A stretch of DNA of 64,000 nucleotides from Klebsiella phage ZCKP1. The translations under genes were made by a program, and so were the position numbers. The stretch lies in sequence record MH252123.1. The stretch is one strand, 5' to 3'. Shown here piece after piece: positions 1-64,000 of this stretch. Under the pieces are notes generated by a model. The model had not been told where the DNA came from and ran no database searches. It worked only from the letters and a program-made list of their open reading frames with translations. Position 1 is the stretch's first letter, and the number at the start of each line of letters is the position of its first letter.

Positions 1-1185
1 GTTCTTCCTCGCTCTTTTTAATCTTGGTGCCAGATTTAAGAGTCAAATCTTTATCTTTATATTCAGATGGTACCCAACCTAATCCTACAAGCCAGTTTTT
101 AATATGGGTAGTATCGTTCAATGTTGCAGGGATATTAGGATCACACAAAGGCTCATCTGCTGCAACTGGCAGTTTCCACTCTTTCCCCAACATCACTAAC
201 CACCAATCTCCATCCCTCTCTTCCAAATGACCATCATGTTTCTTAGCAAAATTGATCATATGGTTAGTTGGCTCTAAGTTCTTTTTAATTTGCAACTTAG
301 GTGGAATAAAAGCCTTAAGATAACCTTTTGTTGCTGGTTTAGGTGGCAAAATAGGCTCAACGAGTAAACGAAGACGCTCCATTTCTGCATCCAAAAAAGC
401 AAGGTTCTCTTCTGCTTGCTTCATGTTAAAAGCAAACCCACGGTGTTCCTGGCGTGTAATAATGTCTGCTACACGTTGTTCAAGTTCAAATGGACCTTCC
501 CATTTATCATAATCACCCCATTCTTCCATAAGGTAATTATATACACTTGTGTTGGCTTTGTTATCATAGATACAGTAATAAAGCATATCCGCAGCAAAAG
601 TCTTAAATCGATCTTCTTCTGGAATCTCTTTACGGAAATCTATTTTTACATCACCGCCTGCTTTTCGAGAAAGTGCTGCCAAGCTATGTCCTGATTTGCC
701 CTCAATCTTTCGATCTGGGTTTAACACTTTACTCAAAATCAAAGAGTCAATAAGTTTTACCTTATTTTTGCCCCACGTGTTATATTTAACACTGTAATCT
801 AATCCATAAAACAGTTTTGTAGCCAACCAGTCATAGTTGATACCGTTGTGTGCCACAGCCATTTCAACCAAATATTCAGGCTTGTCTTTAAAATAACCTT
901 CATGATTAATAAAGTCTGGGAAATCTTTTAGTTGAAAATGTGTGTAATCTTGCGCCACATATTCTTTAAGAACATACGTGTATTTACCATCTGATTCTTC
1001 ATAAGGACGCCCGTCAAAAATATACTTAGGGCCATCGTGGAAAGCTACTATTTCTCCTGTTTCATGGTTCTCTAAGACAATACAGTGCATTTGAAATGTG
1101 TCTTTGAGACGATAAGGACTAGCTAAATAATCGATAGTGTCATTATTCAACAATCCGTTTGCTTCAATATCCCATGTAAACTTAC
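1..1185 (-). CDS. DNA polymerase family A (T7 gp5-like), N-terminal 3'-5' exonuclease region; the rest of the gene lies beyond the window start (partial)
   Basis: minus-strand ORF open to window edge; GTG start at 1185 with GGAGGAATA RBS; N-term VSKFTWDIEANGLL (Exo I DxE) and HNGINYDW...LIDSLILSKV...GHSLAAL are co-linear with the T7 gp5 N-terminus. Confidence 0.75.
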
Positions 1186-1188
1186 TCA

Positions 1189-1983
1189 CTATTCCTCCTT
1201 TCTAATGTTCTCCAGAACCCACTGAAGCTCTTTTAAACTTAAACTTCTTACTCCCGCAGTTTTACTAGCTTCGGCTTTAAGTAACGGGTAAGCCTCAATG
1301 ATACGCGTTTTAAGATCAGAAGTCAAGGCTTTTAAAAAATAGGTAGATGCTTCAGATAAAGAATCTTCTTCTGATAACACTTTACCTGCACTTGCTCCCG
1401 CTCTCCTAACGGCTATGTCGTAGTCTTTACTGTTGCCTAATACGAATAGTCGATTTTCTCCTAAAACAACGGGAGAACGCTTCTCGTTGCGTTTAATCCA
1501 TACCTGGAATACACAAGGAACATCCCAAGGTTCTCCATGAAGAATAAAAGATCCTTTTGGACATTCTTCTTCGTAAAGAAGATGCATGTGGGGATTTAGT
1601 TTGTGTGCAAAAAAGATTTTTTGAAATGTGCGAGGCAAGATAAAACAAATACCACCTTCGTTATCCAGCATTTCAGCACAATGGTTAAAGAACTTAATGG
1701 CAAGACTAGCATTTTTTCCAAATGGAGGATTACCGACAAAAGCAGTTACACTACCAACAGATTCAACAGATTGAGCTAAAAAATCTGCCTCAATACAATC
1801 TTCAAACTTAGGGTCAATATCAAAAGAAGTTATGTTTTTAAAACAAGAAGAGAAAGCTCCTTCTCCCGCAGATGGTTCTACGTAGTTAGCTTCCTCTCCA
1901 AAAATTTCTTTGATCTTATCACATAAGAACCCCGCATAAGCGGGGTTAGTGTAATATTGATCAAGTGTGTTCAACTTGCTCAA
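1189..1983 (-). CDS. N6-adenine DNA methyltransferase (gamma-class: motif X QYYT, motif I EPSAGEGAF, motif IV NPPF)
   Basis: 264 aa; motifs DQYYTNP, VEPSAGEGAF, GNPPFG. Confidence 0.8.
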   Translation of the reverse strand: MSKLNTLDQYYTNPAYAGFLCDKIKEIFGEEANYVEPSAGEGAFSSCFKNITSFDIDPKFEDCIEADFLAQSVESVGSVTAFVGNPPFGKNASLAIKFFNHCAEMLDNEGGICFILPRTFQKIFFAHKLNPHMHLLYEEECPKGSFILHGEPWDVPCVFQVWIKRNEKRSPVVLGENRLFVLGNSKDYDIAVRRAGASAGKVLSEEDSLSEASTYFLKALTSDLKTRIIEAYPLLKAEASKTAGVRSLSLKELQWVLENIRKEE

Positions 1984-1992
1984 TAGTCCTCC

Positions 1993-2424
1993 TTAGTTGT
2001 TAGCGAACTCAATAGTGAGGTCAACTTTACCATCATCAGAAATAACCATGTTTTTGGTATTTTTAAAGATGATATCTACTTTACCTTCACTTACACGACA
2101 GAATGCAACACCATCTGCAACTTTATCAATATAATATTTGTAAGAAAGAATACCTACTTTACTACGACCAGCACCTTTTGTGAAAGAAGGGCTTACATCG
2201 AAACGGAAACCTTTAGAAGAAACAACACGGTAAGAACGTCCAGTTGGAAGATGTTCAATAACAGAGACATTGTTCTCAACAACTTTTACAGCAAACTCTT
2301 CAGGATGATCCTCAACAATCATGTGTGGGATGGCAAATGCCAACGCTTGTTTGTGTTTAATAACACCAGCACCCAGAGCACCAGCAGCTTTAACTTTTGC
2401 ATTCAGATCGATTGTCATACGCAT
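1993..2424 (-). CDS. hypothetical protein, 143 aa
   Basis: ORF track; RBS AGGAGAAG upstream; a sigma70-like promoter lies just upstream. Confidence 0.5.
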   Translation of the reverse strand: MRMTIDLNAKVKAAGALGAGVIKHKQALAFAIPHMIVEDHPEEFAVKVVENNVSVIEHLPTGRSYRVVSSKGFRFDVSPSFTKGAGRSKVGILSYKYYIDKVADGVAFCRVSEGKVDIIFKNTKNMVISDDGKVDLTIEFANN

Positions 2425-2457
2425 TTTTACTTCTCCTCTTGTTTGGTTGATGAGACA

Positions 2458-2486
2458 AGTATAAGTCCCTTCCGCAAAGTTGTCAA
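2458..2486 (-). promoter_or_regulatory. sigma70-like promoter TTGACA-N17-TATACT for the minus-strand genes from 2424 downward
   Basis: seen on reverse complement. Confidence 0.5.
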
Positions 2487-2489
2487 CAG

Positions 2490-2518
2490 GTATTTTTAAT
2501 AAAAGGGCCGAAGCCCTT
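2490..2518 (-). terminator. intrinsic terminator after the primase-helicase gene (AAGGGCcgaaGCCCTT plus TTTTATTAAAAAT)
   Basis: GC hairpin followed by a T-rich tract on the minus strand. Confidence 0.6.
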
Positions 2519-4295
2519 AGTAGTTGCTATCCGTAGGCAAATTAGCAGGATTGTTGAAATACTGCTCTTTGTCATGCAGAGTTGCAGTTCTAATATCATA
2601 GTAAAACTGCCCTGCCGGACCCGTTTCCGAGAACTCACGGTTTTTTAGGATAAAGCAATGAGTCGTATTGCGTTCTACAGGGTCTTCAGCGGCTTTATCT
2701 CGTTCCAAAGCCAAGGTAATACCAGCACCTTTAGCCAAGAAACTACTACCCATTGCATCGTCCTCTGTTAAGTGTTCATTGCCACCATTAGCCGACTTCT
2801 TAACGTGTGAGATGACGATAATGGTTATAGCATACTCTTTCATGATGCGCTTCAACCATGTTGCTAACTCTTCCTGGGCTTGAACATCCATACCAGAAAG
2901 CAAATCAGAATAAGGGTCGATAACAAGAATTGTTACTCCAAAATAGATGATCATCTCCAAAACTTTTTCTTTGATAGACTCCACATCTGCTCCACGATCA
3001 TCACACACATAAAAACGTGGTGATCCATCTTCTCTTTCGTAAAAATCTAGGATTTTTTCTTTATTCTCTTCCAAGATTTGAAATTTCTCTTCCGGTGTTT
3101 TCCTGTGTAGAGGAATATGCAAGAAAGAGGACAACAGGTTACGAGAATATTTCTTATAAGTTGCTTCCAAGGACAGAATACCTAGGGTATGTTCTGGGTG
3201 TGCAACGATAATATGTTTGGTGATCTCGTTCACCATCAAAGTTTTACCGATACTGGTCTTTGCCAGGATGACTGTAATCTCTTCCTCTACTAAACCACCA
3301 CCCAGCATATTTGCAGCAACACGCATAAAAGGAGGCAAGGTAATCATCTTGGATTCCAAGCATTCTAGTGCAGCTTCATACAAGACATTAGAAGCATAAA
3401 CACCTGCGGGAGTGTATAGACGAGCACTCCAAAAAGCTTTTACGAAATCCTTTGCACGACCTTCTTCCAGATACTGATTGGCATCCTTGAGATCCATCTG
3501 CATACGGTAGACTTTGTTACGAGGCAGCACCTTAACAATATTTTCAAATGCCTCATTACCTGCTTTGTCGTTATCCATGCAAACAATAATCTTCTTAAAT
3601 TTTTCAAAGAAAGGATATTGTGCCTGGACTTGTTTATACATACTGGTTTCACCAGTTGTGCCACTTACTACAGCTGGAAGCTCATATTTACTGTCCAAGT
3701 TTTCAGATAGCATTTGATAAGCTGCCAGAGCATCGTGTTCACCACCTGTAATCACAACAGTATGAGAACGGTCTGCAAAACGAATTTGTCCAAAAAGATC
3801 TACATCTTTACCTACTTGACCAATAGGTTTACTGAAATCTTTAGGATGAATACGACGCTTAAAACCAACCAATTCTTTACCGATGGTAGTCGGATATAAA
3901 CAACTTTCTACTACCATCTGATCCCCTTCCTGACGGTATTCATAACGAACACCATAGAAAGATGAAACTTTTTCTTTAATGCCTCGATAACCACGTGGGT
4001 TGGTTGATGTTTCTTGAACAATTTTACGATGAATCTGTTTATTAAATTCCGAACCCACAATCTCCTCCTCTTCTTCTAAAACTTCACCATTTTCTCGTAA
4101 CCATTCTACGCTAGGAATAGTGTATTCACACGCAAAGCACTTAGCACCTTTATGCTCTCCATTAGAATCTAATCCATAAACCATCAGGTTATTACGAGAG
4201 CGATCCTTGCCATTTTTCATGCAGCGCGGACAACCTGTATGTCCTTCCTTGCTAAGATCAACATCAAATCCATATTTAGTTATAATGTGCGACAC
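2517..4295 (-). CDS. bifunctional DNA primase / DnaB-like replicative helicase (T7 gp4-like)
   Basis: 592 aa; N-terminal Cys4 zinc ribbon (CPRCM...CFACEY), central toprim-like region, C-terminal RecA/DnaB-like ATPase (AKTSIGKT). Confidence 0.8.
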   Translation of the reverse strand: MSHIITKYGFDVDLSKEGHTGCPRCMKNGKDRSRNNLMVYGLDSNGEHKGAKCFACEYTIPSVEWLRENGEVLEEEEEIVGSEFNKQIHRKIVQETSTNPRGYRGIKEKVSSFYGVRYEYRQEGDQMVVESCLYPTTIGKELVGFKRRIHPKDFSKPIGQVGKDVDLFGQIRFADRSHTVVITGGEHDALAAYQMLSENLDSKYELPAVVSGTTGETSMYKQVQAQYPFFEKFKKIIVCMDNDKAGNEAFENIVKVLPRNKVYRMQMDLKDANQYLEEGRAKDFVKAFWSARLYTPAGVYASNVLYEAALECLESKMITLPPFMRVAANMLGGGLVEEEITVILAKTSIGKTLMVNEITKHIIVAHPEHTLGILSLEATYKKYSRNLLSSFLHIPLHRKTPEEKFQILEENKEKILDFYEREDGSPRFYVCDDRGADVESIKEKVLEMIIYFGVTILVIDPYSDLLSGMDVQAQEELATWLKRIMKEYAITIIVISHVKKSANGGNEHLTEDDAMGSSFLAKGAGITLALERDKAAEDPVERNTTHCFILKNREFSETGPAGQFYYDIRTATLHDKEQYFNNPANLPTDSNY

Positions 4296-4307
4296 TTTGT
4301 TCTCCTG

Positions 4308-4586
4308 TTAAAATGGTTCGTTAGTCTCCATCATATATTCTGCTTCTAGTTCTTCCATGTGCTTTCTAAATTGGAAAGCAATTTCTGCTACAGTTACATT
4401 TAAATCTTTTTCAAAAACTTCTGTAGATCCTTCATAAAAACGAATACCGTCAATTAAAAGCCCTCCGTGGTAATCCCAATCGCTTTCACGAGAAAGTGGA
4501 TTAGGTTCTTCATAATAGTAATCCACCTCCACGACCAAGGCTTTCCCGTTACGAGTGGTGTATTCAAAATCAAAAGTGTTAATCAT
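4308..4586 (-). CDS. hypothetical protein, 92 aa
   Basis: ORF track; start/stop overlap with neighbouring genes. Confidence 0.45.
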   Translation of the reverse strand: MINTFDFEYTTRNGKALVVEVDYYYEEPNPLSRESDWDYHGGLLIDGIRFYEGSTEVFEKDLNVTVAEIAFQFRKHMEELEAEYMMETNEPF

Positions 4587-5530
4587 TATAGCTCCTCAAA
4601 TAAAAGTCTACGACGCTCATTCAACACATCAATGTGATAATGAGTCCTGACATACTTAGCTAATGCTAATCCTTTCTCCATGCAAACATCGGGAGCACTT
4701 AATAAGTATTCCGTAATATCTTTCCACTCGGAAGGTGTTTCAGCAAAGAATAACAAATCTTTAAACTCTTGTGTATGATAATTCTCACGAGGAGAGCAGA
4801 TTAAAGGTAAACCCTTAGCACCTGCCTCAAGAATTTTAAGATTGCTTTTTGCATTATTAAACACGTTATCGATCAATGGTGCAAGACTGATTTGATGACC
4901 ATCGTAAGATTCCATGTAGTTGGCATATGGTCTTACACCTTCATAAACACAAGTTGGTGCTACATTTTCTCTGATTACAGACCATTCACGACTACTTAAA
5001 ACTTCGGAATCCCTACGAAAACCACATATTGTAAGATCTTTACCAAAATCGGGCAAGATAGCCAAATCTTGTTTATGTGTTTCACTTCCAGCCCAGACTA
5101 ATGGAGTTTTGGAGTAGCGATCACGGGTCAACACAAATTGACCTTCATCGTAAGGAAGTCCATTAGGGATTATGTGCACATTATCATTGTATTGTGAAAG
5201 TTCAACTTGCAAGGCAGGTGTCGTAGTTGTAACAAGATCACTGTGCTCTAAAAACCATTTTAAATGTTCACGAATACCTGATTCAAAAATACCTTCTAAC
5301 ATGTGTCCTTTTGGAATAACTAAAGAGTCATCCAAATCCATAACCATTTTAAAGCCCAGGTTTTTAAGGGCTAAAAAGCCCTCTTTACCTTTTGTTGGCA
5401 CTCCGTTAAAAACGAAAACGTTGTGTTTAGGTTGTGAAGAGAACTGCCTTGAGTAAGGCAGCACTACCCTATGGAAATCGCAGACACTATAATTGATTCC
5501 GTTACGATTGTCAAGAATTATTTGTCCCAT
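4586..5530 (-). CDS. glycosyltransferase-like protein (GT-B type C-terminal motif), paralog 1
   Basis: 314 aa; SNLKILEAGAKGLPLICSP resembles the GT1/GT4 sugar-donor motif; paralog of 5538..6485. Confidence 0.45.
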   Translation of the reverse strand: MGQIILDNRNGINYSVCDFHRVVLPYSRQFSSQPKHNVFVFNGVPTKGKEGFLALKNLGFKMVMDLDDSLVIPKGHMLEGIFESGIREHLKWFLEHSDLVTTTTPALQVELSQYNDNVHIIPNGLPYDEGQFVLTRDRYSKTPLVWAGSETHKQDLAILPDFGKDLTICGFRRDSEVLSSREWSVIRENVAPTCVYEGVRPYANYMESYDGHQISLAPLIDNVFNNAKSNLKILEAGAKGLPLICSPRENYHTQEFKDLLFFAETPSEWKDITEYLLSAPDVCMEKGLALAKYVRTHYHIDVLNERRRLLFEEL

Positions 5531-5537
5531 ACTTCAC

Positions 5538-6485
5538 CTACAAACTTTCAATGACCTGGCGTCGCAATTCGTTTGCATCTGCCAGATTATAATGTGTTCG
5601 AACATGTTCCGCTAAGAACAAGCCGCGATCTTCCCGATAGTTCGGATTGCGAAGAAGCTTAACAATTTCGTAATGCCATTCTGCTTTATTCTCTGCATAA
5701 GCAACAGCGCGAGCATCTACAGGGTTAAAATAAGGTAATACCTTAGAACAAACAATCGGAATACCTTTTGCCCCAGCTTCAAGGATTTTGAGATTACTTT
5801 TACAATTATTAAAATCATTATCTACCAAAGGAGCTATAGCAATAGCATGACTTTCGTAAACACTCATGTAATTATCTAAATCTTTTACAGCAGCTTTATA
5901 TTTGGCATTTGGTAAATTTCTGCGAATCTTAATCCACTCTTGTCCTGTGATGCTTTGTGATGCTTCATATCCCGCAATAGTAAGAAGTTCATCATCGAAA
6001 GTATTAGAGACTAGTCGTAAGTCGGGTTCGTGACTAGCACCGCCAGCCCATACAACAGGGGTACCGGATGAACGATCATTTGACAAAGTGAATTGTCCAC
6101 TATCAAAAGGAAGTGCATTTCGGATCACAACAACATTCCTATTTAAGTGACGGATCTTATATGCCAAATATTCCGTAGTCACAATGACCACATCAGCAAG
6201 CTTAATCATAGCCACAATAGCGTGAGTGTTTGACTCATATAAACTTGCTAAATAATGTTCTGGATTAAGTTGGTAGAAATCATCTAAATCTACAACAATT
6301 TTAACACCTTGACGTTTCAGGGACAGAACATATTCTGCACCTTTAGAATGAATACGGTTAAACACGACAACATCTTTCTTAGGCTGAAAATTATTGTTGT
6401 TAAATGGTATAACAATACGATGATAATCACAACCGCTGTGAGGTTTTGCATCAATTTTCAGTTTAGTCCATTTTTTATTTGACAT
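5538..6485 (-). CDS. glycosyltransferase-like protein, paralog 2
   Basis: paralog of 4586..5530 (VVWAGGASHEPDL, SNLKILEAGAKGIPIV); start moved to the ATG at 6485, which has an AGGAGG RBS (track start 6524 has none). Confidence 0.45.
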   Translation of the reverse strand: MSNKKWTKLKIDAKPHSGCDYHRIVIPFNNNNFQPKKDVVVFNRIHSKGAEYVLSLKRQGVKIVVDLDDFYQLNPEHYLASLYESNTHAIVAMIKLADVVIVTTEYLAYKIRHLNRNVVVIRNALPFDSGQFTLSNDRSSGTPVVWAGGASHEPDLRLVSNTFDDELLTIAGYEASQSITGQEWIKIRRNLPNAKYKAAVKDLDNYMSVYESHAIAIAPLVDNDFNNCKSNLKILEAGAKGIPIVCSKVLPYFNPVDARAVAYAENKAEWHYEIVKLLRNPNYREDRGLFLAEHVRTHYNLADANELRRQVIESL

Positions 6486-7158
6486 GTGCCAGTGCCTCCT
6501 CATAAGAAATTCGGATTTTCCCATTTTTAATATCTTCTAAAGACGCTTTATATTCTTCCCAGTTAATGCCAATAGCAGCTTCTTTCTCTTCTTTTGTCAG
6601 GTTAGCAAAAGGCATAGGATTGTTTCCAAAAACATCGTCTGGGTGGATATAAGCCATGATACGAAGTGGACAAGGTATTGCCTGAATACCCTGATTCAAA
6701 CCAGCAGCTTTCAAACGGTGTACCCATTCAGCATCTTCAAAACCATAGCCGTGAGTGTAAGGGCGGAAATAACCCATCTTCTCAACAACGGCACGAGAAT
6801 ACATTGCAAATTGACACATTGCAAGCTCCCAGAGAATAACTTCTCCTTTACTCCCAACAACTTTATCTTTGAAATACTCCGGCATACCAAAGAAATCCCA
6901 TCCTCCAGAGACAGCTTGATCTACAAAATATGTTTCCCATCCCTCTATGATTGGGTAGCAATCGTCGTCAAAAATAAACCAATAATCATAACCTTCTTCA
7001 TAAAACTGGTGCATAAGTTCATTCCTGGCATAAGCTACACCTTTACGATCTGGATCGTTGAATACTCGAAAATCTGCACGTGGATCTGTTACAAGGTAGT
7101 CTTTAAGTGGACGGACACCGACAGTGATAACACCCACTCCGATTTTAATATTTTCCAT
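6475..7158 (-). CDS. glycosyltransferase, GT-A fold (family 2-like)
   Basis: 227 aa; KGVAYARNE and DxD motif FDDDCY; RBS AGGAGAGA. Confidence 0.55.
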   Translation of the reverse strand: MENIKIGVGVITVGVRPLKDYLVTDPRADFRVFNDPDRKGVAYARNELMHQFYEEGYDYWFIFDDDCYPIIEGWETYFVDQAVSGGWDFFGMPEYFKDKVVGSKGEVILWELAMCQFAMYSRAVVEKMGYFRPYTHGYGFEDAEWVHRLKAAGLNQGIQAIPCPLRIMAYIHPDDVFGNNPMPFANLTKEEKEAAIGINWEEYKASLEDIKNGKIRISYEEALAHVK

Positions 7159-7166
7159 TTTCTCTC

Positions 7167-7730
7167 CTAAATAGTTTTACTGTGATCGTGACAGTGTAAT
7201 AAATGATGTATAGACCGTTGAGGATTTGTTTGACCTAACCTGTAAATGTGAAACAGATACATTCCCCGCATCAATCCTAACCTCTTTCCTTTTTCATGTA
7301 AAGTGCGAGAGAAAATTAAGTCGAATTGGATAGATTTTTCTTCGAAAGGAATTTCATTCCACAATGATTTTCTAAAAAGCAAAAAGAAACCTGCCAGAGG
7401 TGTTCCGAAAGGAACTTCTTCAACACTCACTTTATGATATTCTCTTGCAATCTTAGCATATTCTATATGGTTTAGAATATCTGGATCATCGTTAATTTGG
7501 TTAGAGAAAAGCTGATAACCACTGCCTAACCTGTTACAAGTTGCACCTATTACATCAAAAGGCGGGTTTGACATAACAAGCTCTTCAAGCATAGATGGTT
7601 GATCAGGTAGGAGGAACATTGTATCGGTATCTCTTAAACACACCCAACTATCATCTGGAAGAACGGCAATGGCTTCATTGATAGCCTTGCCGATATTTCC
7701 TGTCAGATAGGGAGTAATATAATAAATCAT
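7167..7730 (-). CDS. putative GT-A fold glycosyltransferase
   Basis: 187 aa; N-terminal NIGKAINEAI...CLRDTDTM (DxD); RBS GGAGGGGAG. Confidence 0.4.
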   Translation of the reverse strand: MIYYITPYLTGNIGKAINEAIAVLPDDSWVCLRDTDTMFLLPDQPSMLEELVMSNPPFDVIGATCNRLGSGYQLFSNQINDDPDILNHIEYAKIAREYHKVSVEEVPFGTPLAGFFLLFRKSLWNEIPFEEKSIQFDLIFSRTLHEKGKRLGLMRGMYLFHIYRLGQTNPQRSIHHLLHCHDHSKTI

Positions 7731-7746
7731 TCTCCCCTCCGTTATA

Positions 7747-7938
7747 TTAACTGTCGGCTACAATCCCACGTTTAATCATTTCTTGTTGAATCTGGATGAC
7801 ACGATCTCGTGCTTCCATATATTCTTTAAAAGATTCTTGGAGATGGTCACGGGCTACGTCCCGTAGTTTAATAAGTTTGTCGTTTGTCACTTCTTGAAGA
7901 GAGATCTCGCCAGTTTCATTGGTCCCAAGCGTTTTCAT
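7747..7938 (-). CDS. hypothetical protein, 63 aa
   Basis: ORF track. Confidence 0.4.
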   Translation of the reverse strand: MKTLGTNETGEISLQEVTNDKLIKLRDVARDHLQESFKEYMEARDRVIQIQQEMIKRGIVADS

Positions 7939-8146
7939 TTACAACCTCCTTAATAGCTACTGCACAGTTCTTACAAATACATTGACCTTTGTTTTTAGAA
8001 ATTTCAATGTAAGGTTCATTTTCGTTTTCTCCGCGTCGTGAATCGTATATTACTGTATTGAAGCAGACAACGCAAATGTTTTTAATAACGACATATTTTT
8101 GCACTTTCTGTTTAGTGCGAAAATTGACTTCAATGACTTCTCCCAT
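7916..8146 (-). CDS. small Cys-rich putative zinc-binding protein, 76 aa
   Basis: start refined to the ATG at 8146 (RBS AGGGGAG); CxxC...CxCxxC. Confidence 0.4.
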   Translation of the reverse strand: MGEVIEVNFRTKQKVQKYVVIKNICVVCFNTVIYDSRRGENENEPYIEISKNKGQCICKNCAVAIKEVVNENAWDQ

Positions 8147-8430
8147 CAGTGAATCTCCCCTAAAATGTTGTTTTGAGACATTACTGCGGAGCATTCTACA
8201 GCATCATGAGTCCTTGCAAAACGCTCCCACAACACAGCATCTACTTTAAGAACCATACAAGGATAAATACTGTCGTTGATCATGTCAATGCTATATTTAT
8301 CTACATCCTTTTCATCTTCCATAAACAAAGTAGCGTATGCTTCCAAATGTTTACGGGTGTAGTATACGTCTTCTTCGGTAAGACCGACAACCAGGTAACT
8401 TGCTACAACAACAGTATTATCTTCTTGCAT
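8146..8430 (-). CDS. hypothetical protein, 94 aa
   Basis: start refined to the ATG at 8430 (RBS AAGGGGAG); stop overlaps the downstream ATG (TGATG). Confidence 0.4.
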   Translation of the reverse strand: MQEDNTVVVASYLVVGLTEEDVYYTRKHLEAYATLFMEDEKDVDKYSIDMINDSIYPCMVLKVDAVLWERFARTHDAVECSAVMSQNNILGEIH

Positions 8431-8431
8431 T

Positions 8432-8953
8432 TTAACTCCCCTTTGGTAGATAGAAACCATGCACTTTATCTCGATAAACAAGACGCATATCACGTTCCCA
8501 GTGTGTCCTTATATTCCGTTTCTTGAAGTATAGAGCACCTTTAGTAACATCTAAAACAGACCGCAATTCAGGAAAATGTTTCTCTAAATAAAGTAAACGC
8601 TCCGCTATTGCTTTTGCTTCCTGCCACTTATCTTTCTCTGTTACGTTAAAAGTTTTCGCATATGAGAATTGCCCTTTCTGGAACAAGACTTCTCTGACTG
8701 TGTTAGGGAAGTAGGTATCATTTCTTCTGTTGATTACCACATTCCCAACGGCATTCATTCCTTTTTTACCCAGACCGCGACCTTCTGCGTAAATTGCACA
8801 AGCTAATAGAATTTTATCATTATATTGCTTTGTACATTTGTGAACTACTTTAGCGGTTTTTACGTTTGCAGCTTCGGCTTTCGCCACAACAGGTGTAAAT
8901 GTAAAAGCAGTTAAGGATAGTAACGCAACTGTTACAAAGTTTTTTATCAGCAA
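8432..8953 (-). CDS. exported cell-wall hydrolase (SleB/CwlJ-like, Hydrolase_2 family) with N-terminal signal peptide; candidate endolysin
   Basis: TTG start with GGAGG RBS; signal peptide LLSLTAFTFTPVVAKA; motif LACAIYAEGRG...AVGNVVINR...FPNTV...FQKGQF. Confidence 0.75.
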   Translation of the reverse strand: MLIKNFVTVALLSLTAFTFTPVVAKAEAANVKTAKVVHKCTKQYNDKILLACAIYAEGRGLGKKGMNAVGNVVINRRNDTYFPNTVREVLFQKGQFSYAKTFNVTEKDKWQEAKAIAERLLYLEKHFPELRSVLDVTKGALYFKKRNIRTHWERDMRLVYRDKVHGFYLPKGS

Positions 8954-8975
8954 ATTTTGCCTCCTTTTTAAGTTA

Positions 8976-9004
8976 ACGAATTTCTAGTATAACACGATAG
9001 AGGC
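8976..9004 (-). promoter_or_regulatory. sigma70-like promoter TTGCAA-N17-TATACT upstream of the SleB-like hydrolase gene
   Basis: seen on reverse complement; immediately preceded by GC hairpin 9009..9036. Confidence 0.5.
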
Positions 9005-9008
9005 TTTA

Positions 9009-9036
9009 TTGCAAGAGGGGGATTTCTCCCCCTCAA
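9009..9036 (-). other. GC hairpin AGGGGGAGAAATCCCCCTCT between the TerD gene and the downstream promoter (possible attenuator or weak terminator)
   Basis: 7-bp G/C stem with 4-nt loop; no clear U-tract. Confidence 0.4.
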
Positions 9037-9052
9037 AATCATTTGTTAATTA

Positions 9053-9655
9053 TTATGGACATTCATACCATTCTTTTTTACCACCGAAGGCCATCACCAC
9101 ATCACAAATATCCAGACCCGCTTTGCCTACACCATATGCTTTCAGCTTCCATTCCCCATCTTCACGAACCAAGGAAGCCACGTGGCAGATTGTGTTGCCA
9201 GCTACTTCAGGAGCCAGGAAGTCAAAATCCAGAATTTCCACATTGCGCTCGGAGTCGAAGATTTTAAGCATACCTTCAGAAGCATGACCAAAACGTTTCA
9301 GACCTGTATCATCATCAATGGTCAGAACAAAGGCAATCTCTTGTGCATCAGGGGAGATTTTAGCCAGAGTAATATCAATCTGCTCCATGCTGCCAGTTCC
9401 ATCACGAACATCGTCACCAGCGAAGGTAGAACGTTCAGGATCAAACTTGTTAGCATAGCAAACCAGATGACGTGCAGACAGCATTTCAGGATTGCCAGCG
9501 GCATTGTGACGACAAACCAGTGCACTTACATCCAGATCCAGTTTAGAATCAGATTTCCAAGAGAATTCCAGGCGCAGTTCTTTCAGAGCCGGAGCAACTT
9601 TCTTCAGGGAAATTTTTTCGCTAGAGCCTTTTTTCAGGGAAATTTTATCAGTCAT
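9053..9655 (-). CDS. TerD-domain stress protein
   Basis: 200 aa, co-linear with E. coli TerD: ISLKK, LDLDVSALVC, GDDVRDGTG...IDITL, EIAFVLTI, EDGEWKLKAYGVG. Confidence 0.8.
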   Translation of the reverse strand: MTDKISLKKGSSEKISLKKVAPALKELRLEFSWKSDSKLDLDVSALVCRHNAAGNPEMLSARHLVCYANKFDPERSTFAGDDVRDGTGSMEQIDITLAKISPDAQEIAFVLTIDDDTGLKRFGHASEGMLKIFDSERNVEILDFDFLAPEVAGNTICHVASLVREDGEWKLKAYGVGKAGLDICDVVMAFGGKKEWYECP

Positions 9656-9670
9656 CTTTTGTCTCCTCTA

Positions 9671-9940
9671 TTATTTAAGTGTAATACCAGTTACAGTCAA
9701 TTCTACTTCCAAAAGCTTAGATGTGTTTTGGATTGATACTAATTGTGCATGATGGTTTAGTTCTACAGCAGAATAATCATTTTCCCCATCGTCTACTTTT
9801 AAATAAACAATGATTTCACTAAGGTCTAAACCATTTTCGTCAAATGCATTTTCATAGACGAAAGTATCTCCTACATCCAAATCTTTAATGGTAAGGCATC
9901 GTTTATTTACTTTTTGCTCATCAATTTCGAAGTTTAACAC
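9671..9940 (-). CDS. hypothetical small protein, 89 aa (paralog of 10962..11240)
   Basis: shared DLDVGxTFxYxxAxxExGLD motif. Confidence 0.5.
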   Translation of the reverse strand: MLNFEIDEQKVNKRCLTIKDLDVGDTFVYENAFDENGLDLSEIIVYLKVDDGENDYSAVELNHHAQLVSIQNTSKLLEVELTVTGITLK

Positions 9941-10169
9941 TTCTTCCTCCTAATGTTATCTCCGGTTTGTATATACGAAGAATTATAGCATTTTCATTTT
10001 CTTTGTCAACCCATTCTTCATAATCAGGCCATACATGAATCTCTACTCTACTTACAATATCTTCCATTCGCACAGTCCCAATGAAATACTCTTTGAGACT
10101 GCGCATAATGAAAGCTTCTCTCTCACGCCAATAATTTTCTATGACTTGAGAGGCAAGCTCGTCGATCAT
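9921..10169 (-). CDS. hypothetical protein, 82 aa
   Basis: ORF track. Confidence 0.4.
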   Translation of the reverse strand: MIDELASQVIENYWREREAFIMRSLKEYFIGTVRMEDIVSRVEIHVWPDYEEWVDKENENAIILRIYKPEITLGGRSVKLRN

Positions 10170-10960
10170 TTTTTAGCACCTACTTTAACAACCCACTCTC
10201 CGAACTCTTCAGATAAGAGTTTGTCATAAAGTTCTGAATCTGTCAAGTCTAAATCTTTAATGCCAATAAAACCAACATTATCATAAGCATTTGCCAGTTC
10301 TTTCAGGAAGCCAAACTTCTCATTACCAACGCCAACCATGAACCAATAAATAGGTTTATTCTTATTCTCTTCGATAAGATGACGAACAGCACTAGGATCA
10401 CCATTCTCACCATCAGTCTGGAAGAATACAACACCAGGGGTAACGTCAGCACCTGGTTCAGATACAGCTACAACTTTTTCACGCTCTACAGACACTGTTT
10501 CAGTTTTACCAAGCAGACGATTAAAGAAGCCTTTCTTTGGAGCCTCCTCTTGCACCACTTGTTTAGTGGTAATATATTTAGTAACAGTACCAAAATACTC
10601 ATCGTAGATATCCGCCATTACAGGGGCGTAATTTGTTCCACCTCCGATACGAACATTACGCATACATTTACCAACATAGTCATCGTAAACATCTGCTGTT
10701 GCTGGAGTAAGCTCTTGGGAACTCGTATTGAAGGCCCACATATCAATTTGTTGATTATCGTCGAACAGCATACCAAAAGGAAGCAGTTTACCTACAAAAT
10801 CACTCACTACCCCACTAGAATATAGACCATGCATACTACCAGAAATATCTAGAGCACATGCTACACGAAGAACAATCTTACCTTCATTCAGGTTCTTATT
10901 CTTTTTCAGAGAGAAAGCAAGGTTTTCTTGACGTTTTTTCAGGCTGATTTTCTCGGACAT
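10166..10960 (-). CDS. von Willebrand factor A (vWA) domain protein, TerY-like
   Basis: 264 aa; MIDAS motif DISGSM; N-terminus begins KISLKK as in TerD proteins. Confidence 0.7.
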   Translation of the reverse strand: MSEKISLKKRQENLAFSLKKNKNLNEGKIVLRVACALDISGSMHGLYSSGVVSDFVGKLLPFGMLFDDNQQIDMWAFNTSSQELTPATADVYDDYVGKCMRNVRIGGGTNYAPVMADIYDEYFGTVTKYITTKQVVQEEAPKKGFFNRLLGKTETVSVEREKVVAVSEPGADVTPGVVFFQTDGENGDPSAVRHLIEENKNKPIYWFMVGVGNEKFGFLKELANAYDNVGFIGIKDLDLTDSELYDKLLSEEFGEWVVKVGAKK

Positions 10961-10961
10961 A

Positions 10962-11240
10962 TTATTTCTCCTTCTTAAGTGTAATATTGGTAACTTCTAA
11001 ATCTACTTCCACCATATTTGTATCTGGTGGGATGCAATGAGTATAGCCTCGTTGTGCTAGTGATCCATTAATACAGATCGCACTGTTTGTGGAATTTTTA
11101 ATGAACACCAAGTTACGGTAGGTATCCAACCCTGCGTCTTCATAGGCATCATAATACATGAATGTGGCCCCTACGTCAAGATCTTCGAAAGCAATAGGTA
11201 AATCCTGACTTTTTTCTTCTTGAATATTGAATCTAAACAC
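10962..11240 (-). CDS. hypothetical small protein (paralog of 9671..9940)
   Basis: probable GTG start at 11240 (GGAGG 5 nt upstream); the track's longer ORF to 11306 overlaps the upstream gene by 74 nt. Confidence 0.45.
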   Translation of the reverse strand: MFRFNIQEEKSQDLPIAFEDLDVGATFMYYDAYEDAGLDTYRNLVFIKNSTNSAICINGSLAQRGYTHCIPPDTNMVEVDLEVTNITLKKEK

Positions 11241-11796
11241 GCATACCTCCTCTACCAATTTTGAAGCCCAAATCGTAAGCTTCCTTAGTGATCTTTTGTA
11301 ACTCACTTATAGGAAGTGTTACAAGAGGATCATCTTCTTCAATTTCCATCTTGTCATCTTCTGTTTCAATGAGAGTATTATGCACTTTGTGATAAGGGTT
11401 GTCAACACGTTTAAACTTATTCTTTTCTGTGCTGAAAAAACAATCTGGATCTTCTTCACCATCCCCCCAACCTTGGTTAGGATCTCCGTCAGATTGTTCT
11501 GTAGGGATTTCACCTGTAAAGTACTCTTCCAGCACCATAGCAATACCGTCTCTTGGATTTGAGGAATGCATTAAATCACAAACCTTACCCCAATCCGTAG
11601 CCCATTCGAACCGTTCACGAACGCCATTTTCACCCTCTTTTCCAGAGAAAACACAACCATAACTATCATAGTTGCCATACATCTCTTCAATAACAACACC
11701 GTCCTTCAAAAGAAAGAGGTAGCAAGGTGATCCGTCGAAAGAAGTAGAAAGGGCAGCTTTGCCCGATTCTTTGCACAAAAAGCTAAAACAACCCAT
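11233..11796 (-). CDS. hypothetical protein, 187 aa
   Basis: ORF track. Confidence 0.5.
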   Translation of the reverse strand: MGCFSFLCKESGKAALSTSFDGSPCYLFLLKDGVVIEEMYGNYDSYGCVFSGKEGENGVRERFEWATDWGKVCDLMHSSNPRDGIAMVLEEYFTGEIPTEQSDGDPNQGWGDGEEDPDCFFSTEKNKFKRVDNPYHKVHNTLIETEDDKMEIEEDDPLVTLPISELQKITKEAYDLGFKIGRGGMRV

Positions 11797-11999
11797 TACA
11801 AACCCTCCTTCAGATTATCAAGAGCTACAGTGGTTTCACAAGAGTCTCCATAAGTTTTATGATGTTCCAGAAAAGCTTCGGGTCCACCCCAGTCATTATC
11901 TTGTGTATTCCAGCCATCAATAAAAGCATCTTCAATGATTGTGATCAGTTCTTGTCGGGTTAACTGGATAATATTAGGATCGTTATCGTAGTTAAACAT
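11796..11999 (-). CDS. hypothetical protein, 67 aa
   Basis: ORF track; RBS GAGGAGGAAG. Confidence 0.45.
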   Translation of the reverse strand: MFNYDNDPNIIQLTRQELITIIEDAFIDGWNTQDNDWGGPEAFLEHHKTYGDSCETTVALDNLKEGL

Positions 12000-12165
12000 C
12001 TTCTTCCTCCTCTAAAATATGGAACCCGTAATTACAATAATCCTGAAAGGTTTCGTGCGCAAGATCTTCTATATCCTCTTGAGACATATCATCTTCAATT
12101 TCGATATCCACAACCTCATTGCATCCACACCAAGCAGTTTCAATATTCACTCGTAATATTTTCAT
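11992..12165 (-). CDS. unlisted small ORF, 57 aa (MKILRVNIETAWCGCNEV...)
   Basis: ATG overlaps the upstream stop (TAATG); RBS GAGGAGGAG; below the track's 60-aa cut-off. Confidence 0.35.
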   Translation of the reverse strand: MKILRVNIETAWCGCNEVVDIEIEDDMSQEDIEDLAHETFQDYCNYGFHILEEEEDV

Positions 12166-12359
12166 TACTCCTCCTCATTGAAGTCAATATCTGCAAGGAG
12201 TTCGAATTTACGGAAGTTACGACAACCTTCATAAATATAACAATCACGACAAACTGCTAGAACACTTGGGGGATATATACCTCCCATCGGTGCGAATCGT
12301 TTTTCGTCATCATAACGGACACCAATGTCTTCATCAATTATATAGATACGGATTCTCAT
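12165..12359 (-). CDS. hypothetical small Cys-containing protein, 64 aa
   Basis: ORF track. Confidence 0.4.
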   Translation of the reverse strand: MRIRIYIIDEDIGVRYDDEKRFAPMGGIYPPSVLAVCRDCYIYEGCRNFRKFELLADIDFNEEE

Positions 12360-13468
12360 TTACCAAGCCCTCGTTTCACAGCAGCTACCATCCCGTCTTC
12401 CAGAGATTGAACTTCATTAATATAATCAACACGAGCAGCACGGGCTTCCGTATTGATGCGGTTAGTTTCTTCCAACATCTTAACCAAGTTTTCCTGATCG
12501 TGACGCAGAGTTTCAATATCCAACACTTGACGGTTAGCCAGTGCTGCTGCTTCGATCTGATTCTGTGTGGCAAGATCGCTACCCAGTTTAATTGCCAGGT
12601 TAAATTCATCAAGAACGTTATTCTGCGTCTCTGCTGCTTTCATTTGACGTAAGCTCTCGATATACATTGAGAAGTTAGCAGAGTAAGCAGGAATAACATT
12701 ATTTACTATGTTACGCGCAGATCGCATTAAGCTTGCAGAAACTTTTTGCATACCTTGTACACGCGGTCCCATTTGGACACACAGTAGGCGCAATGCTTTT
12801 AAATCTGCAATACGAATCTCCAGAAGATCCAAAGTATCTCGGATCACTTGTCGCTGTTCTACTGCATCTTCTGGAAGAGCAGCCAAAGCTTGTTCTTCTT
12901 TTTCATAGGTTGCTGTTAGAAGCTGCATATCTCGGTTCAAACTTGCAGCATATTGTCCAATAGCTTGATGTAGCTTTTCAAGATATACCAAGGAATCTTC
13001 TTCTTTGCGAATATCCATTTGAAGGTTCTTTACCAACTCTTCAATACGGTTATTAACATTATCAAACTCCCCAAACAGGTCTTCTTTCATACCCATAACT
13101 TTTTTAATGAGTTTAGTAATACCCTTGCTTTGTTTAATAGAGTTTGGATCAAGTTGTTTTGCCTGTTTAATCAAAGCTGTGAGTCGTTCACTCATCTGAT
13201 CGCCTTGATTACTACGTTGATGTTTTAATACCTCGGCATTCAAGGAACGCAAGGTTGTTCCTGCCTCTGCCCCAATCTCTTCGATCTCTTGTCGGGTCAT
13301 AGAAGGCAAAACTGGAACTTCTTGCGGTGCTGCTGGTGCATAAACAGGACTGGCATCTAACACACTTGGAGCGAATACAGATTTACTTGCATCTGTTGTT
13401 GCAGCGAATACACTCATTTCAGACTTCTTCTGACCACCAGTAGCTGCTTTTAAAAATGGACTTGTCAT
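12356..13468 (-). CDS. TelA-like (toxic anion resistance / KlaA family) coiled-coil protein, tentative
   Basis: 370 aa, long helical Q/L/E-rich protein of TelA size within a cluster that also has TerD, TerY-like and TerC genes. Confidence 0.5.
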   Translation of the reverse strand: MTSPFLKAATGGQKKSEMSVFAATTDASKSVFAPSVLDASPVYAPAAPQEVPVLPSMTRQEIEEIGAEAGTTLRSLNAEVLKHQRSNQGDQMSERLTALIKQAKQLDPNSIKQSKGITKLIKKVMGMKEDLFGEFDNVNNRIEELVKNLQMDIRKEEDSLVYLEKLHQAIGQYAASLNRDMQLLTATYEKEEQALAALPEDAVEQRQVIRDTLDLLEIRIADLKALRLLCVQMGPRVQGMQKVSASLMRSARNIVNNVIPAYSANFSMYIESLRQMKAAETQNNVLDEFNLAIKLGSDLATQNQIEAAALANRQVLDIETLRHDQENLVKMLEETNRINTEARAARVDYINEVQSLEDGMVAAVKRGLGK

Positions 13469-14055
13469 TCTTCATTCTCCTCTTCTGCATCTCTTATATA
13501 TGGTGAAACACCGTACTCTTTAGCTACTTTAACCCAATCATCCCATTTATACAACCATAATTTTCCTTCAGTTCCTTCTTTATCTGATTTCAACCACATG
13601 TTAGGTTGCTTACCTGGGTACATGCGATTAGGTTTACGATTATAACCTCTAACACATCTTGTCGCAAACCTATCTACCAGAACAAGAACATATTTATATT
13701 CGTGGTTCAACGGCTCTTTGGAAGTGGCTTTAGGATTAGCCCCTAATTCTGCTGCCAGTTTTTGCCAATGAGCACCATGCCTACTAAACTTACCCATACA
13801 ACCATCAATAGCGTGAGCAATTTCGTGCTTCATTGTATCCACGATCATATCTCTTGTGGAGTTCTTATGCAAGTGCCAATTTACAACAACAATCTTATCT
13901 CGGTAGTTGCACCAACCAAAAGAGTTATTCACTTTGTTTCTAACGCAAGCTTTATATCCTGCTTCACGTAACATGTTGTAGTAAACAGGAAAATCTTCTT
14001 TTATTTCCTGCATCACTTCCCACCACAAAAGTTGCAAGTCTCTCTCGGTATGCAT
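13465..14055 (-). CDS. SprT-like zinc metallopeptidase domain protein
   Basis: 196 aa; HExxH motif (MKHEIAHAI) plus downstream Cys/His. Confidence 0.5.
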   Translation of the reverse strand: MHTERDLQLLWWEVMQEIKEDFPVYYNMLREAGYKACVRNKVNNSFGWCNYRDKIVVVNWHLHKNSTRDMIVDTMKHEIAHAIDGCMGKFSRHGAHWQKLAAELGANPKATSKEPLNHEYKYVLVLVDRFATRCVRGYNRKPNRMYPGKQPNMWLKSDKEGTEGKLWLYKWDDWVKVAKEYGVSPYIRDAEEENEE

Positions 14056-14058
14056 AAC

Positions 14059-14652
14059 TTACACCTTAAAAGTGAAATGCGTGGTCGTGGCTTCAAAATC
14101 AGGGCCAGATAAACGTGCACTGAAATCTGAAATATTTGTAATTAAAAAGCTTTTATGCATACCTAACACAGCCACGCTTTCAATATCTTCTACTAACATT
14201 TCAATCATGTTAGAAACATGGCTGAACGTAGGGTTTTGTTTTTTGATGGTGTAGAAAGAAAGATTCTCACCTGCTGTATAAGATACCTCTTCAAAATCTT
14301 TAATCGTATATTGTGTGCCATCAGTAAAGAAAATGGTAGCTTTATTAGTAGCACGTTTCTTGTTTTTTGGTCCTTTTTTACGTTTACTGCGAGTAGGCAA
14401 ACCGTTTGGGAACACCATAGCTACAAATTCTTCAGGAGAAACCTCCTTACCGAAATCATAACCATAAGAAACAGCATCTATAAACTCGTCGTCTTCATTT
14501 TTAAAATAATGAAAATAAGGCCAATTTGAGAGATTATCAAGCATCTTATGCTCATCCACAGCAGAGAACGTATCCCTCAAAGCGCGTGTAATTTGCAAAG
14601 CATTAGGCAAACTTTTAACACCTGTAATGGAAGTACGAATAGAAATTGTCAT
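14059..14652 (-). CDS. hypothetical protein, 197 aa, with a basic patch (RSKRKKGPKNKKR)
   Basis: ORF track. Confidence 0.5.
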   Translation of the reverse strand: MTISIRTSITGVKSLPNALQITRALRDTFSAVDEHKMLDNLSNWPYFHYFKNEDDEFIDAVSYGYDFGKEVSPEEFVAMVFPNGLPTRSKRKKGPKNKKRATNKATIFFTDGTQYTIKDFEEVSYTAGENLSFYTIKKQNPTFSHVSNMIEMLVEDIESVAVLGMHKSFLITNISDFSARLSGPDFEATTTHFTFKV

Positions 14653-14666
14653 TGTTTTTCTCCTTA

Positions 14667-15104
14667 TTAACGTCGCTTGCTACGAGATGAACTCTTTTTA
14701 CTTAAAGGGCTATTGTAAGATTTACGAGTTGTATAGCTACTATTTGTTTTAAAAGTTTGTCTCGGCTTTTCATAAGTTTTTATCTCTTGTTTAGGCTTAC
14801 CATAAAAATTAGTTTTCGGTTTAGGTGTATTATAATGCTTATTAATAATCGTTCTGTTATCGTTATAATCCCCACTGTTACGATTACTACCACCACTCAT
14901 CATATGCCCTAACAACATACCTGTAGCAAACTCACCAACACCGCTACTACTAGAACCGCCACCATTGTTGATAATAGTTGTATCTCCGTCAGATCCTTGT
15001 TGAGCGTATTGTTGAGGAGGTTGTTGGTATTGTGCAGGATTTGTTTCATCCTCGCAAGCTGTTAAAAAGATACAACCAATTAAAATCAGGGCTAGTTTTT
15101 TCAT
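14667..15104 (-). CDS. Gly/Ser-rich lipoprotein
   Basis: start refined to MKKLALILIGCIFLTAC (lipobox LTAC) with RBS GAGGAAAG. Confidence 0.55.
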   Translation of the reverse strand: MKKLALILIGCIFLTACEDETNPAQYQQPPQQYAQQGSDGDTTIINNGGGSSSSGVGEFATGMLLGHMMSGGSNRNSGDYNDNRTIINKHYNTPKPKTNFYGKPKQEIKTYEKPRQTFKTNSSYTTRKSYNSPLSKKSSSRSKRR

Positions 15105-15287
15105 ATTTGCTTTCCTCATTTTGACTATTAATACATCTGTGTTTGAAATCTCCAGAGAAGCAATAAAGTTGCTCTCCATCTCGGTATAAACTTACTTTAC
15201 TGCCGTTGATTACGCTTGTCAATACAAAAATTACAACAAACAACCCTATTGCAAAACAAATATTTTCAAACACAATCAACAAGTATT

Positions 15288-15638
15288 TCATTTTAAAAAT
15301 ACCTCATCATCAGTTTCATTATCCCAGAAGAACAAATCCCAACCATTCGGATCATTCCATTTGGCTGCTGGAGAAGTCCATATTTGTTCGATATCAATAT
15401 TCAAAACTTCACCGTTTCGTTTTGAAACAGCTTTAGTTAATTCCCAATGAGATACAGGCTCTACTTCCCCTGAACCACTCCCACAACAAGCTACCACGTT
15501 AGGAGGCAACTTAATTGGATCTTTGGTCACGATCATAACGCTTACCCCAGGGTAAACTTTTGAAAGATAATCTAAAACGTAATCCACATCACCAGATAAA
15601 TCCCAAACAAGTTCTTGAATTTCATCAAAATTATTCAT
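15288..15638 (-). CDS. hypothetical protein, 116 aa
   Basis: ORF track. Confidence 0.45.
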   Translation of the reverse strand: MNNFDEIQELVWDLSGDVDYVLDYLSKVYPGVSVMIVTKDPIKLPPNVVACCGSGSGEVEPVSHWELTKAVSKRNGEVLNIDIEQIWTSPAAKWNDPNGWDLFFWDNETDDEVFLK

Positions 15639-15680
15639 AAGTCTCTCCTATAAAATAGCCTCCCGAAGGAGGCTCATCTA

Positions 15681-16655
15681 TTAAACAGCAGCTTCTTCTT
15701 TTTCAGGGAAGATAAAGCTTGCAATAACACCAAGAGCTAATGTGCCTAGAACAATCATCAGACTTACGTTAGGGGAAATATCATGCGGGAGGAATGACCA
15801 CTTGGCATGAAGTGTTTCACCGAACGGGTGATACATAAGTTTAGCACCGACAAATACCAGAACCACAGCAACAGCCTTCTCTAAGTGAACCAGATATTTC
15901 ACAGCCACACTTAACACAAAGAAAAGTGCACGTAAACCAAGAACAGCCATCAGCATTGCAGAATAAACTAGCAGAGGTTCTTGTGTCACACCGATCACAG
16001 CCGGAACTGAATCAAAAGAGAAGACAATATCTGTAAGCTCAATAACAAACACACAAAGAAGAGCAGGAGTTGCATATTTAATACCATTCTTAATGGTGAT
16101 GAACTTTTCACCATCCAGTGCATTGTGCACAGGCAGAACTTTACCTACTAAACGAACAGCCCAATGTTTAGAGTAATCAATATCCTCTTCTTCGTCACCA
16201 CCTTTGATGATAGCCACGGCAGACCAAGCTACAATCAAACCGAACAACACTTGGACCGACCAATGAAGGTTAAACAAAGCGGTCCCTGCTGCAACAAAAA
16301 TACCTCGGAAGACAATGGCTCCTGCAATCCCCCAAAGTAAAATCTTATGTTGGAGATGTGTGCTCTTAATTCCAAAGCTTGCAAAAATTGCCATGAACAC
16401 CATCAGGTTATCTACAGAAAGACTTTTTTCCAACACATAGCCACTTAGGAAAAGCGCGGCAAACTCTTTACCATGTTCTACCCAAATGAATGCGTAATAT
16501 CCTAAAGCTAAAGCAATCCAAAAAACAGACCAAAGCAAAGCAGATTTAATTCCAATTTCTTTATTCTCTTTATGACCAAAGAAATCGATACCAATAGACA
16601 ATGCCAAAATACCAACTAAAACAACTACATCAATAATTGGGAAACCGAGTTGCAT
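15681..16655 (-). CDS. terC: TerC-family integral membrane protein
   Basis: 324 aa, multiple TM helices; signature motifs LEKSLSVDNLMVF and ELTDIVFSFDSVPAVIGV. Confidence 0.8.
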   Translation of the reverse strand: MQLGFPIIDVVVLVGILALSIGIDFFGHKENKEIGIKSALLWSVFWIALALGYYAFIWVEHGKEFAALFLSGYVLEKSLSVDNLMVFMAIFASFGIKSTHLQHKILLWGIAGAIVFRGIFVAAGTALFNLHWSVQVLFGLIVAWSAVAIIKGGDEEEDIDYSKHWAVRLVGKVLPVHNALDGEKFITIKNGIKYATPALLCVFVIELTDIVFSFDSVPAVIGVTQEPLLVYSAMLMAVLGLRALFFVLSVAVKYLVHLEKAVAVVLVFVGAKLMYHPFGETLHAKWSFLPHDISPNVSLMIVLGTLALGVIASFIFPEKEEAAV

Positions 16656-16671
16656 TCTTTTCTCCTCTCTT

Positions 16672-16734
16672 TGCGGGGGAACTATTCCCCCCGCTTCATG
16701 TGATATATCTTACTCTTTTTAAGAACTATGTCAA
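16672..16734 (-). promoter_or_regulatory. minus-strand promoter and 5' hairpin unit upstream of terC: TTGACA-N16-TAAGAT-atatcac-atgaa-GCGGGGGGAAtagTTCCCCCGC
   Basis: reverse complement of 16672..16734 reproduces the array-unit architecture; terC ATG lies 16 nt downstream. Confidence 0.6.
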
Positions 16735-16737
16735 CAC

Positions 16738-16959
16738 TTATTTTGTTGAATGAGAGGAAAAGATTCCTCGTAATACCGCCAAAATAAACGAAACACAAAC
16801 CACGGTCCAGAAGGTTACTGGGACAGTGATATCTGCATGACCCATAACTTCAGCAACATAGTTGTAAGCCAGCAACAGTAACCAAGCTGGAATCAAACTA
16901 AGCATAAAAGCAATAACAAAAAAGCTTACCACTGCAACAATACCTGCAAAAACACCCAT
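16738..16959 (-). CDS. small membrane protein, 73 aa
   Basis: two predicted TM helices. Confidence 0.45.
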   Translation of the reverse strand: MGVFAGIVAVVSFFVIAFMLSLIPAWLLLLAYNYVAEVMGHADITVPVTFWTVVCVSFILAVLRGIFSSHSTK

Positions 16960-16971
16960 ACTAATCTCCTC

Positions 16972-17445
16972 TTAAAGTTTATAAATAGTCACATCGTGAC
17001 CTGTTTTTACTAAAGTTTCTTCAATCATCACTTGGATGATAGCCCAATTACCTCCAGCATGTCCCGCTCCAATCATAGGTAAACCGATCTTACATTTTTG
17101 GTCACGGAGAAGCAAATCATTAGCCATAGCTATTAGTGCATCGTACAAGGCATCATAGTCCAACTGACGACCTTTAGCATTATATCCGTAACGGTATTGC
17201 CCGTAGAGATTATATACCAAAGGGTCTGATTGTTCGTCTGGCACCCCTAAACTAAAAGAACCTAACTTACTTTGATCACCAGCCATTGTGTCTAAATCTG
17301 CCGCATATGCATAAGGGAATGCTCGTTTAATTTGCGGAGCAATTCCTGCCCCCATATTACACATACAATTGCAACAATGAGCAATAACAGTTACTTCACC
17401 TGCTTTAGCGGCATCAATAAGATTACCTGTTTTCATTTTAAGCAT
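16972..17445 (-). CDS. macro-domain protein (ADP-ribose binding / ADP-ribosyl hydrolase-like)
   Basis: start refined to the ATG at 17445 (RBS AAGGAG); VIAHCCNCMCNMGAGIAPQI and GLPMIGAGHAGGNW match the macro-domain Gly-rich loops. Confidence 0.6.
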   Translation of the reverse strand: MLKMKTGNLIDAAKAGEVTVIAHCCNCMCNMGAGIAPQIKRAFPYAYAADLDTMAGDQSKLGSFSLGVPDEQSDPLVYNLYGQYRYGYNAKGRQLDYDALYDALIAMANDLLLRDQKCKIGLPMIGAGHAGGNWAIIQVMIEETLVKTGHDVTIYKL

Positions 17446-17458
17446 TTTTAGCTCCTTA

Positions 17459-18286
17459 TTACAGAATGTGTTGTTTTGTGTAACGATCCAAGAATTCAAA
17501 GTTTTCAGCATACTTTGAAATTCGGTTGTAACCTTCTCCCAAACATCCGAAGAAAAGTTGCTCTACATAGTAGTGTGGCAATTGGCTAAGAATGATTTTG
17601 AAGTCTTCGTGATTTTGGCCCATAAGATACTTAATAGGACGAACAAGACACTGTGCATCACGTTCTTCATTAATCATTTTAACAAACGCTTCTGGTGTAT
17701 TAATATAATTAAAATTCAGTTTAGCTTCGGTATCTGCTTGATTACCTTCATATTTTGCAAAATACAAGAAGTAAACATCATTTTTAACTTGATTTTCATC
17801 AAGGATCTCAATCAGTTTGTCTTCATGAGTTCCAGTGATATTTACATCATCAATAAACACAAGCTTCTTATCACCCCAGAATTCTTTGTTGCAGTAGAAT
17901 GTATCCCCATCAATAAGTTTCTTACGACTAGCTTTATCCAAGAAACCATAATCGTTGATATAGCTAACTTTACGATGAATAATATCTAGTTCTGCTGAAC
18001 GACCTTGATCATATTGTGATTGCAACATATTAAAGTAATTAATAAAATGATCTGTCATCATTGTTGCAGCATTATGCACATGGTTGTAAGGAGAAGGAAT
18101 GATAACAAATTGTTCCCCAATATGTTTCATTGCCACTTGAGCAAAAAACTGAAGTGCCAATTCTTTACCCATACGACGCGCAGCCTGGTTACTACCAAAT
18201 TTCAATTTTGAATAATCTTTAATATCAAAAGTAGCAGTTTCCAGGTCATCAAATTTATTTGCAAAAATTTGAGTTTGATTACGCAT
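17459..18286 (-). CDS. phosphoribosyltransferase (type I PRTase) domain protein
   Basis: 275 aa; PRPP-binding loop VFIDDVNITGTHEDK. Confidence 0.55.
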   Translation of the reverse strand: MRNQTQIFANKFDDLETATFDIKDYSKLKFGSNQAARRMGKELALQFFAQVAMKHIGEQFVIIPSPYNHVHNAATMMTDHFINYFNMLQSQYDQGRSAELDIIHRKVSYINDYGFLDKASRKKLIDGDTFYCNKEFWGDKKLVFIDDVNITGTHEDKLIEILDENQVKNDVYFLYFAKYEGNQADTEAKLNFNYINTPEAFVKMINEERDAQCLVRPIKYLMGQNHEDFKIILSQLPHYYVEQLFFGCLGEGYNRISKYAENFEFLDRYTKQHIL

Positions 18287-18935
18287 TTACAATTTCTCCT
18301 CTTTTAAGTTTCTCTAGTAAGTCGTTAGGGTTCTTAATATGACAGAAGTTAATACCTATGTCAACACATTTACCATCAAATTCTTCGCTGTCCCCAACAT
18401 GTAAAATCTCTTCAGCCTTCAAAGGAATGCTTGAATATGTGGCGGTCCTAACAAAGAATCTAGGATCTGGTTTACACAACAGATGTTCGTCTGAAAAATG
18501 CATAAATTCAAAACAATTCCAACTGTCGAACATGCAAGCACGACGCAAAATATCCCCAGATATAAAATTAGTATTGCTTTTAATACTAAGATCATATTTA
18601 CCAGACAAGTATAGCAAACAAACTGGCAAATCTAAAGCAATATGTGGAGGAAATTTAAGAAACCATTGCTCACACTCAAAACGCATTTGTGCAGATTCTA
18701 CAGGGGTTAAACCTATCTTTCTTCCCAACATATTCCATGCATATGCTACACCTTCTGCACACCCATTTAGTGCAGCATTATCCATAATTTCTTTGGCATC
18801 TTTATATGCTTCTTTTGCCGCACGTTCAGACATTCTACCATATGTAGCAATAGTGTGCGTACGTGCATCTGCATAGTTTTGATTGGCAGAAATAAGAGTA
18901 TTCCATACATCAAAAGAAATATGTTTTATTGTCAT
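18279..18935 (-). CDS. HAD-superfamily phosphatase
   Basis: motif I FDVWNTL near the N-terminus (start refined to MTIKH); motif IV VGDSEEFD. Confidence 0.55.
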   Translation of the reverse strand: MTIKHISFDVWNTLISANQNYADARTHTIATYGRMSERAAKEAYKDAKEIMDNAALNGCAEGVAYAWNMLGRKIGLTPVESAQMRFECEQWFLKFPPHIALDLPVCLLYLSGKYDLSIKSNTNFISGDILRRACMFDSWNCFEFMHFSDEHLLCKPDPRFFVRTATYSSIPLKAEEILHVGDSEEFDGKCVDIGINFCHIKNPNDLLEKLKRGEIVNA

Positions 18936-18936
18936 A

Positions 18937-19542
18937 CTAGGCCCACCACGCATCAAGATTTAAGTTACTGTCTACCACAACTTGTTCTATGTGGTAGCCT
19001 TTTATCTGTATCCCACTGTTCAAGAGCATATCATACGCTTCATTGAAACGCAACTTATCTTCTGCGGAATATAAGCGAGCATTATAAAATCGGTAATCAA
19101 TTTCTTCTGCATTAGAAGAAATACGGAAGAAGTTTGTTTCTACTTCGGGATCACTTGCTGAAGTCTTAATGTGAACTTCTCCATAATTTTCTTTACTTAG
19201 ATCCATGAAAAGAACACAGGCAACATGTTTAAACATTCGTTCCAGTTTGTAACGAACAACATTGAAACCTGCATTCTCAAGTTTTTCTACACACTGCAAC
19301 ATTAAAGTAGTGTCGAGATCGCTTTGATACTTTGTTAACATACGATCACGTTGAGACTTTGTATCCCGATGTAAATCAATTGTTGTGCATTTGGCACCAA
19401 TAATCTTAGCTGCTTTCATCAACTCTTCAGAACTAACGTTAGATAAAGTAAGATGAAAATGGGCTTTCCACACTTTTTTAGCAGGGACACCAAAAGATTT
19501 ATCCCCACTATTCGGCATGTTGACTACTACACTATGTTGCAT
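18937..19542 (-). CDS. hypothetical protein, 201 aa
   Basis: ORF track. Confidence 0.5.
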   Translation of the reverse strand: MQHSVVVNMPNSGDKSFGVPAKKVWKAHFHLTLSNVSSEELMKAAKIIGAKCTTIDLHRDTKSQRDRMLTKYQSDLDTTLMLQCVEKLENAGFNVVRYKLERMFKHVACVLFMDLSKENYGEVHIKTSASDPEVETNFFRISSNAEEIDYRFYNARLYSAEDKLRFNEAYDMLLNSGIQIKGYHIEQVVVDSNLNLDAWWA

Positions 19543-19557
19543 TACTTATCTCCTCAC

Positions 19558-19782
19558 TTAAAATGGAAGTCTTTGAAGTTCATCTCCTCCGATATCAAGT
19601 AATTTAGCAACATCTCGATCAGAAAGCAACTCTTTTCTTTGTAAAATATCCACAAGGGTTGCAAGAATGTCCTTAACGTCCCGATCACTGTTCTTCAAAA
19701 GTTCTCCTGCCGTCCCTACTCTATCTCCTACAGCAAAATATGTAACCATGAAACCTCCTAAGTTAATCTGATTGCCAACCAC
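19558..19782 (-). CDS. hypothetical protein, 74 aa
   Basis: ORF track; overlaps the nrdG stop. Confidence 0.35.
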   Translation of the reverse strand: MVGNQINLGGFMVTYFAVGDRVGTAGELLKNSDRDVKDILATLVDILQRKELLSDRDVAKLLDIGGDELQRLPF

Positions 19783-20233
19783 TTGCCGTTTTGGTCCATA
19801 ATCTTTGATTATCTGACCCTCTGAAAGGTTTTGTAGTTGGATTGTTTATTTCATACTTTCCGTCTACAATAATGTCAACAAGATTTTTAATATACAAAGG
19901 CACTTCCTCAAAAGTATATCCTGTATACACCATTATATCTTTGCTTGACCCATAAACGTCTCTAACCTTTTCTATAAGGCTTTTAACATTGTAAATATTC
20001 TGCGGATCTAATGGTTCTCCTCCTAAAATTGTTAAACCTTTTACAAACGGTCTTGACAAATCTTTTAAAACTTGCTCTACATTTTCGTGAGTAAACGGTT
20101 TCCCGTAAGAATAAGACCAGGCTTTCTGGTTAAAACAGCCACGACAACCGTGGCTACAACCACTAACCCAGAGGGAGCACCTAACTCCCTCACCATTAAT
20201 AAGATCTACAGGTTCATATCCTGCAAAATTCAA
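19763..20233 (-). CDS. nrdG: anaerobic ribonucleotide reductase activating protein (radical SAM)
   Basis: 156 aa; CSHGCRGC = CxxxCxxC; immediately downstream of nrdD. Confidence 0.85.
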   Translation of the reverse strand: MNFAGYEPVDLINGEGVRCSLWVSGCSHGCRGCFNQKAWSYSYGKPFTHENVEQVLKDLSRPFVKGLTILGGEPLDPQNIYNVKSLIEKVRDVYGSSKDIMVYTGYTFEEVPLYIKNLVDIIVDGKYEINNPTTKPFRGSDNQRLWTKTASGWQSD

Positions 20234-22044
20234 AGATGTTTCTCCCTTTGCAAAACTTCCTGCATTTTACCTTTGTTATAAGGCCGTGAATTAGGGGCAG
20301 AAAGATACCCTGATACACGTCTAACTACAGAAATAGTTTCTTCTTCATGGTTGCCACAATCAGGGCACTCAAACCCTTTAGCCGTTGCCTTAAATTCTCC
20401 ATGAAAACCACACTTAAAGCATTGATCCACGGGCTGATTAATACCAAAATAGTGAATATGTTCATAAGCGTAGTCTACTAAAGTCTCCAAAGCTTCTAAG
20501 TTATTCTTTAAGTTTGGTGTTTCGACATAACTTATGTTACCACCATTGCTAATCTGCGCAAAACCTGCTTCATAATCCCATTTTTCAAAAGGATTTGTTA
20601 CCAACCATACAGGTTGATGAAAAGAGTTGGTAAGATAGTCTCTTTCTACCAAACCTGGGTATTTTTCATTTAAAGCTGTTGCAAACTTATAGCACAAGGA
20701 TTCTGCTGGAGTTCCATAGAGACTAAACGCCAGTTTAGATCGTTCTTTAAACACAGCACACACATCTTTCATATGTTGCAGAATGTTTTTACCAAGTTCC
20801 TTTTTATCTTTTTCTTCTGGATAAAGGATTTCCAAAGCTTCAGCAAGACCTACATAACCAATACTAATAGAAGCATAACCATCTTCAAACAAAACACCAA
20901 TTTCATCGTTGGCATTTAAACGCGCTAAAGCCCCTTCCATGAAAAGAATAGGGTTTTCAGATGCTTTGGTATGTCTAATACGGTTTACACGTAGCATGTG
21001 AGCATCATAGGCTATCTCCATATGCTTATTAAGAAGATCGGTGAAAGATTCTCCTTTGCTTCTCGCTTCCGCAGCAATCAGAGGCAAGTTGATAGAAACT
21101 ACTCCAAGGTTGAATCGTCCATCATATTTTTCTCCTTGTTCTGTGGCATAGTACGACAAAAAGGAACGACAGCCCATACTCGTAACGGTACCATCTGCTG
21201 ATCCCGTAACTTCTTTGTTCAAAGGAACAGAAATAAAATCTGGATAAATACGATCAGCACAACATGCCAAAGCTTGTTGCTTAAGGTCATAGTTAGGATC
21301 ACTAGGTTTCATGTTAACACCTTCTTGTAAAAAGAAAATAACTTTAGGGAATACAGGCGTTACATGATCTTTGCCTAGACCATTACTATGCACTTTAAGA
21401 TAGTTAGCTGTGATCATTCTGCCAAAAACAGAGGTATCCAGACCCATACTGATCGTAATAAAAGGAGATTGTCCATTTACACTCATTAAAGTATTAACCT
21501 GATACAAGAGAGTTTGCATAGCATCATATACATCTTGTTCAGTCATTTCTAGGGCTTCTTTCCTTGCATAACAACCGTAGCGACGTTTGGTTATCTCCAT
21601 GTTTTTAAGGAAACTAGCTTCAACATAAGGACTAAGACCTTTATCAATGTGCGCACACGTCTGACCGCCATACTGACTGGAGGCAACAGCTTGGATGATT
21701 TGAGTTAGCACTGTAGTAGCTACTCCAATAGATTTTGGTTTTTCTATCTGTGCAGCACCGATCTTAAAACCATTCTCTAACATATCTTGATAATTAACAA
21801 GACAACAGTTTGTAAGAGGAGAGAGTAGATAATCCAAGTCGTGAATATGTCCAAAACCTTCTGTATGCCATTCTGACAAGTTTTTTGGCAGTATCTGTGT
21901 CATTGCCATATGTTTGCTTAAAATCCCCGCCAAGAGATCCCTGTGCGTGTTAACGAGGTGGGAAGGTTTGTTTGCATTCTCTCTAGTGTATGTTTCTGAA
22001 GTGCGATCTAAAAAAGAAAAAACATCTTGGTACAAATCTTTCAT
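20230..22044 (-). CDS. nrdD: anaerobic ribonucleoside-triphosphate reductase (class III, glycyl radical)
   Basis: 604 aa (T4 NrdD size); C-terminal Cys4 zinc site CFKCGF...CPDCG and glycyl-radical motif RVSGYL. Confidence 0.9.
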   Translation of the reverse strand: MKDLYQDVFSFLDRTSETYTRENANKPSHLVNTHRDLLAGILSKHMAMTQILPKNLSEWHTEGFGHIHDLDYLLSPLTNCCLVNYQDMLENGFKIGAAQIEKPKSIGVATTVLTQIIQAVASSQYGGQTCAHIDKGLSPYVEASFLKNMEITKRRYGCYARKEALEMTEQDVYDAMQTLLYQVNTLMSVNGQSPFITISMGLDTSVFGRMITANYLKVHSNGLGKDHVTPVFPKVIFFLQEGVNMKPSDPNYDLKQQALACCADRIYPDFISVPLNKEVTGSADGTVTSMGCRSFLSYYATEQGEKYDGRFNLGVVSINLPLIAAEARSKGESFTDLLNKHMEIAYDAHMLRVNRIRHTKASENPILFMEGALARLNANDEIGVLFEDGYASISIGYVGLAEALEILYPEEKDKKELGKNILQHMKDVCAVFKERSKLAFSLYGTPAESLCYKFATALNEKYPGLVERDYLTNSFHQPVWLVTNPFEKWDYEAGFAQISNGGNISYVETPNLKNNLEALETLVDYAYEHIHYFGINQPVDQCFKCGFHGEFKATAKGFECPDCGNHEEETISVVRRVSGYLSAPNSRPYNKGKMQEVLQREKHL

Positions 22045-22109
22045 TATTAATCCTTATTTTGTGAGTAGAACTATTATTCTACCTCTTTCAACCGAAAAAA
22101 GCTTTGAGG

Positions 22110-22138
22110 GAAATCAAAAAAGGCGCAAAGTGCGCCTT
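22110..22138 (-). terminator. intrinsic terminator between the 449-aa gene and nrdD (AAGGCGCActttGCGCCTT plus TTTTTTGATTT)
   Basis: seen on reverse complement. Confidence 0.65.
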
Positions 22139-22144
22139 TAAGTT

Positions 22145-23494
22145 TTATCGTTTGGAGAGGAATTGTCTTCCCATGATCTTACCATTCTTTACAGCGGTCC
22201 CATCATGTCCATTATAATCCCAAGTTCCGTCGATATTACGCAAGAAACTATCACGAACAGTGTAGGCTTTACCGTTCTCTACTTTACTTTCTTCCACAAT
22301 GATCGCCATAACAAGCTTATTTTCAATTTCGGTAGTAACCGATTCTTTGATACCCTCTGTAACTTCACGATCATATTGGATATAAACTCGCTCCTCGGTC
22401 ACTTGCACGTCTACCACATTTTTAAATGTGTAGGTCTGTTGTGTAGTGTAGAGGACACGAACGACACTCTTCTTACCTACTGGCGGCTTCTGACGACGTT
22501 TGCGGTAACGTGGAGACGGGTTAAGTTTAATATAGCCTACAATGTCTGATCCATCTCCAGAGTGGCTCCAATAAAGTGTCTCTGCCAACAAACCTTTTCC
22601 TTGGTCCCCATTTCGAAAAAGAACATCAACAGGACCATCACAAGGGCGTTTACCTCCGATGTGGGCTTGGTATTTTGCTGTTCTTGGGAGAACAAAATAT
22701 TCTTCAATCTGCCATTCACTATCGTATTTCTCCCACTCAAAGTGGTTGGCTTTGCATACTTCTAAAACACCATTTTTGTAACGGACTTGAACAAAATCCT
22801 CACAAGGTTGAATACCTGTATTAGGAATATAGGTAGGCTCTGTGTCTTCTGGTTCAAAAGTCTCTTTTTGTTGTTCCACATCTTCCACTTTTCTTACATG
22901 CTTAGTATAAAACATATCTTTAAACTCCTGTGCTTCAACCTCAACTGCAAATTCATGTTCTCTGACAGCCGGAGGCACAAGGCTTCCACACTCAAGATGT
23001 AGAGCATCCAGACCTGCCATTTTATCGTAAAAGATAACTTTTCGATACTTCTTACCGTCTTCTGGAATAGCAGGGTCTACTCGTTTAAGACGGGAAGCAT
23101 CGCTTTTAGTCCAAAAACTCTTCCCTGTTGTATTATTGAAAGTAGTAATCATTTCTCCAATTTCTTCTTCAGAAAGGTTACTAGTGTCTGTGTAAACATC
23201 TTCAATTTTTAGCATTTTAGTTTTCTTAAAAATTAAATCTAGCATTGCATCTCCTGTAAAACGTAGTTCATTATCTCCTACTGTCGGCTCTCCAGTAAAT
23301 TCATCGGTCCCGACTGTGTGACAGATGTATGGAAAATTTGTGCAACCGTGTAAAAGAGCATATTGTCCTGTAAGTTTAGGATCTGTCTCTTTAGTCCAAC
23401 CATATGCAATCTCAATAGCTTTGCAAAGCCTATCGAACAAGCCCCGATTGTTTGCCGCTGTTACCAAATCTTGCTTATGTGCATATACATTCAT
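22145..23494 (-). CDS. hypothetical protein, 449 aa
   Basis: ORF track; followed by an intrinsic terminator. Confidence 0.55.
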   Translation of the reverse strand: MNVYAHKQDLVTAANNRGLFDRLCKAIEIAYGWTKETDPKLTGQYALLHGCTNFPYICHTVGTDEFTGEPTVGDNELRFTGDAMLDLIFKKTKMLKIEDVYTDTSNLSEEEIGEMITTFNNTTGKSFWTKSDASRLKRVDPAIPEDGKKYRKVIFYDKMAGLDALHLECGSLVPPAVREHEFAVEVEAQEFKDMFYTKHVRKVEDVEQQKETFEPEDTEPTYIPNTGIQPCEDFVQVRYKNGVLEVCKANHFEWEKYDSEWQIEEYFVLPRTAKYQAHIGGKRPCDGPVDVLFRNGDQGKGLLAETLYWSHSGDGSDIVGYIKLNPSPRYRKRRQKPPVGKKSVVRVLYTTQQTYTFKNVVDVQVTEERVYIQYDREVTEGIKESVTTEIENKLVMAIIVEESKVENGKAYTVRDSFLRNIDGTWDYNGHDGTAVKNGKIMGRQFLSKR

Positions 23495-24045
23495 AATAAC
23501 CCTCCTCGTTTTATTGCAATAGATGCCCTAGGCTCTGCGATACCAGTGGCGTATAAATATGGATGACCTTGTGGAGAAGTTCTCATCCCAAACGAACCTA
23601 ATTCTAACCCATACATATCTTCCACGTCAAGACCAATATCTGTCTCTATGATTTGAGTTTGAACTTTGTAATACGTCCAAAAGAAATAGCGCATAGTTTC
23701 GGCATATTCTTTGACGGACGCTCCTGGATAAAACTCAATAATTTCCAACTTTAAGAAAATGTTAAAATGAGCATCATCCAACTCTTCTTCTGTTCGGTAG
23801 CAAGGTGTTAGAGCCATATAAGGATGATCTGTTGAAAATTCAAACCCATCTTTCTCCATCTGGAGGAAAGACTGCTCTGCACTGGCTACGTAGAACTTAC
23901 CATTAGGATGCCCCAAGGGGCGATCCTCTTTACCTTCTGGTAATGTATATGCAAGGATATCCGCATCTACAAGATAAGGGGCTTCCAACATCTCCGCAAA
24001 TCGCCCGTAGTAATCAATAGCTTGAGCAATAACAGCTACGTTCAT
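23491..24045 (-). CDS. hypothetical protein, 184 aa
   Basis: ORF track. Confidence 0.5.
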   Translation of the reverse strand: MNVAVIAQAIDYYGRFAEMLEAPYLVDADILAYTLPEGKEDRPLGHPNGKFYVASAEQSFLQMEKDGFEFSTDHPYMALTPCYRTEEELDDAHFNIFLKLEIIEFYPGASVKEYAETMRYFFWTYYKVQTQIIETDIGLDVEDMYGLELGSFGMRTSPQGHPYLYATGIAEPRASIAIKRGGLL

Positions 24046-24293
24046 GATCTTCCTCCTGTGCGGAAAGCGCGTTTAGTAATGTTGGACATAATGATTAAGT
24101 CTTGTAAAGTCATATCTGGGAACTGTTGTTCTAAAACTCCCTCGACAGCACCTATAATATCTGATAATTCAACAAGTTGCATTATTTTGCAATCCTGCTC
24201 AACAGCATCAAAAAGTTCTTCTACTTCCTCTTTAATCTTTTCTATGCTGCCATAAGGTTGTTTCTTAATGTCTCTTATGTGATACCCTGCCAT
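24042..24293 (-). CDS. small helical protein, possibly MazG-like NTP pyrophosphohydrolase (weak)
   Basis: 83 aa; EEVEELFDAVEQD...ELSDIIGAVEGVLEQ resembles the MazG EExxE/ExxD pattern. Confidence 0.35.
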   Translation of the reverse strand: MAGYHIRDIKKQPYGSIEKIKEEVEELFDAVEQDCKIMQLVELSDIIGAVEGVLEQQFPDMTLQDLIIMSNITKRAFRTGGRS

Positions 24294-25886
24294 TTAACGA
24301 TCCTCTCTGATTTGATTAATCTTACGAGCAAGGGCAGCTATAAGCTTATCTTCTTCAGATACAGGAGCCGTGCTCTTACCTAAACGATGCATGTCTAGAA
24401 TCTCTTGAACAGTCCGGTTCCATTGTAGACATTTAATACAACGTGTATGTGCAACATACAGAAGATTTCGTTCTGATTCTTCAAGACCTACCCACTCACC
24501 CTTCTTATCATAATTAGAAGGAAAGTCATTTGCAACAATAACCTGATCCCATTCCAAACCTTTTGATTTGTGGGCTGTAGTTAAAGTAACTTTAGCCGTT
24601 GGAGAGTTACGGTGCATACGTAAAGTGTATGCAATATTATTAGCTTTACCAGAAACAACAATGTTTAAAAGTCGTTTTGCATCAGGATCTGATTCTGCAC
24701 ACTCTACAAATTCTTCCCAAGAAGTGTAAGGGAGAACTGTCTCATGCTTAACTTTGTCCAAATCACCTCTACGTAAAGCATTAACACTATCAACCATAGA
24801 AATGAAATCTTTGGTATCTACGTTAATAATAATCTCTTCTCCGTTAGCGATTCGGTCCATAGCTTCGAGCAACAGAGTCAAATTCTTACGGAAAATAATG
24901 GTGTAAGGTTTACTATAATCTACCACATCAGAATGAAAACTTCCAGTGACAGTATCATAACCTTTGCCTACCAGCGGATGCTTCAGAGGTGAACGATCAG
25001 AAAGGATCGCATTAGCAATGTCCGCAACTTTAGGACCAAAGCGAAAACAAGCTGTCAGAGGCAACTCAACCCCATATGTAGCCGTTTGCTTCATCATGTT
25101 CTGGCTTCCACGGAACTGATAAATACTCTGAAATTCATCACCCACAACAACAATACGTTTAGCCGATTTAGCATTGCGAAGGATAGACAGGAATGCAGGG
25201 TTAACATCCTGGAATTCATCTCCAAAAATAATATCGTATCCTAGATCTTCTTTGCTCAATTCAAAGAGTTTCACATAGGTGTCATGAGTCATAATGGTTT
25301 CTGATTTAGGATCAATACGCTCACGCCAAAGTTGCTTCGCATATTTAACAACTTCGTTAATAAGTTTTTGTTCGTTGATGTTCTTACGTTTAAGATCTGA
25401 CATATGCACTTTAGGAAAATGTTTATGTCCAATATGTTCATCGTCAGAAAACTCATATTTAGCTAAAGTTTGTTTTACCATTAACCCGATCATTGCACGA
25501 GTCAGTAGCACTTTACCATTCTTATCGATCAAGTTTTGAATCTTGAATTTTTTGGCAATCTCGCTACCAGTTCCAGCTACGTTAACATATTGACCTTCTG
25601 GACGAGACAATTTGTGTCGAAGGTTTTGTGGAAGACGCTGGTAACAGATTGAATGTAGCGTTCGGCACATAACATTAGGCGGCATTTTACGTCGAGCTTC
25701 CTCTGCCATACTTTTGTTAAATGCCAAATATAGAATACTATCATTTGTGCCATTAGCCAACATATACAGTGTTGACGTTTTACCTGATCCAGATTTAGCT
25801 TGAATTGTAACGAAACGATTTTCTTTATACCCGCTTTCAATAGCATATTGTTCATCAGTAGGTGTAAAACTCAATTGTGTAGACAC
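24294..25886 (-). CDS. UvrD/PcrA-like superfamily 1 DNA helicase
   Basis: 530 aa; Walker A AKSGSGKTST, motifs FGDEFQD and VVVGDEFQSIYQFRG. Confidence 0.85.
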   Translation of the reverse strand: MSTQLSFTPTDEQYAIESGYKENRFVTIQAKSGSGKTSTLYMLANGTNDSILYLAFNKSMAEEARRKMPPNVMCRTLHSICYQRLPQNLRHKLSRPEGQYVNVAGTGSEIAKKFKIQNLIDKNGKVLLTRAMIGLMVKQTLAKYEFSDDEHIGHKHFPKVHMSDLKRKNINEQKLINEVVKYAKQLWRERIDPKSETIMTHDTYVKLFELSKEDLGYDIIFGDEFQDVNPAFLSILRNAKSAKRIVVVGDEFQSIYQFRGSQNMMKQTATYGVELPLTACFRFGPKVADIANAILSDRSPLKHPLVGKGYDTVTGSFHSDVVDYSKPYTIIFRKNLTLLLEAMDRIANGEEIIINVDTKDFISMVDSVNALRRGDLDKVKHETVLPYTSWEEFVECAESDPDAKRLLNIVVSGKANNIAYTLRMHRNSPTAKVTLTTAHKSKGLEWDQVIVANDFPSNYDKKGEWVGLEESERNLLYVAHTRCIKCLQWNRTVQEILDMHRLGKSTAPVSEEDKLIAALARKINQIREDR

Positions 25887-25900
25887 GTATTTCTCCTCTC

Positions 25901-26410
25901 TTAATAAAAACTCTTGACAATCCTCATCATTTCCTTAGCTCTGCTGGCATAAGGTTCTTTTAGATTAGGTGGCAAATGTGCATTAATGTACCCCATTTGT
26001 TTTTCCCATGTCCACTTATCTTTAAATCTTGGCATGGTATCTCCTGCTAAACTGTTTTCTTTTCGTGTTTGAATGATCCAATTACATGGAAAATGCACAC
26101 CACCTTTACGGAAGGGAATATAATGCCCCAATGTGAATGCCTTATTGTTCTTTAAACGTCCAGCTAAATTAAGATTAACAATAAGACTACGAAACACGTA
26201 GTATTGATAAAGATTGTCAACAGTATATACAGAGTAGTATGCTCTAAGTGCATTATCTCTACTAAGATTACCAACATCCAAACTGCACCAGTTTAAATTA
26301 CTTGGATCGTAGTTGTGATTATCAATCCATTCTTCTCTTTCCTCAAATTCTGCATTAACAGCAGATTGCCCTGCTGTAGATACAAAAAGAGAATTTGCAT
26401 CAAAGAACAT
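25901..26410 (-). CDS. hypothetical protein, 169 aa
   Basis: ORF track. Confidence 0.5.
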   Translation of the reverse strand: MFFDANSLFVSTAGQSAVNAEFEEREEWIDNHNYDPSNLNWCSLDVGNLSRDNALRAYYSVYTVDNLYQYYVFRSLIVNLNLAGRLKNNKAFTLGHYIPFRKGGVHFPCNWIIQTRKENSLAGDTMPRFKDKWTWEKQMGYINAHLPPNLKEPYASRAKEMMRIVKSFY

Positions 26411-26420
26411 ACTCCCTCCT

Positions 26421-26831
26421 TTAGTTTACATCGTTTAGAGCATTACCAATCTTTAAGATAATAACATCGTTAAGAGCTTCTTCTCCATTAAGACCAGAGA
26501 AAGCAGGAGTAACGAAAGTTACCATATAATAATGGTCTTCTTGTAGGATTGCGATAACGCCGTCTAGTTTAACATCTCCTGTGAAACGAAAAACTTTCAA
26601 CTTTTGTTCTAAAGGAAGATCTCCTTCAACATTTAAAACCATATCTCCGACACCAAACTTTTCTGCCCCGATGTAGATGTAAGCTTGGTCCTCTTTTTTA
26701 TGGTAATACAATGTTGCTTGTTTGTCTTGTAGTGTTGTGATACCAAACACATCTACATCAATAATATTTTTCAAAAATTCTCCTCCCAAATCCAATAATT
26801 GTCTACATAAGTAGGATGCTTTTTGTCCCAC
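26421..26831 (-). CDS. hypothetical protein, 136 aa (N-terminal extent uncertain)
   Basis: ORF track; overlaps the upstream gene by 60 nt, so the true start is probably internal. Confidence 0.4.
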   Translation of the reverse strand: MGQKASYLCRQLLDLGGEFLKNIIDVDVFGITTLQDKQATLYYHKKEDQAYIYIGAEKFGVGDMVLNVEGDLPLEQKLKVFRFTGDVKLDGVIAILQEDHYYMVTFVTPAFSGLNGEEALNDVIILKIGNALNDVN

Positions 26832-27139
26832 TCTTTTCTAGCCCAGGCCACGGCTGCTACCAATACATCTCCATGACAAGGTTGAGGGGAGCAGAAGCAA
26901 ACTAAATCTTTCCCTTCTAACTCTAATAAATCTTCAAGAGTGATCTTACCACAACGAATTTGCTCCCACAACCACTCTTTATACCTTTGTATAGTTGATC
27001 CTCGTGGTTCATCATCTTTTAACTTAAAAGGGTTTGCAAACTTAGAGGCTTTTAGTCCCATATGTGGCATTGCTCTACCAATATAAACAGCACCATCTGG
27101 GATTGTTTTGCCTAAATGGTAAAAGTTTAATACCTTCAT
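26771..27139 (-). CDS. DUF4326-like protein
   Basis: 122 aa; YIGR...SKFANPF...Y..WL...GKDLVCFCSPQPCHGDVL pattern. Confidence 0.45.
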   Translation of the reverse strand: MKVLNFYHLGKTIPDGAVYIGRAMPHMGLKASKFANPFKLKDDEPRGSTIQRYKEWLWEQIRCGKITLEDLLELEGKDLVCFCSPQPCHGDVLVAAVAWARKEWDKKHPTYVDNYWIWEENF

Positions 27140-27140
27140 A

Positions 27141-27503
27141 TTAACCTAAACACATACGTGCGATCAGACCTTGGATGAGTTTATCTGCTTCTTCACGATC
27201 ATAGTCGGTATCTTCTATACCACCATCTTCGTCACGATAAACTTTACCTTCTAGGTAGCCAGCATCGATCAAACCAATAATCAAATCGAACTGCCAGCAA
27301 GAGTTACCGAAAGGGCGTTTTCCACTGAAACTATCTTCTTCTTCCCAAAGCGTAGAGAGCAGTCGTCTGAAATATTCACGCACAGTAACAGTGCCAAGAT
27401 CATCGTCTTCAAAAACAACATCTAAAGCATCTGGTTCAGCTTTCTCTACAACAGGCACATAACGTTGACCATTAATAACAACATCTACGATTGTTTCTCT
27501 CAT
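27141..27503 (-). CDS. hypothetical protein, 120 aa
   Basis: ORF track. Confidence 0.45.
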   Translation of the reverse strand: MRETIVDVVINGQRYVPVVEKAEPDALDVVFEDDDLGTVTVREYFRRLLSTLWEEEDSFSGKRPFGNSCWQFDLIIGLIDAGYLEGKVYRDEDGGIEDTDYDREEADKLIQGLIARMCLG

Positions 27504-27862
27504 TTTTCCTCCTTTTTGTATTCAATGAACATATCTGCATAGTAAGCTTTACGTTCTTCAAATTTAGCAGGGTTTACCACAATGAACAACACCTTTCGGT
27601 TGTCTTGTGGTTCTTTGACTGTAATATATAAATCTTTTGTGCAATAGAAACCTGTGGCTTTGTAAGCGTCACCCCAATTATCCACTCCACGATCTATACG
27701 ATCAAACTTGCAGTTATACTTTTTATCATCCACCTGGTAGACAGCTTCACCACCATACCAAGTGAAGAATTGGCTACCTTCCACCCCAATCTTGAAACCA
27801 TCACGGGCGGCTGTAGCATTGGTGGCAATCATCAACATCAGGACACAAAGTAGCCTTTTCAT
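27500..27862 (-). CDS. exported protein with signal peptide, 120 aa
   Basis: MKRLLCVLMLMIATNATAA. Confidence 0.5.
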   Translation of the reverse strand: MKRLLCVLMLMIATNATAARDGFKIGVEGSQFFTWYGGEAVYQVDDKKYNCKFDRIDRGVDNWGDAYKATGFYCTKDLYITVKEPQDNRKVLFIVVNPAKFEERKAYYADMFIEYKKEEK

Positions 27863-28168
27863 TTAGAATTCCTCTTCAGTCTTCTGTCGGTTTTTGAAGA
27901 ATACTACGTCATATACCTCTCCGTAACCATCATTCACACAAAACATAATAAAACGATCATCTTCTGCTGTTGGTGCACGATGTTCAAGTTCAAAACTTTC
28001 AATAAAACCGCGTGAATTTACGTAGTAGATTTCATCCTCACCAGAGAACATCCAATCCCTGTCTATCAGATAGAAAGCTAAACTCACAGGCGACAACTCA
28101 TCCTTCACAGAATCATTGTACAGCATGTGGGCTGCAACTGCCAAGCTTAAAGTCGGATTATACAACAT
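27863..28168 (-). CDS. hypothetical protein, tandem paralog 1
   Basis: shares YxxSxxFxESxELEHRxPxxEDDxFIMFxVNxGxGExxxVVF with 28168..28476. Confidence 0.5.
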   Translation of the reverse strand: MLYNPTLSLAVAAHMLYNDSVKDELSPVSLAFYLIDRDWMFSGEDEIYYVNSRGFIESFELEHRAPTAEDDRFIMFCVNDGYGEVYDVVFFKNRQKTEEEF

Positions 28169-28476
28169 TACACCTCCTCGTCAGACTCATCTGCTTTAGA
28201 GAATACAACATTAAACGTTTCACCGCAACCATTATTTACGAAATACATGATAAAGTTTTCATCTTCGTCTACAGGGCCACGGTATTCCAGTTCGTAGCTA
28301 TACAGAGAACTATCGCTTGTGGCTCCCTGCGGATACCAGAAATAGATCTCATCGAAAGATTTAACCCACTTCAAACCTGTACGATCCTCAAACACTAATG
28401 AGGAAGGATTGTCAGCATCTTTGACAGCTTCTTCATAATCCTGGTGGAACTTGACTGCTGTTGATAATGTGCTCAT
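28168..28476 (-). CDS. hypothetical protein, tandem paralog 2
   Basis: start refined to the ATG at 28476 (RBS GAGGAGG); the track's longer ORF has no RBS. Confidence 0.5.
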   Translation of the reverse strand: MSTLSTAVKFHQDYEEAVKDADNPSSLVFEDRTGLKWVKSFDEIYFWYPQGATSDSSLYSYELEYRGPVDEDENFIMYFVNNGCGETFNVVFSKADESDEEV

Positions 28477-28649
28477 TATGCCTCCTCGTAATGTTTGCAA
28501 ACAACGTGTCTCCACGTCTTCTTATAATGTTCTCGCTTCGTCATAGCTTCTTGATAAGAGGGAATACGCTGTAACAGAAGTCTCCATTCGCAGTCTACGC
28601 CCATACGTCCGTACAAAGCATAACGAACATTGTTTTTCTTGTCTTGCAT
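28476..28649 (-). CDS. unlisted small ORF, 57 aa (MQDKKNNVRYALYG...)
   Basis: ATG at 28649 with GGAGGGAG RBS; stop overlaps the downstream ATG; fills an otherwise empty 170-nt gap. Confidence 0.35.
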   Translation of the reverse strand: MQDKKNNVRYALYGRMGVDCEWRLLLQRIPSYQEAMTKREHYKKTWRHVVCKHYEEA

Positions 28650-28668
28650 ACTCCCTCCGATCAGTTAA

Positions 28669-28866
28669 TTAAACTTTTTCCCAAGTACCAAAAGCACAGG
28701 AAGGGTAGATTCCAACTTGAGGGTTTCCGTTATCATCTTTGAAAGTAAAACTGTTGTTGTCTTTATCAAGAACTGTAGAATAAATCTTACCAACAGTAAC
28801 GCAGTTGGAAGCTTGACCCAGTTCAGTGAGAGTAAGACATTTCATTTTCTGTTTCTTTGTAGCCAT
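28669..28866 (-). CDS. hypothetical protein, 65 aa
   Basis: ORF track; a sigma70-like promoter lies upstream at 28898..28927. Confidence 0.4.
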   Translation of the reverse strand: MATKKQKMKCLTLTELGQASNCVTVGKIYSTVLDKDNNSFTFKDDNGNPQVGIYPSCAFGTWEKV

Positions 28867-28897
28867 TTATAAAAATCTCCTTAGTAAGTGAATCTTT

Positions 28898-28927
28898 ATT
28901 CTACACAAAGAGCTTTACACATGTCAA
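28898..28927 (-). promoter_or_regulatory. sigma70-like promoter TTGACA-N18-TAGAAT; the -35 is embedded in inverted repeat CAAAGAG...CTCTTTG
   Basis: seen on reverse complement. Confidence 0.5.
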
Positions 28928-28949
28928 GTAACTCTTTGTCAGATTAGTC

Positions 28950-29219
28950 TTAATGATTGGTGATGTTGATGACAATCTTAGTTTCAACCTTAGCCCAACA
29001 GGAGTCTGCTTCATTAAAACGACTATTCACAATGTATTCTCCTGCACGAGAACCTGTTAAACACACTGCACCTGTATCTGTAGCCAAATAGTATTCTCGT
29101 TCTTGTTCATCTACTTCTGCAATGTAATAGTAGAAAACAGACATAGGTTCAATTTCAGATAAACGGTATAACTTTGGAACAGGGGATTTCTCGATAAACT
29201 CAACAGAAGTTTTACTCAT
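28950..29219 (-). CDS. hypothetical protein, 89 aa
   Basis: ORF track. Confidence 0.4.
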   Translation of the reverse strand: MSKTSVEFIEKSPVPKLYRLSEIEPMSVFYYYIAEVDEQEREYYLATDTGAVCLTGSRAGEYIVNSRFNEADSCWAKVETKIVINITNH

Positions 29220-29452
29220 TTGTTTTCTCCTAGATCTAAACTAATTAAAAAGTCACGAAGGATGATCATTTGTTCTGTAGATAATGATAATACACCTTCT
29301 CCATAAATATCACCAGACCATTCAGCAGTTAGATCTAGTGTACCAGTACCAGGAAACCAATCAATAGTGATCTGATTACCATTAGAGTCAGGTAGTATTT
29401 CACTAACTAACATAACACACTCTCCTATTATTGTTCTTGATCTTACGATCAT
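29216..29452 (-). CDS. hypothetical protein, 78 aa (start may be the internal ATG at 29413)
   Basis: ORF track; AGGAGAGTG RBS precedes the internal Met. Confidence 0.4.
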   Translation of the reverse strand: MIVRSRTIIGECVMLVSEILPDSNGNQITIDWFPGTGTLDLTAEWSGDIYGEGVLSLSTEQMIILRDFLISLDLGENK

Positions 29453-29527
29453 CTACCGATAAGAACAAGTACTTAAATCTCTGTTCTTCGAACATCTAAC
29501 GATAGAGATTAATCTATTACATAATCT

Positions 29528-29586
29528 ATACTCGCTATCGCTCGACCCTTCGGGGTTAGGGTAGCATATTTTTTGAAAAAAGTCAA
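29528..29586. repeat. conserved ~60-bp element copy 1 (ACTCGCTATCGCTCG...hairpin...TTAGGGTAGCATATTTTTTGAAAAAAGTCAA)
   Basis: near-identical flanks to copy 2; on the reverse complement reads TTGACT-N17-TACCCT, then hairpin, then CGAGCGATAGCGAGTA. Confidence 0.5.
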
Positions 29587-29589
29587 CAC

Positions 29590-29940
29590 TTATTTTTTGG
29601 TAAGTAGATAAATCAATTGTTCACCTGCTTCTGGTGCATATAGTGCTTTAGTATCGAAGTCAAAGAAGTGAGTGACTCCTGTTACTTTGGATGCATGAAT
29701 AGATAATCGTGCAAGCTTAAGCAGATTATCCATTTCCGCAATCTTTGCACGAAATACTGCACGTGTAGCGTCAAAAGCTGCATGTGGCATGTATTTACGA
29801 TTTAGACTACTACGTTTAAATTTACGATAATCTGCAATGATCCTGTTACGTTCTTTGTTCAAGTGCTTTACCAGTGCAGTATATACATGTGGTTCTTTGT
29901 TAGCCATTGTTAATCTCCTCTTCATATGTTGGTAGTGCAT
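29590..29940 (-). CDS. hypothetical basic protein, 116 aa
   Basis: ORF track. Confidence 0.45.
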   Translation of the reverse strand: MHYQHMKRRLTMANKEPHVYTALVKHLNKERNRIIADYRKFKRSSLNRKYMPHAAFDATRAVFRAKIAEMDNLLKLARLSIHASKVTGVTHFFDFDTKALYAPEAGEQLIYLLTKK

Positions 29941-30112
29941 GGTATGCGATCACAGGTGCCAAGTCAAAATAAAAATGACCATTGATAACAGCTATCGTGC
30001 CATTGCGTGTTTTGTTAACTTCACAGAATCCTTTCTTGCCGTCTGCCATGATTACAAGCCACTCTCCGATAGGAACATCCTTGGTGCCAGATACTTTAAT
30101 CCACCCACTCAT
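29900..30112 (-). CDS. hypothetical protein, 70 aa
   Basis: ORF track. Confidence 0.4.
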   Translation of the reverse strand: MSGWIKVSGTKDVPIGEWLVIMADGKKGFCEVNKTRNGTIAVINGHFYFDLAPVIAYHALPTYEEEINNG

Positions 30113-30366
30113 TTTACTTCCCCTTTGTAATCGGACACTATACCAGGTCTTACTTTTGCCTTAAGATGTTTCAACTCTGCCATAGGAGTTGCCACTTGTA
30201 TAGGGTTAACTTCAACCTCGTAGATAGTATACTCATAACCCGCATACTTCCCGATGGAATGCAGATATTTGATAGCATGTTCAGGTGAATCTGCTTCAAC
30301 ATACCCCAAATCTTTTGTAGTGCGGCCTTCACAGTCGCCTTCTGTAGTTACGTGATAAAGTGTCAT
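30109..30366 (-). CDS. hypothetical protein, 85 aa
   Basis: ORF track. Confidence 0.45.
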   Translation of the reverse strand: MTLYHVTTEGDCEGRTTKDLGYVEADSPEHAIKYLHSIGKYAGYEYTIYEVEVNPIQVATPMAELKHLKAKVRPGIVSDYKGEVK

Positions 30367-30512
30367 AAAACCTCCTCATAGTAAGGCAGAGCCTTGATTA
30401 ATTGTTCTGAAGTGCCATTCTGCACCCACGTAATGCCGTTGTCAAGAGAAACATAGCCTTTCTTATCAACAAACTTACGAAGACAACCAGTGAACATGTT
30501 TTTGTAGATCAT
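30363..30512 (-). CDS. unlisted small ORF, 49 aa, translationally coupled on both sides
   Basis: ATGA overlaps at both ends; RBS AAGGAAAG. Confidence 0.3.
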   Translation of the reverse strand: MIYKNMFTGCLRKFVDKKGYVSLDNGITWVQNGTSEQLIKALPYYEEVL

Positions 30513-30952
30513 TTCTTCTTTCCTTTCTTTAATTTGTTGTGACCTTTACCCTTATAAAGCTTGTGATTACGAGCAGACGGGTTATTTTGGTTCTCCAGTC
30601 GGCTAACAGGTGTATTCCAAAGGTTTCCTGCTACAAAAGATGCTGCCACAAGTTCTTCCAGGTATACAAAATCCAAAGCAGGTATCTTTGTTTCCCTCAT
30701 CTCGCGTTCTACATTAGACAACACTCCTTCTTCCTTACTGTCTTCTTTTTCAAGTACAGACCAACCCTCTTCCTGCCAAGCTTCCCCTCTGAACCAAGTT
30801 TCCATGTTATAACCTTGTTCGTCGAGAATAACACCATCTCGCATCTCAAACCATTCGCCACCACAAAAATGGCGGTGCTCAACACGTCTACCTTCCTTCA
30901 TTGCTTCTTTAGCTTCGGGCCAAGTCAGTTTGATGTTTTGGATGTTTTGCAT
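30509..30952 (-). CDS. hypothetical protein, 147 aa; first gene of the minus-strand arm
   Basis: ORF track; RBS AGGAGAAAAC. Confidence 0.5.
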   Translation of the reverse strand: MQNIQNIKLTWPEAKEAMKEGRRVEHRHFCGGEWFEMRDGVILDEQGYNMETWFRGEAWQEEGWSVLEKEDSKEEGVLSNVEREMRETKIPALDFVYLEELVAASFVAGNLWNTPVSRLENQNNPSARNHKLYKGKGHNKLKKGKKK

Positions 30953-31007
30953 TTGTTTTCTCCTTTTGTTTGGTAGGAGTTGATCTTAACAAGATTAAAA
31001 AGTATGT

Positions 31008-31045
31008 CAATACTTGATCTGAAATTATTTTCAGGTATCATGTAT
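31008..31045 (+). promoter_or_regulatory. candidate promoter for the plus-strand arm (TTGATC-N16-TATCAT) within the divergent intergenic region
   Basis: seen in sequence. Confidence 0.35.
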
Positions 31046-31066
31046 GAACATTAACAAGAGAGGTAG

Positions 31067-31360
31067 ATGATGAACATTACTTTAGCAACTAAGAATATTT
31101 CTGAGACAATTAACGGTTTTGGTGTCATTGTAGCCTTACACGGTAACAACGAGAAATGGTTGGCTTCTTTTGAAGAGGATCGTCAGCACAACATTATTTT
31201 AGATGCTCCTATAAAAGTTATGCATATCGTTGGTGAAAGCAAAGTGCTCACTTCCTCCCGTTCAAAAGAACAAATTACAAATGAATTAGTAAAACTGCTT
31301 GACAATGTTCTTAACATGTTTGATAATGCACCCATCGATACAAAACGTGTCTTAATGTGA
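31067..31360 (+). CDS. hypothetical protein, 97 aa; first gene of the plus-strand arm
   Basis: RBS AGAGGTAG. Confidence 0.5.
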   Translation: MMNITLATKNISETINGFGVIVALHGNNEKWLASFEEDRQHNIILDAPIKVMHIVGESKVLTSSRSKEQITNELVKLLDNVLNMFDNAPIDTKRVLM

Positions 31361-31372
31361 GAGGAGAACAAA

Positions 31373-31660
31373 ATGTACTATTCACAAGACGAAGTAGCAA
31401 ACATTAAACTGGCAGTGGGAGATCTTATTGTGTCACCTAACTACTATTGGGATAACACAGATTTGGTTGAAGTAGTAACCCATGTTGGAGTTGAAGGTAT
31501 TGTGCTCTACACACTAGGTGGAGGTGTTGTTGGGGAAATGGAACGTTATACGACAACGAAGAAACTGGTAAGCTCTTATCACATGTTTTTACACCAAGGT
31601 TCGGAAGAGTATACAGCTTTCTTGTTGAAATTAGATGCAGATCGGGAGAAGGCACGATGA
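31373..31660 (+). CDS. hypothetical protein, 95 aa
   Basis: RBS GAGGAGAA. Confidence 0.5.
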   Translation: MYYSQDEVANIKLAVGDLIVSPNYYWDNTDLVEVVTHVGVEGIVLYTLGGGVVGEMERYTTTKKLVSSYHMFLHQGSEEYTAFLLKLDADREKAR

Positions 31661-32013
31661 AAATTGTACACGATGAAATTCAAATAGAAGAAAGTGACCT
31701 GATGGATTTGGATGCAGCTTTGGGGAAGGTAATCTATGCAGGAATTAAAGCCTTCCGTGAGAAGGCAAACAATAGCACGTTTGTCATGATCCCCACTAAA
31801 CTGATGCGTGTTTTGTATCCAAATAGAAGTGCGCCGTATACAAATGAAGAAGAGGAGACAGGTAGAAGAGAGTGGTTAAATATTTTAGAAAAGATGGAGA
31901 ATGCTTTTATTGATAGTGGTAATCCAGAAATCGTGTATGCTGAAGATCAAAGGAAGGCACGGTTAGAGGGCCGTCTTTTATTCGCTAGTTATTTTGATAA
32001 TCTTTGGAGCTAA
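31657..32013 (+). CDS. hypothetical protein, 118 aa
   Basis: ATGA overlap with upstream gene. Confidence 0.5.
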   Translation: MKIVHDEIQIEESDLMDLDAALGKVIYAGIKAFREKANNSTFVMIPTKLMRVLYPNRSAPYTNEEEETGRREWLNILEKMENAFIDSGNPEIVYAEDQRKARLEGRLLFASYFDNLWS

Positions 32014-32192
32014 ATATGTCTGAATTCTTCACAATGGCTTTCTTAGGGATCTATCTGATTATTAGTGCTGTTGGCTTAATCATGTCTCTAATAGAGGAAA
32101 TGGGAATTAAGTGGAATTGTGCATTCGGTATAGCTCTTATGCTCACTCCAGTTTGGATCTACATTTGCAAATCGGTTGAACTAATTGGTTAA
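32004..32192 (+). CDS. small membrane protein, 62 aa
   Basis: two TM segments. Confidence 0.45.
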   Translation: MELNMSEFFTMAFLGIYLIISAVGLIMSLIEEMGIKWNCAFGIALMLTPVWIYICKSVELIG

Positions 32193-32202
32193 TGGAGGTA
32201 AT

Positions 32203-32541
32203 ATGTTTAGTAAAGAAATGAGAGAGGTGATCGCTACTCTGGTAGTTGATCATGGTGTTGAAGTTGAGCGTCACGTTTGGAAAGACGAGCCTCCTTTCTT
32301 TGATTTGGCATCACGGGCTAAAAGTCACATGTATCTCCTTGAAGATGATAAGGATTTTATTCTGCGTATGCGTTATGATCGAGAGTTTAGAATTCCTCTT
32401 GACACAGATCCTGATGATGTAGTATTGTGGTTGGCAGAGCATTTCGCATTTAACGCTCTACATGGAAGAAGTTTTGGTAATGAACGTTGGGATACCATTT
32501 GTCGTAAACATAATATTGAACCAGAATACGGGAGTATGTAA
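32203..32541 (+). CDS. hypothetical protein, 112 aa
   Basis: start refined to the ATG after a GGAGG RBS. Confidence 0.5.
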   Translation: MFSKEMREVIATLVVDHGVEVERHVWKDEPPFFDLASRAKSHMYLLEDDKDFILRMRYDREFRIPLDTDPDDVVLWLAEHFAFNALHGRSFGNERWDTICRKHNIEPEYGSM

Positions 32542-32792
32542 TGTTAAGCGTTAAGCCTAAGATGATCAGTGAAGACCAGAAAGATTTCATTTACAAGTGT
32601 GGACGAATCTGGAGAGAGTATACCAAGGGTAACGAGGTCGTGGTGGTTACTGAACACCAGATTGAAATCTCTGATCTTTTCGGTGATTATTTGCAAGTGA
32701 TCAAATTAGGCATTGACAGAGGTTTGGTGCAGGTGTTAACATTATCCCAAGTTGAAGCAGAACACTTAGACAAAATCATTGTCGAGTTCTAA
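32541..32792 (+). CDS. hypothetical protein, 83 aa
   Basis: ORF track; TAATG coupling. Confidence 0.45.
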   Translation: MLSVKPKMISEDQKDFIYKCGRIWREYTKGNEVVVVTEHQIEISDLFGDYLQVIKLGIDRGLVQVLTLSQVEAEHLDKIIVEF

Positions 32793-32805
32793 GAGGAGAA
32801 AGAAT

Positions 32806-32970
32806 ATGATCTCTTTAGAATCAATAGCTTTTAAGAAAGGGTATACCGCAGGGTTCAAGTTTGGTATGTTTAATAAAGTAAATCCATACTGTCCAATGAC
32901 ACACAAAAAGGAATTCGAAGAATGGGAAGATGGATTTTCTAAAGGCTACCAGGCAAAGGGTTGGTTGTAA
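32806..32970 (+). CDS. hypothetical protein, 54 aa
   Basis: start refined to the ATG after AAGAGGAGAAAG. Confidence 0.4.
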   Translation: MISLESIAFKKGYTAGFKFGMFNKVNPYCPMTHKKEFEEWEDGFSKGYQAKGWL

Positions 32971-32979
32971 GGAGAGAAT

Positions 32980-33144
32980 ATGATTTTAAACTTCATCATC
33001 AACTTGTGTTTGACATTGGGACTACTCTGTGCAATAGTATCCCCTCTGGTTGGTGAATATTGTTCTGAATTGGCGATGTTTATAGTTCTTGGTGCGGCTA
33101 TTGCTAATATGTTTGTCGCTGCGATTTGTATGTTGTGGGAATAG
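32980..33144 (+). CDS. unlisted small membrane protein, 54 aa (MILNFIINLCLTLGLLCAIV...)
   Basis: RBS GGAGAGAATATG; two hydrophobic helices. Confidence 0.4.
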   Translation: MILNFIINLCLTLGLLCAIVSPLVGEYCSELAMFIVLGAAIANMFVAAICMLWE

Positions 33145-33155
33145 GAGGGAAGTTT

Positions 33156-33512
33156 ATGAAAAAATTAATCTTAGCCACATTGCTGGCTACCGTAAGCTTC
33201 ACCACTTACGCTCAAAAATTTGTAGCAGTTAAAACGGATATTGGTAAAGATGTTGTGATCACAGGCAACAAGTTTTACTATACACCTGGGAATGGTGTTC
33301 TAGAAGAGTGCAAAGATGTTGAGGCATATACAGGAAAAGAAGATAACACGGAACGTCCTTTTTATTCGATTATAGCTACTTGCAAAAATGAAATAGTAGC
33401 TATTAAACAATACAAAGATGCACCTGGAGGAGAGTACTTATTAGTCAAGAATATTAAGAGTGAAAAAACTGCAAAGTTTACAGTAATTATTTTAAAAGGA
33501 GAAACGTTCTAA
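33156..33512 (+). CDS. exported protein with signal peptide, 118 aa
   Basis: start refined to MKKLILATLLATVSFTTYA with RBS AGGAGGGAAG. Confidence 0.5.
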   Translation: MKKLILATLLATVSFTTYAQKFVAVKTDIGKDVVITGNKFYYTPGNGVLEECKDVEAYTGKEDNTERPFYSIIATCKNEIVAIKQYKDAPGGEYLLVKNIKSEKTAKFTVIILKGETF

Positions 33513-34651
33513 TGAAATACACTATTTTTGGAGATGTAGCTGTTGTAAATAAGGAATATGGCGTTGAAGCTAATAAACTTCCTGCTGGAGTTTGGGTTGT
33601 CAACTGCGATCCGCACGGTAACTACTCTTTAGTGCGTGGCGAAAGTTTCTCTCTTCCGAACACTCTTTATGGGGAAACTAAAGATCGCGCCGCACATGTT
33701 ATTAAAACATTTGCTCGTCGTAGTAAAGAAGGTAAAAATACTGGGGTGTTACTGACAGGGACAAAAGGCAGTGGTAAGACGATGTTAGCTAAACTGATTA
33801 GCATGTCTCTAATGTCCACAGAAGGTTTAGGTATTCCAACCATTTTGGTTACACAGCCTTACACAGATGCTGGCTTCTTAGAATTTATGAGTAAAATTAC
33901 AGATCGTGCTGTTGTTTTATTTGACGAATTTGATAAAGTGTACGCTAAGAAAGAAGATCAGGAAGCACTGTTGACCTTGTTGGATGGAACAGGAAGTGGG
34001 AATAAACTTTACATCCTCACTAAAAATAGTGGTTATATCTCGGAATATTTTGTAAACCGTCCTAGTCGTATCTACTACAGTTTCAATTACGATAAACTGT
34101 CTAGTGAAACTATGTTAGATTACTTGGATAAGAACTTGGTAAATAAAAAGCACGTAGATAACTTCCAACGTTTATGGGATGTTAGCACAGAGTTGTCTTT
34201 CGATGTTATTCAAGGCATTGTAGAAGAATTGAATTTCTATCCAAAAATGACTTTTAAAGAATGTCTTGAAATGATGGGTATTTCTTTAGGGAACGATGCT
34301 AAATGGAATGTGGCTTCTATCGTAGCTAATGGCAAAACCTTGAAGGTGAATTGGATCAATAACTGGCACGACTTCACCCCTACTAAGTTTTTGTCGGGTG
34401 CTTGTTCCCTGAACATCTATCTACAAAGTTTGAAAGATGATGAAGTGGAAGCAATGGAAACCAACAGTTATGTTATCCTGGATGAAGATGGTGATCCACA
34501 TATTGATCTATGTGCAACGGCTGATGGTCTAACTTGTGATCTGATTGAAGGTGGTAAGATTCTGGTTATGAGCACTACACCAGGAAACACTTTGCGAGTG
34601 GTGCTGGAGCCTGTAACACAACGTTCCACTACACTTGGTAGCGTGTTCTAA
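33512..34651 (+). CDS. AAA-type ATPase
   Basis: 379 aa; Walker A GTKGSGKT, Walker B VVLFDEFD. Confidence 0.65.
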   Translation: MKYTIFGDVAVVNKEYGVEANKLPAGVWVVNCDPHGNYSLVRGESFSLPNTLYGETKDRAAHVIKTFARRSKEGKNTGVLLTGTKGSGKTMLAKLISMSLMSTEGLGIPTILVTQPYTDAGFLEFMSKITDRAVVLFDEFDKVYAKKEDQEALLTLLDGTGSGNKLYILTKNSGYISEYFVNRPSRIYYSFNYDKLSSETMLDYLDKNLVNKKHVDNFQRLWDVSTELSFDVIQGIVEELNFYPKMTFKECLEMMGISLGNDAKWNVASIVANGKTLKVNWINNWHDFTPTKFLSGACSLNIYLQSLKDDEVEAMETNSYVILDEDGDPHIDLCATADGLTCDLIEGGKILVMSTTPGNTLRVVLEPVTQRSTTLGSVF

Positions 34652-34657
34652 TAAAGA

Positions 34658-34681
34658 TGCCCCGCAAGGGGCATTTGTTAT
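34658..34681 (+). terminator. intrinsic terminator after the AAA ATPase gene (ATGCCCCgcaaGGGGCAT plus TTGTT)
   Basis: seen in sequence. Confidence 0.55.
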
Positions 34682-34739
34682 GGAGGGATTTTAGTTATTC
34701 TTTTGTTGTAGGCTCGCACTAATAGCTAAAGGGGGAGGT

Positions 34740-36200
34740 GTGCCAAAAATAGTCACTTGGGAACAATATAAAACAGATATAAAACAAGCTTATCAAGGTA
34801 AGTCTTGGACTGTTGTAGATTATATTGAGCCGTGGAACGGCAATAAAACTAAACTTAGATGCATCTGTGCTCTGCATGGAGAATGGAAAACAACAAGCAT
34901 AAATACCGCTAAACTAGGGAGGGGTTGTCCAGAATGCGGTAGGGAGATTATAAGTAAAGCAGTATCTATAAACAAATCAAAAACCTGGGAGCAATATAAA
35001 GAAGAAGTGCAAACCACTTACAATCAGGCAGGTAAGTTTTGGACTGTTACAGGATGGCACGGAGAATGGAAAGGATGGAATACTAAACTGGTTTGTTGTT
35101 GTGCTTTACATGGGGAGTGGAGGTCTACTTCTATATCTTCTGCGAAAAACGGGAGTGGATGCAGGAAGTGTATGGGAGAAGCAAACAGAGAAAGAACATC
35201 GATTGCATGGGAGAAACATAAAGAAGAAGTAGAAGAAGCTTATAAAGAAAAACCCTGGATTGTTAGAGGCTATGTGGAACCGTGGAACGGTTCCCGCACT
35301 AAGTTGATTTGTGAGTGTAAGGTTCATGGTCAATGGTGCACTACCACTGTAAACAGTGCTAAACAAGGGACTGGATGCTACAGTTGTCAAAGAGAAATGA
35401 CGAAACAAAGGAATACAATGGAGGATAAACAACATGTTGAAGATTTTATAAAAGCTTGTCCTGATAATGTAGAGCGTAAATATTATCGTAGCGATAGAGT
35501 AGATAGATTAGGTCGTCAGGTTTACTGGATTGTAGAATGTCCTATATGTGCAGAGGATGATTATTGTAAAGAAGGCTTATGCGATAATAAATTTGAGATG
35601 AAGATGAGTCATTTGAAAAGGGGTGGCCTTCCTTGCCGTTGTTCTAAATATTATCATTACACTCCTGAACAATGGGCCTACCGTATGACCAAAGCTTGCC
35701 AGGAACGAGGGGATCAATTTATAGGATTCATTGATAAGGTAAGCAATAACAGCAAGTTTAAATATCTATGTAGGGAGCATGGAGAGCAAACGATCACACC
35801 TACCGATTATCTCAATGGGAAAGGTTGTCCAGGCTGTAAGAACAGAAATATGCAAGAATTTTACATCAATATTATTCTTGATGAGTACGGAGAAGACACG
35901 GGAGCTTACAAGTTGGGGATTGCAAAGGACAGTGATATCAGGATCAAAGGGCAGAATGCAAACAACAATTACTCTATGCGCCGTATAGCATTGTTCGATC
36001 TGCCGTCCTACCAAGCTTGCAGGGCGTTAGAGAGTAAGCTAAAGTCTAAGACTGATCAGATTCTACCGTCTATTGGCTGTGTAGAACGCTTGCACATGAA
36101 AGATGGTCATAGTGAAACCTTCCTGCGCGAGGATTTGGCTATCGTCTTAAGTGCTATCAACCAAGCAGGTGGAATAATGAGAGAGGAGGAAACATGTTAG
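34740..36200 (+). CDS. tandem zinc-ribbon repeat protein
   Basis: GTG start with GGGGGAGG RBS; three or more ~70-aa repeats W(E)QYK...W.V...W.G..TKL.C.C..HGEW.T.S...AK.G.GC..C. Confidence 0.55.
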   Translation: MPKIVTWEQYKTDIKQAYQGKSWTVVDYIEPWNGNKTKLRCICALHGEWKTTSINTAKLGRGCPECGREIISKAVSINKSKTWEQYKEEVQTTYNQAGKFWTVTGWHGEWKGWNTKLVCCCALHGEWRSTSISSAKNGSGCRKCMGEANRERTSIAWEKHKEEVEEAYKEKPWIVRGYVEPWNGSRTKLICECKVHGQWCTTTVNSAKQGTGCYSCQREMTKQRNTMEDKQHVEDFIKACPDNVERKYYRSDRVDRLGRQVYWIVECPICAEDDYCKEGLCDNKFEMKMSHLKRGGLPCRCSKYYHYTPEQWAYRMTKACQERGDQFIGFIDKVSNNSKFKYLCREHGEQTITPTDYLNGKGCPGCKNRNMQEFYINIILDEYGEDTGAYKLGIAKDSDIRIKGQNANNNYSMRRIALFDLPSYQACRALESKLKSKTDQILPSIGCVERLHMKDGHSETFLREDLAIVLSAINQAGGIMREEETC

Positions 36201-36559
36201 TTGACGTTCAAATTATGCGCAACGAAAGAATGGACTTCTTTGAAGCAGTAGAGAAACATCTGATCAGATGGGACTATGAATTTGTTCCTGCTGGATGTGG
36301 ACCAGTAGAGCATTTAGCGGAAGACGACGATGTATACATGATCATTCGTCAAGTGTACCAGACAGACCAGTGTGAAGAAACTCCCGAACTGATTTTGTTT
36401 GAGTGTAAAGATCTTGCAAAATATTTTGACTATGGCGGAAAAGAGGGTCATAATCTCTCCAGATACAATAAACGTCTACTTATCTTAGACTACATGCGGA
36501 ACAACAAACACAAACTCATCGACGCAGACGCAGTTTATGGCTACTGGTGGATGGATTAA
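36194..36559 (+). CDS. hypothetical protein, 121 aa
   Basis: RBS GAGAGGAGGAAAC. Confidence 0.5.
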   Translation: MLVDVQIMRNERMDFFEAVEKHLIRWDYEFVPAGCGPVEHLAEDDDVYMIIRQVYQTDQCEETPELILFECKDLAKYFDYGGKEGHNLSRYNKRLLILDYMRNNKHKLIDADAVYGYWWMD

Positions 36560-36572
36560 CAAAGGAGAAACT

Positions 36573-36761
36573 ATGGCACGTTTAGCAGACCATGAAATCT
36601 TTAAACCTATTCTGAACCACTATGATGAACTTAAAGCAGTGTTGGATTGTTATAGAGAGGATGAAGAACGTTTGGAAATCAATCTTAAGATAGTTCTGAT
36701 GAAAGCTTTTCAAGACGGGCAAGCTAAAGTCTTAGAAGGCATGAAAAATGAGAATAACTGA
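36573..36761 (+). CDS. hypothetical protein, 62 aa
   Basis: start refined to the ATG after AAAGGAGAAACT. Confidence 0.45.
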   Translation: MARLADHEIFKPILNHYDELKAVLDCYREDEERLEINLKIVLMKAFQDGQAKVLEGMKNENN

Positions 36762-37290
36762 CGAATATGTATTCTTCTTTTCACATAAAGATGTGTTTAG
36801 TAATTGGTATATTGCACCCTTTACAGAAACCGAACCAGGTTACAATCAGACATTTAATTGTGTCGAACAATACATGATGTGGCGTAAAGCTTTGCTTTTT
36901 AATGATCACAACACTGCACAGGCTATTCTGACTCATAGTTTGATACGGAAAGATGAGAAGATCCAAGCTTATTACAAACGTATGGGTAGGGCAGTGTCGG
37001 ATTTTGATAACAACGTATGGGAAGAGAACCGTGAGCGTATTGTTATGCGAGGTTTATGCTTGAAATATGTACAGAATCCAGATTTGTATGCAGACTTACA
37101 CCTTTACCAATACAAAACGTTTGTTGAAGCAAGTCCTTACGATAAGGTTTACGGTATTGGAATGGGAATGTATGAACCAGGGGTGCTAAATCCGGTCAAC
37201 TGGAAAGGGCAGAATCTTTTAGGCAAATATCATAACAAACTGATCGAAATACTTTTCCCAGACAAAATACCGCAAAGACGATATTTGTGA
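36748..37290 (+). CDS. NADAR (YbiA-like, DUF1768) domain protein
   Basis: 180 aa; co-linear with E. coli YbiA: FFFS...FSNW, NCVEQYMMWRKALLF, VWEENRERIVMRGLCLKYVQNPDL, VEASPYDKVYGIGMG. Confidence 0.75.
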   Translation: MRITDEYVFFFSHKDVFSNWYIAPFTETEPGYNQTFNCVEQYMMWRKALLFNDHNTAQAILTHSLIRKDEKIQAYYKRMGRAVSDFDNNVWEENRERIVMRGLCLKYVQNPDLYADLHLYQYKTFVEASPYDKVYGIGMGMYEPGVLNPVNWKGQNLLGKYHNKLIEILFPDKIPQRRYL

Positions 37291-37533
37291 TATTTTAACT
37301 TTTTTCATTTTTAGAACAAAGGCGTCACTTTGTAGCACAGAAATAAGGCTCCTACAGCACCGTAGAGAGCCTATTATTTTGTCCTATACAAACCCTTGTC
37401 TTTTTCAGTTTGCATCACTAGGATTCGATCTGAGTGGGTTCCTGAAGGTCTGCCAATAAGATTAAAGGTTATCTCAAATTCCCATTACCTATTATCTCAA
37501 AAATCCCTCAAATTATTTAAACTTTTTAAGAAT

Positions 37534-37580
37534 TTACAAAAGTGAAAGTTGAAAACCAAAATTTAAAGTTTAGGAAAATT
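37534..37580 (+). repeat. ~47-bp direct repeat, copy 1 (TTACAAAAGTGAAAGTTGAAAACCAAAATTTAAAGTTTAGGAAAATT)
   Basis: imperfect copy at 37672..37719. Confidence 0.6.
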
Positions 37581-37671
37581 ATCTTAAAATGTCAGATACA
37601 AAACAAAACTCAAAAGTCAAGGAAAATTTTAAAAATTTTGCGCGCCCACAGTATTTAAAGTTTTTTTGCTT

Positions 37672-37719
37672 TTACAAAAATGAAAGTACAAAAGCAAAAT
37701 TTAAAGTTTACAAAAATTT
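37672..37719 (+). repeat. ~47-bp direct repeat, copy 2 (TTACAAAAATGAAAGTACAAAAGCAAAATTTAAAGTTTACAAAAATTT)
   Basis: matches 37534..37580 with a few substitutions. Confidence 0.6.
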
Positions 37720-37731
37720 ATGCAGATGGGA

Positions 37732-37748
37732 ATGAGAAGAGTTCTCAT
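37732..37748 (+). promoter_or_regulatory. perfect inverted repeat ATGAGAAgagTTCTCAT (operator-like)
   Basis: seen in sequence. Confidence 0.45.
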
Positions 37749-37768
37749 ATGGAAATGCAAATGATAAT
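37748..37768 (+). promoter_or_regulatory. Fur-box-like operator motif copy a (AAATGATAATGATTCGCATTT)
   Basis: matches the Fur consensus core AATGATAATCATT at 12 of 13 positions. Confidence 0.45.
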
Positions 37769-37816
37769 GATTCGCATTTAGGTTTATAAATGAGATTGAT
37801 TCTTATTTGATAAGGT

Positions 37817-37837
37817 AAATGATAATCATTCTCATTT
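37817..37837 (+). promoter_or_regulatory. Fur-box-like operator motif copy b (AAATGATAATCATTCTCATTT)
   Basis: contains the perfect 13-bp palindrome AATGATAATCATT. Confidence 0.5.
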
Positions 37838-38095
37838 AGAAAATGACGCGCAGGGGCGGTGTTTGTCTCGCGCTCCCGTGTCCCCTCGCCATGTAATAAG
37901 AATAACAGATCCAGCCAGGAAAGCAAGCGATTATTTTATCTTTACATTTCTTTACAAATATATAGCGCCCAGCCTACCGGCGATCAACCTTCCAACCAGT
38001 GCCCCTGGTATGTTAGCCCCGCCTTTACGCCGTGGGGTGGCGCTTCCTCTTCTGTATGTAAAACAGTATAAGCCCGATCCCTGGGCTTGTCAAGA

Positions 38096-38362
38096 TTATT
38101 TTTTGTTTTCTTGCCAGGATAGGACACCTAACCAAAAATACATATCGCCCCGCGCCCCTGGTGGGATCTTGCTTTCCCCGCCGCCACTGCAAGCCCATAG
38201 ATAACCATTTGCGAACGTATCAAAATGATCTATCTCTTCCACCTTATGATCGCCCAGGTTGAGAACGGTTTCAACCTTTAAGCCCGTTGCGCTTGCTACC
38301 TGGTGCACCGTGCCGCCTTGCCAGCCCAATGAGTGCATAAGGTGTAATGTAGTATTTGTCAT
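38096..38362 (-). CDS. hypothetical protein, 88 aa; the only minus-strand ORF in the GC-richer segment, doubtful
   Basis: ORF track; weak RBS AAGGGCG. Confidence 0.3.
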   Translation of the reverse strand: MTNTTLHLMHSLGWQGGTVHQVASATGLKVETVLNLGDHKVEEIDHFDTFANGYLWACSGGGESKIPPGARGDMYFWLGVLSWQENKK

Positions 38363-38471
38363 GGTATCGCCCTTTCTTTGATGTGCGCCCTGGTTGGCGC
38401 GGTAGAAAGATGATAGCCCTTTCTTTTATATATAGCAAGCAAAAAGAAAATAAAAAAGATTGAAAAAGTGG

Positions 38472-38500
38472 TTGACGTTCCTCACCTGGTAGCGTAGTAT
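38472..38500 (+). promoter_or_regulatory. sigma70-like promoter P0 (TTGACG-N17-TAGTAT) opening the array; long leader, no hairpin
   Basis: seen in sequence. Confidence 0.5.
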
Positions 38501-38635
38501 TCATCTTGTCGAGGGGGGCGCGGCACAACGACAATAAACAACAGGAGGGCGCAATGTAGGACGGGCAAAGGTGAGGATCTCCATAATCCACCGTCCACCA
38601 ACAAAAAACATCATTCATCACCTGGAGTTAAAATC

Positions 38636-38833
38636 ATGGCAACATTGCACATAGTAGCGAAAGCAGGACAAATCAGCGTCGTGGTAAACGGTTTTACTGA
38701 GTTCAGTCATCCCCAGGATGATCATGAAACGGTTTTATCTTTTATTGATTCCTTGTTAGAAATGGGAGTCATTACAGAAGACCAGCACGCTACAAAATGC
38801 AAGCGCGTTAATCAAATTGCAGGGATAGAATAA
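38636..38833 (+). CDS. array ORF 1, 65 aa
   Basis: promoter P0 plus a 135-nt leader; RBS GGAG. Confidence 0.5.
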   Translation: MATLHIVAKAGQISVVVNGFTEFSHPQDDHETVLSFIDSLLEMGVITEDQHATKCKRVNQIAGIE

Positions 38834-38839
38834 AAAGTA

Positions 38840-38899
38840 TTGACAACAAACAACAACCTGATAAGATGTATCACATAGGGCGGGAAGTGGTTTCCCGCT
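38840..38899 (+). promoter_or_regulatory. promoter and 5' hairpin unit P1: TTGACA-N16-TAAGAT, then GGGCGGGAA-gtggt-TTCCCGC
   Basis: near-consensus -35 and -10; GC hairpin starts 2-3 nt after the predicted +1. Confidence 0.6.
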
Positions 38900-38923
38900 C
38901 GTAACAGAAGAGAGATTATCATC

Positions 38924-39196
38924 ATGGCATCATATAGCGCAACAATGATCGTAGCTGGCACAACTGGTAAACCTATGAGCGGTGGCGGATCTTTCGCTAA
39001 TATCAATATTGACGGGCGTTTATCCCTGGACGCAGCGATCGCCATTGCACGGGAAACATTTAAGAAAGAATGTAATTTCAACAAGCAAGATTATCTCGGT
39101 TTCGCTATTGAAAAAACCGCGCGCTTTGTTGATTATAAAAGCCCGAAAATGGTTGACACTACATTAAAAGCGCAAGATGTAGCGTTTTTGCTTTAA
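38924..39196 (+). CDS. array ORF 2, 90 aa
   Basis: promoter and hairpin unit P1; RBS AGAGAG. Confidence 0.55.
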   Translation: MASYSATMIVAGTTGKPMSGGGSFANINIDGRLSLDAAIAIARETFKKECNFNKQDYLGFAIEKTARFVDYKSPKMVDTTLKAQDVAFLL

Positions 39197-39199
39197 GGC

Positions 39200-39255
39200 T
39201 TGACATTAACGAATAATTTGTTAATATGTTACATAAAGCGGGAATAGTTCCCGCT
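39200..39255 (+). promoter_or_regulatory. unit P2: TTGACA-N16-TAATAT, then AGCGGGAA-tag-TTCCCGCT
   Basis: seen in sequence. Confidence 0.6.
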
Positions 39256-39272
39256 GTTTGTAAGGTGGTAGA

Positions 39273-39530
39273 ATGTTTTACATCAAATTAAAAGGTCACG
39301 TGATCGCGTTCAAAGATAACGCTTTTTACAGATTAGCAAAATATGCGTTAATACATCCCCACTATGTTTATATAAGGGGGCGTGATGAAATAAATATCTT
39401 TGATCAAACAACATGCGAAAACATCGAGATCCGCAAGGTTGGCGTACGTGATTATCGTACATCTTTCTACCCTTGCAAGGATTCAGCAAGTCTTTTTAAA
39501 GTATGCCAATTGTTGAAAAAAGGTGGTTAA
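39273..39530 (+). CDS. array ORF 3, 85 aa
   Basis: unit P2; RBS AAGGTGG. Confidence 0.55.
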   Translation: MFYIKLKGHVIAFKDNAFYRLAKYALIHPHYVYIRGRDEINIFDQTTCENIEIRKVGVRDYRTSFYPCKDSASLFKVCQLLKKGG

Positions 39531-39531
39531 T

Positions 39532-40089
39532 ATGGGCCGCGAATATGTGATCCAGTCTTGGGTAAAACACGAAGCAGATGATCCGCGCATCATTCCCGAT
39601 CATCTTATCGATGAATCCACGGGATATAGCGGTGAGCAAATAGGTAACAGATCAGCACGTAGTAACGGCAACGTAAAAGCGCGCTATGTGCGCCCTGGTT
39701 GGCTGGCAAATGGTAACGCTGATTTATCCAGCGCGGGAGATCCTAGCGACGGCGCGAAAGATAATCCCTTGTACAAAGTTGATCCGGCTTTTCGTGTCCT
39801 GGATGAATACCCCAGCAAGATAGCGGCGCTTGATGAAGCTCTGGAAAGTAAGCGCATCACCTGGACCGCTTACAACATGGCAAAAAACGTACTTGATGGT
39901 AAGCTGATCCAGGCTGAAAGAAAATTAGCCAAAATTGCAGCCATAGCCCAGGAGGAAGACGAGGAGACAACGGAAGAGGAAGAGTACGAAGAGATCCCGC
40001 CGTTGTTGTGTGTTGATGCTTTTCCTGATTATCAGCCGACAGAGGAAGAAAAAAGGATCGCGCTAGAAAACTTTGAAAATAGTCTTTGA
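39532..40089 (+). CDS. array ORF 4, 186 aa, with a strongly acidic C-terminal tail (EEDEETTEEEEYEEIPP)
   Basis: start refined to the ATG after AAAGGTGG; no promoter of its own, so co-transcribed with ORF 3. Confidence 0.5.
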   Translation: MGREYVIQSWVKHEADDPRIIPDHLIDESTGYSGEQIGNRSARSNGNVKARYVRPGWLANGNADLSSAGDPSDGAKDNPLYKVDPAFRVLDEYPSKIAALDEALESKRITWTAYNMAKNVLDGKLIQAERKLAKIAAIAQEEDEETTEEEEYEEIPPLLCVDAFPDYQPTEEEKRIALENFENSL

Positions 40090-40143
40090 CATATCGCCGC
40101 CACTGGCATAATATTTACCACGTAGGGCGGCAATGGTGCCGCT
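40086..40143 (+). promoter_or_regulatory. unit P3: TTGACA-N17-TAATAT, then AGGGCGGCAATGGTGCCGCT
   Basis: seen in sequence. Confidence 0.6.
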
Positions 40144-40171
40144 CATAGTGAAATTATGCAAGAGGTTTACA

Positions 40172-40267
40172 ATGATTAATAAAGAAAATAGCTTGACGGT
40201 TGGAACGATTAACGCTATCATTTTCGCCGTTCCATTTTGGGTTGTAGTAGCGGCTATTATTTTCTAA
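40172..40267 (+). CDS. array micro-ORF, 31 aa hydrophobic peptide (MINKENSLTVGTINAIIFAVPFWVVVAAIIF)
   Basis: sole ORF downstream of unit P3; RBS AAGAGG. Confidence 0.4.
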   Translation: MINKENSLTVGTINAIIFAVPFWVVVAAIIF

Positions 40268-40276
40268 AAAATATTC

Positions 40277-40337
40277 TTGACAACGTTTTTTAATCTGATA
40301 AGATGTATCACATAGGGCGGCGGAATACTTCCCCGCC
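40277..40337 (+). promoter_or_regulatory. unit P4: TTGACA-N16-TAAGAT, then GGGCGGCGGAAtactTCCCCGCC
   Basis: seen in sequence. Confidence 0.6.
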
Positions 40338-40358
40338 AAAACAAAAAAGGGTAACACA

Positions 40359-40721
40359 ATGAGCAAGCAAATCAATACTATCATGTTTAATCTGGTATCT
40401 TTCCGCGATGATATGAAAAATTTACCACGTGAAACGGTTGATATTCATGTTTCAGCTTATCGCGCCCTTATTGATATGTTACCGCTAAAACGTGATCAAC
40501 ATGCCGCTAATATGATGCTTAATGCTATGCTTAAAAAGATGATTCAAACGGATCTTACCCTGGCATATGAGTATCAAGGGCGCTTATATGCAACTTACAA
40601 CAGAGCGGTACCTGGTCTGGGAAGTACTGAAGAGTTGCACGGCTTAAACCTGGATCAAAACACTTGGGATAGTATGCGCCGCGTTATGGTATGGGCCGAA
40701 AGCGGTAAAATTTACGAATAA
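40359..40721 (+). CDS. array ORF, 120 aa
   Basis: unit P4; RBS AAAAGGG. Confidence 0.55.
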   Translation: MSKQINTIMFNLVSFRDDMKNLPRETVDIHVSAYRALIDMLPLKRDQHAANMMLNAMLKKMIQTDLTLAYEYQGRLYATYNRAVPGLGSTEELHGLNLDQNTWDSMRRVMVWAESGKIYE

Positions 40722-40727
40722 AAACGG

Positions 40728-40787
40728 TTGACACTGTTTAAAATTCTAGTATAGTTTACCACATAGGGCGGGAAATGGTTTCCCGCC
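40728..40787 (+). promoter_or_regulatory. unit P5: TTGACA-N16-TATAGT, then GGGCGGGAAatggtTTCCCGCC
   Basis: seen in sequence. Confidence 0.6.
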
Positions 40788-40809
40788 AACAATGAAAAAG
40801 GTTATCATC

Positions 40810-41175
40810 ATGGCTATTAATATTAATGTTTCCTCTTATGCTACCCTGGCTAACACGGCTAAAATTGAATTATCCAGCATTGAGGCGGTGCATATTAGCG
40901 CCCGTCGCTGGTTCCAACAGTCCTACGGTAATACATATTTTTCTTTAATGGTTGACGTTGAGATCGGCGGTAAACTGATCGAGGTGGTTAACGTTCCGTT
41001 TCAATATGGCTATGGTGATCATTTTGATACCGTCGCCCTGGAAGAGTTTAGCAAGGTTATCAACCTGGAGGGCAAAGAGTTTTCACGCGGCGCGTATCTT
41101 TCCCGTTTTTGCCGTGATAATGGGATCGCTGTATACAGTCATGCAAGCGATGTTAAACGTAAAAAAGATTTATAA
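40810..41175 (+). CDS. array ORF, 121 aa (MAININV...)
   Basis: unit P5; start refined to the ATG after AAAAAGG. Confidence 0.55.
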   Translation: MAININVSSYATLANTAKIELSSIEAVHISARRWFQQSYGNTYFSLMVDVEIGGKLIEVVNVPFQYGYGDHFDTVALEEFSKVINLEGKEFSRGAYLSRFCRDNGIAVYSHASDVKRKKDL

Positions 41176-41182
41176 AAAGCAT

Positions 41183-41241
41183 TGACAGCACGAATAAAAA
41201 GAGTAAACTGTATTACATAGAGAGCGGGAACACTTCCCGCC
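41183..41241 (+). promoter_or_regulatory. unit P6: TTGACA-N15-TAAACT, then GCGGGAAcacTTCCCGC
   Basis: seen in sequence. Confidence 0.55.
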
Positions 41242-41264
41242 TCACTGAAAAAGAGAGAAAAATC

Positions 41265-41504
41265 ATGGCTAAATCTAAAATGTACAACGGTCACAAAAAC
41301 AGAAATCATTGGAATGTAAGCCTTTGGATTAATAACGATGAATCGTTATACCGGTTGGCCCAAGATTTTATTAACGCTAATGCTAATCGTAATGATGCGG
41401 CGCGGGATATGATGCTTTTTCTGGAACAAACTGGACAAGATAAAACGCCAGACGGTTTCAAATATAGCACTACTGCGATCCGCGCCGCGATGGTTGGAAT
41501 GTAA
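41265..41504 (+). CDS. array ORF, 79 aa
   Basis: unit P6; RBS AAAGAGAGAAAA. Confidence 0.55.
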   Translation: MAKSKMYNGHKNRNHWNVSLWINNDESLYRLAQDFINANANRNDAARDMMLFLEQTGQDKTPDGFKYSTTAIRAAMVGM

Positions 41505-41512
41505 TAAAAACA

Positions 41513-41572
41513 GTTGACAACGTTTAAAATTAGTGTAAGATGTATCGCATAGGGCGGGAAGTGGTTTCCCGC
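41513..41572 (+). promoter_or_regulatory. unit P7: TTGACA-N16-TAAGAT, then GGGCGGGAAgtggtTTCCCGCC
   Basis: seen in sequence. Confidence 0.6.
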
Positions 41573-41595
41573 CAACAACAGAGAGATTAAAGATT

Positions 41596-41823
41596 ATGGC
41601 TATCAATATTGTTCGCGTATCCGGCACCGTTGGCACTTCCCAGGTTATTGCAGTTGTAACAAACAAAAAGATTAATGATGTATGTGAGATCTTGAATAAG
41701 TGGGCTATTGCTAATTTTGGGAAATATGCAAGCGTCGAGTACATCGAATCCTACCAGGTGCCAACCATCAGCCTAACCGATCTCAACGTTGATCGCCTGT
41801 TATGCCTGGATGAATTGATCTGA
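41596..41823 (+). CDS. array ORF, 75 aa (MAINIV...)
   Basis: unit P7; RBS AGAGAG. Confidence 0.55.
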   Translation: MAINIVRVSGTVGTSQVIAVVTNKKINDVCEILNKWAIANFGKYASVEYIESYQVPTISLTDLNVDRLLCLDELI

Positions 41824-41832
41824 AAAAGATTG

Positions 41833-41889
41833 TTGACACCGGAAAGAAAAAGAGTAAACTGTATTACGTAGGGCGGCAATGGTGCCGCT
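41833..41889 (+). promoter_or_regulatory. unit P8: TTGACA-N16-TAAACT, then AGGGCGGCAATGGTGCCGCT
   Basis: seen in sequence. Confidence 0.6.
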
Positions 41890-41913
41890 CACAACAGAAG
41901 AGAGATTATTACG

Positions 41914-42129
41914 ATGGCTAATATCCGCACACTGTTAAAAAATGCAAGTCAAGTTTTATTTTCAGATGACGAGTATTTCAATAAAGACATTACAGGCGTA
42001 AAAAATCTTAAAGATGTAAAGGATGTGATAGGTATTCGCGGATCTTTACGTAAAGGTGACTACTACGGCAATAAAGTACAATATAAATTAAATCAGTCTT
42101 ATGATTTTACTTTGACAATTATTTCATAA
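41914..42129 (+). CDS. array ORF, 71 aa
   Basis: unit P8. Confidence 0.55.
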   Translation: MANIRTLLKNASQVLFSDDEYFNKDITGVKNLKDVKDVIGIRGSLRKGDYYGNKVQYKLNQSYDFTLTIIS

Positions 42130-42135
42130 AACCGC

Positions 42136-42198
42136 TTGCAATCTTAATAAAATAAAGTAAACTGTATTACATCAAGGCGGCGGAATGGTCCACCGCCT
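42136..42198 (+). promoter_or_regulatory. unit P9: TTGCAA-N16-TAAACT, then GGCGGCGGAAtggtCCACCGCC
   Basis: seen in sequence. Confidence 0.55.
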
Positions 42199-42221
42199 AA
42201 CAAAGAGAAGAGGAAAACACC

Positions 42222-42389
42222 ATGATCACTTTCGCTACCCGTGAAGCCGCTCGCAACGTTGCCCGTAAAGTTAACGCCGCCAACCTGGGCGCTACGCTTA
42301 AAGCCCCGGTGAAAGATGAATCAGGCGCGTGGATCTTTCCTGGTCTGCGTCACGCTGATAAGCTAGGCACTTTAAGCCTTAAAAAATAA
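42222..42389 (+). CDS. array ORF, 55 aa (unlisted; MITFATREAARNVARKVNAANLG...)
   Basis: unit P9; RBS AGAGAAGAGGAAAA; start MITFA shared with the next ORF. Confidence 0.45.
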   Translation: MITFATREAARNVARKVNAANLGATLKAPVKDESGAWIFPGLRHADKLGTLSLKK

Positions 42390-42392
42390 TCG

Positions 42393-42430
42393 TTGACTTT
42401 TCGTTATAGCGCCCATTATAAGGCGCTATA
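42393..42430 (+). promoter_or_regulatory. promoter P10: TTGACT-N17-TTATAA with inverted repeat TATAGCGCC/GGCGCTATA overlapping the -10 (operator-like)
   Basis: seen in sequence. Confidence 0.5.
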
Positions 42431-42462
42431 GAGAAGAGAAACACTACTAACAAGGAAACATC

Positions 42463-42684
42463 ATGATCACTTTCGCTATTGTCGCCGTTGTTGCTGGTCA
42501 GGTTTACATAAACGATACATTCACCACAGAAGACAAGGCCGCAGGAGACATAACCGCCGTTTACAATGAGTGCAAGGCAGTAGAAAGGATGTTAGCGCCT
42601 TGTATGCTAATGAGTGAACGCCAGGACGGGATAACAGTGTTTACTAACATTGAGACAGGGTACCAAATGGTAGTAACAAAATAA
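42463..42684 (+). CDS. array ORF, 73 aa (MITFAIVAVVAG...)
   Basis: unit P10; RBS AAGGAAAC. Confidence 0.5.
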   Translation: MITFAIVAVVAGQVYINDTFTTEDKAAGDITAVYNECKAVERMLAPCMLMSERQDGITVFTNIETGYQMVVTK

Positions 42685-42687
42685 AGC

Positions 42688-42744
42688 TTGACACGGATTT
42701 AATTTTCAGTAAACTGTTACACGTAGGGCGGGAATAGTTCCCGC
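42688..42744 (+). promoter_or_regulatory. unit P11: TTGACA-N16-TAAACT, then AGGGCGGGAAtagTTCCCGCT
   Basis: seen in sequence. Confidence 0.6.
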
Positions 42745-42762
42745 TAAAAAGAGAGAAAAACC

Positions 42763-43116
42763 ATGAAAGCACAAAATGCAATTAAAGAGTACATCCTTGC
42801 CGCTATCGATTTTAATGATTACGGTATTACAACCGAAAAAGAGAAGATCGCGGAATTGATGCGCCGTTTTAATTCCGAGTACTGGTACCCTGATAACCAA
42901 TCACGTTTTAATTATAGTATTGTTAAAGCACTTGCATCATGGTTACAAGGTTTGCCATCAGATATTAATATCGCTTTCGAATATTGGGAAATTGATCGCT
43001 TGTTAACATCCTGGGGATACATTAAAGAGAATAGCAGCGATGATAAAATCCAACGAGAAAGGGAAAATTATTGGCTTTATATTGCAGGCGTGATCCTTGC
43101 TTGCTCTTATGAATGA
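42763..43116 (+). CDS. array ORF, 117 aa
   Basis: unit P11; RBS AAAGAGAGAAAA. Confidence 0.55.
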   Translation: MKAQNAIKEYILAAIDFNDYGITTEKEKIAELMRRFNSEYWYPDNQSRFNYSIVKALASWLQGLPSDINIAFEYWEIDRLLTSWGYIKENSSDDKIQRERENYWLYIAGVILACSYE

Positions 43117-43122
43117 TAAACC

Positions 43123-43176
43123 TTGACAATTTTACAAAACAGTTAAAATTAATAATATAGCGGCAATGGTGCCGCT
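43123..43176 (+). promoter_or_regulatory. unit P12: TTGACA (or TTTACA-N16-TAATAT), then AGCGGCAATGGTGCCGCT; the -10 assignment is ambiguous
   Basis: seen in sequence. Confidence 0.45.
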
Positions 43177-43195
43177 CATATAAAGAGGAAACAAA

Positions 43196-43342
43196 ATGAA
43201 TACATCTAATCGCGCAGAAAAAATCCAATCTTCCAAGATCCGCAAGGCCTGGAACGAGGAAGTGATCCGCAAAGGCGACAAGCGCAATAAAACAAAGCGC
43301 GGGAAGAGTGACAAATATAATTGGATGGATTTAGAGGATTAA
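43196..43342 (+). CDS. array ORF, 48 aa, Lys/Arg-rich basic peptide (unlisted)
   Basis: unit P12; RBS AAAGAGGAAAC; followed by intrinsic terminator. Confidence 0.45.
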   Translation: MNTSNRAEKIQSSKIRKAWNEEVIRKGDKRNKTKRGKSDKYNWMDLED

Positions 43343-43348
43343 CATAAC

Positions 43349-43377
43349 AAGGGCGCACCAAGCGCCCTTTCTTTTTA
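43349..43377 (+). terminator. intrinsic terminator T4 within the array (AAGGGCGCaccaaGCGCCCTT plus TCTTTTT)
   Basis: seen in sequence; identical hairpin to T5. Confidence 0.7.
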
Positions 43378-43397
43378 CATGTAGAGGATAAATAAAA

Positions 43398-43583
43398 ATG
43401 ACTTTAAACGAGCTTAAAACAGCCTACAACGCAACGTTAAAAATAGCCGTGCGTTACCGTGACGAATACGGTTTTATTGCGCAGGGCGTGATCCTGGGCT
43501 TTTCTGACGATGGTTTGATCTATGTTGATGCACATCACAACAAGGTTAAACCTGAAAACGTCATTAACATAAAATATCTTTAA
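43398..43583 (+). CDS. array ORF, 61 aa
   Basis: RBS GAGGATAAATAAAA; no promoter of its own (follows terminator T4). Confidence 0.45.
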   Translation: MTLNELKTAYNATLKIAVRYRDEYGFIAQGVILGFSDDGLIYVDAHHNKVKPENVINIKYL

Positions 43584-43589
43584 AAACGG

Positions 43590-43650
43590 TTGACACCATA
43601 ACCGGACCTGTTAAACTGTATTACATCAGGCGGGGGAATAGTTCCCCACC
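43590..43650 (+). promoter_or_regulatory. unit P13: TTGACA-N16-TAAACT, then GGCGGGGGAAtagTTCCCCACC
   Basis: seen in sequence. Confidence 0.6.
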
Positions 43651-43669
43651 ATACAAAAAGGTAAATATT

Positions 43670-43876
43670 ATGATCACCGCAAAACAAGAAAAAATTATTA
43701 TCGACGTTGCAGCCGTTGCCGCTATTGCTATTATTGGATCTTATTATGATACCCGTTTCCCGTCGGCTATGCATGAGATCGCCGCCGTTGCATCGGTTGG
43801 CGTGCTGTTTTACGTTGGTAAACGCTATTTATCACCAATGATTAACAAGCTGACACCGTGGAAAAATAAAGGTTGA
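43670..43876 (+). CDS. array ORF, 68 aa membrane protein
   Basis: unit P13; two TM helices. Confidence 0.5.
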   Translation: MITAKQEKIIIDVAAVAAIAIIGSYYDTRFPSAMHEIAAVASVGVLFYVGKRYLSPMINKLTPWKNKG

Positions 43877-43927
43877 TCCTGTTTTATATTGTGTTATAGT
43901 TATCGTGTAGGGCGGCAATGGTGCCGC
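43873..43927 (+). promoter_or_regulatory. unit P14: TTGATC-N16-TATAGT, then AGGGCGGCAATGGTGCCGC
   Basis: seen in sequence. Confidence 0.55.
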
Positions 43928-43948
43928 GCCCCCTTTGAGGATGAAATC

Positions 43949-44233
43949 ATGAGTAAAGCTAACACCGTGCTAATGTTTTCCCTGGTTAATGATGCCGCTC
44001 GCTTGTCCAACATGACGCAGGAGGGTAACACATTAACGGCAACATTCACCAATAAGCTTAATCGAGTGATCATCATCTCACTGAAAACAGTTAGTAAAGG
44101 CTTTTACTCGTTAGCTTATCATTGGATCACTGATACCAACGAGACAAGCCAAGATTATAGCGCCCCTTTCCCTGAATCAATGGCACGGGAGATCATCGCC
44201 GCCGTTGTAAATGATGGTTTGTTTACTGAATAA
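43949..44233 (+). CDS. array ORF, 94 aa
   Basis: unit P14; start refined to the ATG after GAGGATGAAATC. Confidence 0.5.
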   Translation: MSKANTVLMFSLVNDAARLSNMTQEGNTLTATFTNKLNRVIIISLKTVSKGFYSLAYHWITDTNETSQDYSAPFPESMAREIIAAVVNDGLFTE

Positions 44234-44251
44234 AATAATTTAGAAAAAGGC

Positions 44252-44279
44252 TTGCAATCATTGTCACTATCTTATCAAT
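44252..44279 (+). promoter_or_regulatory. atypical promoter P15: TTGCAA-N16-TATCAA, no hairpin
   Basis: seen in sequence; weak. Confidence 0.3.
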
Positions 44280-44299
44280 CATCTTATAAGGTGCATACC

Positions 44300-44461
44300 A
44301 TGAAAACCGCAGACATTATCAAAGAGATCGCCCTTGCCGCTGACGTTGAGATCGAGGAAGTGATCGCGCTCAATCTTACAGAAAACGATCTGCGCAACTA
44401 TGAAGCGGAAAGCGTGAAAGCAAGCGGCGCGGTCCTGGTGTATGATCCGGCTAACAAGTAA
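44300..44461 (+). CDS. array ORF, 53 aa
   Basis: atypical promoter P15 (no hairpin); RBS AAGGTG. Confidence 0.4.
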   Translation: MKTADIIKEIALAADVEIEEVIALNLTENDLRNYEAESVKASGAVLVYDPANK

Positions 44462-44470
44462 GGGGGTAAC

Positions 44471-44581
44471 ATGAATCCGAAAGATATGCAAGCATGGAAA
44501 GGGTACGACGATCTGAGCGCCTTGCGTAATAAGTCCAGCCGTAACCTTAGACGGTTGGAAGCAAAGAAAAAGAAAAAATAG
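44471..44581 (+). CDS. array micro-ORF, 36 aa basic peptide (unlisted)
   Basis: RBS AAGGGGGTAAC directly after the upstream stop. Confidence 0.35.
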   Translation: MNPKDMQAWKGYDDLSALRNKSSRNLRRLEAKKKKK

Positions 44582-44582
44582 T

Positions 44583-44639
44583 TTGACAAGTCCGCGTAGT
44601 CTGGTAATATGTATCTTGTAGGGCGGCAATGGTGCCGCT
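44583..44639 (+). promoter_or_regulatory. unit P16: TTGACA-N16-TAATAT, then AGGGCGGCAATGGTGCCGCT
   Basis: seen in sequence. Confidence 0.6.
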
Positions 44640-44659
44640 CACAAGAAGAGAGAAAAATC

Positions 44660-44944
44660 ATGAAAATCACAAAAAGCCTAACTAATTATGCAGCACGTCG
44701 CGGATTATGTTTAACCGTTGAAAACTTAGGGAAAGAAGACTTTTTGTGTTTTTGGGAGCTTGAAAATGATTGCGAGTGGATGTTTTCCTATTCTATCTGC
44801 GAAGATCAAAACGGTTGTTTGTTAACCTGGCGCGGTAATATCTATTTACCGGAAGAAATTAAAGAAGAGTTACCAGGTACGATCATGACAGAGAGACAGC
44901 TTAAGGAAGTGATCAATTTTGTAGGGCAAAACATTAAAAAATAA
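44660..44944 (+). CDS. array ORF, 94 aa
   Basis: unit P16; RBS AGAGAGAAAAATC. Confidence 0.55.
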   Translation: MKITKSLTNYAARRGLCLTVENLGKEDFLCFWELENDCEWMFSYSICEDQNGCLLTWRGNIYLPEEIKEELPGTIMTERQLKEVINFVGQNIKK

Positions 44945-44945
44945 T

Positions 44946-45009
44946 TTGACAGTAGGCAAACAACGTAGTAAAGTTTATTACATAGAGCGGCGGAATGGTC
45001 CACCGCTCA
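44946..45009 (+). promoter_or_regulatory. unit P17: TTGACA-N17-TAAAGT, then GAGCGGCGGAAtggtCCACCGCTC
   Basis: seen in sequence. Confidence 0.55.
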
Positions 45010-45029
45010 CAACAGAAGAGAAACAAATC

Positions 45030-45200
45030 ATGATCCCGACTATGTTTTATGTATCGCGCAAAGGTCACAATATTTTTTGGTCTGAAGATTTAAATGAAGC
45101 CATGACGTTTGCCCGTAATCGTGTTGCTATCGGTGGCGTTAACATCACCGTAACCGATGAAAACGGCATTGAATACTATAACGGCGACGATGAAGAGTAA
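45030..45200 (+). CDS. array ORF, 56 aa
   Basis: unit P17; RBS AGAAGAGAAAC. Confidence 0.45.
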   Translation: MIPTMFYVSRKGHNIFWSEDLNEAMTFARNRVAIGGVNITVTDENGIEYYNGDDEE

Positions 45201-45206
45201 TTAATA

Positions 45207-45229
45207 AGGCGGGGAATACTTCCCGCCAC
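45207..45229 (+). other. orphan leader-type hairpin AAGGCGGGGAAtactTCCCGCCAC with no promoter in front
   Basis: same hairpin family as the array leaders; sits directly after the ORF stop at 45200. Confidence 0.45.
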
Positions 45230-45266
45230 GCAGTGAATTTTCCGTTTGGGAAGTAAAAAATAAATC

Positions 45267-45328
45267 TTGACGATAATTTGTTATCTGATAGAATGTATTT
45301 CGTAGGGCGGGGCAATAAGGCAACGCCC
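45267..45328 (+). promoter_or_regulatory. unit P18: TTGACG-N16-TAGAAT, then GGGCG(gggcaataaggcaa)CGCCC (divergent hairpin)
   Basis: seen in sequence. Confidence 0.5.
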
Positions 45329-45346
45329 ATTAATGAGGGTAGAATC

Positions 45347-45451
45347 ATGTTAGAGAAAATTTTCACGGTTGTAATAGTGGGCCTGGCGTTATCGGTTGGA
45401 GTGGTTGCAACTATGGCTAACATGATCCTATCTTCCCACGGTATCGGCTAA
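45347..45451 (+). CDS. array micro-ORF, 34 aa hydrophobic peptide (MLEKIFTVVIVGLALSVGVVATMANMILSSHGIG)
   Basis: unit P18; RBS GAGGGTAGAATC. Confidence 0.4.
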   Translation: MLEKIFTVVIVGLALSVGVVATMANMILSSHGIG

Positions 45452-45461
45452 GGTGAAACAA

Positions 45462-45677
45462 ATGATCACGAATAAGACAGGTAAAACGGAATTTTTACGC
45501 GGCTTGCAAGTTGGTAAACCTGAGATCTGGCATTGTACTAAATCCGCGCATAATGAAATGAAAGATTTTACCGCTACTTTACAACGTGTTAAAATATCTA
45601 TCACACAGAAAAAAGCCTTGTTAGTAGTAGAAAACGAGATCCCGAAAACTATTATTATTGTCGAGCGTACAGCATGA
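45462..45677 (+). CDS. array ORF, 71 aa
   Basis: RBS AAGGTGAAA; co-transcribed with the micro-ORF. Confidence 0.5.
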   Translation: MITNKTGKTEFLRGLQVGKPEIWHCTKSAHNEMKDFTATLQRVKISITQKKALLVVENEIPKTIIIVERTA

Positions 45678-46060
45678 AAACAGAAATCATTATTGAAATC
45701 ATCAACGGTTATAAAGAAGCCTTTATTTTTGCTGAATCAGCAAGGGATCATGAAGGTAATTTTATTGATAACTTAGACGATTATGATTTTTCTCCTAGCG
45801 CGGACGAACGGATCGCCCAGGATGTAACAGCTTTTATTAATGCTAATCTTGCCGCTATCTCTGAGGCAATGAGCGACGGCGCAACAGCCAACCAGATCGG
45901 GAATGATTTACATTTTACCCGTAACGATCACGGCGTAGGCTTTTGGGATCGCCCTGAAATATACACCACTAACACGGCGAACCGCCTAACCAATGCAGCT
46001 AAGTTTATGCCGAACGTGTCGGCTTACATTGGTGAAGATAATTTTATTTATATTGAATAA
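45674..46060 (+). CDS. array ORF, 128 aa
   Basis: ATGA overlap with upstream gene. Confidence 0.5.
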   Translation: MKTEIIIEIINGYKEAFIFAESARDHEGNFIDNLDDYDFSPSADERIAQDVTAFINANLAAISEAMSDGATANQIGNDLHFTRNDHGVGFWDRPEIYTTNTANRLTNAAKFMPNVSAYIGEDNFIYIE

Positions 46061-46066
46061 AAAGTA

Positions 46067-46123
46067 TTGACACAGATCGCCAGTGTGATAATATTTACCA
46101 CGTAGGGCGGCAATGGTGCCGCT
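46067..46123 (+). promoter_or_regulatory. unit P19: TTGACA-N16-TAATAT, then AGGGCGGCAATGGTGCCGCT
   Basis: seen in sequence. Confidence 0.6.
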
Positions 46124-46144
46124 CCCCGAAAAAGGTAAAACATC

Positions 46145-46336
46145 ATGAAAACTATCTCCTACCTGGAATCAAACAACATGTTTTTTGCCCCCGTTGATGA
46201 AATTATCGAGGCTTTAAACAATGAAGAGGGGATCAATGGATTATCTTACGACCAACTTTTACAACTGGTTGCAACAAATGAAAAACTTGCTTACTATGTT
46301 GAAAATTTTGATGAAGCTGTAATCTTTACAAAATAA
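46145..46336 (+). CDS. array ORF, 63 aa
   Basis: unit P19; RBS AAAGGTAAAAC. Confidence 0.55.
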   Translation: MKTISYLESNNMFFAPVDEIIEALNNEEGINGLSYDQLLQLVATNEKLAYYVENFDEAVIFTK

Positions 46337-46339
46337 TCC

Positions 46340-46396
46340 TTGATCTAATCTCTCAGATAACTTATATTTAATGCGTAGGGCGGCAATGGTGCCGCC
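46340..46396 (+). promoter_or_regulatory. unit P20: TTGATC-N17-TATATT, then AGGGCGGCAATGGTGCCGCC
   Basis: seen in sequence. Confidence 0.55.
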
Positions 46397-46414
46397 GATA
46401 ATGAGGAAAACAAA

Positions 46415-46714
46415 ATGGAAACTATCGCTATTGTTACCGTAGAAAAACTGGTTGTTGGTGATGTATTCGCGTTAATGGTGCCTAACAGCAGCAAGCTGGG
46501 CGCTTATGAAGTAATGGATCATAAAAATGAATCATTTGGCGACGGTTGCACAATGGCGGTAAAATCTTTAAGGGATGGAATCATCCGTCAAGCTAACTGG
46601 CACAAAGGGAATCAAGTCGGTTTAATATCAGCTAATTTCTTGCCAGAAGAGCAAACGTTAGACCAACTATCAGGCGGTAAGACGTTAGCCGAACTACTGG
46701 AAACAGCGATCTAA
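46415..46714 (+). CDS. array ORF, 99 aa
   Basis: unit P20; RBS GAGGAAAAC. Confidence 0.55.
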   Translation: METIAIVTVEKLVVGDVFALMVPNSSKLGAYEVMDHKNESFGDGCTMAVKSLRDGIIRQANWHKGNQVGLISANFLPEEQTLDQLSGGKTLAELLETAI

Positions 46715-46721
46715 TCGACAA

Positions 46722-46737
46722 GGGGCGGCAACGCCCC
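46722..46737 (+). other. orphan GC hairpin GGGGCG-gcaa-CGCCCC between array ORFs
   Basis: seen in sequence; no U-tract and no upstream -35/-10. Confidence 0.4.
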
Positions 46738-46767
46738 CATTAAACGCAATAGGAAGAGGATAGACAC

Positions 46768-47058
46768 ATGAAAAAGATGATCGCAGTAGTTGCCCTGGTT
46801 GTTGGTATTAACGCGCCTGTACTGGCTAATGAGTTGCCAGAATCCATCACGCTAACCGATATCAACGCAATAAACCGGATCGGCGTTAATTATCGCCTAT
46901 GCCTTGCCGCTAAAACTTTCCAGGACGGCACGACAGAATACCACGGATTCGAGGGTATCCGCTGCGGTGAGCTTGCACGCGACCTTAAGGAAGATCCAGA
47001 CCTTGAGGCCATACCGATGACCGTAAACGGTAAAGCTTACGTAAACCGCCAACAATGA
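46768..47058 (+). CDS. array ORF, 96 aa exported protein (signal peptide MKKMIAVVALVVGINAPVLA)
   Basis: RBS GGAAGAGGATAG; preceded by an orphan hairpin. Confidence 0.5.
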   Translation: MKKMIAVVALVVGINAPVLANELPESITLTDINAINRIGVNYRLCLAAKTFQDGTTEYHGFEGIRCGELARDLKEDPDLEAIPMTVNGKAYVNRQQ

Positions 47059-47069
47059 GAAAGGTAATC

Positions 47070-47189
47070 ATGACAATGGGGATCATAGTAGCAACGCTGG
47101 CGCTGATCCCCTTCCTGGTTGAATATGTGCTTATTAGTGTTGTCCTGGTAGTCAGTGACTTATTGGAAACGGTTGGCACCTGGTTTTAA
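47070..47189 (+). CDS. array micro-ORF, 39 aa hydrophobic peptide (unlisted)
   Basis: RBS GAGAAAGGTAATC. Confidence 0.35.
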   Translation: MTMGIIVATLALIPFLVEYVLISVVLVVSDLLETVGTWF

Positions 47190-47200
47190 GGAATAATAAA

Positions 47201-47392
47201 ATGAATACAGAACAAGTTAGAAAGGTATTAGCAGCGTTGCGGTATCACAACCATAGCAAGGTAAAGAATGATCCTGATTATGTGGATTCAAGCCTGGAAG
47301 AAGACACATTGCAAGCTATAAGCCATATGCGAGAATTGTTTAAGCGTATGACAGAGAAAAACAGATCTGATTATATAGGTGACGAGATCTAA
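47201..47392 (+). CDS. array ORF, 63 aa
   Basis: RBS AAGGAATAATAAA. Confidence 0.45.
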   Translation: MNTEQVRKVLAALRYHNHSKVKNDPDYVDSSLEEDTLQAISHMRELFKRMTEKNRSDYIGDEI

Positions 47393-47399
47393 AATAGCT

Positions 47400-47456
47400 T
47401 GCACAATGTATCTGATAGTGTAAGATGTATCACGTAGGGCGGCAATGATGCCGCTC
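47400..47456 (+). promoter_or_regulatory. unit P21: TTGCAC-N16-TAAGAT, then AGGGCGGCAATGATGCCGCT (loop variant)
   Basis: seen in sequence. Confidence 0.55.
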
Positions 47457-47476
47457 ACAACTGGAAGGAAAACACC

Positions 47477-47680
47477 ATGACTACAGCTAACCGCCTGATC
47501 GCCGTCCTGAACAAAGCAAAGGCTAACCGCCTGGATGTTCAAATCAAAGAGCAAGCAAATGGCGAGATCCTTGCTACGGTGTCCGATGGCGGTTATGTAT
47601 CGGAATCATTTTTATCAGGGAGCTTAGATCATCTTGTTTGGAAATTAGAAATTATCGTGGAGGATATGCAAATCATCTAA
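47477..47680 (+). CDS. array ORF, 67 aa
   Basis: unit P21; followed by terminator T6. Confidence 0.55.
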   Translation: MTTANRLIAVLNKAKANRLDVQIKEQANGEILATVSDGGYVSESFLSGSLDHLVWKLEIIVEDMQII

Positions 47681-47688
47681 TCTTTACA

Positions 47689-47720
47689 AAAACAGGGCTT
47701 GCTTTTGTCCTGTTTTTTGT
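47689..47720 (+). terminator. intrinsic terminator T6 (ACAGGGCttgcttttGTCCTGT plus TTTTTGTT)
   Basis: seen in sequence. Confidence 0.55.
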
Positions 47721-47855
47721 TATGCTTATTGAACGGGCGGCACTGGCAACGGGGGAGGTAATCACCGGACGACCCCGCTATATATTGATAGCTAACACCT
47801 ATCAAACAACAAAACATCAAAGAGATAAACTATCGAATCTTTACAATTCTACCTA

Positions 47856-47884
47856 TTGACACCGGATCACGCTTACATTATCAT
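47856..47884 (+). promoter_or_regulatory. promoter P22: TTGACA-N17-TATCAT with a decayed hairpin remnant (TAGGGCaaatc)
   Basis: seen in sequence. Confidence 0.5.
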
Positions 47885-47930
47885 TTATCACGTAGGGCAA
47901 ATCATTTTAAACGGTAAACGAGGAATCACC

Positions 47931-48314
47931 ATGAGCAATATCATCAACCTGGCAGCGACTGTAAACGGTAAAGACTTTAACGGCGCTGTAGACCGTGATC
48001 CTATGTGGTGCTTGTCAGTGTTTAAAGGCGACCTGGTTGAAGTTAGAACAACCGAAGGTTATAGCGACGATTATAAATGCGAGATTCATTTACATAATTG
48101 GTACACGGGTAAAACTTATGCGCTGAATCACGCGTTTATCGGAAAAATCGAATATCGTGAGATGATCGACGAAGAAACGGGGCAAGATTTTAGCGAAAAC
48201 GTTTATATTCGTTCAGAAACATTAGCCGAACGTTTGATCGAGAAAATGAAAGCAAAAAATAAAATTAATTTATCTCATTGGATTGATATAACAAACGATC
48301 CAGCTTATCAATAA
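47931..48314 (+). CDS. array ORF, 127 aa; last gene of the array
   Basis: promoter P22; start refined to the ATG after AACGAGGAATCACC; followed by terminator T5. Confidence 0.5.
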   Translation: MSNIINLAATVNGKDFNGAVDRDPMWCLSVFKGDLVEVRTTEGYSDDYKCEIHLHNWYTGKTYALNHAFIGKIEYREMIDEETGQDFSENVYIRSETLAERLIEKMKAKNKINLSHWIDITNDPAYQ

Positions 48315-48328
48315 ATAACATTTCATAC

Positions 48329-48357
48329 CAGGGCGCACCAAGCGCCCTTTCTTTTTG
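48329..48357 (+). terminator. intrinsic terminator T5 closing the array (CAGGGCGCaccaaGCGCCCTT plus TCTTTTTG); duplicate of T4
   Basis: seen in sequence. Confidence 0.7.
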
Positions 48358-49316
48358 CCCGAACAATGTTGATAGATTCCGCCTATGGAAAACAGACACA
48401 GAACAAAACTGAATAAATAGCGGTATCAAGCTAATCAACCATTAAACGAATAACCATACCTCCCAGGGTAACAGGCTGTTAGAGAGCCATTTATAGCGGT
48501 TAAAATCGATCAACAACCAACAACAAACTATCAAAAACACCCTTTTACCTCCTTTCCAGTGCAATGATAACCATTATCATCTATCCATGTTTATCTATGC
48601 AATATAAGTGCATAACTATAATGTTGATAACAGTTCGCAACAACTAACTAACCAACAACCTAAAACAATAAGCAAACTAATCATAATCAAAGGAATAATA
48701 GCAAGATGATTGATAACGACAAACAATCAAACCATGATGAATACTAAGCAAGATAACGATAACACGACAAAACAACCAACTAACGAACAATAACAAACGA
48801 AACCATTAAAATAATAACTATTAGCAAAATAGTGCCTGAATGAAATCATTACAAAACGAATCATTCACAGAGTCATCATTAGCACGCTATGCCGGACACA
48901 TAGCGAGCTAATAATAAGCCAACTACACCCCAACAATCATAACCATCGGTGACGGTTATTTCTTGTTATTGCGTAGCTTGCAATAATTGCAAGCGTAATT
49001 ACGCTTACACTTATTGCGCTGGCTTATTATTAGCATTATATGTAATTACCAAGATCATAACATTAGCGCAATAACAATAATCATTGTGGTAATTACATAA
49101 GGAAACAATTAGCATAGCAATAATTATGGGGGCAATGGGAGGATGATTATCATCATTCCGATACATTGCACACTATGCACATAATAGAATAAAAGTCAAT
49201 AATTTTGGGGGCGAAATGTTACCGCCACAGGCGGGAATGTTGAGCAAGTTCTCTTAAACGTAAATAAAATCAGAAAATTCTTGATTTATTTTAGTTTTTA
49301 TGTTAATAAACGTTTA

Positions 49317-49337
49317 AATAATAATCATTCTCATATA
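49317..49337 (+). promoter_or_regulatory. Fur-box-like operator motif copy c (AAATAATAATCATTCTCATAT)
   Basis: 12 of 13 match to the palindrome; shares the ATCATTCTCAT extension with copy b. Confidence 0.45.
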
Positions 49338-49495
49338 AATAATAGTCTGCTTGTCATGAGCGGGATTAGTTGACAATGTTCCGTCATATGATGAAGTTGC
49401 CAAACCATTGATAAATAAGCGTTTGTGTGATTTATAATCAAGTGGCCCACCTTGTCGCTATGTTGGCATAAGCCTTGCATAAGTCATTGAATACG

Positions 49496-49520
49496 AATGA
49501 TAATTATTCTCATTCGCATG
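49496..49520 (+). promoter_or_regulatory. Fur-box-like operator motif copy d (GAATGATAATTATTCTCATTCGCAT)
   Basis: 12 of 13 match; followed by TGAGAA, giving the inverted pair TTCTCA...TGAGAA. Confidence 0.45.
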
Positions 49521-49855
49521 ATATTTGAGAATTGTCGCTGCGTGGACCTGACGGCCCGAAAATTCGCGTTAAGCACTTCTTACGTATACGCCATGATTTT
49601 TGCCATATGATATTGATTCTATTAGATATTCTTGCCATGATTGCCATGAAACAGGGTGTGTCGAAATAATCTCTCCCCGTGGATATTTTGGGTTACTTTT
49701 TATACAAGAGTGGGGTGTCAAAAATAATCGGTATATATGGGATAATTGATAGGGAAAAGCAATGATAAATGAATTGTAATTGCCGAAGGTTGTTGGTAGG
49801 ATGTTCCTCGTTGAGAGTTACGATGTTTGTCATGAAACCAAGAGAGGAGATTATC

Positions 49856-50260
49856 ATGCAAGAGAGTAAAAATGTTCCGTTGAGTAGTCCAGTGTTGTTA
49901 GCTTTCTATGAAAGTTGGCTTGCTGATCATCATACCAAAGAGCGCACAAGGCATGGGTTATGTGTATGCTTGGATAGTTTTATCTGGGATGAGATGTGGG
50001 ACAGTAACTTCAGTGAGGAACAGGCAAATCAGCTTTGTGCCCTAAGTGATGCGACATTAAAAGAAATGAAGAAACAATTTCGTTGTGCAGGATTGTCTGT
50101 CAGTGTTCCCTTTAATGTGAACTACGAAGACTATGTGCAAGAGCATAACCACAACAGAGCGCATGAAAACAAGCTTCGTGTAGAGTGGGTTAAGGACAGA
50201 ATTCAAGATTGTTTGAATAATTATGAAGAGGTGTTATGCGAACAAAACAAATCTCATTAA
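49856..50260 (+). CDS. family-A paralog 1 (FY..WL...GLC..L...R..WVKDR family), 134 aa
   Basis: start refined to the ATG after AGAGAGGAGATTATC. Confidence 0.55.
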   Translation: MQESKNVPLSSPVLLAFYESWLADHHTKERTRHGLCVCLDSFIWDEMWDSNFSEEQANQLCALSDATLKEMKKQFRCAGLSVSVPFNVNYEDYVQEHNHNRAHENKLRVEWVKDRIQDCLNNYEEVLCEQNKSH

Positions 50261-50601
50261 GTAGTACGATGTTGTTGATGTTTTATAAAAGGTGGTTCGA
50301 AGGGGATACCTCCCTTAATCGCACAGAGCACGGGTTATGTTTATGTATTAATCATTTTGTGCGAAGTCATTATGCAGAGGATGTGCCTAGTCCCAGATGG
50401 TATGATGACATGGTGAACAGTTTGTTATATGAAATGCGCAAGCAATTTGAAGAAGCTGGTCTTAGTGTTGTTAATCCGTTTAACAAAGCATATGCAGATT
50501 ACTTCTTTGAAGTTGAGAACAAAATATGTCATCTGAACCCGCTTCGCATTCAATGGGTGAAAGACAGAATCGAAGATGCAAATAATGCTTGCATTGAATA
50601 A
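50236..50601 (+). CDS. family-A paralog 2, 121 aa
   Basis: MFYKRWF...GLCLCINHF...NPLRIQWVKDRIED. Confidence 0.55.
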   Translation: MRTKQISLSSTMLLMFYKRWFEGDTSLNRTEHGLCLCINHFVRSHYAEDVPSPRWYDDMVNSLLYEMRKQFEEAGLSVVNPFNKAYADYFFEVENKICHLNPLRIQWVKDRIEDANNACIE

Positions 50602-50670
50602 AAATGTCTGTATGCTGTTTGTATAAGATATGCAATGCCGCGCATAACAGATAGCCAATGAGGAGATGAA

Positions 50671-50901
50671 ATGAAAATTCGTATAGAAGATCCGTGTGGG
50701 TATGAGGGATTACAAGGCGCAACATTCCCACTTATCCTTGATGCTAAACTGGGTGACAAGGGGCTTGCCTATGTGCGATTCTCAACCATGATGCAAGTGA
50801 AAGGCTGGTGGTGGGATGAGGAAGATACGAAAGAAGGTCATGATTATAGTTTCTTCTCTCATGAGTATACGATTGTAGAGGAGACGAGCGATGATCTGTA
50901 A
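50671..50901 (+). CDS. family-B paralog 1, 76 aa
   Basis: MKIRIEDPCGYEGL...VKGWWWDEEDT; RBS GAGGAG. Confidence 0.5.
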   Translation: MKIRIEDPCGYEGLQGATFPLILDAKLGDKGLAYVRFSTMMQVKGWWWDEEDTKEGHDYSFFSHEYTIVEETSDDL

Positions 50902-51109
50902 AATTCGTATTGAGCATAATTGTGGTTACTTAGGATTGCTTCATGTAGATTTTCCTGTTACACTGGATGCAAATATTGGTTATGGCAGAAATGCTTACGT
51001 GCAGTTCACAACGATGAGCCATGTGCAAGGTTGGAAATGGGAAGAAGGGGATACTGTTGAAGGAGGTGAGTATGTTTTCCTTCGTGATGAATATGAAATT
51101 GTCTATTAA
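50891..51109 (+). CDS. family-B paralog 2, 72 aa
   Basis: KIRIEHNCGYLGL...VQGWKWEEGDT. Confidence 0.5.
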   Translation: MICKIRIEHNCGYLGLLHVDFPVTLDANIGYGRNAYVQFTTMSHVQGWKWEEGDTVEGGEYVFLRDEYEIVY

Positions 51110-51112
51110 AGG

Positions 51113-51361
51113 TTGTGTGCAATGATCACACCACAACAGAATGAAGCAGCAATGGATCTTCTTGATAGTTTGTATTTCGATAATTGGTACTCTGAATGTG
51201 AATGGATGAATATGCAAACTCTGAAAGAGAAGACAAAAGCGTTGATTACAGTAGATCAATTTCTTGCAGAGACGGAAAGAATGAATTATGATATGGCATC
51301 TCGCGCACGACGCGTTTCCATTTTCAATAAGATGTTAGCATTATGGGGAGGTAGAAAATGA
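51113..51361 (+). CDS. hypothetical protein, 82 aa
   Basis: ORF track. Confidence 0.45.
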   Translation: MCAMITPQQNEAAMDLLDSLYFDNWYSECEWMNMQTLKEKTKALITVDQFLAETERMNYDMASRARRVSIFNKMLALWGGRK

Positions 51362-51819
51362 GACAATTCACTATACTGGCAGCTTATGTGCAATGTGTTC
51401 ACGATTATGTTAGTGCTCATACAGGTTTGCTGGAAGTTAATAGTAAAATTGAAGGCAATATGGGTACTGTCTATGTGCAACATACTTTATCCAACGTGCC
51501 GTATAAAGTGTTCACTGTTGTAGCTGCCGATTACAATCGTGTAGATGTGCGTTTCTTGGATCATAATTTTCGTAACGCACTAGATAATATCGAAGATTAT
51601 CTTCCCGTGAAACCTTTGTCATTTCCACCGAGTCGTGCAAATAATGTAGTGACAAACCTTAATGAAAGGAATGTGGCTATGCACAAAAAAGTCCGTCAAT
51701 TGAAAACGCTGATAGAAATGCAAGAAGAGATTGAAAAAGAACTGAAAGAAGATTTTGGTATGCTTCCAAAAGACGCTTTGAAATGGTATGATGAATTAGG
51801 AGGAGAAAGTTATGAATAA
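51358..51819 (+). CDS. hypothetical protein, 153 aa
   Basis: ATGA overlap; RBS GGAGGTAGAAA. Confidence 0.5.
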   Translation: MRQFTILAAYVQCVHDYVSAHTGLLEVNSKIEGNMGTVYVQHTLSNVPYKVFTVVAADYNRVDVRFLDHNFRNALDNIEDYLPVKPLSFPPSRANNVVTNLNERNVAMHKKVRQLKTLIEMQEEIEKELKEDFGMLPKDALKWYDELGGESYE

Positions 51820-52006
51820 AGGAACTACTGTATATTTAGTAACAAAGAATACCCCAGGCTGGAGCCAATGCAGCACTGTCCCTTACAAGATCTGTGCAAC
51901 ATTAGAACTAGCACAACGTGCAGAAGCAGAAGTGGATGCTATGCGATACAGCTACGGTGAAATCATTCCTTTTACTCTTGAACAAGAAGGAGCACATCAT
52001 GTTTAA
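51812..52006 (+). CDS. hypothetical protein, 64 aa
   Basis: RBS GGAGGAGAAAGTT. Confidence 0.45.
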   Translation: MNKGTTVYLVTKNTPGWSQCSTVPYKICATLELAQRAEAEVDAMRYSYGEIIPFTLEQEGAHHV

Positions 52007-52457
52007 AGAAGGTCATGTCTACCGTTTCCAGGATGAGGATTATATGCGACTGTATTCTACCTTTGATAAAGGTATTGCAACTATCATCGGAGAGAATTTT
52101 TTCGAGGTGTTGAGTACTGATACAAATGGTAATATCTTGTCAATGGTTGTAATAGGTATGAGAGACGGTATTATCACTGCTGGCGATGGGGATCGTTACA
52201 TAATCAATTCTGCTCATATAGATTATTTTGTTGACGGTGGTATTCGTGGTGGTCGTGGAAAACCCCAAGAAGAACCTGTTGATACAACAAAAGAAGAGTG
52301 GTATGTTGTAATGACTGATGACACCTGTATTTCTGGATTTGAAAGTTATGAAGAAGCTTTGAAAGAAGCAGCAGAGCATAAAATGGCTAATCCTACAGAA
52401 GAGGTTGAAGTTTATAAACGTTTGGTTGTTGCTACCATCGGTGTATCTTTTGTTTAA
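51999..52457 (+). CDS. hypothetical protein, 152 aa
   Basis: start refined to the ATG after GAAGGAGCACATC. Confidence 0.5.
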   Translation: MFKEGHVYRFQDEDYMRLYSTFDKGIATIIGENFFEVLSTDTNGNILSMVVIGMRDGIITAGDGDRYIINSAHIDYFVDGGIRGGRGKPQEEPVDTTKEEWYVVMTDDTCISGFESYEEALKEAAEHKMANPTEEVEVYKRLVVATIGVSFV

Positions 52458-52469
52458 AAGGGGAATGTT

Positions 52470-52907
52470 ATGTTCAAAGCTAATGCTGTTTACTGTTTCA
52501 AAAGCAAAGCTGCATGTGAAGCTTACTCTATGATCTCTGATGAAAATTTCAAAATGGCAGCTTTGATTGAAGGGTCTTGTTTCCGCGTCGAAGATGTTAG
52601 TGAATCAGGGTCTGTTTGCTCATTGACTTTATTGGACAGTGGAGATATTATTGAAGCTGGACAGTATCCGTTCAGGAGTTGGGAGATATTGTTAGCTCGC
52701 GGAGAGCGTAACTTTTTTATGTGCGTGTCTGCGGGGGAAGTTGTGAAAGAAACTAAGGATGTTTCTGTTTACAATTCTGAATTTATAAGTTATAGTGAGT
52801 ATCAACATCTGGAAGGCATTGTTGGTCACTTGTTATCTCTGATTGACATTGAATGTGACCTGCCTGAATCATTGAAAGAAGAGTTGAAAGCATTAGATCT
52901 GCTATAA
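52470..52907 (+). CDS. family-C paralog 1 (C-terminal LLSLIDIECDLPESLKEELKALDLL), 145 aa
   Basis: RBS AAAGGGGAATGTT. Confidence 0.5.
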   Translation: MFKANAVYCFKSKAACEAYSMISDENFKMAALIEGSCFRVEDVSESGSVCSLTLLDSGDIIEAGQYPFRSWEILLARGERNFFMCVSAGEVVKETKDVSVYNSEFISYSEYQHLEGIVGHLLSLIDIECDLPESLKEELKALDLL

Positions 52908-52934
52908 TGTTTCGCACAACGAAAGGAGAATAAG

Positions 52935-53234
52935 ATGAATCTGACTGAACAGTTACGCCGTATTGCAAAAGAAGCTTCCTTCAACTTCCCTGTTGAAGAA
53001 GTGATCGAGACTTGTTTTGCTGAAGCACGAGCGGGAAACTCTTCAAGGAATTTCACGCCATCCGATTTTGGTCTGGATAATTCCCCTAACCACCCAGGGG
53101 AAATCTACAATCAGGTGAAATGGATGGACGAAGCAGTAGCAATTCTTCGTGAGCGTGGGCTTGTTGTTTATAAAGAAATGGACCTAAACGGAGCATATGA
53201 GTGGATCACTGTTGATTGGTCAGAGGTGAAATAA
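52935..53234 (+). CDS. hypothetical protein, 99 aa
   Basis: RBS AAAGGAGAATAAG. Confidence 0.5.
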   Translation: MNLTEQLRRIAKEASFNFPVEEVIETCFAEARAGNSSRNFTPSDFGLDNSPNHPGEIYNQVKWMDEAVAILRERGLVVYKEMDLNGAYEWITVDWSEVK

Positions 53235-53446
53235 TGGCTGTTGAACGTTATGACATTGAAGAAACGAGCAAAAACCATTTTGCATCTTATCGTTGCATCG
53301 TAGAGGTTGACGAAGGGGATTATGTGTTGTATGATGATTACCAGAAGTTAGCCGAAGCCACCTCTTGGTTGGTTTCGATGCTGGATGTGGAGTGTGATCT
53401 TCCGCCTTCACTGAAAGAAGCACTTGAAGAGCTTGAAATTTTATAA
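53234..53446 (+). CDS. family-C paralog 2 (C-terminal LVSMLDVECDLPPSLKEALEELEIL), 70 aa
   Basis: start refined to the ATG overlapping the upstream stop. Confidence 0.45.
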   Translation: MAVERYDIEETSKNHFASYRCIVEVDEGDYVLYDDYQKLAEATSWLVSMLDVECDLPPSLKEALEELEIL

Positions 53447-53457
53447 GAGGAGATCGT

Positions 53458-53691
53458 ATGAAAGGTAACAAGATGAAAGTTAAGCAAGTGCCGAGCGCAT
53501 ACACTTTGTGGCTTGCGCGAGCGTTAAACCAGACGATCAAAGATCCTAAGAAGCCAATGAAGAGTGGGAAGAAGTTTATGTCTAAGGGCAAAACAACCTT
53601 TGGCTTCACTCGTATGTCTGTTAAGATGAAAAGACTGGGGTACAAGCCAAACTACGCTCGTTACCCTTCTGAATACAACTGGTTTGACTAA
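53458..53691 (+). CDS. hypothetical basic protein, 77 aa
   Basis: RBS AGAGGAGATCGT. Confidence 0.45.
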   Translation: MKGNKMKVKQVPSAYTLWLARALNQTIKDPKKPMKSGKKFMSKGKTTFGFTRMSVKMKRLGYKPNYARYPSEYNWFD

Positions 53692-53703
53692 AAGGAGAAA
53701 GCA

Positions 53704-54177
53704 ATGGCAGGTTTGAAACTGGAGATGTTGACAAAGCAAGAATTTGTTCCCGAACACGGTGAAACTTACATTGCTTTCTTGATTAGTGATTTTTATGGGG
53801 ATTTAGAGTATGTTGAACTGGAATGTGAGTTTCACTACCAAATGATCGACGCAGAAACTGGTTATTGTCTGGGTACGTCTGCGGTGTATAATGGTGATAA
53901 TGGCATTCCTTTTCATACCCCAATGAGGTACGAAGCGAAAAGCCGATTCAAACTTCTCACAGAAGAAGAAAAAGAGACATATAAATATCACGAAGAGGAG
54001 GATCAACGCTTCTGGTGGGAGAAAACTTGGTTCCTGTCTGATCGCCGTAATCTTCAGATTCATCCAGAAGAACTGGATGAAATGTCTATTGGCATTATGA
54101 AGAAGAAAGACTTCATGTACCAGGTGAGAGAAGCTAATAAGTTCCGTGTTGCAACTAAAGAGGAGAACAAAACATGA
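53704..54177 (+). CDS. hypothetical protein, 157 aa
   Basis: RBS AAAGGAGAAAGCA. Confidence 0.5.
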   Translation: MAGLKLEMLTKQEFVPEHGETYIAFLISDFYGDLEYVELECEFHYQMIDAETGYCLGTSAVYNGDNGIPFHTPMRYEAKSRFKLLTEEEKETYKYHEEEDQRFWWEKTWFLSDRRNLQIHPEELDEMSIGIMKKKDFMYQVREANKFRVATKEENKT

Positions 54178-54458
54178 AAACATCTATTCGCGTAAAACAT
54201 GATCCAAACAGCAGTTACCCATACGCGGATGTTGAACGTCATGAAGGAGACTATTACACCATAAAACGTAAAGTCCCAACTGATACAGGGTTTAACTTTG
54301 ATGTTATTGCACTGGATGATCAAGGTGTTGATAATCTGGTGAATGCATTACTCGCATTGAAGGAAGTACGATATGAAAATCAGACTAAAGGTAAAGTGGC
54401 TTTCGATTCTTGTGATCGTTTAGCCGAAGAGATTGCCGAATGGCGTGATACTCACTAA
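54174..54458 (+). CDS. hypothetical protein, 94 aa
   Basis: ATGA overlap. Confidence 0.5.
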   Translation: MKTSIRVKHDPNSSYPYADVERHEGDYYTIKRKVPTDTGFNFDVIALDDQGVDNLVNALLALKEVRYENQTKGKVAFDSCDRLAEEIAEWRDTH

Positions 54459-54473
54459 AACAGGAGAAAGATT

Positions 54474-54650
54474 ATGGCTACTTTTCAACAATTGAAAGAT
54501 GTTTCACGTTTAGTAAGAAAAATCCGAGAAGCAGACGCTGCTGTGCGGAATGCATTAACGCCAGCAGAGCGTGAAGATCTTGAAGAGGAGGTGAAAACAG
54601 CCGAGAATGCTTTTGCTGCGTATCTTTCAACATTGTATACAGGAGGTTAA
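54474..54650 (+). CDS. unlisted small ORF, 58 aa (MATFQQLKDVSRLVRKIREADAAV...)
   Basis: RBS CAGGAGAAAGATT; fills the gap between neighbouring genes. Confidence 0.4.
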   Translation: MATFQQLKDVSRLVRKIREADAAVRNALTPAEREDLEEEVKTAENAFAAYLSTLYTGG

Positions 54651-54965
54651 ATGTCAGAGGAACTTAAAGAATTTTATCAGGCATATCATAACTGGCTATT
54701 AGCTGGTGCTCCAGATAATAATCCTTTCTGGCATGATAAAGGATTATGTAGTTGCCTCTACCTTTGGACTGGTGGTTACGATGATCTAAATTATGAAATG
54801 CAAATGCAATTCCGTGAGGCAGGATTGTCTGAAGAATACCCGTTTGATGACGGAGACTGGTTTAAATATGATTTTGCACAAAGAAACGGGCTATTGCATT
54901 TGAATGCTGCCCGTATAAAATGGGTAAAAGATCATGCTACACAGGAGGATGTGCAATGCCAATAG
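54651..54965 (+). CDS. family-A paralog 3, 104 aa
   Basis: FYQAYHNWLLAG...KGLCSCLYLW...NAARIKWVKDHA; RBS AGGAGG. Confidence 0.55.
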   Translation: MSEELKEFYQAYHNWLLAGAPDNNPFWHDKGLCSCLYLWTGGYDDLNYEMQMQFREAGLSEEYPFDDGDWFKYDFAQRNGLLHLNAARIKWVKDHATQEDVQCQ

Positions 54966-55156
54966 TGTTTAGTTTCTTGGTAATTGTTATGGTTGTTCTT
55001 TTCGCGGCATGGCTTTGGGATTTTGACCCAGGAGCAGCGCAGCAAAGAGCTACAGACTGGAAAGAACAGTGTATTGTGCTCAAACATGAACGAAATGCGG
55101 AGAAATTTCTTGACCTGGAGTGTGATCGCCTTGTAAGATACAAGCAAGATAAATAA
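54956..55156 (+). CDS. small membrane protein, 66 aa
   Basis: start refined to the ATG after AGGAGGATGTGCA. Confidence 0.45.
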   Translation: MPIVFSFLVIVMVVLFAAWLWDFDPGAAQQRATDWKEQCIVLKHERNAEKFLDLECDRLVRYKQDK

Positions 55157-55158
55157 CC

Positions 55159-55359
55159 TTGAGGTGCAAAATGGTAATTGAGATTAAACTTGAATATGCT
55201 GGGGCTGTTGCCCTGATCGCACAAAGGCTTGGAGCAAAGATTGAAGAAGTGTATATCAATGCCTGGAGCGTAGAGATTGATGTTCCTATGGACAACATTG
55301 CTAATCGCTTGCTGGTGGCAGAGTGTGAACGCACCAACATAATCTACAAAGGAGCATAA
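55159..55359 (+). CDS. hypothetical protein, 66 aa
   Basis: RBS GAGGTGCAAA. Confidence 0.45.
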   Translation: MRCKMVIEIKLEYAGAVALIAQRLGAKIEEVYINAWSVEIDVPMDNIANRLLVAECERTNIIYKGA

Positions 55360-55360
55360 T

Positions 55361-55582
55361 ATGAAAATTAGAGTTTGTGATGTATTGGGTTATGTTGGTT
55401 TTGAGAATGTTCAGATTCCTTTTGTTGTTGAAGCACATCTTGTTAGTGATGATATGACAACATTCTTTGTTACGATAGAAGAAATGTCCAAAGTTGAGGG
55501 ATGGGAGTGGTTTGAAGAAGATGTTTGGGAAGGTTGTGATTACGTATTTTTCTCTGATGAAGTGAATGTTCTTTCGGAGTAG
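55361..55582 (+). CDS. family-B paralog 3, 73 aa
   Basis: MKIRVCDVLGYVGF...VEGWEWFEEDV. Confidence 0.5.
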   Translation: MKIRVCDVLGYVGFENVQIPFVVEAHLVSDDMTTFFVTIEEMSKVEGWEWFEEDVWEGCDYVFFSDEVNVLSE

Positions 55583-55584
55583 GT

Positions 55585-55791
55585 ATGTCTTGTTTTACAA
55601 AAGCAGTATCCATATGTAAGAAACAGTATGAAAGTGATTACGGAATATTTAATATTCCAGCGGATCATACGGAGTATTGTTCATGTGGTGGCAGAATGAA
55701 GAAAACAGTGATTTATGCGGATAATGAAGATGAACTTGTTCCGGTTATGGTTTGCAAAGCTTGTCATTCTGTTAAAACATTAAAAGCGTAA
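55585..55791 (+). CDS. small zinc-ribbon protein, 68 aa
   Basis: CSCGG...CKACH. Confidence 0.45.
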   Translation: MSCFTKAVSICKKQYESDYGIFNIPADHTEYCSCGGRMKKTVIYADNEDELVPVMVCKACHSVKTLKA

Positions 55792-55886
55792 GGAGTCGGG
55801 ACACCCGACGATTGGAGCTAAAAATTTTGCGTACAACCCTTTCCGCCCAACAGGGGCGCGTCGGGTAAATAAAGAGGAGAGTTTAT

Positions 55887-56285
55887 ATGAAAAAGATCAT
55901 CGTAGGTTTCTTGTTACTCATTGCATCACTTGGAACAGCAAATGCGTCTCAAGTTTATGAGTGTGTGTCAGATGTGGTTGTTAAAAATCTGAAAGGTGAA
56001 GTGATTTCTGGTCCTAAGAAAATGGCTTCTGTTGTCATTAATAAAGATAACTCCTTTATCCTTAAAAATTCAGGTGGTGCTTTGATGAGTGGCATTCTGC
56101 AATACACAGGAGAAAAAAGTAAAGATGGTAGTGCTATGTACGGTTCACAACAGTTTATTGGCACTACTGAAGTGGTAATGATGCGCACAGAATATCGAGA
56201 CACTTTGGCTTGGTTTGCATTTCTAAAAAATGATAAAACAATAACCAATGTTCTTACTCTAGAAGCTGATTGTACGCAACGATAA
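55887..56285 (+). CDS. exported protein with signal peptide, 132 aa
   Basis: MKKIIVGFLLLIASLGTANA; RBS AAAGAGGAGAG. Confidence 0.5.
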   Translation: MKKIIVGFLLLIASLGTANASQVYECVSDVVVKNLKGEVISGPKKMASVVINKDNSFILKNSGGALMSGILQYTGEKSKDGSAMYGSQQFIGTTEVVMMRTEYRDTLAWFAFLKNDKTITNVLTLEADCTQR

Positions 56286-56294
56286 GGGGGATTT

Positions 56295-56741
56295 ATGACT
56301 AAAGTGAGACATTATGCTGTAAACTGCAACGATGTTTGGCGTTTGTGTCCTGATGATCCGACAGAAGGCACATTTGTAAGATATGAGGATTATAAAGAGT
56401 TATCGGATGCTGTGATCGCATTGTTAACTGATATCCGATCACGTTATCCAGGACAAGATTTCACTTGCCCTCACATCAAACTTCTTGCTTGTCTGGTAGA
56501 AGGTGAGAAAGAAGTGGAAGATGGCTTCAAGCGTGTAGAGTATCAAGGTGAAACTTTAGAGGTTCCTGAATTTGTTAATTATATTGCAACAGATTCGAGT
56601 GGCGAGCGTTATGGCTACAGCCATAAGCCAGAGATTCCTGATTGGATTCCTGCTGGGGGATATTCCGTTAGTACCGGAGACTATATCTTCCTTGGTGTAG
56701 GTAGTAGTAAGGATTGGCGTTTCTCTTTGACAGAGGTTTAA
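56295..56741 (+). CDS. hypothetical protein, 148 aa
   Basis: RBS AAGGGGGATTT. Confidence 0.5.
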   Translation: MTKVRHYAVNCNDVWRLCPDDPTEGTFVRYEDYKELSDAVIALLTDIRSRYPGQDFTCPHIKLLACLVEGEKEVEDGFKRVEYQGETLEVPEFVNYIATDSSGERYGYSHKPEIPDWIPAGGYSVSTGDYIFLGVGSSKDWRFSLTEV

Positions 56742-56745
56742 TAAT

Positions 56746-57009
56746 ATGGAAGAAACATTGCCAGCAGCATATCGTTTGAATGATGAGCGTATTTGGGAGT
56801 GGACCGACGTTTCTTGTTTTTACCCTGAAATAGTTCAATATTGGCGAGCGAAAGGGTGTGTTGTAGTTATCAACCCTTGTGGACCAGTAGATGAAGATTG
56901 CTTGTATCTCAATGGGAAGTGGCACAGTTATTGTCGCTGGCCTTTTGAGTGGATGTGTAAAGAAGATCTCCCAGAGGGTTGGGAGTATCCAAAAGCAAAT
57001 AGGAGATAA
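56746..57009 (+). CDS. hypothetical protein, 87 aa
   Basis: ORF track. Confidence 0.45.
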   Translation: MEETLPAAYRLNDERIWEWTDVSCFYPEIVQYWRAKGCVVVINPCGPVDEDCLYLNGKWHSYCRWPFEWMCKEDLPEGWEYPKANRR

Positions 57010-57010
57010 T

Positions 57011-57373
57011 ATGTCTAAAGATTTTGTTGAAGTGTTTGTCAAAGACGAAGAAACTGGTTTAGGCACGGGTTTCATTTGTGAAGAAACTTTTAAGCGTGAA
57101 CAAGAAAAAGCTATTCTTATGTACCACTATGATCACGCATTAGAACAATGGAAAAATGCAGAACAAAGATGCAAAAACCTTTATGCAGAAAATAGAAAAC
57201 TACAAGATCAAATGGAGTTGTTAGCTATCAGTTTACGATCTCTCATTTTGGCTGTAGAAGATGGTTTTAAAAATCCAGATGGTTTTCCTGTGAGCGATAT
57301 TGAACATGATTTGTATCTTGCTCGTGGTGCTTACTTTTATGTTAAACAGAAGTCTGTAGAAGGAGAGAAATGA
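57011..57373 (+). CDS. hypothetical coiled-coil protein, 120 aa
   Basis: start refined to the ATG after ATAGGAGATAAT. Confidence 0.5.
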   Translation: MSKDFVEVFVKDEETGLGTGFICEETFKREQEKAILMYHYDHALEQWKNAEQRCKNLYAENRKLQDQMELLAISLRSLILAVEDGFKNPDGFPVSDIEHDLYLARGAYFYVKQKSVEGEK

Positions 57374-57546
57374 TGGAAGAAAAACTGGAACGTATTATCG
57401 AGTTAGCCATGTCTATCGGCTACGACGATTGTTTTCTCCAAACTATTGGAGAATCAGAGAAAGATTACGACTCTTGGGTGAAAGAGTTGGAAGAACTCAA
57501 AACTTCCTTGATTGCTGACTTTGCTGAAGCAGAGGAGGATGAATAA
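57370..57546 (+). CDS. unlisted small acidic ORF, 58 aa (MMEEKLERIIELAMSIGYDD...)
   Basis: ATGA overlap upstream, TAATG coupling downstream; RBS GGAGAGAA. Confidence 0.4.
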   Translation: MMEEKLERIIELAMSIGYDDCFLQTIGESEKDYDSWVKELEELKTSLIADFAEAEEDE

Positions 57547-57773
57547 TGTCGGATTATAACTGGTATGAACTTGAGGCTGTTTGTCAGTTTTATGACTCAA
57601 TAGTTCTGCGTGATCCAATCTGTCAAGAATTGAGTCGCCGTGCAAGTGCATTGGCAATCCGTGTTAAAATAAACAGTTGGGATGCAGATCTGGAAAAAGA
57701 ATTGGAATTCCTTTTGGAAACAACCCGTGTCTTCCGTAAAGTATTCCCTCAATGGTTTGAGATGGAGGAATAA
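57546..57773 (+). CDS. hypothetical protein, 75 aa
   Basis: RBS GAGGAGGATGAA. Confidence 0.5.
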   Translation: MSDYNWYELEAVCQFYDSIVLRDPICQELSRRASALAIRVKINSWDADLEKELEFLLETTRVFRKVFPQWFEMEE

Positions 57774-57775
57774 CC

Positions 57776-57991
57776 ATGTGGATTGTCCGTCTTAAATATG
57801 ATGGCCCAGGTTCTTGGGTGCATAACGTTTGTGGTTGTGATTCCGAAGAAGCAGCACACAAAGCAGGAAGAGCAGTAAGTGCGTTCTATAATGACAAACC
57901 TCTTTGTTTAGAGATGGCAGGTGTGGTGAGTATGAGCATGTTTGAATATTACTCCTACGATATTAAAAAACATGAAGGAGAGTGGAAATGA
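57776..57991 (+). CDS. hypothetical protein, 71 aa
   Basis: RBS GGAGGAATAACC. Confidence 0.45.
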   Translation: MWIVRLKYDGPGSWVHNVCGCDSEEAAHKAGRAVSAFYNDKPLCLEMAGVVSMSMFEYYSYDIKKHEGEWK

Positions 57992-58308
57992 GTGAAGAAC
58001 TTTTAACATTTTACCGCACGTATTTGGCATGGCTGGAAGCTGGTGCTCCTGAAGGGGAACCGTTCACCCGTTGCACAGGCTTGTGCTCGAACCTCTATGA
58101 TTTTTATGATATGGGGGAAAGCGAACGATACGAACCTGTACTGGATGAAATGCATGAGCAGTTCTACCACAAAGATTTGGTTATGGTGTTGCCTTTCAAT
58201 AGTAATTTTGGAAAGTACACCTTAGAAGCGGAAAAAAGCCGTTGTCATTTGAATGTGGATCGTGTGAACTGGGTAAAAGAACGTGTAGCAGAAGAAATAA
58301 TTGGTTGA
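57988..58308 (+). CDS. family-A paralog 4, 106 aa
   Basis: start refined to the ATG after GAAGGAGAGTGGAA; LTFYRTYLAWL...GLCSNLYDF...NVDRVNWVKERV. Confidence 0.55.
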   Translation: MSEELLTFYRTYLAWLEAGAPEGEPFTRCTGLCSNLYDFYDMGESERYEPVLDEMHEQFYHKDLVMVLPFNSNFGKYTLEAEKSRCHLNVDRVNWVKERVAEEIIG

Positions 58309-58362
58309 CAGAGGGATCTGTCTTTGTCATAATCATCTTATCGAAACAGAGAGGAGAAAATC

Positions 58363-58776
58363 ATGAAACAGTTTATCTGCACCCGTTCTACTAACAGTGA
58401 TATCCTTGTAGGCAAGGTTATCAAAGGAGAACTCTTCCACGCAAACGGTAAGAAATATATCTTGTTGAAAGATTCTTTCAACGGGGAGTATCCGCGCTGC
58501 ACTTTCTTCAATTACAACACTCCGTTTGCTTTAGAAGGAGATGCTTGGGAATGGGCTGAACTCAATCCTTGTTGTGAGGAAGAAGAATCTATGTTCTTAG
58601 GTTTAAACGTTTACCGTGTAGATTACACCATGTGCGGAGCGGAACATTCTATTCGCGTAGAAGCTGAATCCAAACTACAAGCACCTTTCAAGGCGGGGTT
58701 GACTTTGGGTCATTGTTTGGCAAACATTGAAGATGTTGTGATCCAAAGAGTTGTTTTAGAGAAAGAGGCTATTTGA
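58363..58776 (+). CDS. hypothetical protein, 137 aa
   Basis: RBS GAGAGGAGAAAATC. Confidence 0.5.
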   Translation: MKQFICTRSTNSDILVGKVIKGELFHANGKKYILLKDSFNGEYPRCTFFNYNTPFALEGDAWEWAELNPCCEEEESMFLGLNVYRVDYTMCGAEHSIRVEAESKLQAPFKAGLTLGHCLANIEDVVIQRVVLEKEAI

Positions 58777-58829
58777 TAGAAGACGGTGCAATATTTAAAA
58801 TATAAAGATTAACCACAAAGGAGATAGAT

Positions 58830-59129
58830 ATGCAAGTTGAAGACCTGATCAACATTCTGAATAAAGCCAAAGAGAAAGGGGCTATTAAGGACTGGAAACG
58901 TGAAACAAGTGAAGACCTATCTCACTGTTGCCGAGAATTTTACATCGAAGGTATTGCTGACGATCATTATATTATCGAATGGTATATCAACTTAATGACT
59001 CTTAAGCACGGTTCGTTTGAGGTTTGGTTTGATGACATTGATGTAAATGGTTTTCATCCTGGCTATAAAATTGCTATGCAGTTATCTTATCGTAGAGAAG
59101 TTGTAGCACATTTGGGTTTACATAACTAA
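58830..59129 (+). CDS. hypothetical protein, 99 aa
   Basis: RBS AAAGGAGATAGAT. Confidence 0.5.
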   Translation: MQVEDLINILNKAKEKGAIKDWKRETSEDLSHCCREFYIEGIADDHYIIEWYINLMTLKHGSFEVWFDDIDVNGFHPGYKIAMQLSYRREVVAHLGLHN

Positions 59130-59139
59130 GGAGAAAAGA

Positions 59140-59463
59140 ATGCAAGCAGTTGTTAACGAAGCTATTATGAACTTATCCTTCTTGTTAGCTGGTTTAGGAG
59201 GTGTTCTCATAGGTTTGGCTCTTATCTGGTGTATTCGTCGATTAATCGGGTACCGACAAAAAGGTGTTTCATGTTTTGTATCTTACAATTTTACAACTGC
59301 TTACAGCAATGAGGTTGGATCTGGTAATGCTCAAGCATTTTTACCAACATATCCTCCTACAGTAGAAGATATTCGAAACTTGGAAGTAGAACTTATGGGA
59401 CTAAGTGATAACTATACATCTCTAGTTATTCAAAATATTTTTCGACTAAAACAGGAGGCGTGA
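59140..59463 (+). CDS. membrane protein (one TM helix), 107 aa
   Basis: RBS AAGGAGAAAAGA. Confidence 0.5.
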   Translation: MQAVVNEAIMNLSFLLAGLGGVLIGLALIWCIRRLIGYRQKGVSCFVSYNFTTAYSNEVGSGNAQAFLPTYPPTVEDIRNLEVELMGLSDNYTSLVIQNIFRLKQEA

Positions 59464-59676
59464 ATGAAGGTACATTACCCTCATCCCTTTGATCCTAAAA
59501 ACAAAGCCGTAATTCTTCGTCAGTGGCAACGGGTTTGTCGTACTAAATGTCCAATCAATAGCCCACACAATGTAGACAAGGATTATCTTGGAACATTTGT
59601 TGAATACACTTACATAGATAAAAACAAGCGTAAACAACATGTCGAGGAATACTGCTTAAGAGTAGAATGGCTGTAA
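59464..59676 (+). CDS. hypothetical protein, 70 aa
   Basis: RBS CAGGAGGCGTGA; overlaps the upstream stop. Confidence 0.45.
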   Translation: MKVHYPHPFDPKNKAVILRQWQRVCRTKCPINSPHNVDKDYLGTFVEYTYIDKNKRKQHVEEYCLRVEWL

Positions 59677-59690
59677 ATAATAAATACCTT

Positions 59691-59725
59691 GACAAGTGTT
59701 TATTCGTTTTGTAAAGTGAGAATAC
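59691..59725 (+). promoter_or_regulatory. candidate sigma70-like promoter (TTGACA-N17-TAAAGT) upstream of the serine recombinase gene
   Basis: seen in sequence. Confidence 0.4.
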
Positions 59726-59746
59726 AGCAATGGTTTAGGAGTGGTT

Positions 59747-60418
59747 ATGAAAAAGTTTGTTGTTTACAGTCGTCTTTCTAAACAGAAAAAAGGTGAGGCA
59801 CAATATGGTATGGAGAGCCAAGAGAACGATATCCGTTACTTCTTAGACTCTGTGCCTGATGCTGAAGTTATTGGTCAATTTTCTGAATACTATTCGGGTA
59901 AGGGCGATTGGAAGCAACGTAAGGAACTGGTTAAAGCGGTTGAAATGTGTAAAGCTACCGGAGCAACTTTATTGGTAGCTAAAGTTGACCGCTTGGGTCG
60001 TAACAACGCCTCCGTAGCAACTCTTCTAGAAATGATCGATGTTAAGATAGCCATTATGCCAGACGCAGATAAAATGGTTATACAGCTTCTGTCTGTTCTG
60101 GCTGAACAAGAAGTTAGAGGTATTGCTGATCGTATTAAAAAGGGTCTTGCTGTAGCAAAAAGCAAAGGTGTTTTATTAGGCAGTGCTAATCCTAAAACTG
60201 CCGCTGCACGTAGAAAAGGAAAAATGGAATACAACTCTGTTAAAGCAGACGCTTTTGCAGAGACATTCCGTGAACGCTTGGAGATCCTTAGAGATTTAAA
60301 TACACCTTACAAAACTATTGCTGAAAAATTCAATAGTAAGAAAATAGCAACAGCACGTGGTGGTAAATGGGATGCTAAAACTGTTTCTCGTTTGTGTGCC
60401 AGACTGAACATTAAATAG
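59747..60418 (+). CDS. small serine recombinase (resolvase/invertase family) with C-terminal HTH
   Basis: start refined to the ATG after AGGAGTGGTT; catalytic Ser context VVYSRLSKQKKG, LLVAKVDRLGRN, C-terminal HTH TIAEKFNSKKIATARGGKW; its own sigma70-like promoter upstream. Confidence 0.7.
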   Translation: MKKFVVYSRLSKQKKGEAQYGMESQENDIRYFLDSVPDAEVIGQFSEYYSGKGDWKQRKELVKAVEMCKATGATLLVAKVDRLGRNNASVATLLEMIDVKIAIMPDADKMVIQLLSVLAEQEVRGIADRIKKGLAVAKSKGVLLGSANPKTAAARRKGKMEYNSVKADAFAETFRERLEILRDLNTPYKTIAEKFNSKKIATARGGKWDAKTVSRLCARLNIK

Positions 60419-60426
60419 GAGAGGAT

Positions 60427-60849
60427 ATGAAACAAGAAAATGAATCTGTAGATCACTTAATCATGCTGTCAGCCCTTTTTGCCGGATGGGACGTATTTTT
60501 TGAAAATTTGTTCAATTCTGCTACAGATGGTTCCGATTTTATGCGCCAGTTTAAACGACGAACTGTTGAGGACTATGCTTTCTATTCAGGTCGGATTGAA
60601 AAAGGTTACGAAGATACAAATACAACACTCACCATTAAAGTTTTAGATGTGATGTTTAGTGTTATAGATGCTATCGACGAAAGTCTTCCGATCCTAGACA
60701 ATTGTAATACGAAAGCCTATGTTTACAAAATAGCTCGTGCTTATGTGTCTGCAAACAGTTGTCTTCTTTCCACCCAGATTGCCGTGAACAATCTTGCCAA
60801 CTTGTTCGATGAAGGAGAAACTTTTTATGACAATCGATTTGAAGTGTAA
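60427..60849 (+). CDS. hypothetical protein, 140 aa
   Basis: RBS AGGAGAGGAT. Confidence 0.5.
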   Translation: MKQENESVDHLIMLSALFAGWDVFFENLFNSATDGSDFMRQFKRRTVEDYAFYSGRIEKGYEDTNTTLTIKVLDVMFSVIDAIDESLPILDNCNTKAYVYKIARAYVSANSCLLSTQIAVNNLANLFDEGETFYDNRFEV

Positions 60850-61192
60850 GAGGATTCTTTTAGATTTCTATAATAATTGGTTAGAACACCTCCGTCTCTT
60901 TCCAAGAGAAAGTGGTTACGCTGATGTTGGCTTATGCCGAGGTCTACGTATGTATATAAGTGATGAATTTCGGGCCGAGCATTCTTTAGCATATTCTGTT
61001 TATGGTATGCAATTAGCCAGTTTTGAAAACGCTGGCTTAGATACAACTTTCCCATTTAACACAGCAAAATCTTTTGAGCAAGAGTGTAAGGAAAAACGTT
61101 GCATGTTTAATGAAAAACGTGTACAGTGGGTTAAGGATCGAGTTAAACAACTGGAACAAGAGTTGGATTTCTTCTATGATGAGGCAGAATAA
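60827..61192 (+). CDS. family-A paralog 5, 121 aa
   Basis: start refined to the ATG after GAAGGAGAAACTTTTT; LDFYNNWLEHL...GLCRGLRMY...NEKRVQWVKDRVKQ. Confidence 0.5.
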   Translation: MTIDLKCKRILLDFYNNWLEHLRLFPRESGYADVGLCRGLRMYISDEFRAEHSLAYSVYGMQLASFENAGLDTTFPFNTAKSFEQECKEKRCMFNEKRVQWVKDRVKQLEQELDFFYDEAE

Positions 61193-61464
61193 TGGATAGA
61201 CAAACCTTAAAAACAATAGCAGATGCCACTAATTCCCCGTACTTTGAAAAAGTAAGTAAATTGGTAGCTCAAGCCGCAGAGGAAGGATATTATAACATAA
61301 ACATCCATAACCCAAGTCTTATACTAGAAATGCCAAGTGATAAGAAGATACAAGAGAGTATCTGTGAAGGTATTGTTAGTTACTGGCGCGAGCGTGGGTG
61401 TGGTGCAAACATGGCTTTAGACAGTGCAAACATTGTAAGATATATAAATATTTCTTGGGGGTGA
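61192..61464 (+). CDS. hypothetical protein, 90 aa
   Basis: TAATG coupling. Confidence 0.45.
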   Translation: MDRQTLKTIADATNSPYFEKVSKLVAQAAEEGYYNINIHNPSLILEMPSDKKIQESICEGIVSYWRERGCGANMALDSANIVRYINISWG

Positions 61465-61468
61465 TTTT

Positions 61469-62080
61469 ATGATTCAATGTACTCGTATCCAAATTACTTG
61501 GAGAGATGAACTTTACCATTTGGGACAATTTACTGTAGGGGAAACATACCCTGTCATTAAACATAATCCTAACATCGCAAACTTTGATAAGATGGTTCTT
61601 GTTGAGGACGATCTGGGTCAAACTTATTCTTTAGATCTAAAATATCCGTTTTCTTACGGCTACGATTGGATCGTTACTTTTGAAGACGTGGAGGAAAATA
61701 AAACAATGAACGAAAAAAATTCTTGGTATTATCGTTGTGAACTGCCGCCAGTAGGTGAAAAGGTTATCTTTGTTCCTGATTTGGAAAGATATTCTTGGGA
61801 CAGTTCTTATTCTGTTCCTAAAGAAGGCACCGAAGTTGAAGTTATTGCACATCGCACAACTTCGCATGGTAACGATGTAGCAGTTGTTTTCTGGGATGAT
61901 GAAGGCGCTGCTTGTGCAGGTGGCTTTGTTGCAGGTAATTTTGAACCCCTGCCAGATCCTTTGAAGGAGGCAATTTTAGGCGTAGCTTCTTTTGGACTCT
62001 CTTACACATCGGCACAAGAGATCGTAGAAGGTATTTTAAACGGTACCGTTCCAAACGAAATTTTTAAACAGATTAAATAA
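61469..62080 (+). CDS. hypothetical protein, 203 aa
   Basis: RBS GGGGGTGATTTT. Confidence 0.5.
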   Translation: MIQCTRIQITWRDELYHLGQFTVGETYPVIKHNPNIANFDKMVLVEDDLGQTYSLDLKYPFSYGYDWIVTFEDVEENKTMNEKNSWYYRCELPPVGEKVIFVPDLERYSWDSSYSVPKEGTEVEVIAHRTTSHGNDVAVVFWDDEGAACAGGFVAGNFEPLPDPLKEAILGVASFGLSYTSAQEIVEGILNGTVPNEIFKQIK

Positions 62081-62131
62081 TAGTTGCACCCCGTTCTGCG
62101 GGGTGTTATTGTATATGTAAAGGAGGCGCTA

Positions 62132-62470
62132 ATGTATTACACTGAAGACTACATATTGTATAACTTTTTTAAAGGTTGGTTGAAATGGGCGGAACAAGCT
62201 CCTGTCGGAGATTGTGTTTTTCCTTGGGATTCTCGTCAAGGCTTGTGTCGTTGTTTGGAAGATTGGCTTATAACCACAAACTACAATTCAGAAACTAAGA
62301 AATCTACATCAAACAGATTAAAAATATTGTTTGAAGAAGAGGGTTTAGATCCAATTTATCCTTTCGGTGAGGAAAGTTTCCACAATGGTCTTTTCCTTGG
62401 CACTCAACATTATGATAAAGATCGTGTAGATTGGGTAAAAGAAAAGGTAGCACAGTATGAATGGGGCTAA
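62132..62470 (+). CDS. family-A paralog 6, 112 aa
   Basis: start refined to the ATG after AGGAGGCGCTA; NFFKGWLKW...GLCRCLEDW...DKDRVDWVKEKV. Confidence 0.55.
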   Translation: MYYTEDYILYNFFKGWLKWAEQAPVGDCVFPWDSRQGLCRCLEDWLITTNYNSETKKSTSNRLKILFEEEGLDPIYPFGEESFHNGLFLGTQHYDKDRVDWVKEKVAQYEWG

Positions 62471-62660
62471 GACTTATCATCGTTGGTTAGAAAGTTATAT
62501 TAAGAAATGTGAACTTGGTGTTCCAGGTTATACTTACGACACGGACGAGATTCTTGATGAAATGGAAGTTTGGTTTAAAGAGCCTCGTGAACTATTGGAA
62601 AACATTCTAATGGCTTGGGATGGTACGGCACAAAGCATTGAAGGAGGTAGAAATGAGTAA
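62457..62660 (+). CDS. hypothetical protein, 67 aa
   Basis: ORF track. Confidence 0.45.
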   Translation: MNGAKTYHRWLESYIKKCELGVPGYTYDTDEILDEMEVWFKEPRELLENILMAWDGTAQSIEGGRNE

Positions 62661-62787
62661 GAAATTGTTTAATATTCGTGAGAATCGTGATGGATCGTTC
62701 TCTGTAGTCAATGAGTTTAATGTTTCTGTTGGAACTTTTATTACTAAACGTCAAGCAGAACAAGTAAGAGATACTTTAAACAAGTAA
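62653..62787 (+). CDS. unlisted small ORF, 44 aa (MSKKLFNIRENRDGSFSVV...)
   Basis: RBS AAGGAGGTAGAA. Confidence 0.35.
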   Translation: MSKKLFNIRENRDGSFSVVNEFNVSVGTFITKRQAEQVRDTLNK

Positions 62788-62804
62788 GTTTTTAAGGGGG
62801 ACTT

Positions 62805-63224
62805 ATGTTAGGTAAGATCAAAGCTTTTTTCAAACGTATTATTGAAGGAAGTCCAACAGAAGGTGCATTAGGAAGATCTCTAACAGGAGAACCACTTTCC
62901 ATAATTTCTATCAATCGGTATGGTGGATATTCAATTCGACAAACACCTTTAGGTATAGAAGGTAGTATGCTTTCTTGGACAATATCTCAAGTTGGTGATA
63001 ACAGACTTGCAGCTATAGCGTTACTTCGTGGGGAGTATGACCACTGTTTATCAGCATCTTGTAAGAAGCACCTCATAGAGCACATTAGAGACAGAGTAGA
63101 AAGAGAAGGCGGATACTTCTTCGAAACTAAGAGAAACGAACAAGGAACTCTTGACTTCACTAAGGTTTACTGGGACAATCATACTCGTCAAACTGTTGAA
63201 CAACTTTTGGAGGAAAGATGTTAA
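62805..63224 (+). CDS. hypothetical protein, 139 aa
   Basis: RBS AAGGGGGACTT. Confidence 0.5.
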   Translation: MLGKIKAFFKRIIEGSPTEGALGRSLTGEPLSIISINRYGGYSIRQTPLGIEGSMLSWTISQVGDNRLAAIALLRGEYDHCLSASCKKHLIEHIRDRVEREGGYFFETKRNEQGTLDFTKVYWDNHTRQTVEQLLEERC

Positions 63225-63427
63225 AAGCTTTTGCTGTATACTCTACTGTAGGATTCTTTTATTGGATTATAGTTATTGTCGGATGTTGGTTAGGTTCTTG
63301 TGTTGTGATGGGAGAATGGTTAACATACAACGTATTCGAATGGGATGTAGTTTGTAGATCATTACTTGTTATATGGACTGCTATTGTTTGTTGGATAACT
63401 GTTAGTCTAACATTAGATCTATATTGA
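63218..63427 (+). CDS. small membrane protein, 69 aa
   Basis: RBS GGAGGAAAG; two TM helices. Confidence 0.5.
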   Translation: MLKAFAVYSTVGFFYWIIVIVGCWLGSCVVMGEWLTYNVFEWDVVCRSLLVIWTAIVCWITVSLTLDLY

Positions 63428-63527
63428 TTAATAGATGGTAGATAGATGATCATAGTTTATCTACCTTCACTTACGTTTCATACCTCACTATCGTGAGTAA
63501 CATGAAACATTATTATATAGAAATCTA

Positions 63528-63586
63528 CTACTCGCTATCGCTCGTAAACATATGTTTAGGGTACCATACTTTTTTGAAAAAGTCAA
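63528..63586. repeat. conserved ~60-bp element copy 2
   Basis: shares ACTCGCTATCGCTCG and TTTAGGGTA(g/c)CATA(t/c)TTTTTTGAAAAAGTCAA with copy 1; the central hairpin differs (AAACATATGTTT versus ACCCttcgGGGT). Confidence 0.5.
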
Positions 63587-63787
63587 TGGTGACTCACCTA
63601 TCAATTATCTGTTTAAGATAAGTCTTACCTATCAATCTAACTCTTAACTAGTATTGCACCTATAGTAAGACTATTCCTATAGTTATTAACCCTCTTCTTC
63701 TGTAGAATGTAATTAGATCCTTGACAAACTCACAAAACTTGTGTTACATTGTGTCTCACAGGTGAATAATACCGAACAGGAGGAAGA

Positions 63788-64000
63788 ATGAGTTCCAATT
63801 TTCTATACAAAGCAAAAGATTCACGAGATGGAGAGAACCATTGGTGGTTGATCACAGAAGATGGTGTTATCATCCTACCGTGGGACGGAGAGACGAAAGT
63901 TCAAATATTAGAGAAAGTAAAAGGTGTTAGTTTTAATGTTAGTCATGACATAACAACTTTCAAAGCTTTTGCTATGAATCCTAGGCTTGTTGCTGAATGG
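63788..64000 (+). CDS. hypothetical protein, 5' part only (runs off the window end)
   Basis: ATG after CAGGAGGAAGA; a sigma70-like promoter TTGACA-N17-TTACAT lies at ~63723. Confidence 0.45.
   Translation, partial: MSSNFLYKAKDSRDGENHWWLITEDGVIILPWDGETKVQILEKVKGVSFNVSHDITTFKAFAMNPRLVAEW

Follow-up and report, generated by a model that had tools for sequence, protein, structure and literature searches.

Fur-box-like site arrays at the borders of the terminal early block of Klebsiella phage ZCKP1

Sites and features at the chromosome end

The window analyzed, 64,000 nucleotides of the Klebsiella phage ZCKP1 record (MH252123.1), belongs to a virulent phage classified as Phapecoctavirus. Fur-box-like sites lie in two of its non-coding stretches (Table 1). 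On the left, four copies follow one another with an exact 29-bp period (starts at 37731, 37760, 37789, and 37818), while the right stretch holds at least six Fur-like sites between 48560 and 49519. The original prediction, which listed four copies of about 20 bp, was therefore an undercount. Three of its positions were recovered (37817-37837, 49317-49337, and 49496-49520), but the first (37748-37768) was about 10 bp off, the copy itself being at 37760-37777, within the 27-bp palindrome of L2. The perfect 13-bp palindrome attributed to what is now L4 is present (AATGAT-A-ATCATT, 37818-37830, a perfect 6-1-6 arrangement), as is the half-site inverted repeat at 37732, which is also perfect (ATGAGAAgagTTCTCAT, 37732-37748).

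Table 1. Coordinates of boxes, repeats, and the conserved promoter in the window
Feature	Position	Strand	Description
AT-rich direct repeats	37509-37724		72-nt units, 138 bp apart; sub-repeats TTTAAAGTTT/TTTACAAA
Left box L1	37731-37748		AATGAGAAGAGTTCTCAT; perfect 7-3-7 palindrome, first unit of the 29-bp array; 13.2 bits
Left box L2	37753-37779		27-bp palindrome AAATGCAAATGATAATGATTCGCATTT; two overlapping 7-1-7 units; 15.1 and 14.1 bits
Left box L3	37788-37808		AAATGAGATTGATTCTTATTT; weakest copy, 11.5 bits
Left box L4	37817-37837		AAATGATAATCATTCTCATTT; strongest site of the window, 21.3 bits; 16/19 to consensus
GC-rich leader between leftward promoter and L4	37843-37895	-	contains GAGACAAWCACC
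Sigma-70 promoter P1	38065-38093	-	TTGACA-17-TATACT, 11/12 match; fires leftwards to the box array
Right box R1	48560-48582		TGCAATGATAACCATTATC; 17.0 bits
Weaker sites R2-R4	49022-49160		49022-49040, 49070-49088, and 49139-49160; 13.0-14.5 bits
Direct terminal repeat	49243-49571		329 bp; located by mapping an exact repeat of this length in phage Schickermooser
Right box R5	49314-49337		within the terminal repeat; distance to left border 74 bp; 15.5 bits
Right box R6	49493-49519		within the terminal repeat; distance to right border 58 bp; two overlapping sites

Several elements of the left array recur in relatives. L2 is the counterpart of palindrome G/direct repeat C of phage T5, and a repeat_region is annotated at its position in the phage anhysbys record; L3 reads GAGAATGATTCT in the same phage, and L4 is kept in rV5-, CR9-, and Klebsiella-phage-like relatives. 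The leader that separates L4 from the leftward promoter folds weakly better than its shuffles and carries an invariant 12-mer (GAGACAAWCACC; GGTGWTTGTCTC on the plus strand) that is always found 20 to 22 nt from the box. Because this element is invariant and at a fixed distance, a further component is probably involved that lies outside the Fur model. Just beyond the array adjoin the AT-rich direct repeats, and relatives have other iteron-like repeats at the same place.

On the right, R1 follows the last early gene's terminator (48330-48348) at a distance of about 210 bp, and R2 to R4 are set within a nest of inverted repeats. R5 and R6 stand among other conserved islands of the direct terminal repeat, which the virion DNA carries at each of its physical ends; a 328-bp terminal repeat has been reported (PMC6563267). 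Both repeat borders are followed by AGCAnnTTCT and are kept in phage muut, and other phage records begin or finish at the terminal-repeat coordinate. Since R5 and R6 lie inside this repeat, the "promoter array" that the sites had been said to bracket is the terminal ~12 kb of the chromosome (11,840 bp from the left array to the terminus, or 7.8%), and by the same mapping the left array is its inner border. The bracketing reflects genome-end architecture.

Likeness to E. coli Fur sites and distribution of the module

The sites were scored with a Fur matrix derived from 14 Fur-controlled promoters of E. coli K-12. The window contained 18 sites of at least 13 bits, 7 of at least 15 bits, and 5 of at least 17 bits, compared to 3.5, 0.8, and 0.16 expected from first-order Markov simulations. 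Twelve of the 18 fell in the two non-coding stretches, and shuffles of these AT-rich stretches alone gave expectations of 0.06 and 0.26 sites. Across the ~148 kb of phage DNA scanned, sites of at least 15 bits were nearly all confined to these two stretches, and the 84 kb from a close relative that were scanned besides the window had only 4 scattered sites. When mismatches were counted instead, AATGATAATCATTCTCAT with up to 3 mismatches gave 9 strand-hits at 6 distinct sites (0.22 expected; none of 100 shuffles reached 9), and a search for the 13-mer AATGATAATCATT that allowed 2 mismatches gave 22 hits against 5.5 expected. These results confirmed that the predicted Fur-box-like motif is genuine and occurs far above chance.

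The likeness also held in detail. The highest phage scores (21.3, 18.8, 17.2, 17.0, 15.5, and 15.1 bits) equal those of the best chromosomal sites, with real E. coli Fur sites ranging from 6.3 to 20.3 bits in leave-one-out scoring, and 7-1-7 units and overlapping dimers are present. The Fur-box core claimed for L4 was recovered as a site at 37815 matching 16 of the 19 positions of GATAATGATAATCATTATC. R5 contains AATAATAATCATTCTCAT, identical at 18 of 18 positions to the Fur box of E. coli ryhB, and the two overlapping sites of R6 (17.2 and 18.8 bits) are flanked by TCTCATTCGCA as at ryhB; GAGAAT/ATTCTC half-sites also occur at E. coli fhuA, feoA, fecI, exbB, and entC. In phage muut, which belongs to a different genus, two boxes follow the terminator at the place equivalent to R1 and two more lie within the terminal repeat (22.3 bits for the R5 counterpart and 17.9 bits for that of R6), with scores of up to 23 bits overall. 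In this comparison the consensus was kept across genera and the box flanks had diverged.

The module was present in 448 phage records, T5 included, from unrelated families (Stephanstirmvirinae, Vequintavirinae and relatives, and Demerecviridae); 5,426 E. coli genomes contained no copy of it. No Fur homologue was found in the module-carrying families, nor was any DNA-binding protein common to them; the common proteins were metabolic enzymes only, which for T5-like and phAPEC8-like phages meant Nrd, PhoH, SIR2, a phosphatase, and a hydrolase, within BLAST sensitivity. The original prediction had left the choice between host Fur and a phage repressor; this distribution across unrelated families, together with the proteins they share, favors a host factor. 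In T5 the module corresponds to annotated direct repeat C (copies 1 to 4) and palindromes E, G, H, and I (AY587007, 9468-9637). A distance of 24 bp separates the end of that cluster from the 7.9% nick, the border of first-step transfer, and some 500 bp lie between the cluster and the inner border of the repeat at 10139, which corresponds to the right physical end.

Transcriptional setting and candidate roles

Leftward promoters are conserved across genera at fixed distances to the left array, which lies at +55 to +160 downstream of them. P1 keeps its -35 and -10 elements across genera with a diverged spacer, and in 12 of 17 units a second promoter of this kind ends at 60 to 69 nt from the box. 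The right boxes come after the last early terminator and reach into the terminal repeat. Every box is downstream of outward-firing early transcription, and among the promoter matches in the window no convincing sigma-70 promoter overlapped any box. A classical iron operator acting on early promoters or replication genes, as originally put forward, is not supported by this arrangement.

The best, though tentative, explanation of these data is that the boxes are high-affinity host Fur sites, bound by Fe2+-Fur dimers as 7-1-7 units, that serve as cis-acting border arrays. One set starts shortly after the last early terminator and extends into the terminal repeat, and the other, with its four phased sites, is at the inner border directly downstream of the leftward promoters. 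Fur on these arrays might act as a roadblock or insulator confining the very strong early transcription by host polymerase to the block from 38 to 48.3 kb, keeping polymerase off the chromosome end and stopping its antisense entry into the convergent genes and repeats on the left; the iron status of the cell would set Fur occupancy and hence leakiness. Both Fur binding and its blocking of transcription are inferred from sequence. In T5, too, the main box cluster is found past the terminators of the rightward pre-early unit, but a T5 box near the left end falls within the coding sequence of dmp, and a roadblock would make little sense there. To our knowledge, a 29-bp period, which fits neither multiples of the 6-bp hexamer nor full turns of the helix, is not a described Fur arrangement, and we know of no established mechanism by which Fur blocks elongating polymerase. 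Moreover, the three central bases differ in some copies (GAG or TTT), a change poorly tolerated in a Fur 7-1-7 site; these copies keep ATGAGAA/TTCTCAT, and a different dimeric protein would also fit them.

Such a protein, encoded by the phage or carried in the virion, might prefer a Fur-like ATGAKAA-N3-TTMTCAT, its likeness to Fur boxes being incidental or mimicry. The variable central triplet would suit it, as would a phage consensus that forms a 10-1-10 palindrome with conserved G/C where Fur prefers T/A, the resemblance of the 29-bp arrays to iteron or centromere-type sites, and the adjoining 12-mer, which suggests a dedicated complex. We nevertheless regard this reading as rather unlikely, because T5-like and phAPEC8-like genomes share so few proteins, the neighboring gene products have no recognizable DNA-binding domain, sites in other genera evolve towards the Fur consensus, and abundant Fe-Fur would compete at such sites anyway. 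Still less likely is the original model, in which Fur operators repress overlapping phage promoters when iron is plentiful and so tie early expression or replication to iron. It draws on -10-like hexamers within the boxes (TATCAT and GATAAT), a minus-strand box orientation that mirrors the ryhB promoter, weak promoter-like matches over several boxes, and phage-encoded iron-dependent ribonucleotide reductases. However, the overlapping matches are all marginal (9/12) and not kept between genera, and there is no obvious downstream target: the left array points to repeats and to the 3' end of a convergent gene, the next gene is 250 to 450 bp from the terminal-repeat boxes, and the sole nearby open reading frame (49331-49480, minus strand) lacks a ribosome-binding site and is unannotated in relatives.

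Three further roles were weighed that involve the DNA ends or genome copies. The arrays might form a gate for stepwise DNA entry similar to the T5 injection stop signal, with Fur or another pre-existing host protein as the trans-acting factor; the terminal 12 kb would enter first, and entry or polymerase-driven pulling of the rest would pause, until early proteins act, where protein occupies the left array. The homology of the left array to T5 direct repeat C and palindromes G/H/I, the matching distances of the two clusters from their respective ends, and the fact that the sole conserved promoters pointing to the genome interior face the left array all argue for this view. It is unlikely all the same, since two-step transfer is not known from these myoviruses, the terminal repeat measures 329 bp rather than 10 kb, T5-type paired DnaA boxes are absent, and DNA still outside the cell cannot be bound by a cytoplasmic protein. 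Recognition by a terminase or initiator in end formation, packaging, or replication, with Fur-box likeness by chance, would accord with the boxes among the terminal-repeat islands, the iteron-like repeats flanking the left array, and the nearness of the T5 cluster to the inner repeat border. This is very unlikely, as 11.8 kb separate the left array from any terminus, unrelated terminases and initiators would need one common recognition sequence, and chance cannot explain scores equaling those of the best host Fur sites in several genera. Multicopy Fur boxes derepress the Fur regulon, which is the basis of the Fur titration assay; by this precedent, about 10 boxes, many of them of high-affinity type by sequence, on hundreds of genome copies could titrate Fur and derepress host iron uptake for phage iron enzymes, and nrdA, nrdB, and nrdD are present in both phage lineages. 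A titrating role, however, has no need for fixed positions, 29-bp phasing, a terminal-repeat location, or an adjoining promoter and 12-mer. According to one report, T5 degrades host DNA during first-step transfer (bioRxiv 10.64898/2026.04.02.716235), which would make derepression pointless in T5, and titration is the most improbable of these roles.

Comparison with known systems

The phage sites have in common with the E. coli Fur boxes at ryhB, fhuA, fhuF, and fepD-entS the 19-bp consensus, the 7-1-7 unit, and overlapping double sites, and their matrix scores match the strongest chromosomal ones. They differ in lying off the -35 and -10 elements of any regulated promoter, in being arranged as a 29-bp-period array plus terminal-repeat sites, and in having a conserved 12-mer as neighbor. 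Among temperate phages, Fur boxes occur upstream of sitABCD in lambdoid prophages (PMC6969025). Those are host Fur sites on phage DNA, as the boxes here appear to be by sequence, but they are ordinary promoter operators of prophage cargo genes, whereas ZCKP1 is virulent and has its sites away from promoters. Read as Fur-bound border arrays, the boxes would resemble protein roadblocks or boundary elements in that they border the first-expressed block and have strong early promoters upstream. These promoters point into the rest of the genome, which may be a parallel to T7-type polymerase-driven genome entry; both comparisons are by analogy.

A homologous counterpart of the left array is found in Repeat Region 3 of T5, the injection-stop region (80 to 85% identity over 55 bp, with the same 29-bp two-box spacing). 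In both phages the module is set in a long untranslated region where a terminal early or pre-early block has its inner edge; its distance from the end is 7.9% in T5 and 7.8% in ZCKP1. The terminal repeat of T5 measures 10 kb, and T5 also has paired DnaA boxes, arrays of direct repeat D, and a nick beside the boxes; in contrast, ZCKP1 has a 329-bp repeat, lacks the DnaA boxes, and carries additional boxes within the terminal repeat itself. In the T5 literature covered here these repeats are anonymous, and neither Fur nor iron is mentioned. That the module is shared with the T5 injection-stop repeats makes a candidate host factor for this old puzzle testable.

Fur-like sites in the non-coding stretches

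The original prediction of Fur-box-like operator motifs bracketing a promoter array was examined with a palindromic 19-bp Fur matrix built from 14 E. coli K-12 Fur-controlled promoter regions (fepA-fes, fepD-entS, fepB-entC, fhuA, feoA, ryhB, cirA, fecI, fecA, fiu, fhuE, tonB, exbB, and fhuF). Real E. coli sites scored 6.3 to 20.3 bits in leave-one-out analysis, and the phage sites, at 13 to 21.3 bits, were on a par with these validated chromosomal sites; shuffled sequences almost never reached such scores, and the predicted resemblance held. First-order Markov simulations gave 3.5, 0.8, and 0.16 sites of at least 13, 15, and 17 bits, whereas the window had 18, 7, and 5. Of the 18, 12 were located within the two non-coding stretches, for which shuffled AT-rich stretches yielded 0.06 and 0.26, and a further 84 kb of the nearest complete relative contained only 4 scattered sites of at least 13 bits. 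The 18-mer AATGATAATCATTCTCAT, allowing up to 3 mismatches, was found at 6 distinct sites in the window (9 strand-hits; 0.22 expected). When compared with the 19-bp Fur box consensus, the best copy matched at 16 of 19 positions and six more sites at 15 or 14. The lone strong site at 5804-5822 may be a chance occurrence.

Fur boxes are built from inverted heptamers (TGATAATnATTATCA) or from at least three NATWAT hexamers, the classic form being two overlapping 7-1-7 units, and GA at heptamer positions 2 and 3 separates Fur-type from Zur- or PerR-type boxes. The phage sites were 7-1-7 inverted units (in L4, TGATAAT-C-ATTCTCA), and every strong copy read TGA(T/G)AAT. L2 and R6 were overlapping double sites, with paired matches 6 bp apart (37757/37763 and 49493/49499). 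Positions 49317-49334 were identical to the ryhB Fur box over 18 bp; the TCTCATTCGCA flank was common to ryhB and the copy at 49496, and the asymmetric half ATTCTCAT was found also at fhuA, feoA, exbB, entC, and fecI. The palindromes AATGAT-A-ATCATT and ATGAGAAgagTTCTCAT were present as predicted, and three of the four predicted copies were correctly placed; the first was about 10 bp off, the true copy being at 37760-37777 within the 27-bp palindrome of L2. The number of copies had been set too low, since the left cluster consisted of four units with an exact 29-bp period (starts at 37731, 37760, 37789, and 37818) and R1 to R4 were additionally found on the right. Judged by sequence, Fe-Fur probably binds these sites in the cell.

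Coordinates of features in the window, with Fur matrix matches (start position, score)
Feature	Position	Strand	Remark
Lone strong Fur-like site	5804-5822		AATTATTAAAATCATTATC; 19.7 bits; outside both clusters, region read as coding
NADAR (DUF1768) domain gene	36748-37290		last gene before left non-coding stretch
Left non-coding stretch	37291-38095		no coding gene annotated in relatives
Iteron-like repeats	37509-37724		two 72-nt direct repeats, 138 bp apart; sub-repeats TTTAAAGTTT/TTTACAAA
L1	37731-37748
L2	37753-37779		37757, 15.1 bits
L3	37788-37808
L4	37817-37837		37815, 21.3 bits
Conserved unannotated region, ~219 nt	within 37840-38093	-	driven by P1
Invariant 12-mer	37864-37875		GGTGWTTGTCTC
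Conserved tandem repeat	37940-37960		TCTTTACnnnTCTTTACAAA, two direct repeats one helical turn apart
Promoter P1	38093-38065	-	sigma-70, TTGACA-17-TATACT; strong, conserved
Early-gene block	38.6-48.3 kb	+	~30 small genes
Right non-coding stretch	48315-49768
Terminator	48330-48348
A+C-rich stretch	48400-48960		strongly strand-asymmetric; AT skew +0.24; runs such as caacaaccaacaacaaac
R1	48560-48582		48560, 17.0 bits
Nested inverted repeats	48898-49100		after A+C-rich stretch; include abutting 19-nt pair 48980-49017
R2	49022
R3	49070
R4	49139
Terminal repeat	49243-49571
R5	49314-49337		49314, 15.5 bits
Rejected ORF	49331-49480	-	between two terminal-repeat boxes
R6	49493-49519		49493, 17.2 bits; 49499, 18.8 bits

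Genome-end position and transcription around the boxes

The stretch of the window from 37 to 50 kb was 94 to 97% identical to Phapecoctavirus genomes, those of the phAPEC8-like virulent E. coli myoviruses of ~150 kb. The predicted "promoter array" corresponded to a block of small genes, for nearly all of which the counterparts in relatives have no known function, and on either side of the block was a long stretch lacking credible genes; a tRNA scan of the window found none. The terminal repeat of phage Schickermooser is reported to be 328 bp (PMC6563267), and both ends of its record have the same 329 bp, an exact repeat that maps to window 49243-49571; several further records start or stop at this coordinate. 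Because the repeat maps there, R5 and R6 are inside it, at both ends of the virion DNA, and the physical genome ends therefore fall within the window. The final ~12 kb of the chromosome are the early array, with the left array 11,840 bp (7.8%) from the terminus. The same layout was found in muut (Justusliebigvirus, a different genus), with two boxes (17.1 and 23.1 bits) 200 to 290 bp beyond the last early terminator and two (22.3 and 17.9 bits) within the terminal-repeat equivalent, the borders of which were kept while the sequence between them had diverged. This is a phylogenetic footprint that keeps the Fur consensus rather than the exact sequence. Similar sequence also followed both repeat borders (49243, AGCAAGTTCTC; 49572, AGCACTTCTTA), and the flanks TTGTTG^AGC and CGCGTTA^AGCAC were kept in another genus; these may be terminase cutting signals. 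The minus-strand ORF between R5 and R6 was treated as spurious because it had no ribosome-binding site and was unannotated in relatives.

Promoter matches overlapping the boxes were marginal, because the box itself is -10-like, and were not conserved. Thus, compared with E. coli Fur boxes, the phage sites agree in sequence but not in position, which in E. coli overlaps the -35/-10 or start site of the sigma-70 promoter that the box represses. Conserved promoters were instead found 60 to 230 bp from the boxes and directed towards them, so that leftward early transcription runs into the four-box array. Rightward of L4, a GC-rich 250 bp of unannotated DNA was kept across genera and aligned as conserved minus-strand sigma-70 promoters with GC-rich, divergent spacers. 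In addition to P1, there was a second leftward promoter; in 12 of 17 units, drawn from several genera, its -10 ended 60 to 69 nt from the box. The ~50-nt leader between this promoter and the box carried an invariant GAGACAAWCACC at a fixed 20 to 22 nt from the box, and its hairpin was weak (z of -0.5 to -2.4). This same element, the 12-mer GGTGWTTGTCTC on the plus strand, kept that distance from a box in several genera (loci L014, L015, and, from IMG/VR, L017-L053), and its partner may be a protein or an RNA target of GAGACAAWCACC; rV5-like phages had two tandem promoter-leader-box units. Leftward of the four boxes were the AT-rich iteron-like repeats and then a convergent gene, reached at its 3' end; transcription leaving the early array rightward meets the terminator, then R1 to R6, and then the chromosome end. 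The repeats at 37509-37724 may function as an origin or as a further protein array; in the same place, rV5-like and CR9 relatives had iteron-like arrays unrelated to these (CR9 units TCTCGATCG...TTTTCGTTTTC). The tandem repeats at 37940-37960, with a weak minus-strand promoter match as well, resemble OmpR-type sites (TTTACA). A hairpin at 38070-38088 was rejected as a terminator, being the spacer of P1.

A Fur-controlled, ryhB-like small RNA encoded on the plus strand 3' of L4 was first suspected and then rejected, since folding was no better than that of shuffles (z of -0.5 to -0.7). The plus-strand consensus structure of 12 relatives was negligible (-3.3 kcal/mol, one covarying pair), only chance-level Rfam matches were obtained between 36.5 and 50.5 kb at a permissive threshold, and no structured conserved transcript started just 3' of the box; the conserved promoters were on the opposite strand, reading into the box. 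The GC-rich stretch consists instead of promoters on the minus strand, the spacers of which are GC-rich, and a short leader. The conserved non-coding region of ~219 nt, G-rich on the transcribed strand, had a moderate consensus fold over its whole length (z of about -3.7 on either strand) and belonged to no Rfam family; it may give rise to a structured minus-strand RNA.

Distribution and relation to the T5 repeats

The 121-bp left array, used as a query, matched 448 phage records from Stephanstirmvirinae, Vequintavirinae and relatives (hosts Escherichia, Klebsiella, Cronobacter, Salmonella, and Pectobacterium), and Demerecviridae (T5-like siphoviruses). A host origin of the array was rejected because there were no matches in 5,426 complete E. 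coli genomes. The rV5-like, CR9, and T5-like loci had the same boxes with the same ~29-bp spacing and scores of up to 22.9 bits. About 19 matching records named "Campylobacter phage" (MG065650, MG065645, MG065658, and others; host Campylobacter jejuni) were 96% identical to these E. coli phages and are probably mislabelled or contaminants.

Window 37753-37807 was homologous to T5 9576-9630 and to T5-like phages (80 to 85% identity), and the match in T5 is annotated as "direct repeat C copies 3/4, palindromes G, H, I". The border of first-step transfer in T5 is annotated as "major single-stranded nick 1, 7.9%", and the cluster (9470-9640) stops 24 bp short of it. T5-type left ends also had a Fur-like site of 17.7 to 21.8 bits ~230 bp from the physical end (T5-like HASG4, 229-253; T5, 228-252), and sites of at least 15 bits in the 80 kb of HASG4 were confined to that site and the injection-stop region; the T5 box at 228-252 is of doubtful meaning because it is inside the 3' part of dmp. 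According to Davison, the sequence of the T5 first-step-transfer repeats dates from 1987, and they are still handled as anonymous repeats; Davison's comparative study of the region covers DnaA boxes, IHF, and FIS and never mentions Fur or iron. No link of Fur to these phages or to the T5 repeats was found in the searchable library.

Proposed role, alternatives, and comparison with T5

What was observed here is sequence identity, site statistics, positions, conservation, and the orientation of the promoters. From these we infer binding and roadblocking and tentatively propose that the arrays are boundary elements that fence in early transcription at the genome end and are occupied in an iron-dependent manner, a reading that we hold to be plausible but somewhat short of an even chance. 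Fe-Fur on the arrays would be a roadblock to early transcription at the genome-end borders, and occupancy would vary with iron. Against this, Fur sites are not known to be arranged with a 29-bp period, some copies differ in their central bases, and the adjacent 12-mer is unexplained. The strongest alternative is a phage or virion protein with Fur-like specificity. The site distribution points to a host protein, because the site is common to unrelated phages that appear to share only hosts. A tblastn search for a phage Fur homologue returned nothing with an E value below 4 in the window, 84 kb of a relative, or 30 kb of a T5-like genome. The array-neighbor proteins (NADAR domain, gp30.8-like, and unknowns) had no recognized DNA-binding domain, and no regulator common to a T5-like phage (80 kb) and a Phapecoctavirus (148 kb) was found by tblastx, which returned only enzymes (NrdA, NrdB, NrdD, PhoH, SIR2, a phosphatase, and a hydrolase). 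The T5-like phage likewise has a DUF1768 gene (locus L061, 16238-16687).

Next in rank is a T5-type entry gate. In a Fur-gated form of it, the terminal ~8% of the chromosome, with Fur-box arrays on both sides, would enter and be expressed first, and a Fur-DNA complex would delay polymerase or DNA at the inner array. Fur, as an abundant pre-existing host protein, would then be the candidate missing trans-acting factor of the T5 injection stop signal, with the same Fur-gated two-stage takeover in phAPEC8- and rV5-like myoviruses; we regard this as improbable, but if it were true, commitment to infection would be coupled to host iron status. The classical operator of the original prediction ranks behind it; no box overlaps a convincing promoter. 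Packaging or replication signals come after that, and a Fur sponge last.

Fur boxes are classically promoter operators. If they occur as phased arrays within a terminal repeat and bordering a first-expressed block, a host metal sensor would have an architectural role on viral DNA; the pattern was present in two lineages of virulent enterobacterial phages that are unrelated to each other. Fur would also be a concrete, testable candidate for the repeats at the T5 first-step-transfer border; the real interest is in having a specific host candidate, open to simple tests, for a cis element that has gone unexplained since it was sequenced in 1987. Moreover, phAPEC8-, rV5-, and T5-like phages are common choices for phage therapy, where it would be important if early infection depended on iron, because infection sites are iron-poor.

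The arrangement lacks two features of the T5 region. The paired DnaA boxes of T5 (Davison 2020) are missing here: TTWTNCACA was absent from both non-coding stretches, where only two variant boxes (48622 and 49301) and no DnaA-box enrichment were found. In addition, the early block is not inside a terminal repeat of ~10 kb, the repeat here being 329 bp. The main T5 cluster, too, lies past the terminators of its rightward pre-early unit, and both phages have the array about 8% from a physical end, in an extended untranslated stretch that borders the terminal early block on its inner side.

Follow-up and report, generated by a model that had tools for sequence, protein, structure and literature searches.

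The window, by which we mean the whole 64,000-nucleotide stretch of Klebsiella phage ZCKP1 (MH252123.1) analysed here, is classed as Phapecoctavirus (phAPEC8-like myovirus) and contains a row of tiny plus-strand genes about 10 kb long, most of which have their own module of promoter, hairpin and ribosome site. We count 31 ORFs of 31-185 aa in this array, all on the plus strand, which is near the roughly 32 ORFs of 31-188 aa given in a preliminary description of the sequence:

38636-38833, +, ORF of 65 aa, phrog_23268, function unknown
38924-39196, +, ORF of 90 aa, phrog_8099, function unknown
39273-39530, +, ORF of 85 aa, phrog_17947
39532-40089, +, ORF of 185 aa, acidic C-terminus, phrog_16605; abuts ORF 39273, without its own module
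40172-40267, +, ORF of 31 aa, hydrophobic, without family
40359-40721, +, ORF of 120 aa, phrog_7352
40810-41175, +, ORF of 121 aa, phrog_6246
41265-41504, +, ORF of 79 aa, DUF7249 / phrog_871
41596-41823, +, ORF of 75 aa, phrog_13850
41914-42129, +, ORF of 71 aa, phrog_12266
42222-42389, +, ORF of 55 aa, phrog_13689
42463-42684, +, ORF of 73 aa, phrog_25390; its first 16 nt are also those of ORF 42222
42763-43116, +, ORF of 117 aa, phrog_11100
43196-43342, +, ORF of 48 aa, basic, phrog_2490
43398-43583, +, ORF of 61 aa, phrog_25271; first gene 3' of terminator 1, without module
43670-43876, +, ORF of 68 aa, membrane-like, phrog_30003
43949-44233, +, ORF of 94 aa, phrog_10737
44300-44461, +, ORF of 53 aa, phrog_35944
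44471-44581, +, ORF of 36 aa, phrog_31652
44660-44944, +, ORF of 94 aa, phrog_6147
45030-45200, +, ORF of 56 aa, phrog_20874
45347-45451, +, ORF of 34 aa, hydrophobic, phrog_14631
45462-45677, +, ORF of 71 aa, phrog_5988
45674-46060, +, ORF of 128 aa, phrog_1915; belongs to a very large uncharacterised family
46145-46336, +, ORF of 63 aa, without family; missing in several relatives
46415-46714, +, ORF of 99 aa, phrog_22684
46768-47058, +, ORF of 96 aa, signal-peptide-like N-terminus, phrog_9845
47070-47189, +, ORF of 39 aa, hydrophobic, phrog_16005
47201-47392, +, ORF of 63 aa, phrog_9599
47477-47680, +, ORF of 67 aa, phrog_14244
47931-48314, +, ORF of 127 aa, Pfam Phage_30_8 (T4 gp30.8 family)

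Every array ORF with a PHROG match belongs to a family without assigned function, Pfam matches are limited to DUF7249 (ORF 41265) and Phage_30_8 (ORF 47931, which has other genes in its place in several relatives), and neither an NCBIfam scan of 9 array ORFs nor a PDB sequence search with 6 gave a match. The host-takeover or anti-defence role proposed earlier for these genes thus finds no support in these searches. Compositionally, the array has a GC content of 0.41-0.45 (flanks 0.36-0.40) and a GC3 of 0.428 (against 0.346), with more GCG (16.6 vs 3.7 per 1000 codons), CGC (17.9 vs 6.5) and CTG (18.7 vs 13.3); the claim that it is GC-richer and rich in CTG, GCG and CCG codons is borne out except for CCG, which is scarcely enriched (7.3 vs 6.2).

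Nineteen complete modules, all on the plus strand, span 38.8-47.5 kb. Their layout is TTGACA-N16/17-TAAnnT, a conserved discriminator of 10-11 nt such as GTATCAC(A/G)TAG, a GC hairpin with a folding energy of -12.5 to -16.7 kcal/mol, and a purine-rich leader, left unpaired, before the ATG; below, each starts at its -35 box, and a twentieth copy is the sole module outside the array:

38840-38900, +, module 1: TTGACA-N16-TAAGAT, hairpin 38878-38900, for ORF 38924
39200-39255, +, module 2: TTGACA-N16-TAATAT, hairpin 39237-39255, for ORF 39273
40086-40144, +, module 3: TTGACA-N17-TAATAT, hairpin GGGCGGCAATGGTGCCGCTC, for ORF 40172
40277-40337, +, module 4: TTGACA-N16-TAAGAT, hairpin 40316-40337 (bulged C), for ORF 40359
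40728-40787, +, module 5: TTGACA-N16-TATAGT, hairpin 40767-40787, for ORF 40810
41182-41243, +, module 6: TTGACA-N16-TAAACT, hairpin 41220-41243, for ORF 41265 (DUF7249)
41514-41573, +, module 7: TTGACA-N16-TAAGAT, hairpin 41553-41573, for ORF 41596
41833-41890, +, module 8: TTGACA-N16-TAAACT, hairpin GGGCGGCAATGGTGCCGCTC, for ORF 41914
42136-42198, +, module 9: TTGCAA-N16-TAAACT, hairpin 42175-42198 (C.A mismatch), for ORF 42222
42688-42745, +, module 10: TTGACA-N16-TAAACT, hairpin 42727-42745, for ORF 42763
43123-43176, +, module 11: TTGACA-N15-TAAAAT (or TTTACA-N16-TAATAT), hairpin 43159-43176, for ORF 43196
43590-43650, +, module 12: TTGACA-N16-TAAACT, hairpin 43629-43650, for ORF 43670
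43873-43930, +, module 13: TTGATC-N16-TATAGT, hairpin GGCGGCAATGGTGCCGC, for ORF 43949
44583-44640, +, module 14: TTGACA-N16-TAATAT, hairpin GGGCGGCAATGGTGCCGCTC, for ORF 44660
44946-45008, +, module 15: TTGACA-N17-TAAAGT, hairpin 44985-45008, for ORF 45030
45267-45328, +, module 16: TTGACG-N16-TAGAAT, irregular hairpin GGGCG..CGCCC 45305-45328, for ORF 45347
46067-46124, +, module 17: TTGACA-N16-TAATAT, hairpin GGGCGGCAATGGTGCCGCTC, for ORF 46145
46340-46396, +, module 18: TTGATC-N17-TATATT, hairpin 46379-46396, for ORF 46415
47399-47456, +, module 19: TTGCAC-N16-TAAGAT, hairpin GGGCGGCAATGATGCCGCTC, for ORF 47477
16672-16734, -, module outside the array: TTGACA-N16-TAAGAT, hairpin GCGGGGGGAATAGTTCCCCCGC, 5' of the TerC-family gene 15681-16655

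These counts are far above chance: a strict automatic census of 38.4-48.4 kb yields 17 modules, while 100 dinucleotide shuffles give 0.14 on average and never more than 2; TTGACA-N16-TAANNT is present in 12 copies where 0.44 would be expected, and the 13 copies of RTAGGGCGG, against 0.24 expected, all lie on the plus strand within the array. The reuse of an exact 20-nt leader, noted before, is confirmed by 7 exact copies of GCGGCAATGGTGCCGC, with one further copy at 47439 carrying a single mismatch (GCGGCAATGATGCCGC). Seven modules have a TG-extended -10 box, A-rich tracts lie immediately 5' of most -35 boxes (judged by eye in aligned repeat copies, unquantified), and module 11 (43123) has the common geometry only if its spacer is taken as 15 nt.

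Four more promoter-like sites bring the total to 23, the number claimed in the preliminary description, which had given each of them a hairpin; 19 have one, and these four (38472, 42393, 44252 and 47856) do not. They are listed here with the partial modules and the terminators:

38472-38635, +, first promoter-like site, TTGACG-N17-TAGTAT, leader of about 130 nt, without typical hairpin, before ORF 38636
42393-42431, +, promoter-like site, TTGACT; inverted repeat ATAGCGCC..GGCGCTAT overlaps the -10 region; before ORF 42463
43349-43376, +, intrinsic terminator AAGGGCGCACCAAGCGCCCTT, then a T-run; closes block 1
44252-44280, +, degenerate module, -35 box TTGCAA joined to the 3' terminus of an ORF that has been lost
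45208-45227, +, orphan hairpin without promoter, GGCGGGGAATACTTCCCGCC; indel junction
46722-46737, +, orphan hairpin without promoter, GGGGCGGCAACGCCCC, 30 nt 5' of ATG 46768
47046-47072, +, half-module (3' arm and leader, CCGCCAACAATGAGAAAGGTAATCATG) within the end of ORF 46768
47688-47717, +, terminator-like hairpin between A and T runs, 3' of ORF 47477
47856-47900, +, promoter TTGACA-N17-TATCAT, then truncated GTAGGGCAAA, without hairpin, before ORF 47931
48330-48357, +, intrinsic terminator, then a T-run; closes the array

The terminators at 43349-43369 and 48330-48348, described earlier as two identical copies, are indeed two and are near-identical (97%), and the terminator-like hairpin at 47688-47717 is a third one, absent from that description. 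Comparison with relatives shows that part of the 38472 leader is replaced in them, that site 44252 is the leftover of a 157-bp deletion, that the equivalent of site 47856 in phi92 is likewise truncated and hairpin-less, and that orphan hairpin 46722 is a hybrid of two promoter-less hairpins which border an extra ORF in relatives. The half-module at 47046-47072 is 92% identical to 40783-40808.

Folding energy 3' of promoter-like sites (at least 10/12 matches, 64-kb window) is bimodal: 15 array sites and the minus-strand site at 16734 lie at or below -12.5 kcal/mol, and all other sites lie above -8. With RNAfold, 19/19 module leaders are predicted to fold as a single 5' hairpin that leaves the RBS free. 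The -10 box and core stem are 10-11 nt apart in 12/19 modules as folded; in the other 7/19 RNAfold adds outer pairs, and the same distance is obtained from perfect-stem coordinates. The conserved GGCGG and CCGCC ends are separated by 8 to 12 nt, with variable loops. Among 68 distinct hairpins, in a structural alignment made from per-sequence folds that biases pair counts towards structure, pairing reaches 89.7% of cells, compared with 79.0% after shuffling (0/500 as high), and compensatory double changes occur in 7/11 populated pairs; sliding the partners by 1-3 columns gives 35-64% pairing. In 45 copies the sense hairpin is the more stable, in 16 the antisense is, and 16 are ties, these copies not being independent, and two stem classes have C.A mismatches in the sense strand.

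The architecture is conserved, and the stem sequence is not, across phi92, an rV5-like Vequintavirus and the jumbo phage 121Q. Homologues of ORF 40359 in all three have their own module 5' of the gene, with the -35/-10 pair intact as in the window and stems of GGCGGCGGAA/TTCCCCGCC (window), GGCGGGAAA/TTTCCCGCC (phi92), GGGGCAA/TTGCCCC (Vequintavirus) and ACGGGGG/CTCCCGT (121Q). The refuting outcome proposed earlier, hexamers not conserved where the ORFs are, is not what these genomes show: the hexamers are kept before orthologous ORFs and the hairpin sequence changes.

What might such a hairpin do? It is unnecessary for promoter function, because same-type promoters elsewhere, such as 31010(-), have none. 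A transcription terminator is one reading. A T-run follows none of the module hairpins (0/19), in contrast to the two array terminators (43349 and 48330), which both have one, and the module hairpin is predicted at about +4 to +27 of the transcript, 3-5 nt from its 5' end. Given the missing U-tract and this position, a 5' mRNA stabiliser or insulator is likelier than a terminator. Shared RNA-level control of the cassettes through the common leader is possible, but the variable loops and stems point to a generic structural role rather than to a sequence-specific regulator.

The relatives indicate how the array changes. Relative to nine Phapecoctavirus genomes we find about 16 distinct indel events, and about 19-20 of 30 indel borders fall in a module or orphan hairpin, features that between them make up about 24% of the sequence. 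Three hybrid modules record the crossovers: within shared GTAGGGCGGCAATGGTGCCGC of the hairpin for the 1.7-kb nieznany deletion (modules 14 and 18 as left and right partners) and for the 238-bp indel of P3322 (modules 17 and 18), and in the -10/discriminator block for the 246-bp nieznany deletion (modules 8 and 9). Cassette indels also recur at module 5 (40728; 267 bp) and at site 42393 (310 bp), and cassette order in phi92 is permuted relative to the window. ORF 41265 is 91% identical to the 121Q copy and 88.6% to the rV5 variant copy, values that exceed those in some Stephanstirmvirinae (69.6-80%) and those of some copies within Phapecoctavirus (69.6-98.7%). Selection alone would also favour indel borders at gene boundaries, whichever mechanism acts, and some indels are clearly illegitimate and not module-mediated. 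Still, this genome comparison shows cassettes gained, lost and reordered, by what the hybrid modules mark as recombination between module copies, and the earlier suggestion of PeSL-like cassettes exchanged by recombination is upheld by the concentration of borders in modules, the hybrids and the phi92 order.

We consider it reasonably probable that the array consists of PeSL-like autonomous early expression cassettes holding accessory genes, with the hairpin as a 5' mRNA element and the modules as portable homology. Each near-consensus sigma70 promoter would be served by the host RNA polymerase in unmodified form; where, when and how strongly transcription starts is predicted from sequence, and the proposed immediate-early timing and very high transcription are read from near-consensus sigma70 geometry, with the TG-extended -10 boxes and the A-rich tracts as part of it. 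Transcripts would begin with the GC-rich hairpin, the leader behind it, A/C/G-rich and unstructured, would carry a Shine-Dalgarno site, and read-through from successive promoters to one of the two or three true terminators would yield nested co-terminal mRNAs. At the RNA level the hairpin would most likely stabilise the 5' terminus and insulate it from its context, limiting 5'-end-dependent attack by RppH/RNase E while the RBS stays open, and inside read-through transcripts it could shield processed ends. Emory, Bouvet, Arnold, Bricker and Belasco reportedly found, for ompA and papA, that 5'-terminal stem-loops stabilise E. coli mRNAs, but in the Belasco work the upper limit for protection is reportedly close to the 3-5 unpaired nt predicted here at the 5' end, a point against this role. 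At the DNA level, as the comparison with relatives shows, some 20 copies of a 60-90 bp module provide portable homology, and recombination between them deletes, inserts, replaces and reorders cassettes, the products staying viable because every piece carries its own expression signals. In the phAPEC8/phi92 lineage the array would then correspond to the promoter-early-stem-loop (PeSL) cassettes seen in T4-like phages, in which PeSL-mediated gene shuffling is already known (PMC2839356, PMC4122927).

Against a generic stabiliser speaks the 10-11 nt block 5' of the stem, whose conservation exceeds what that role would require.

Reading the sequence and scanning it establishes 19 complete modules, all on the plus strand, each a succession of -35 box, -10 box, discriminator, GC hairpin, purine-rich leader and ATG, and each named here by the start of its -35 box. 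The -35 box is TTGACA or a variant differing at one or two bases, the spacer is 16-17 nt (15 in one module) and the -10 box is TAAGAT, TAAACT, TAATAT or similar. A conserved block of 10-11 nt, for example GTATCAC(A/G)TAG, then leads into a GC stem of 6-10 bp, which is followed by a purine-rich leader of 13-23 nt and the ATG. Seven modules have TG-extended -10 boxes, and A-rich tracts just upstream of the -35 box are seen by eye, unquantified, in the repeat copies. The preliminary description counted 23 promoters and placed a hairpin after each; we reproduce the count as 19 modules plus four further sites, but these four promoter-like sites have no typical hairpin:

38472, plus strand, promoter-like site without typical hairpin
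42393, plus strand, promoter-like site without typical hairpin
44252, plus strand, promoter-like site without typical hairpin
47856, plus strand, promoter-like site without typical hairpin

The modules are a real, well-supported feature. With a strict automatic definition we find 17 of them in the array (the run of small ORFs at 38.4-48.4 kb) against 0.14 in 100 dinucleotide shuffles, and this census returns one module outside the array, at 16672-16734 on the minus strand, where it precedes the gene for a TerC-family membrane protein (15681-16655). Of the 20 modules in the 64-kb window, 19 fall in the 10-kb array. The motif RTAGGGCGG occurs 13 times against 0.24 expected, every copy on the plus strand of the array, and exact TTGACA-N16-TAANNT occurs 12 times against 0.44 expected. 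When we compute the folding energy of the 35 nt after each near-consensus promoter-like site in the whole window, the values are bimodal: array modules lie at or below -12.5 (their hairpins span -12.5 to -16.7 kcal/mol) and everything else lies above -8, including promoter 31010 on the minus strand, which is of the same type as the module promoters. The remaining inventory agrees largely with what had been proposed. We count 31 small ORFs of 31-185 aa, near the claimed ~32 of 31-188 aa; the two terminators, at 43349 and 48330, are there, differing little from each other (97% identity across 30 nt), and after ORF 47477 comes a third hairpin that looks like a terminator. The array is indeed GC-richer (GC 0.41-0.45 versus ~0.38; GC3 0.428 versus 0.346), and of the CTG/GCG/CCG-rich codon use attributed to it, GCG and CTG (also CGC) are enriched but CCG hardly is.

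In predicted folds, all 19 leaders form a single 5' hairpin with the RBS single-stranded. The leader GCGGCAATGGTGCCGC is present in seven exact copies and one with a single mismatch, and the stems of the window fall into the following classes:

window, stem class GGCGGGAA(A/G)..TTTCCCGCC
window, stem class GCGGCA..TGCCGC, eight copies, one with a loop change
window, stem class GGCGGCGGA..TCCACCGCC
window, stem class GGCGGGGGAA..TTCCCCACC

The same module is found in three further lineages: phi92, with at least 13 copies; the Vequintavirus HeinrichReichert, with for example GGCGGGAAtgtTTCCCGCC and GGGGCAAgacgtTTGCCCC; and the 349-kb jumbo phage 121Q, with for example TTGCAA-N16-TATAAT-gttttACATC-GGTGGGGAAtagTTCCCCACT. 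Promoter geometry is conserved in phi92, Vequintavirus and 121Q, and the orthologues of ORF 40359 in four lineages keep the -35 box, the -10 box and the position of the hairpin and have four different stems. The hairpin is conserved across genera as an architecture, with stems that vary. Because a MAFFT alignment of the modules was unfit for a common structure (RNAalifold recovered merely 3 pairs from it), we counted pairs in a structure-anchored, N-padded layout of 68 distinct hairpins built from per-sequence folds. Pairing cells amount to 89.7%, compared with 79.0% in column shuffles, and none of 500 shuffles reaches the observed value, a figure to be read with the layout being derived from the folds themselves and the hairpin copies being related to one another. 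Controls with slid partners give 35-64% pairing. Double changes occur at seven pairs: one position shows G-C, C-G and U-A, for instance, and two others show A-U and G-C. The sense hairpin is more stable than its antisense in 45 of 77 distinct hairpins and the reverse holds in 16; in two stem classes the sense strand has C.A mismatches, at which phi92 and 121Q have T-A and PsgM04F has C-G. A scan of 36.0-50.5 kb against the curated covariance models of Rfam gives zero matches at E<=1. The predicted +1 is a purine 6 or 8 nt after the -10 box, which would leave a 5' tail of 3-5 nt before the hairpin.

Now we consider how the modules behave among relatives. By nucleotide search the 10 kb of the array match ~260 phage records, and the best matches (94-97% identity) are Phapecoctavirus genomes, namely ECML-183-2, vB_EcoM-P3322, Mt1B1_P17 and tuntematon, a genus that belongs to Stephanstirmvirinae. 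About 20 records labelled 'Campylobacter phage' (MG065650.1, MG065689.1 and others) are 95% identical to the array; they look like mislabelled or contaminant genomes of Phapecoctavirus, Justusliebigvirus or Vequintavirus. When the window is chained collinearly by BLAST to nine Phapecoctavirus genomes, ~16 distinct indel or replacement events emerge, and ~19-20 of 30 borders fall in a module or in an orphan hairpin (a promoter-less copy); modules and orphan hairpins jointly make up about a quarter of the sequence. Several junctions can be read directly. In nieznany the promoter of module 44583 is fused to the leader of module 46340 with loss of 1.7 kb, the switch point lying inside the shared GTAGGGCGGCAATGGTGCCGC, and in P3322, Ro121c4YLVW and Mt1B1_P17 module 46067 is fused to module 46340 in the same manner. 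Modules 41833 and 42136 are fused in nieznany within the shared AAAGAGTAAACTGTATTAC block. Where P3322 has an extra ORF between two promoter-less hairpins, the window has one hybrid hairpin, 46722, and a half-module stands at 47046. Illegitimate events occur too, such as a 157-bp deletion that leaves the degenerate promoter 44252. In phi92 the cassettes (a module with its ORF or ORFs) stand in a different order from that of the window. Recombinants with crossovers inside modules exist, and the content and order of cassettes vary.

The exchange evidently reaches further than one genus. ORF 41265 (DUF7249) has its closer counterparts in 121Q (91% identity) and an rV5 variant (88.6%), against only 80% in phi92 and 69.6% in the Phapecoctavirus Schickermooser. 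In 121Q its homologue stands behind a different hairpin, and the hairpin that the window uses for ORF 41265 precedes another 121Q gene. Judged by these comparisons, cassette exchange crosses phage families. Two otherwise unrelated neighbouring ORFs also share their first 16 nt, ATGATCACTTTCGCTA, at 42222-42237 and 42463-42478, together with a similar leader; since relatives have an extra cassette between ORFs 42222 and 42463, this suggests crossovers within the first codons of the two. At the start of the array, ~113 nt of the long leader before its first ORF (38501-38615) are replaced by ~27 bp in several relatives.

Among known systems, the promoter-early stem-loop (PeSL) cassettes of the T4-like phages RB49/phi1, T4/PST and KVP40/nt-1 come closest (Arbiol et al. 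2010, PMC2839356; Comeau et al. 2014, PMC4122927). In both, small ORFans are preceded by a promoter of early type, near the sigma70 consensus, that is joined to a GC stem-loop and an RBS, and both cluster these motifs, in a hyperplastic region for PeSLs and here among ORFs that match PHROG families of unknown function. Both also show motif-bounded indels between close relatives, recombination between copies being the mechanism proposed for PeSLs, as well as recombinant, chimeric motifs, of which the array of the phAPEC8 lineage displays the hybrids directly. There are also differences. The array belongs to Stephanstirmvirinae, and also to Vequintavirinae and Asteriusvirus, and its modules are demonstrably shared with jumbo phages. 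PeSL stem-loops take five positions, mostly within or upstream of the promoter, whereas the array hairpin has one position, ~10-11 nt after the -10 box and inside the transcript. It lacks a terminator signature by the sequence test, and the array contains promoter-less hairpin-RBS-ORF units.

Other systems resemble parts of this arrangement. Like the stabilisers of ompA and papA, the array has a stable hairpin within a few nt of the predicted 5' end and then an accessible RBS; 5'-terminal stem-loops reportedly stabilise these two E. coli mRNAs (work by Emory, Bouvet, Arnold, Bricker and Belasco). Here, however, ~20 copies serve as a standard part in a phage array, and the predicted 5' tail of 3-5 nt is borderline. 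The host-takeover module in the terminal redundancy of SPO1, the pre-early region of T5 and the class I genes of T7 are driven by strong host-RNAP promoters. They share with the array dense small genes, mostly of unknown function, behind multiple host-type promoters that are strong or, in the array, predicted to be so. The homologous array in the phi92 record abuts the right terminal repeat. To our knowledge no conserved leader hairpin has been described for those clusters.

The array probably works as a set of autonomous early cassettes whose hairpins stabilise the 5' ends of their mRNAs. Host RNA polymerase would then read the near-consensus sigma70 promoters early in infection, and the stable hairpin, predicted to lie 3-5 nt from the 5' terminus and to leave the RBS open, would resemble the stabilisers of ompA and papA. 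With two or three terminators in all, nested read-through transcripts would be expected from these promoters, and the hairpins internal to them may protect processed ends. It is a speculative extension that the early mRNAs of the phage are in this way shielded from phage-stimulated decay. The array as a whole poses the testable question of whether a phage marks and protects its early mRNAs with a 5' hairpin.

Could the hairpins instead end transcription, as terminators or attenuators that insulate each cassette from upstream read-through, in the way that has been proposed, and in part demonstrated, for T4-type PeSLs? A PeSL stem-loop cut lacZ expression in a reporter as strongly as rrnB T1 (PMC2839356), the stems here are GC-rich and intergenic, and the promoter-less copies stand directly after stop codons. 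We nevertheless consider this unlikely: no T-run follows any of the 19 module hairpins or the 2 orphan hairpins, after which the sequence is A-rich, and genuine T-run terminators are present at 43349 and 48330. A GC stem with a U-tract is found at those two sites and, more weakly, at 47688, but not at module hairpins, and with the T-run missing we reject the intrinsic terminator on sequence. Moreover, each hairpin lies downstream of its own promoter, so that an efficient terminator would abort the cassette mRNA before the ORF. The repeats might alternatively act in DNA, as structure-specific recombination sites (cruciform or single-stranded hairpin) at which a phage or host enzyme swaps cassettes, their presence in the transcript being incidental. 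Crossovers do lie inside the hairpin in several events, promoter-less hairpins included, the half-module is broken within the stem, the hairpin accompanies the array promoters and not others of the same type, and the sense versus antisense asymmetry is weak. Yet modules share no longer stretch of identity than the hairpin itself (17-22 nt), which makes ordinary homologous recombination a sufficient account of the crossovers, and one hybrid crosses over in the -10/discriminator block instead. Stems diverge widely between copies, unlike the site of a single enzyme. A parallel would be the attC arrays of integrons, likewise small mobile gene units, each with an imperfect hairpin, that are exchanged between unrelated genomes. 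Integron cassettes are promoter-less, however, whereas array cassettes own promoters; array crossovers are explained by sequence identity, the hairpins are without attC architecture, and neither an integrase nor any other recombinase is found among the flanking genes examined, which lie just upstream of the array:

33512-34651, AAA ATPase gene
34740-36200, protein with five CapR-homology repeats
36748-37290, NADAR-domain protein, a candidate ADP-ribose-removing counter-defence enzyme

We consider a purely DNA-level role improbable. A combined role, as mRNA element and dedicated recombination site by which unrelated virulent phage families trade ready-to-express cassettes, has an equally slim chance in our estimate, and it is with similarly little confidence that Stephanstirmvirinae, Vequintavirinae and the jumbo Asteriusvirus can be named as the partners. 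If true, such a site would give lytic phages their own version of the integron attC system, and it would account for crossovers in promoter-less hairpins, for the half-module broken in its stem, for the restriction of the hairpin to the array and for ORFs shared across families with re-assorted hairpins. Two further readings look poorer still. An operator, through which a dimeric phage or host regulator silences the early promoters, or an RNA site for a sequence-specific regulator, would be suitably placed at +4 to +27 for blocking promoter clearance, and sequence conservation is seen in the outer GGCGG/CCGCC and in the (A/G)TAG before it. But the GGCGG/CCGCC half-sites are spaced by 8-12 nt within one genome, with variable loops, unrelated GC stems occupy the orthologous sites in Vequintavirus and 121Q, and compensatory changes keep pairing and not sequence. 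The reading as a whole is very improbable to us, and the dimeric operator in particular appears unlikely because half-site spacing varies and stems diverge across genera. That the repeats merely record how one promoter region was serially duplicated and gene-converted, the hairpin being functionless, fits the many near-identical copies within the genome, of which GCGGCAATGGTGCCGC is an example, and the swapping of hairpin types at orthologous sites. It is the most doubtful of all, given that hairpins of similar size, stability and position have different sequences in four phage lineages, that double compensatory changes occur and that the RBS is always unpaired. A hairpin promoter of the N4 type for a virion RNA polymerase is unnecessary given the consensus sigma70 boxes.

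The ORFs themselves give little away. PHROG families match 28 of the 30 ORFs scanned out of the 31, every family being of unknown function, and Pfam returns only DUF7249 and Phage_30_8 (the T4 gp30.8 family) for 20 ORFs. Zero matches came from NCBIfam for 9 array ORFs and from a PDB sequence search for 6. The motif GHDFWLTRNGHGxGFWDR marks the uncharacterised and very large family of ORF 45674, which counts at least 2380 representative clusters, and a confident model of this ORF product (pLDDT 97.8) has no meaningful PDB neighbour. As clues to inhibitors of host functions or defences, the array ORFs searched gave no informative family, PDB sequence or fold match, and because these searches were uninformative a role in host takeover or anti-defence stays a guess from context.

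In the literature searched we found no earlier description of the module for phAPEC8, phi92, rV5, Vequintavirinae or Stephanstirmvirinae; the rV5 paper lists 33 promoters and no leader hairpin. No regulatory feature is annotated at the module among the related records listed, four of which give merely 'hypothetical protein'. The modules extend promoter/stem-loop modular shuffling past the T4-like phages to the phAPEC8/phi92 and rV5 groups, whose members are in wide use in phage therapy collections, and also to 350-kb jumbo coliphages, with recombinant junctions backed by direct sequence evidence. They amount to a compact expression part from nature, in which a promoter is joined to a 5' hairpin and an open RBS, with ~20 uses per genome, and the ~31 cassette genes form a fast-turnover accessory set of these phages, a natural place to seek host-interaction or anti-defence functions.

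Genes of the window are encoded on the minus strand as far as ~30.9 kb and, starting at 31.6 kb, on the plus strand, and the array is flanked by two non-coding stretches:

37.3-38.1 kb, non-coding stretch flanking the array
48.36-49.75 kb, non-coding stretch flanking the array

In the phi92 record the homologous array occupies 138.0-147.2 kb, which leaves ~1.1 kb between its end and the direct terminal repeat annotated on the right. Mapped onto the window, the phi92 repeat has a weak match of 62 nt (49467-49529), and on this footing a terminal position of the array in the ZCKP1 genome is plausible. The 1.4 kb at 48360-49750, in which this match lies, is AAC/CAA-rich and without a plausible ORF; it may contain a physical genome end or packaging site. 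Confined to the two flanking stretches is a palindromic motif, AATGATAATCATTCTCAT, at 37760-37836, 48563-48580, 49317-49334 and 49496-49514 (9 matches with up to 3 mismatches against 0.22 expected), which is closely similar to the E. coli Fur box, GATAATGATAATCATTATC. Upstream of the array, a non-coding direct repeat of 72 nt and 82% identity occupies 37509-37580 and 37647-37718, and the tuntematon record has annotated repeat regions in the homologous area.
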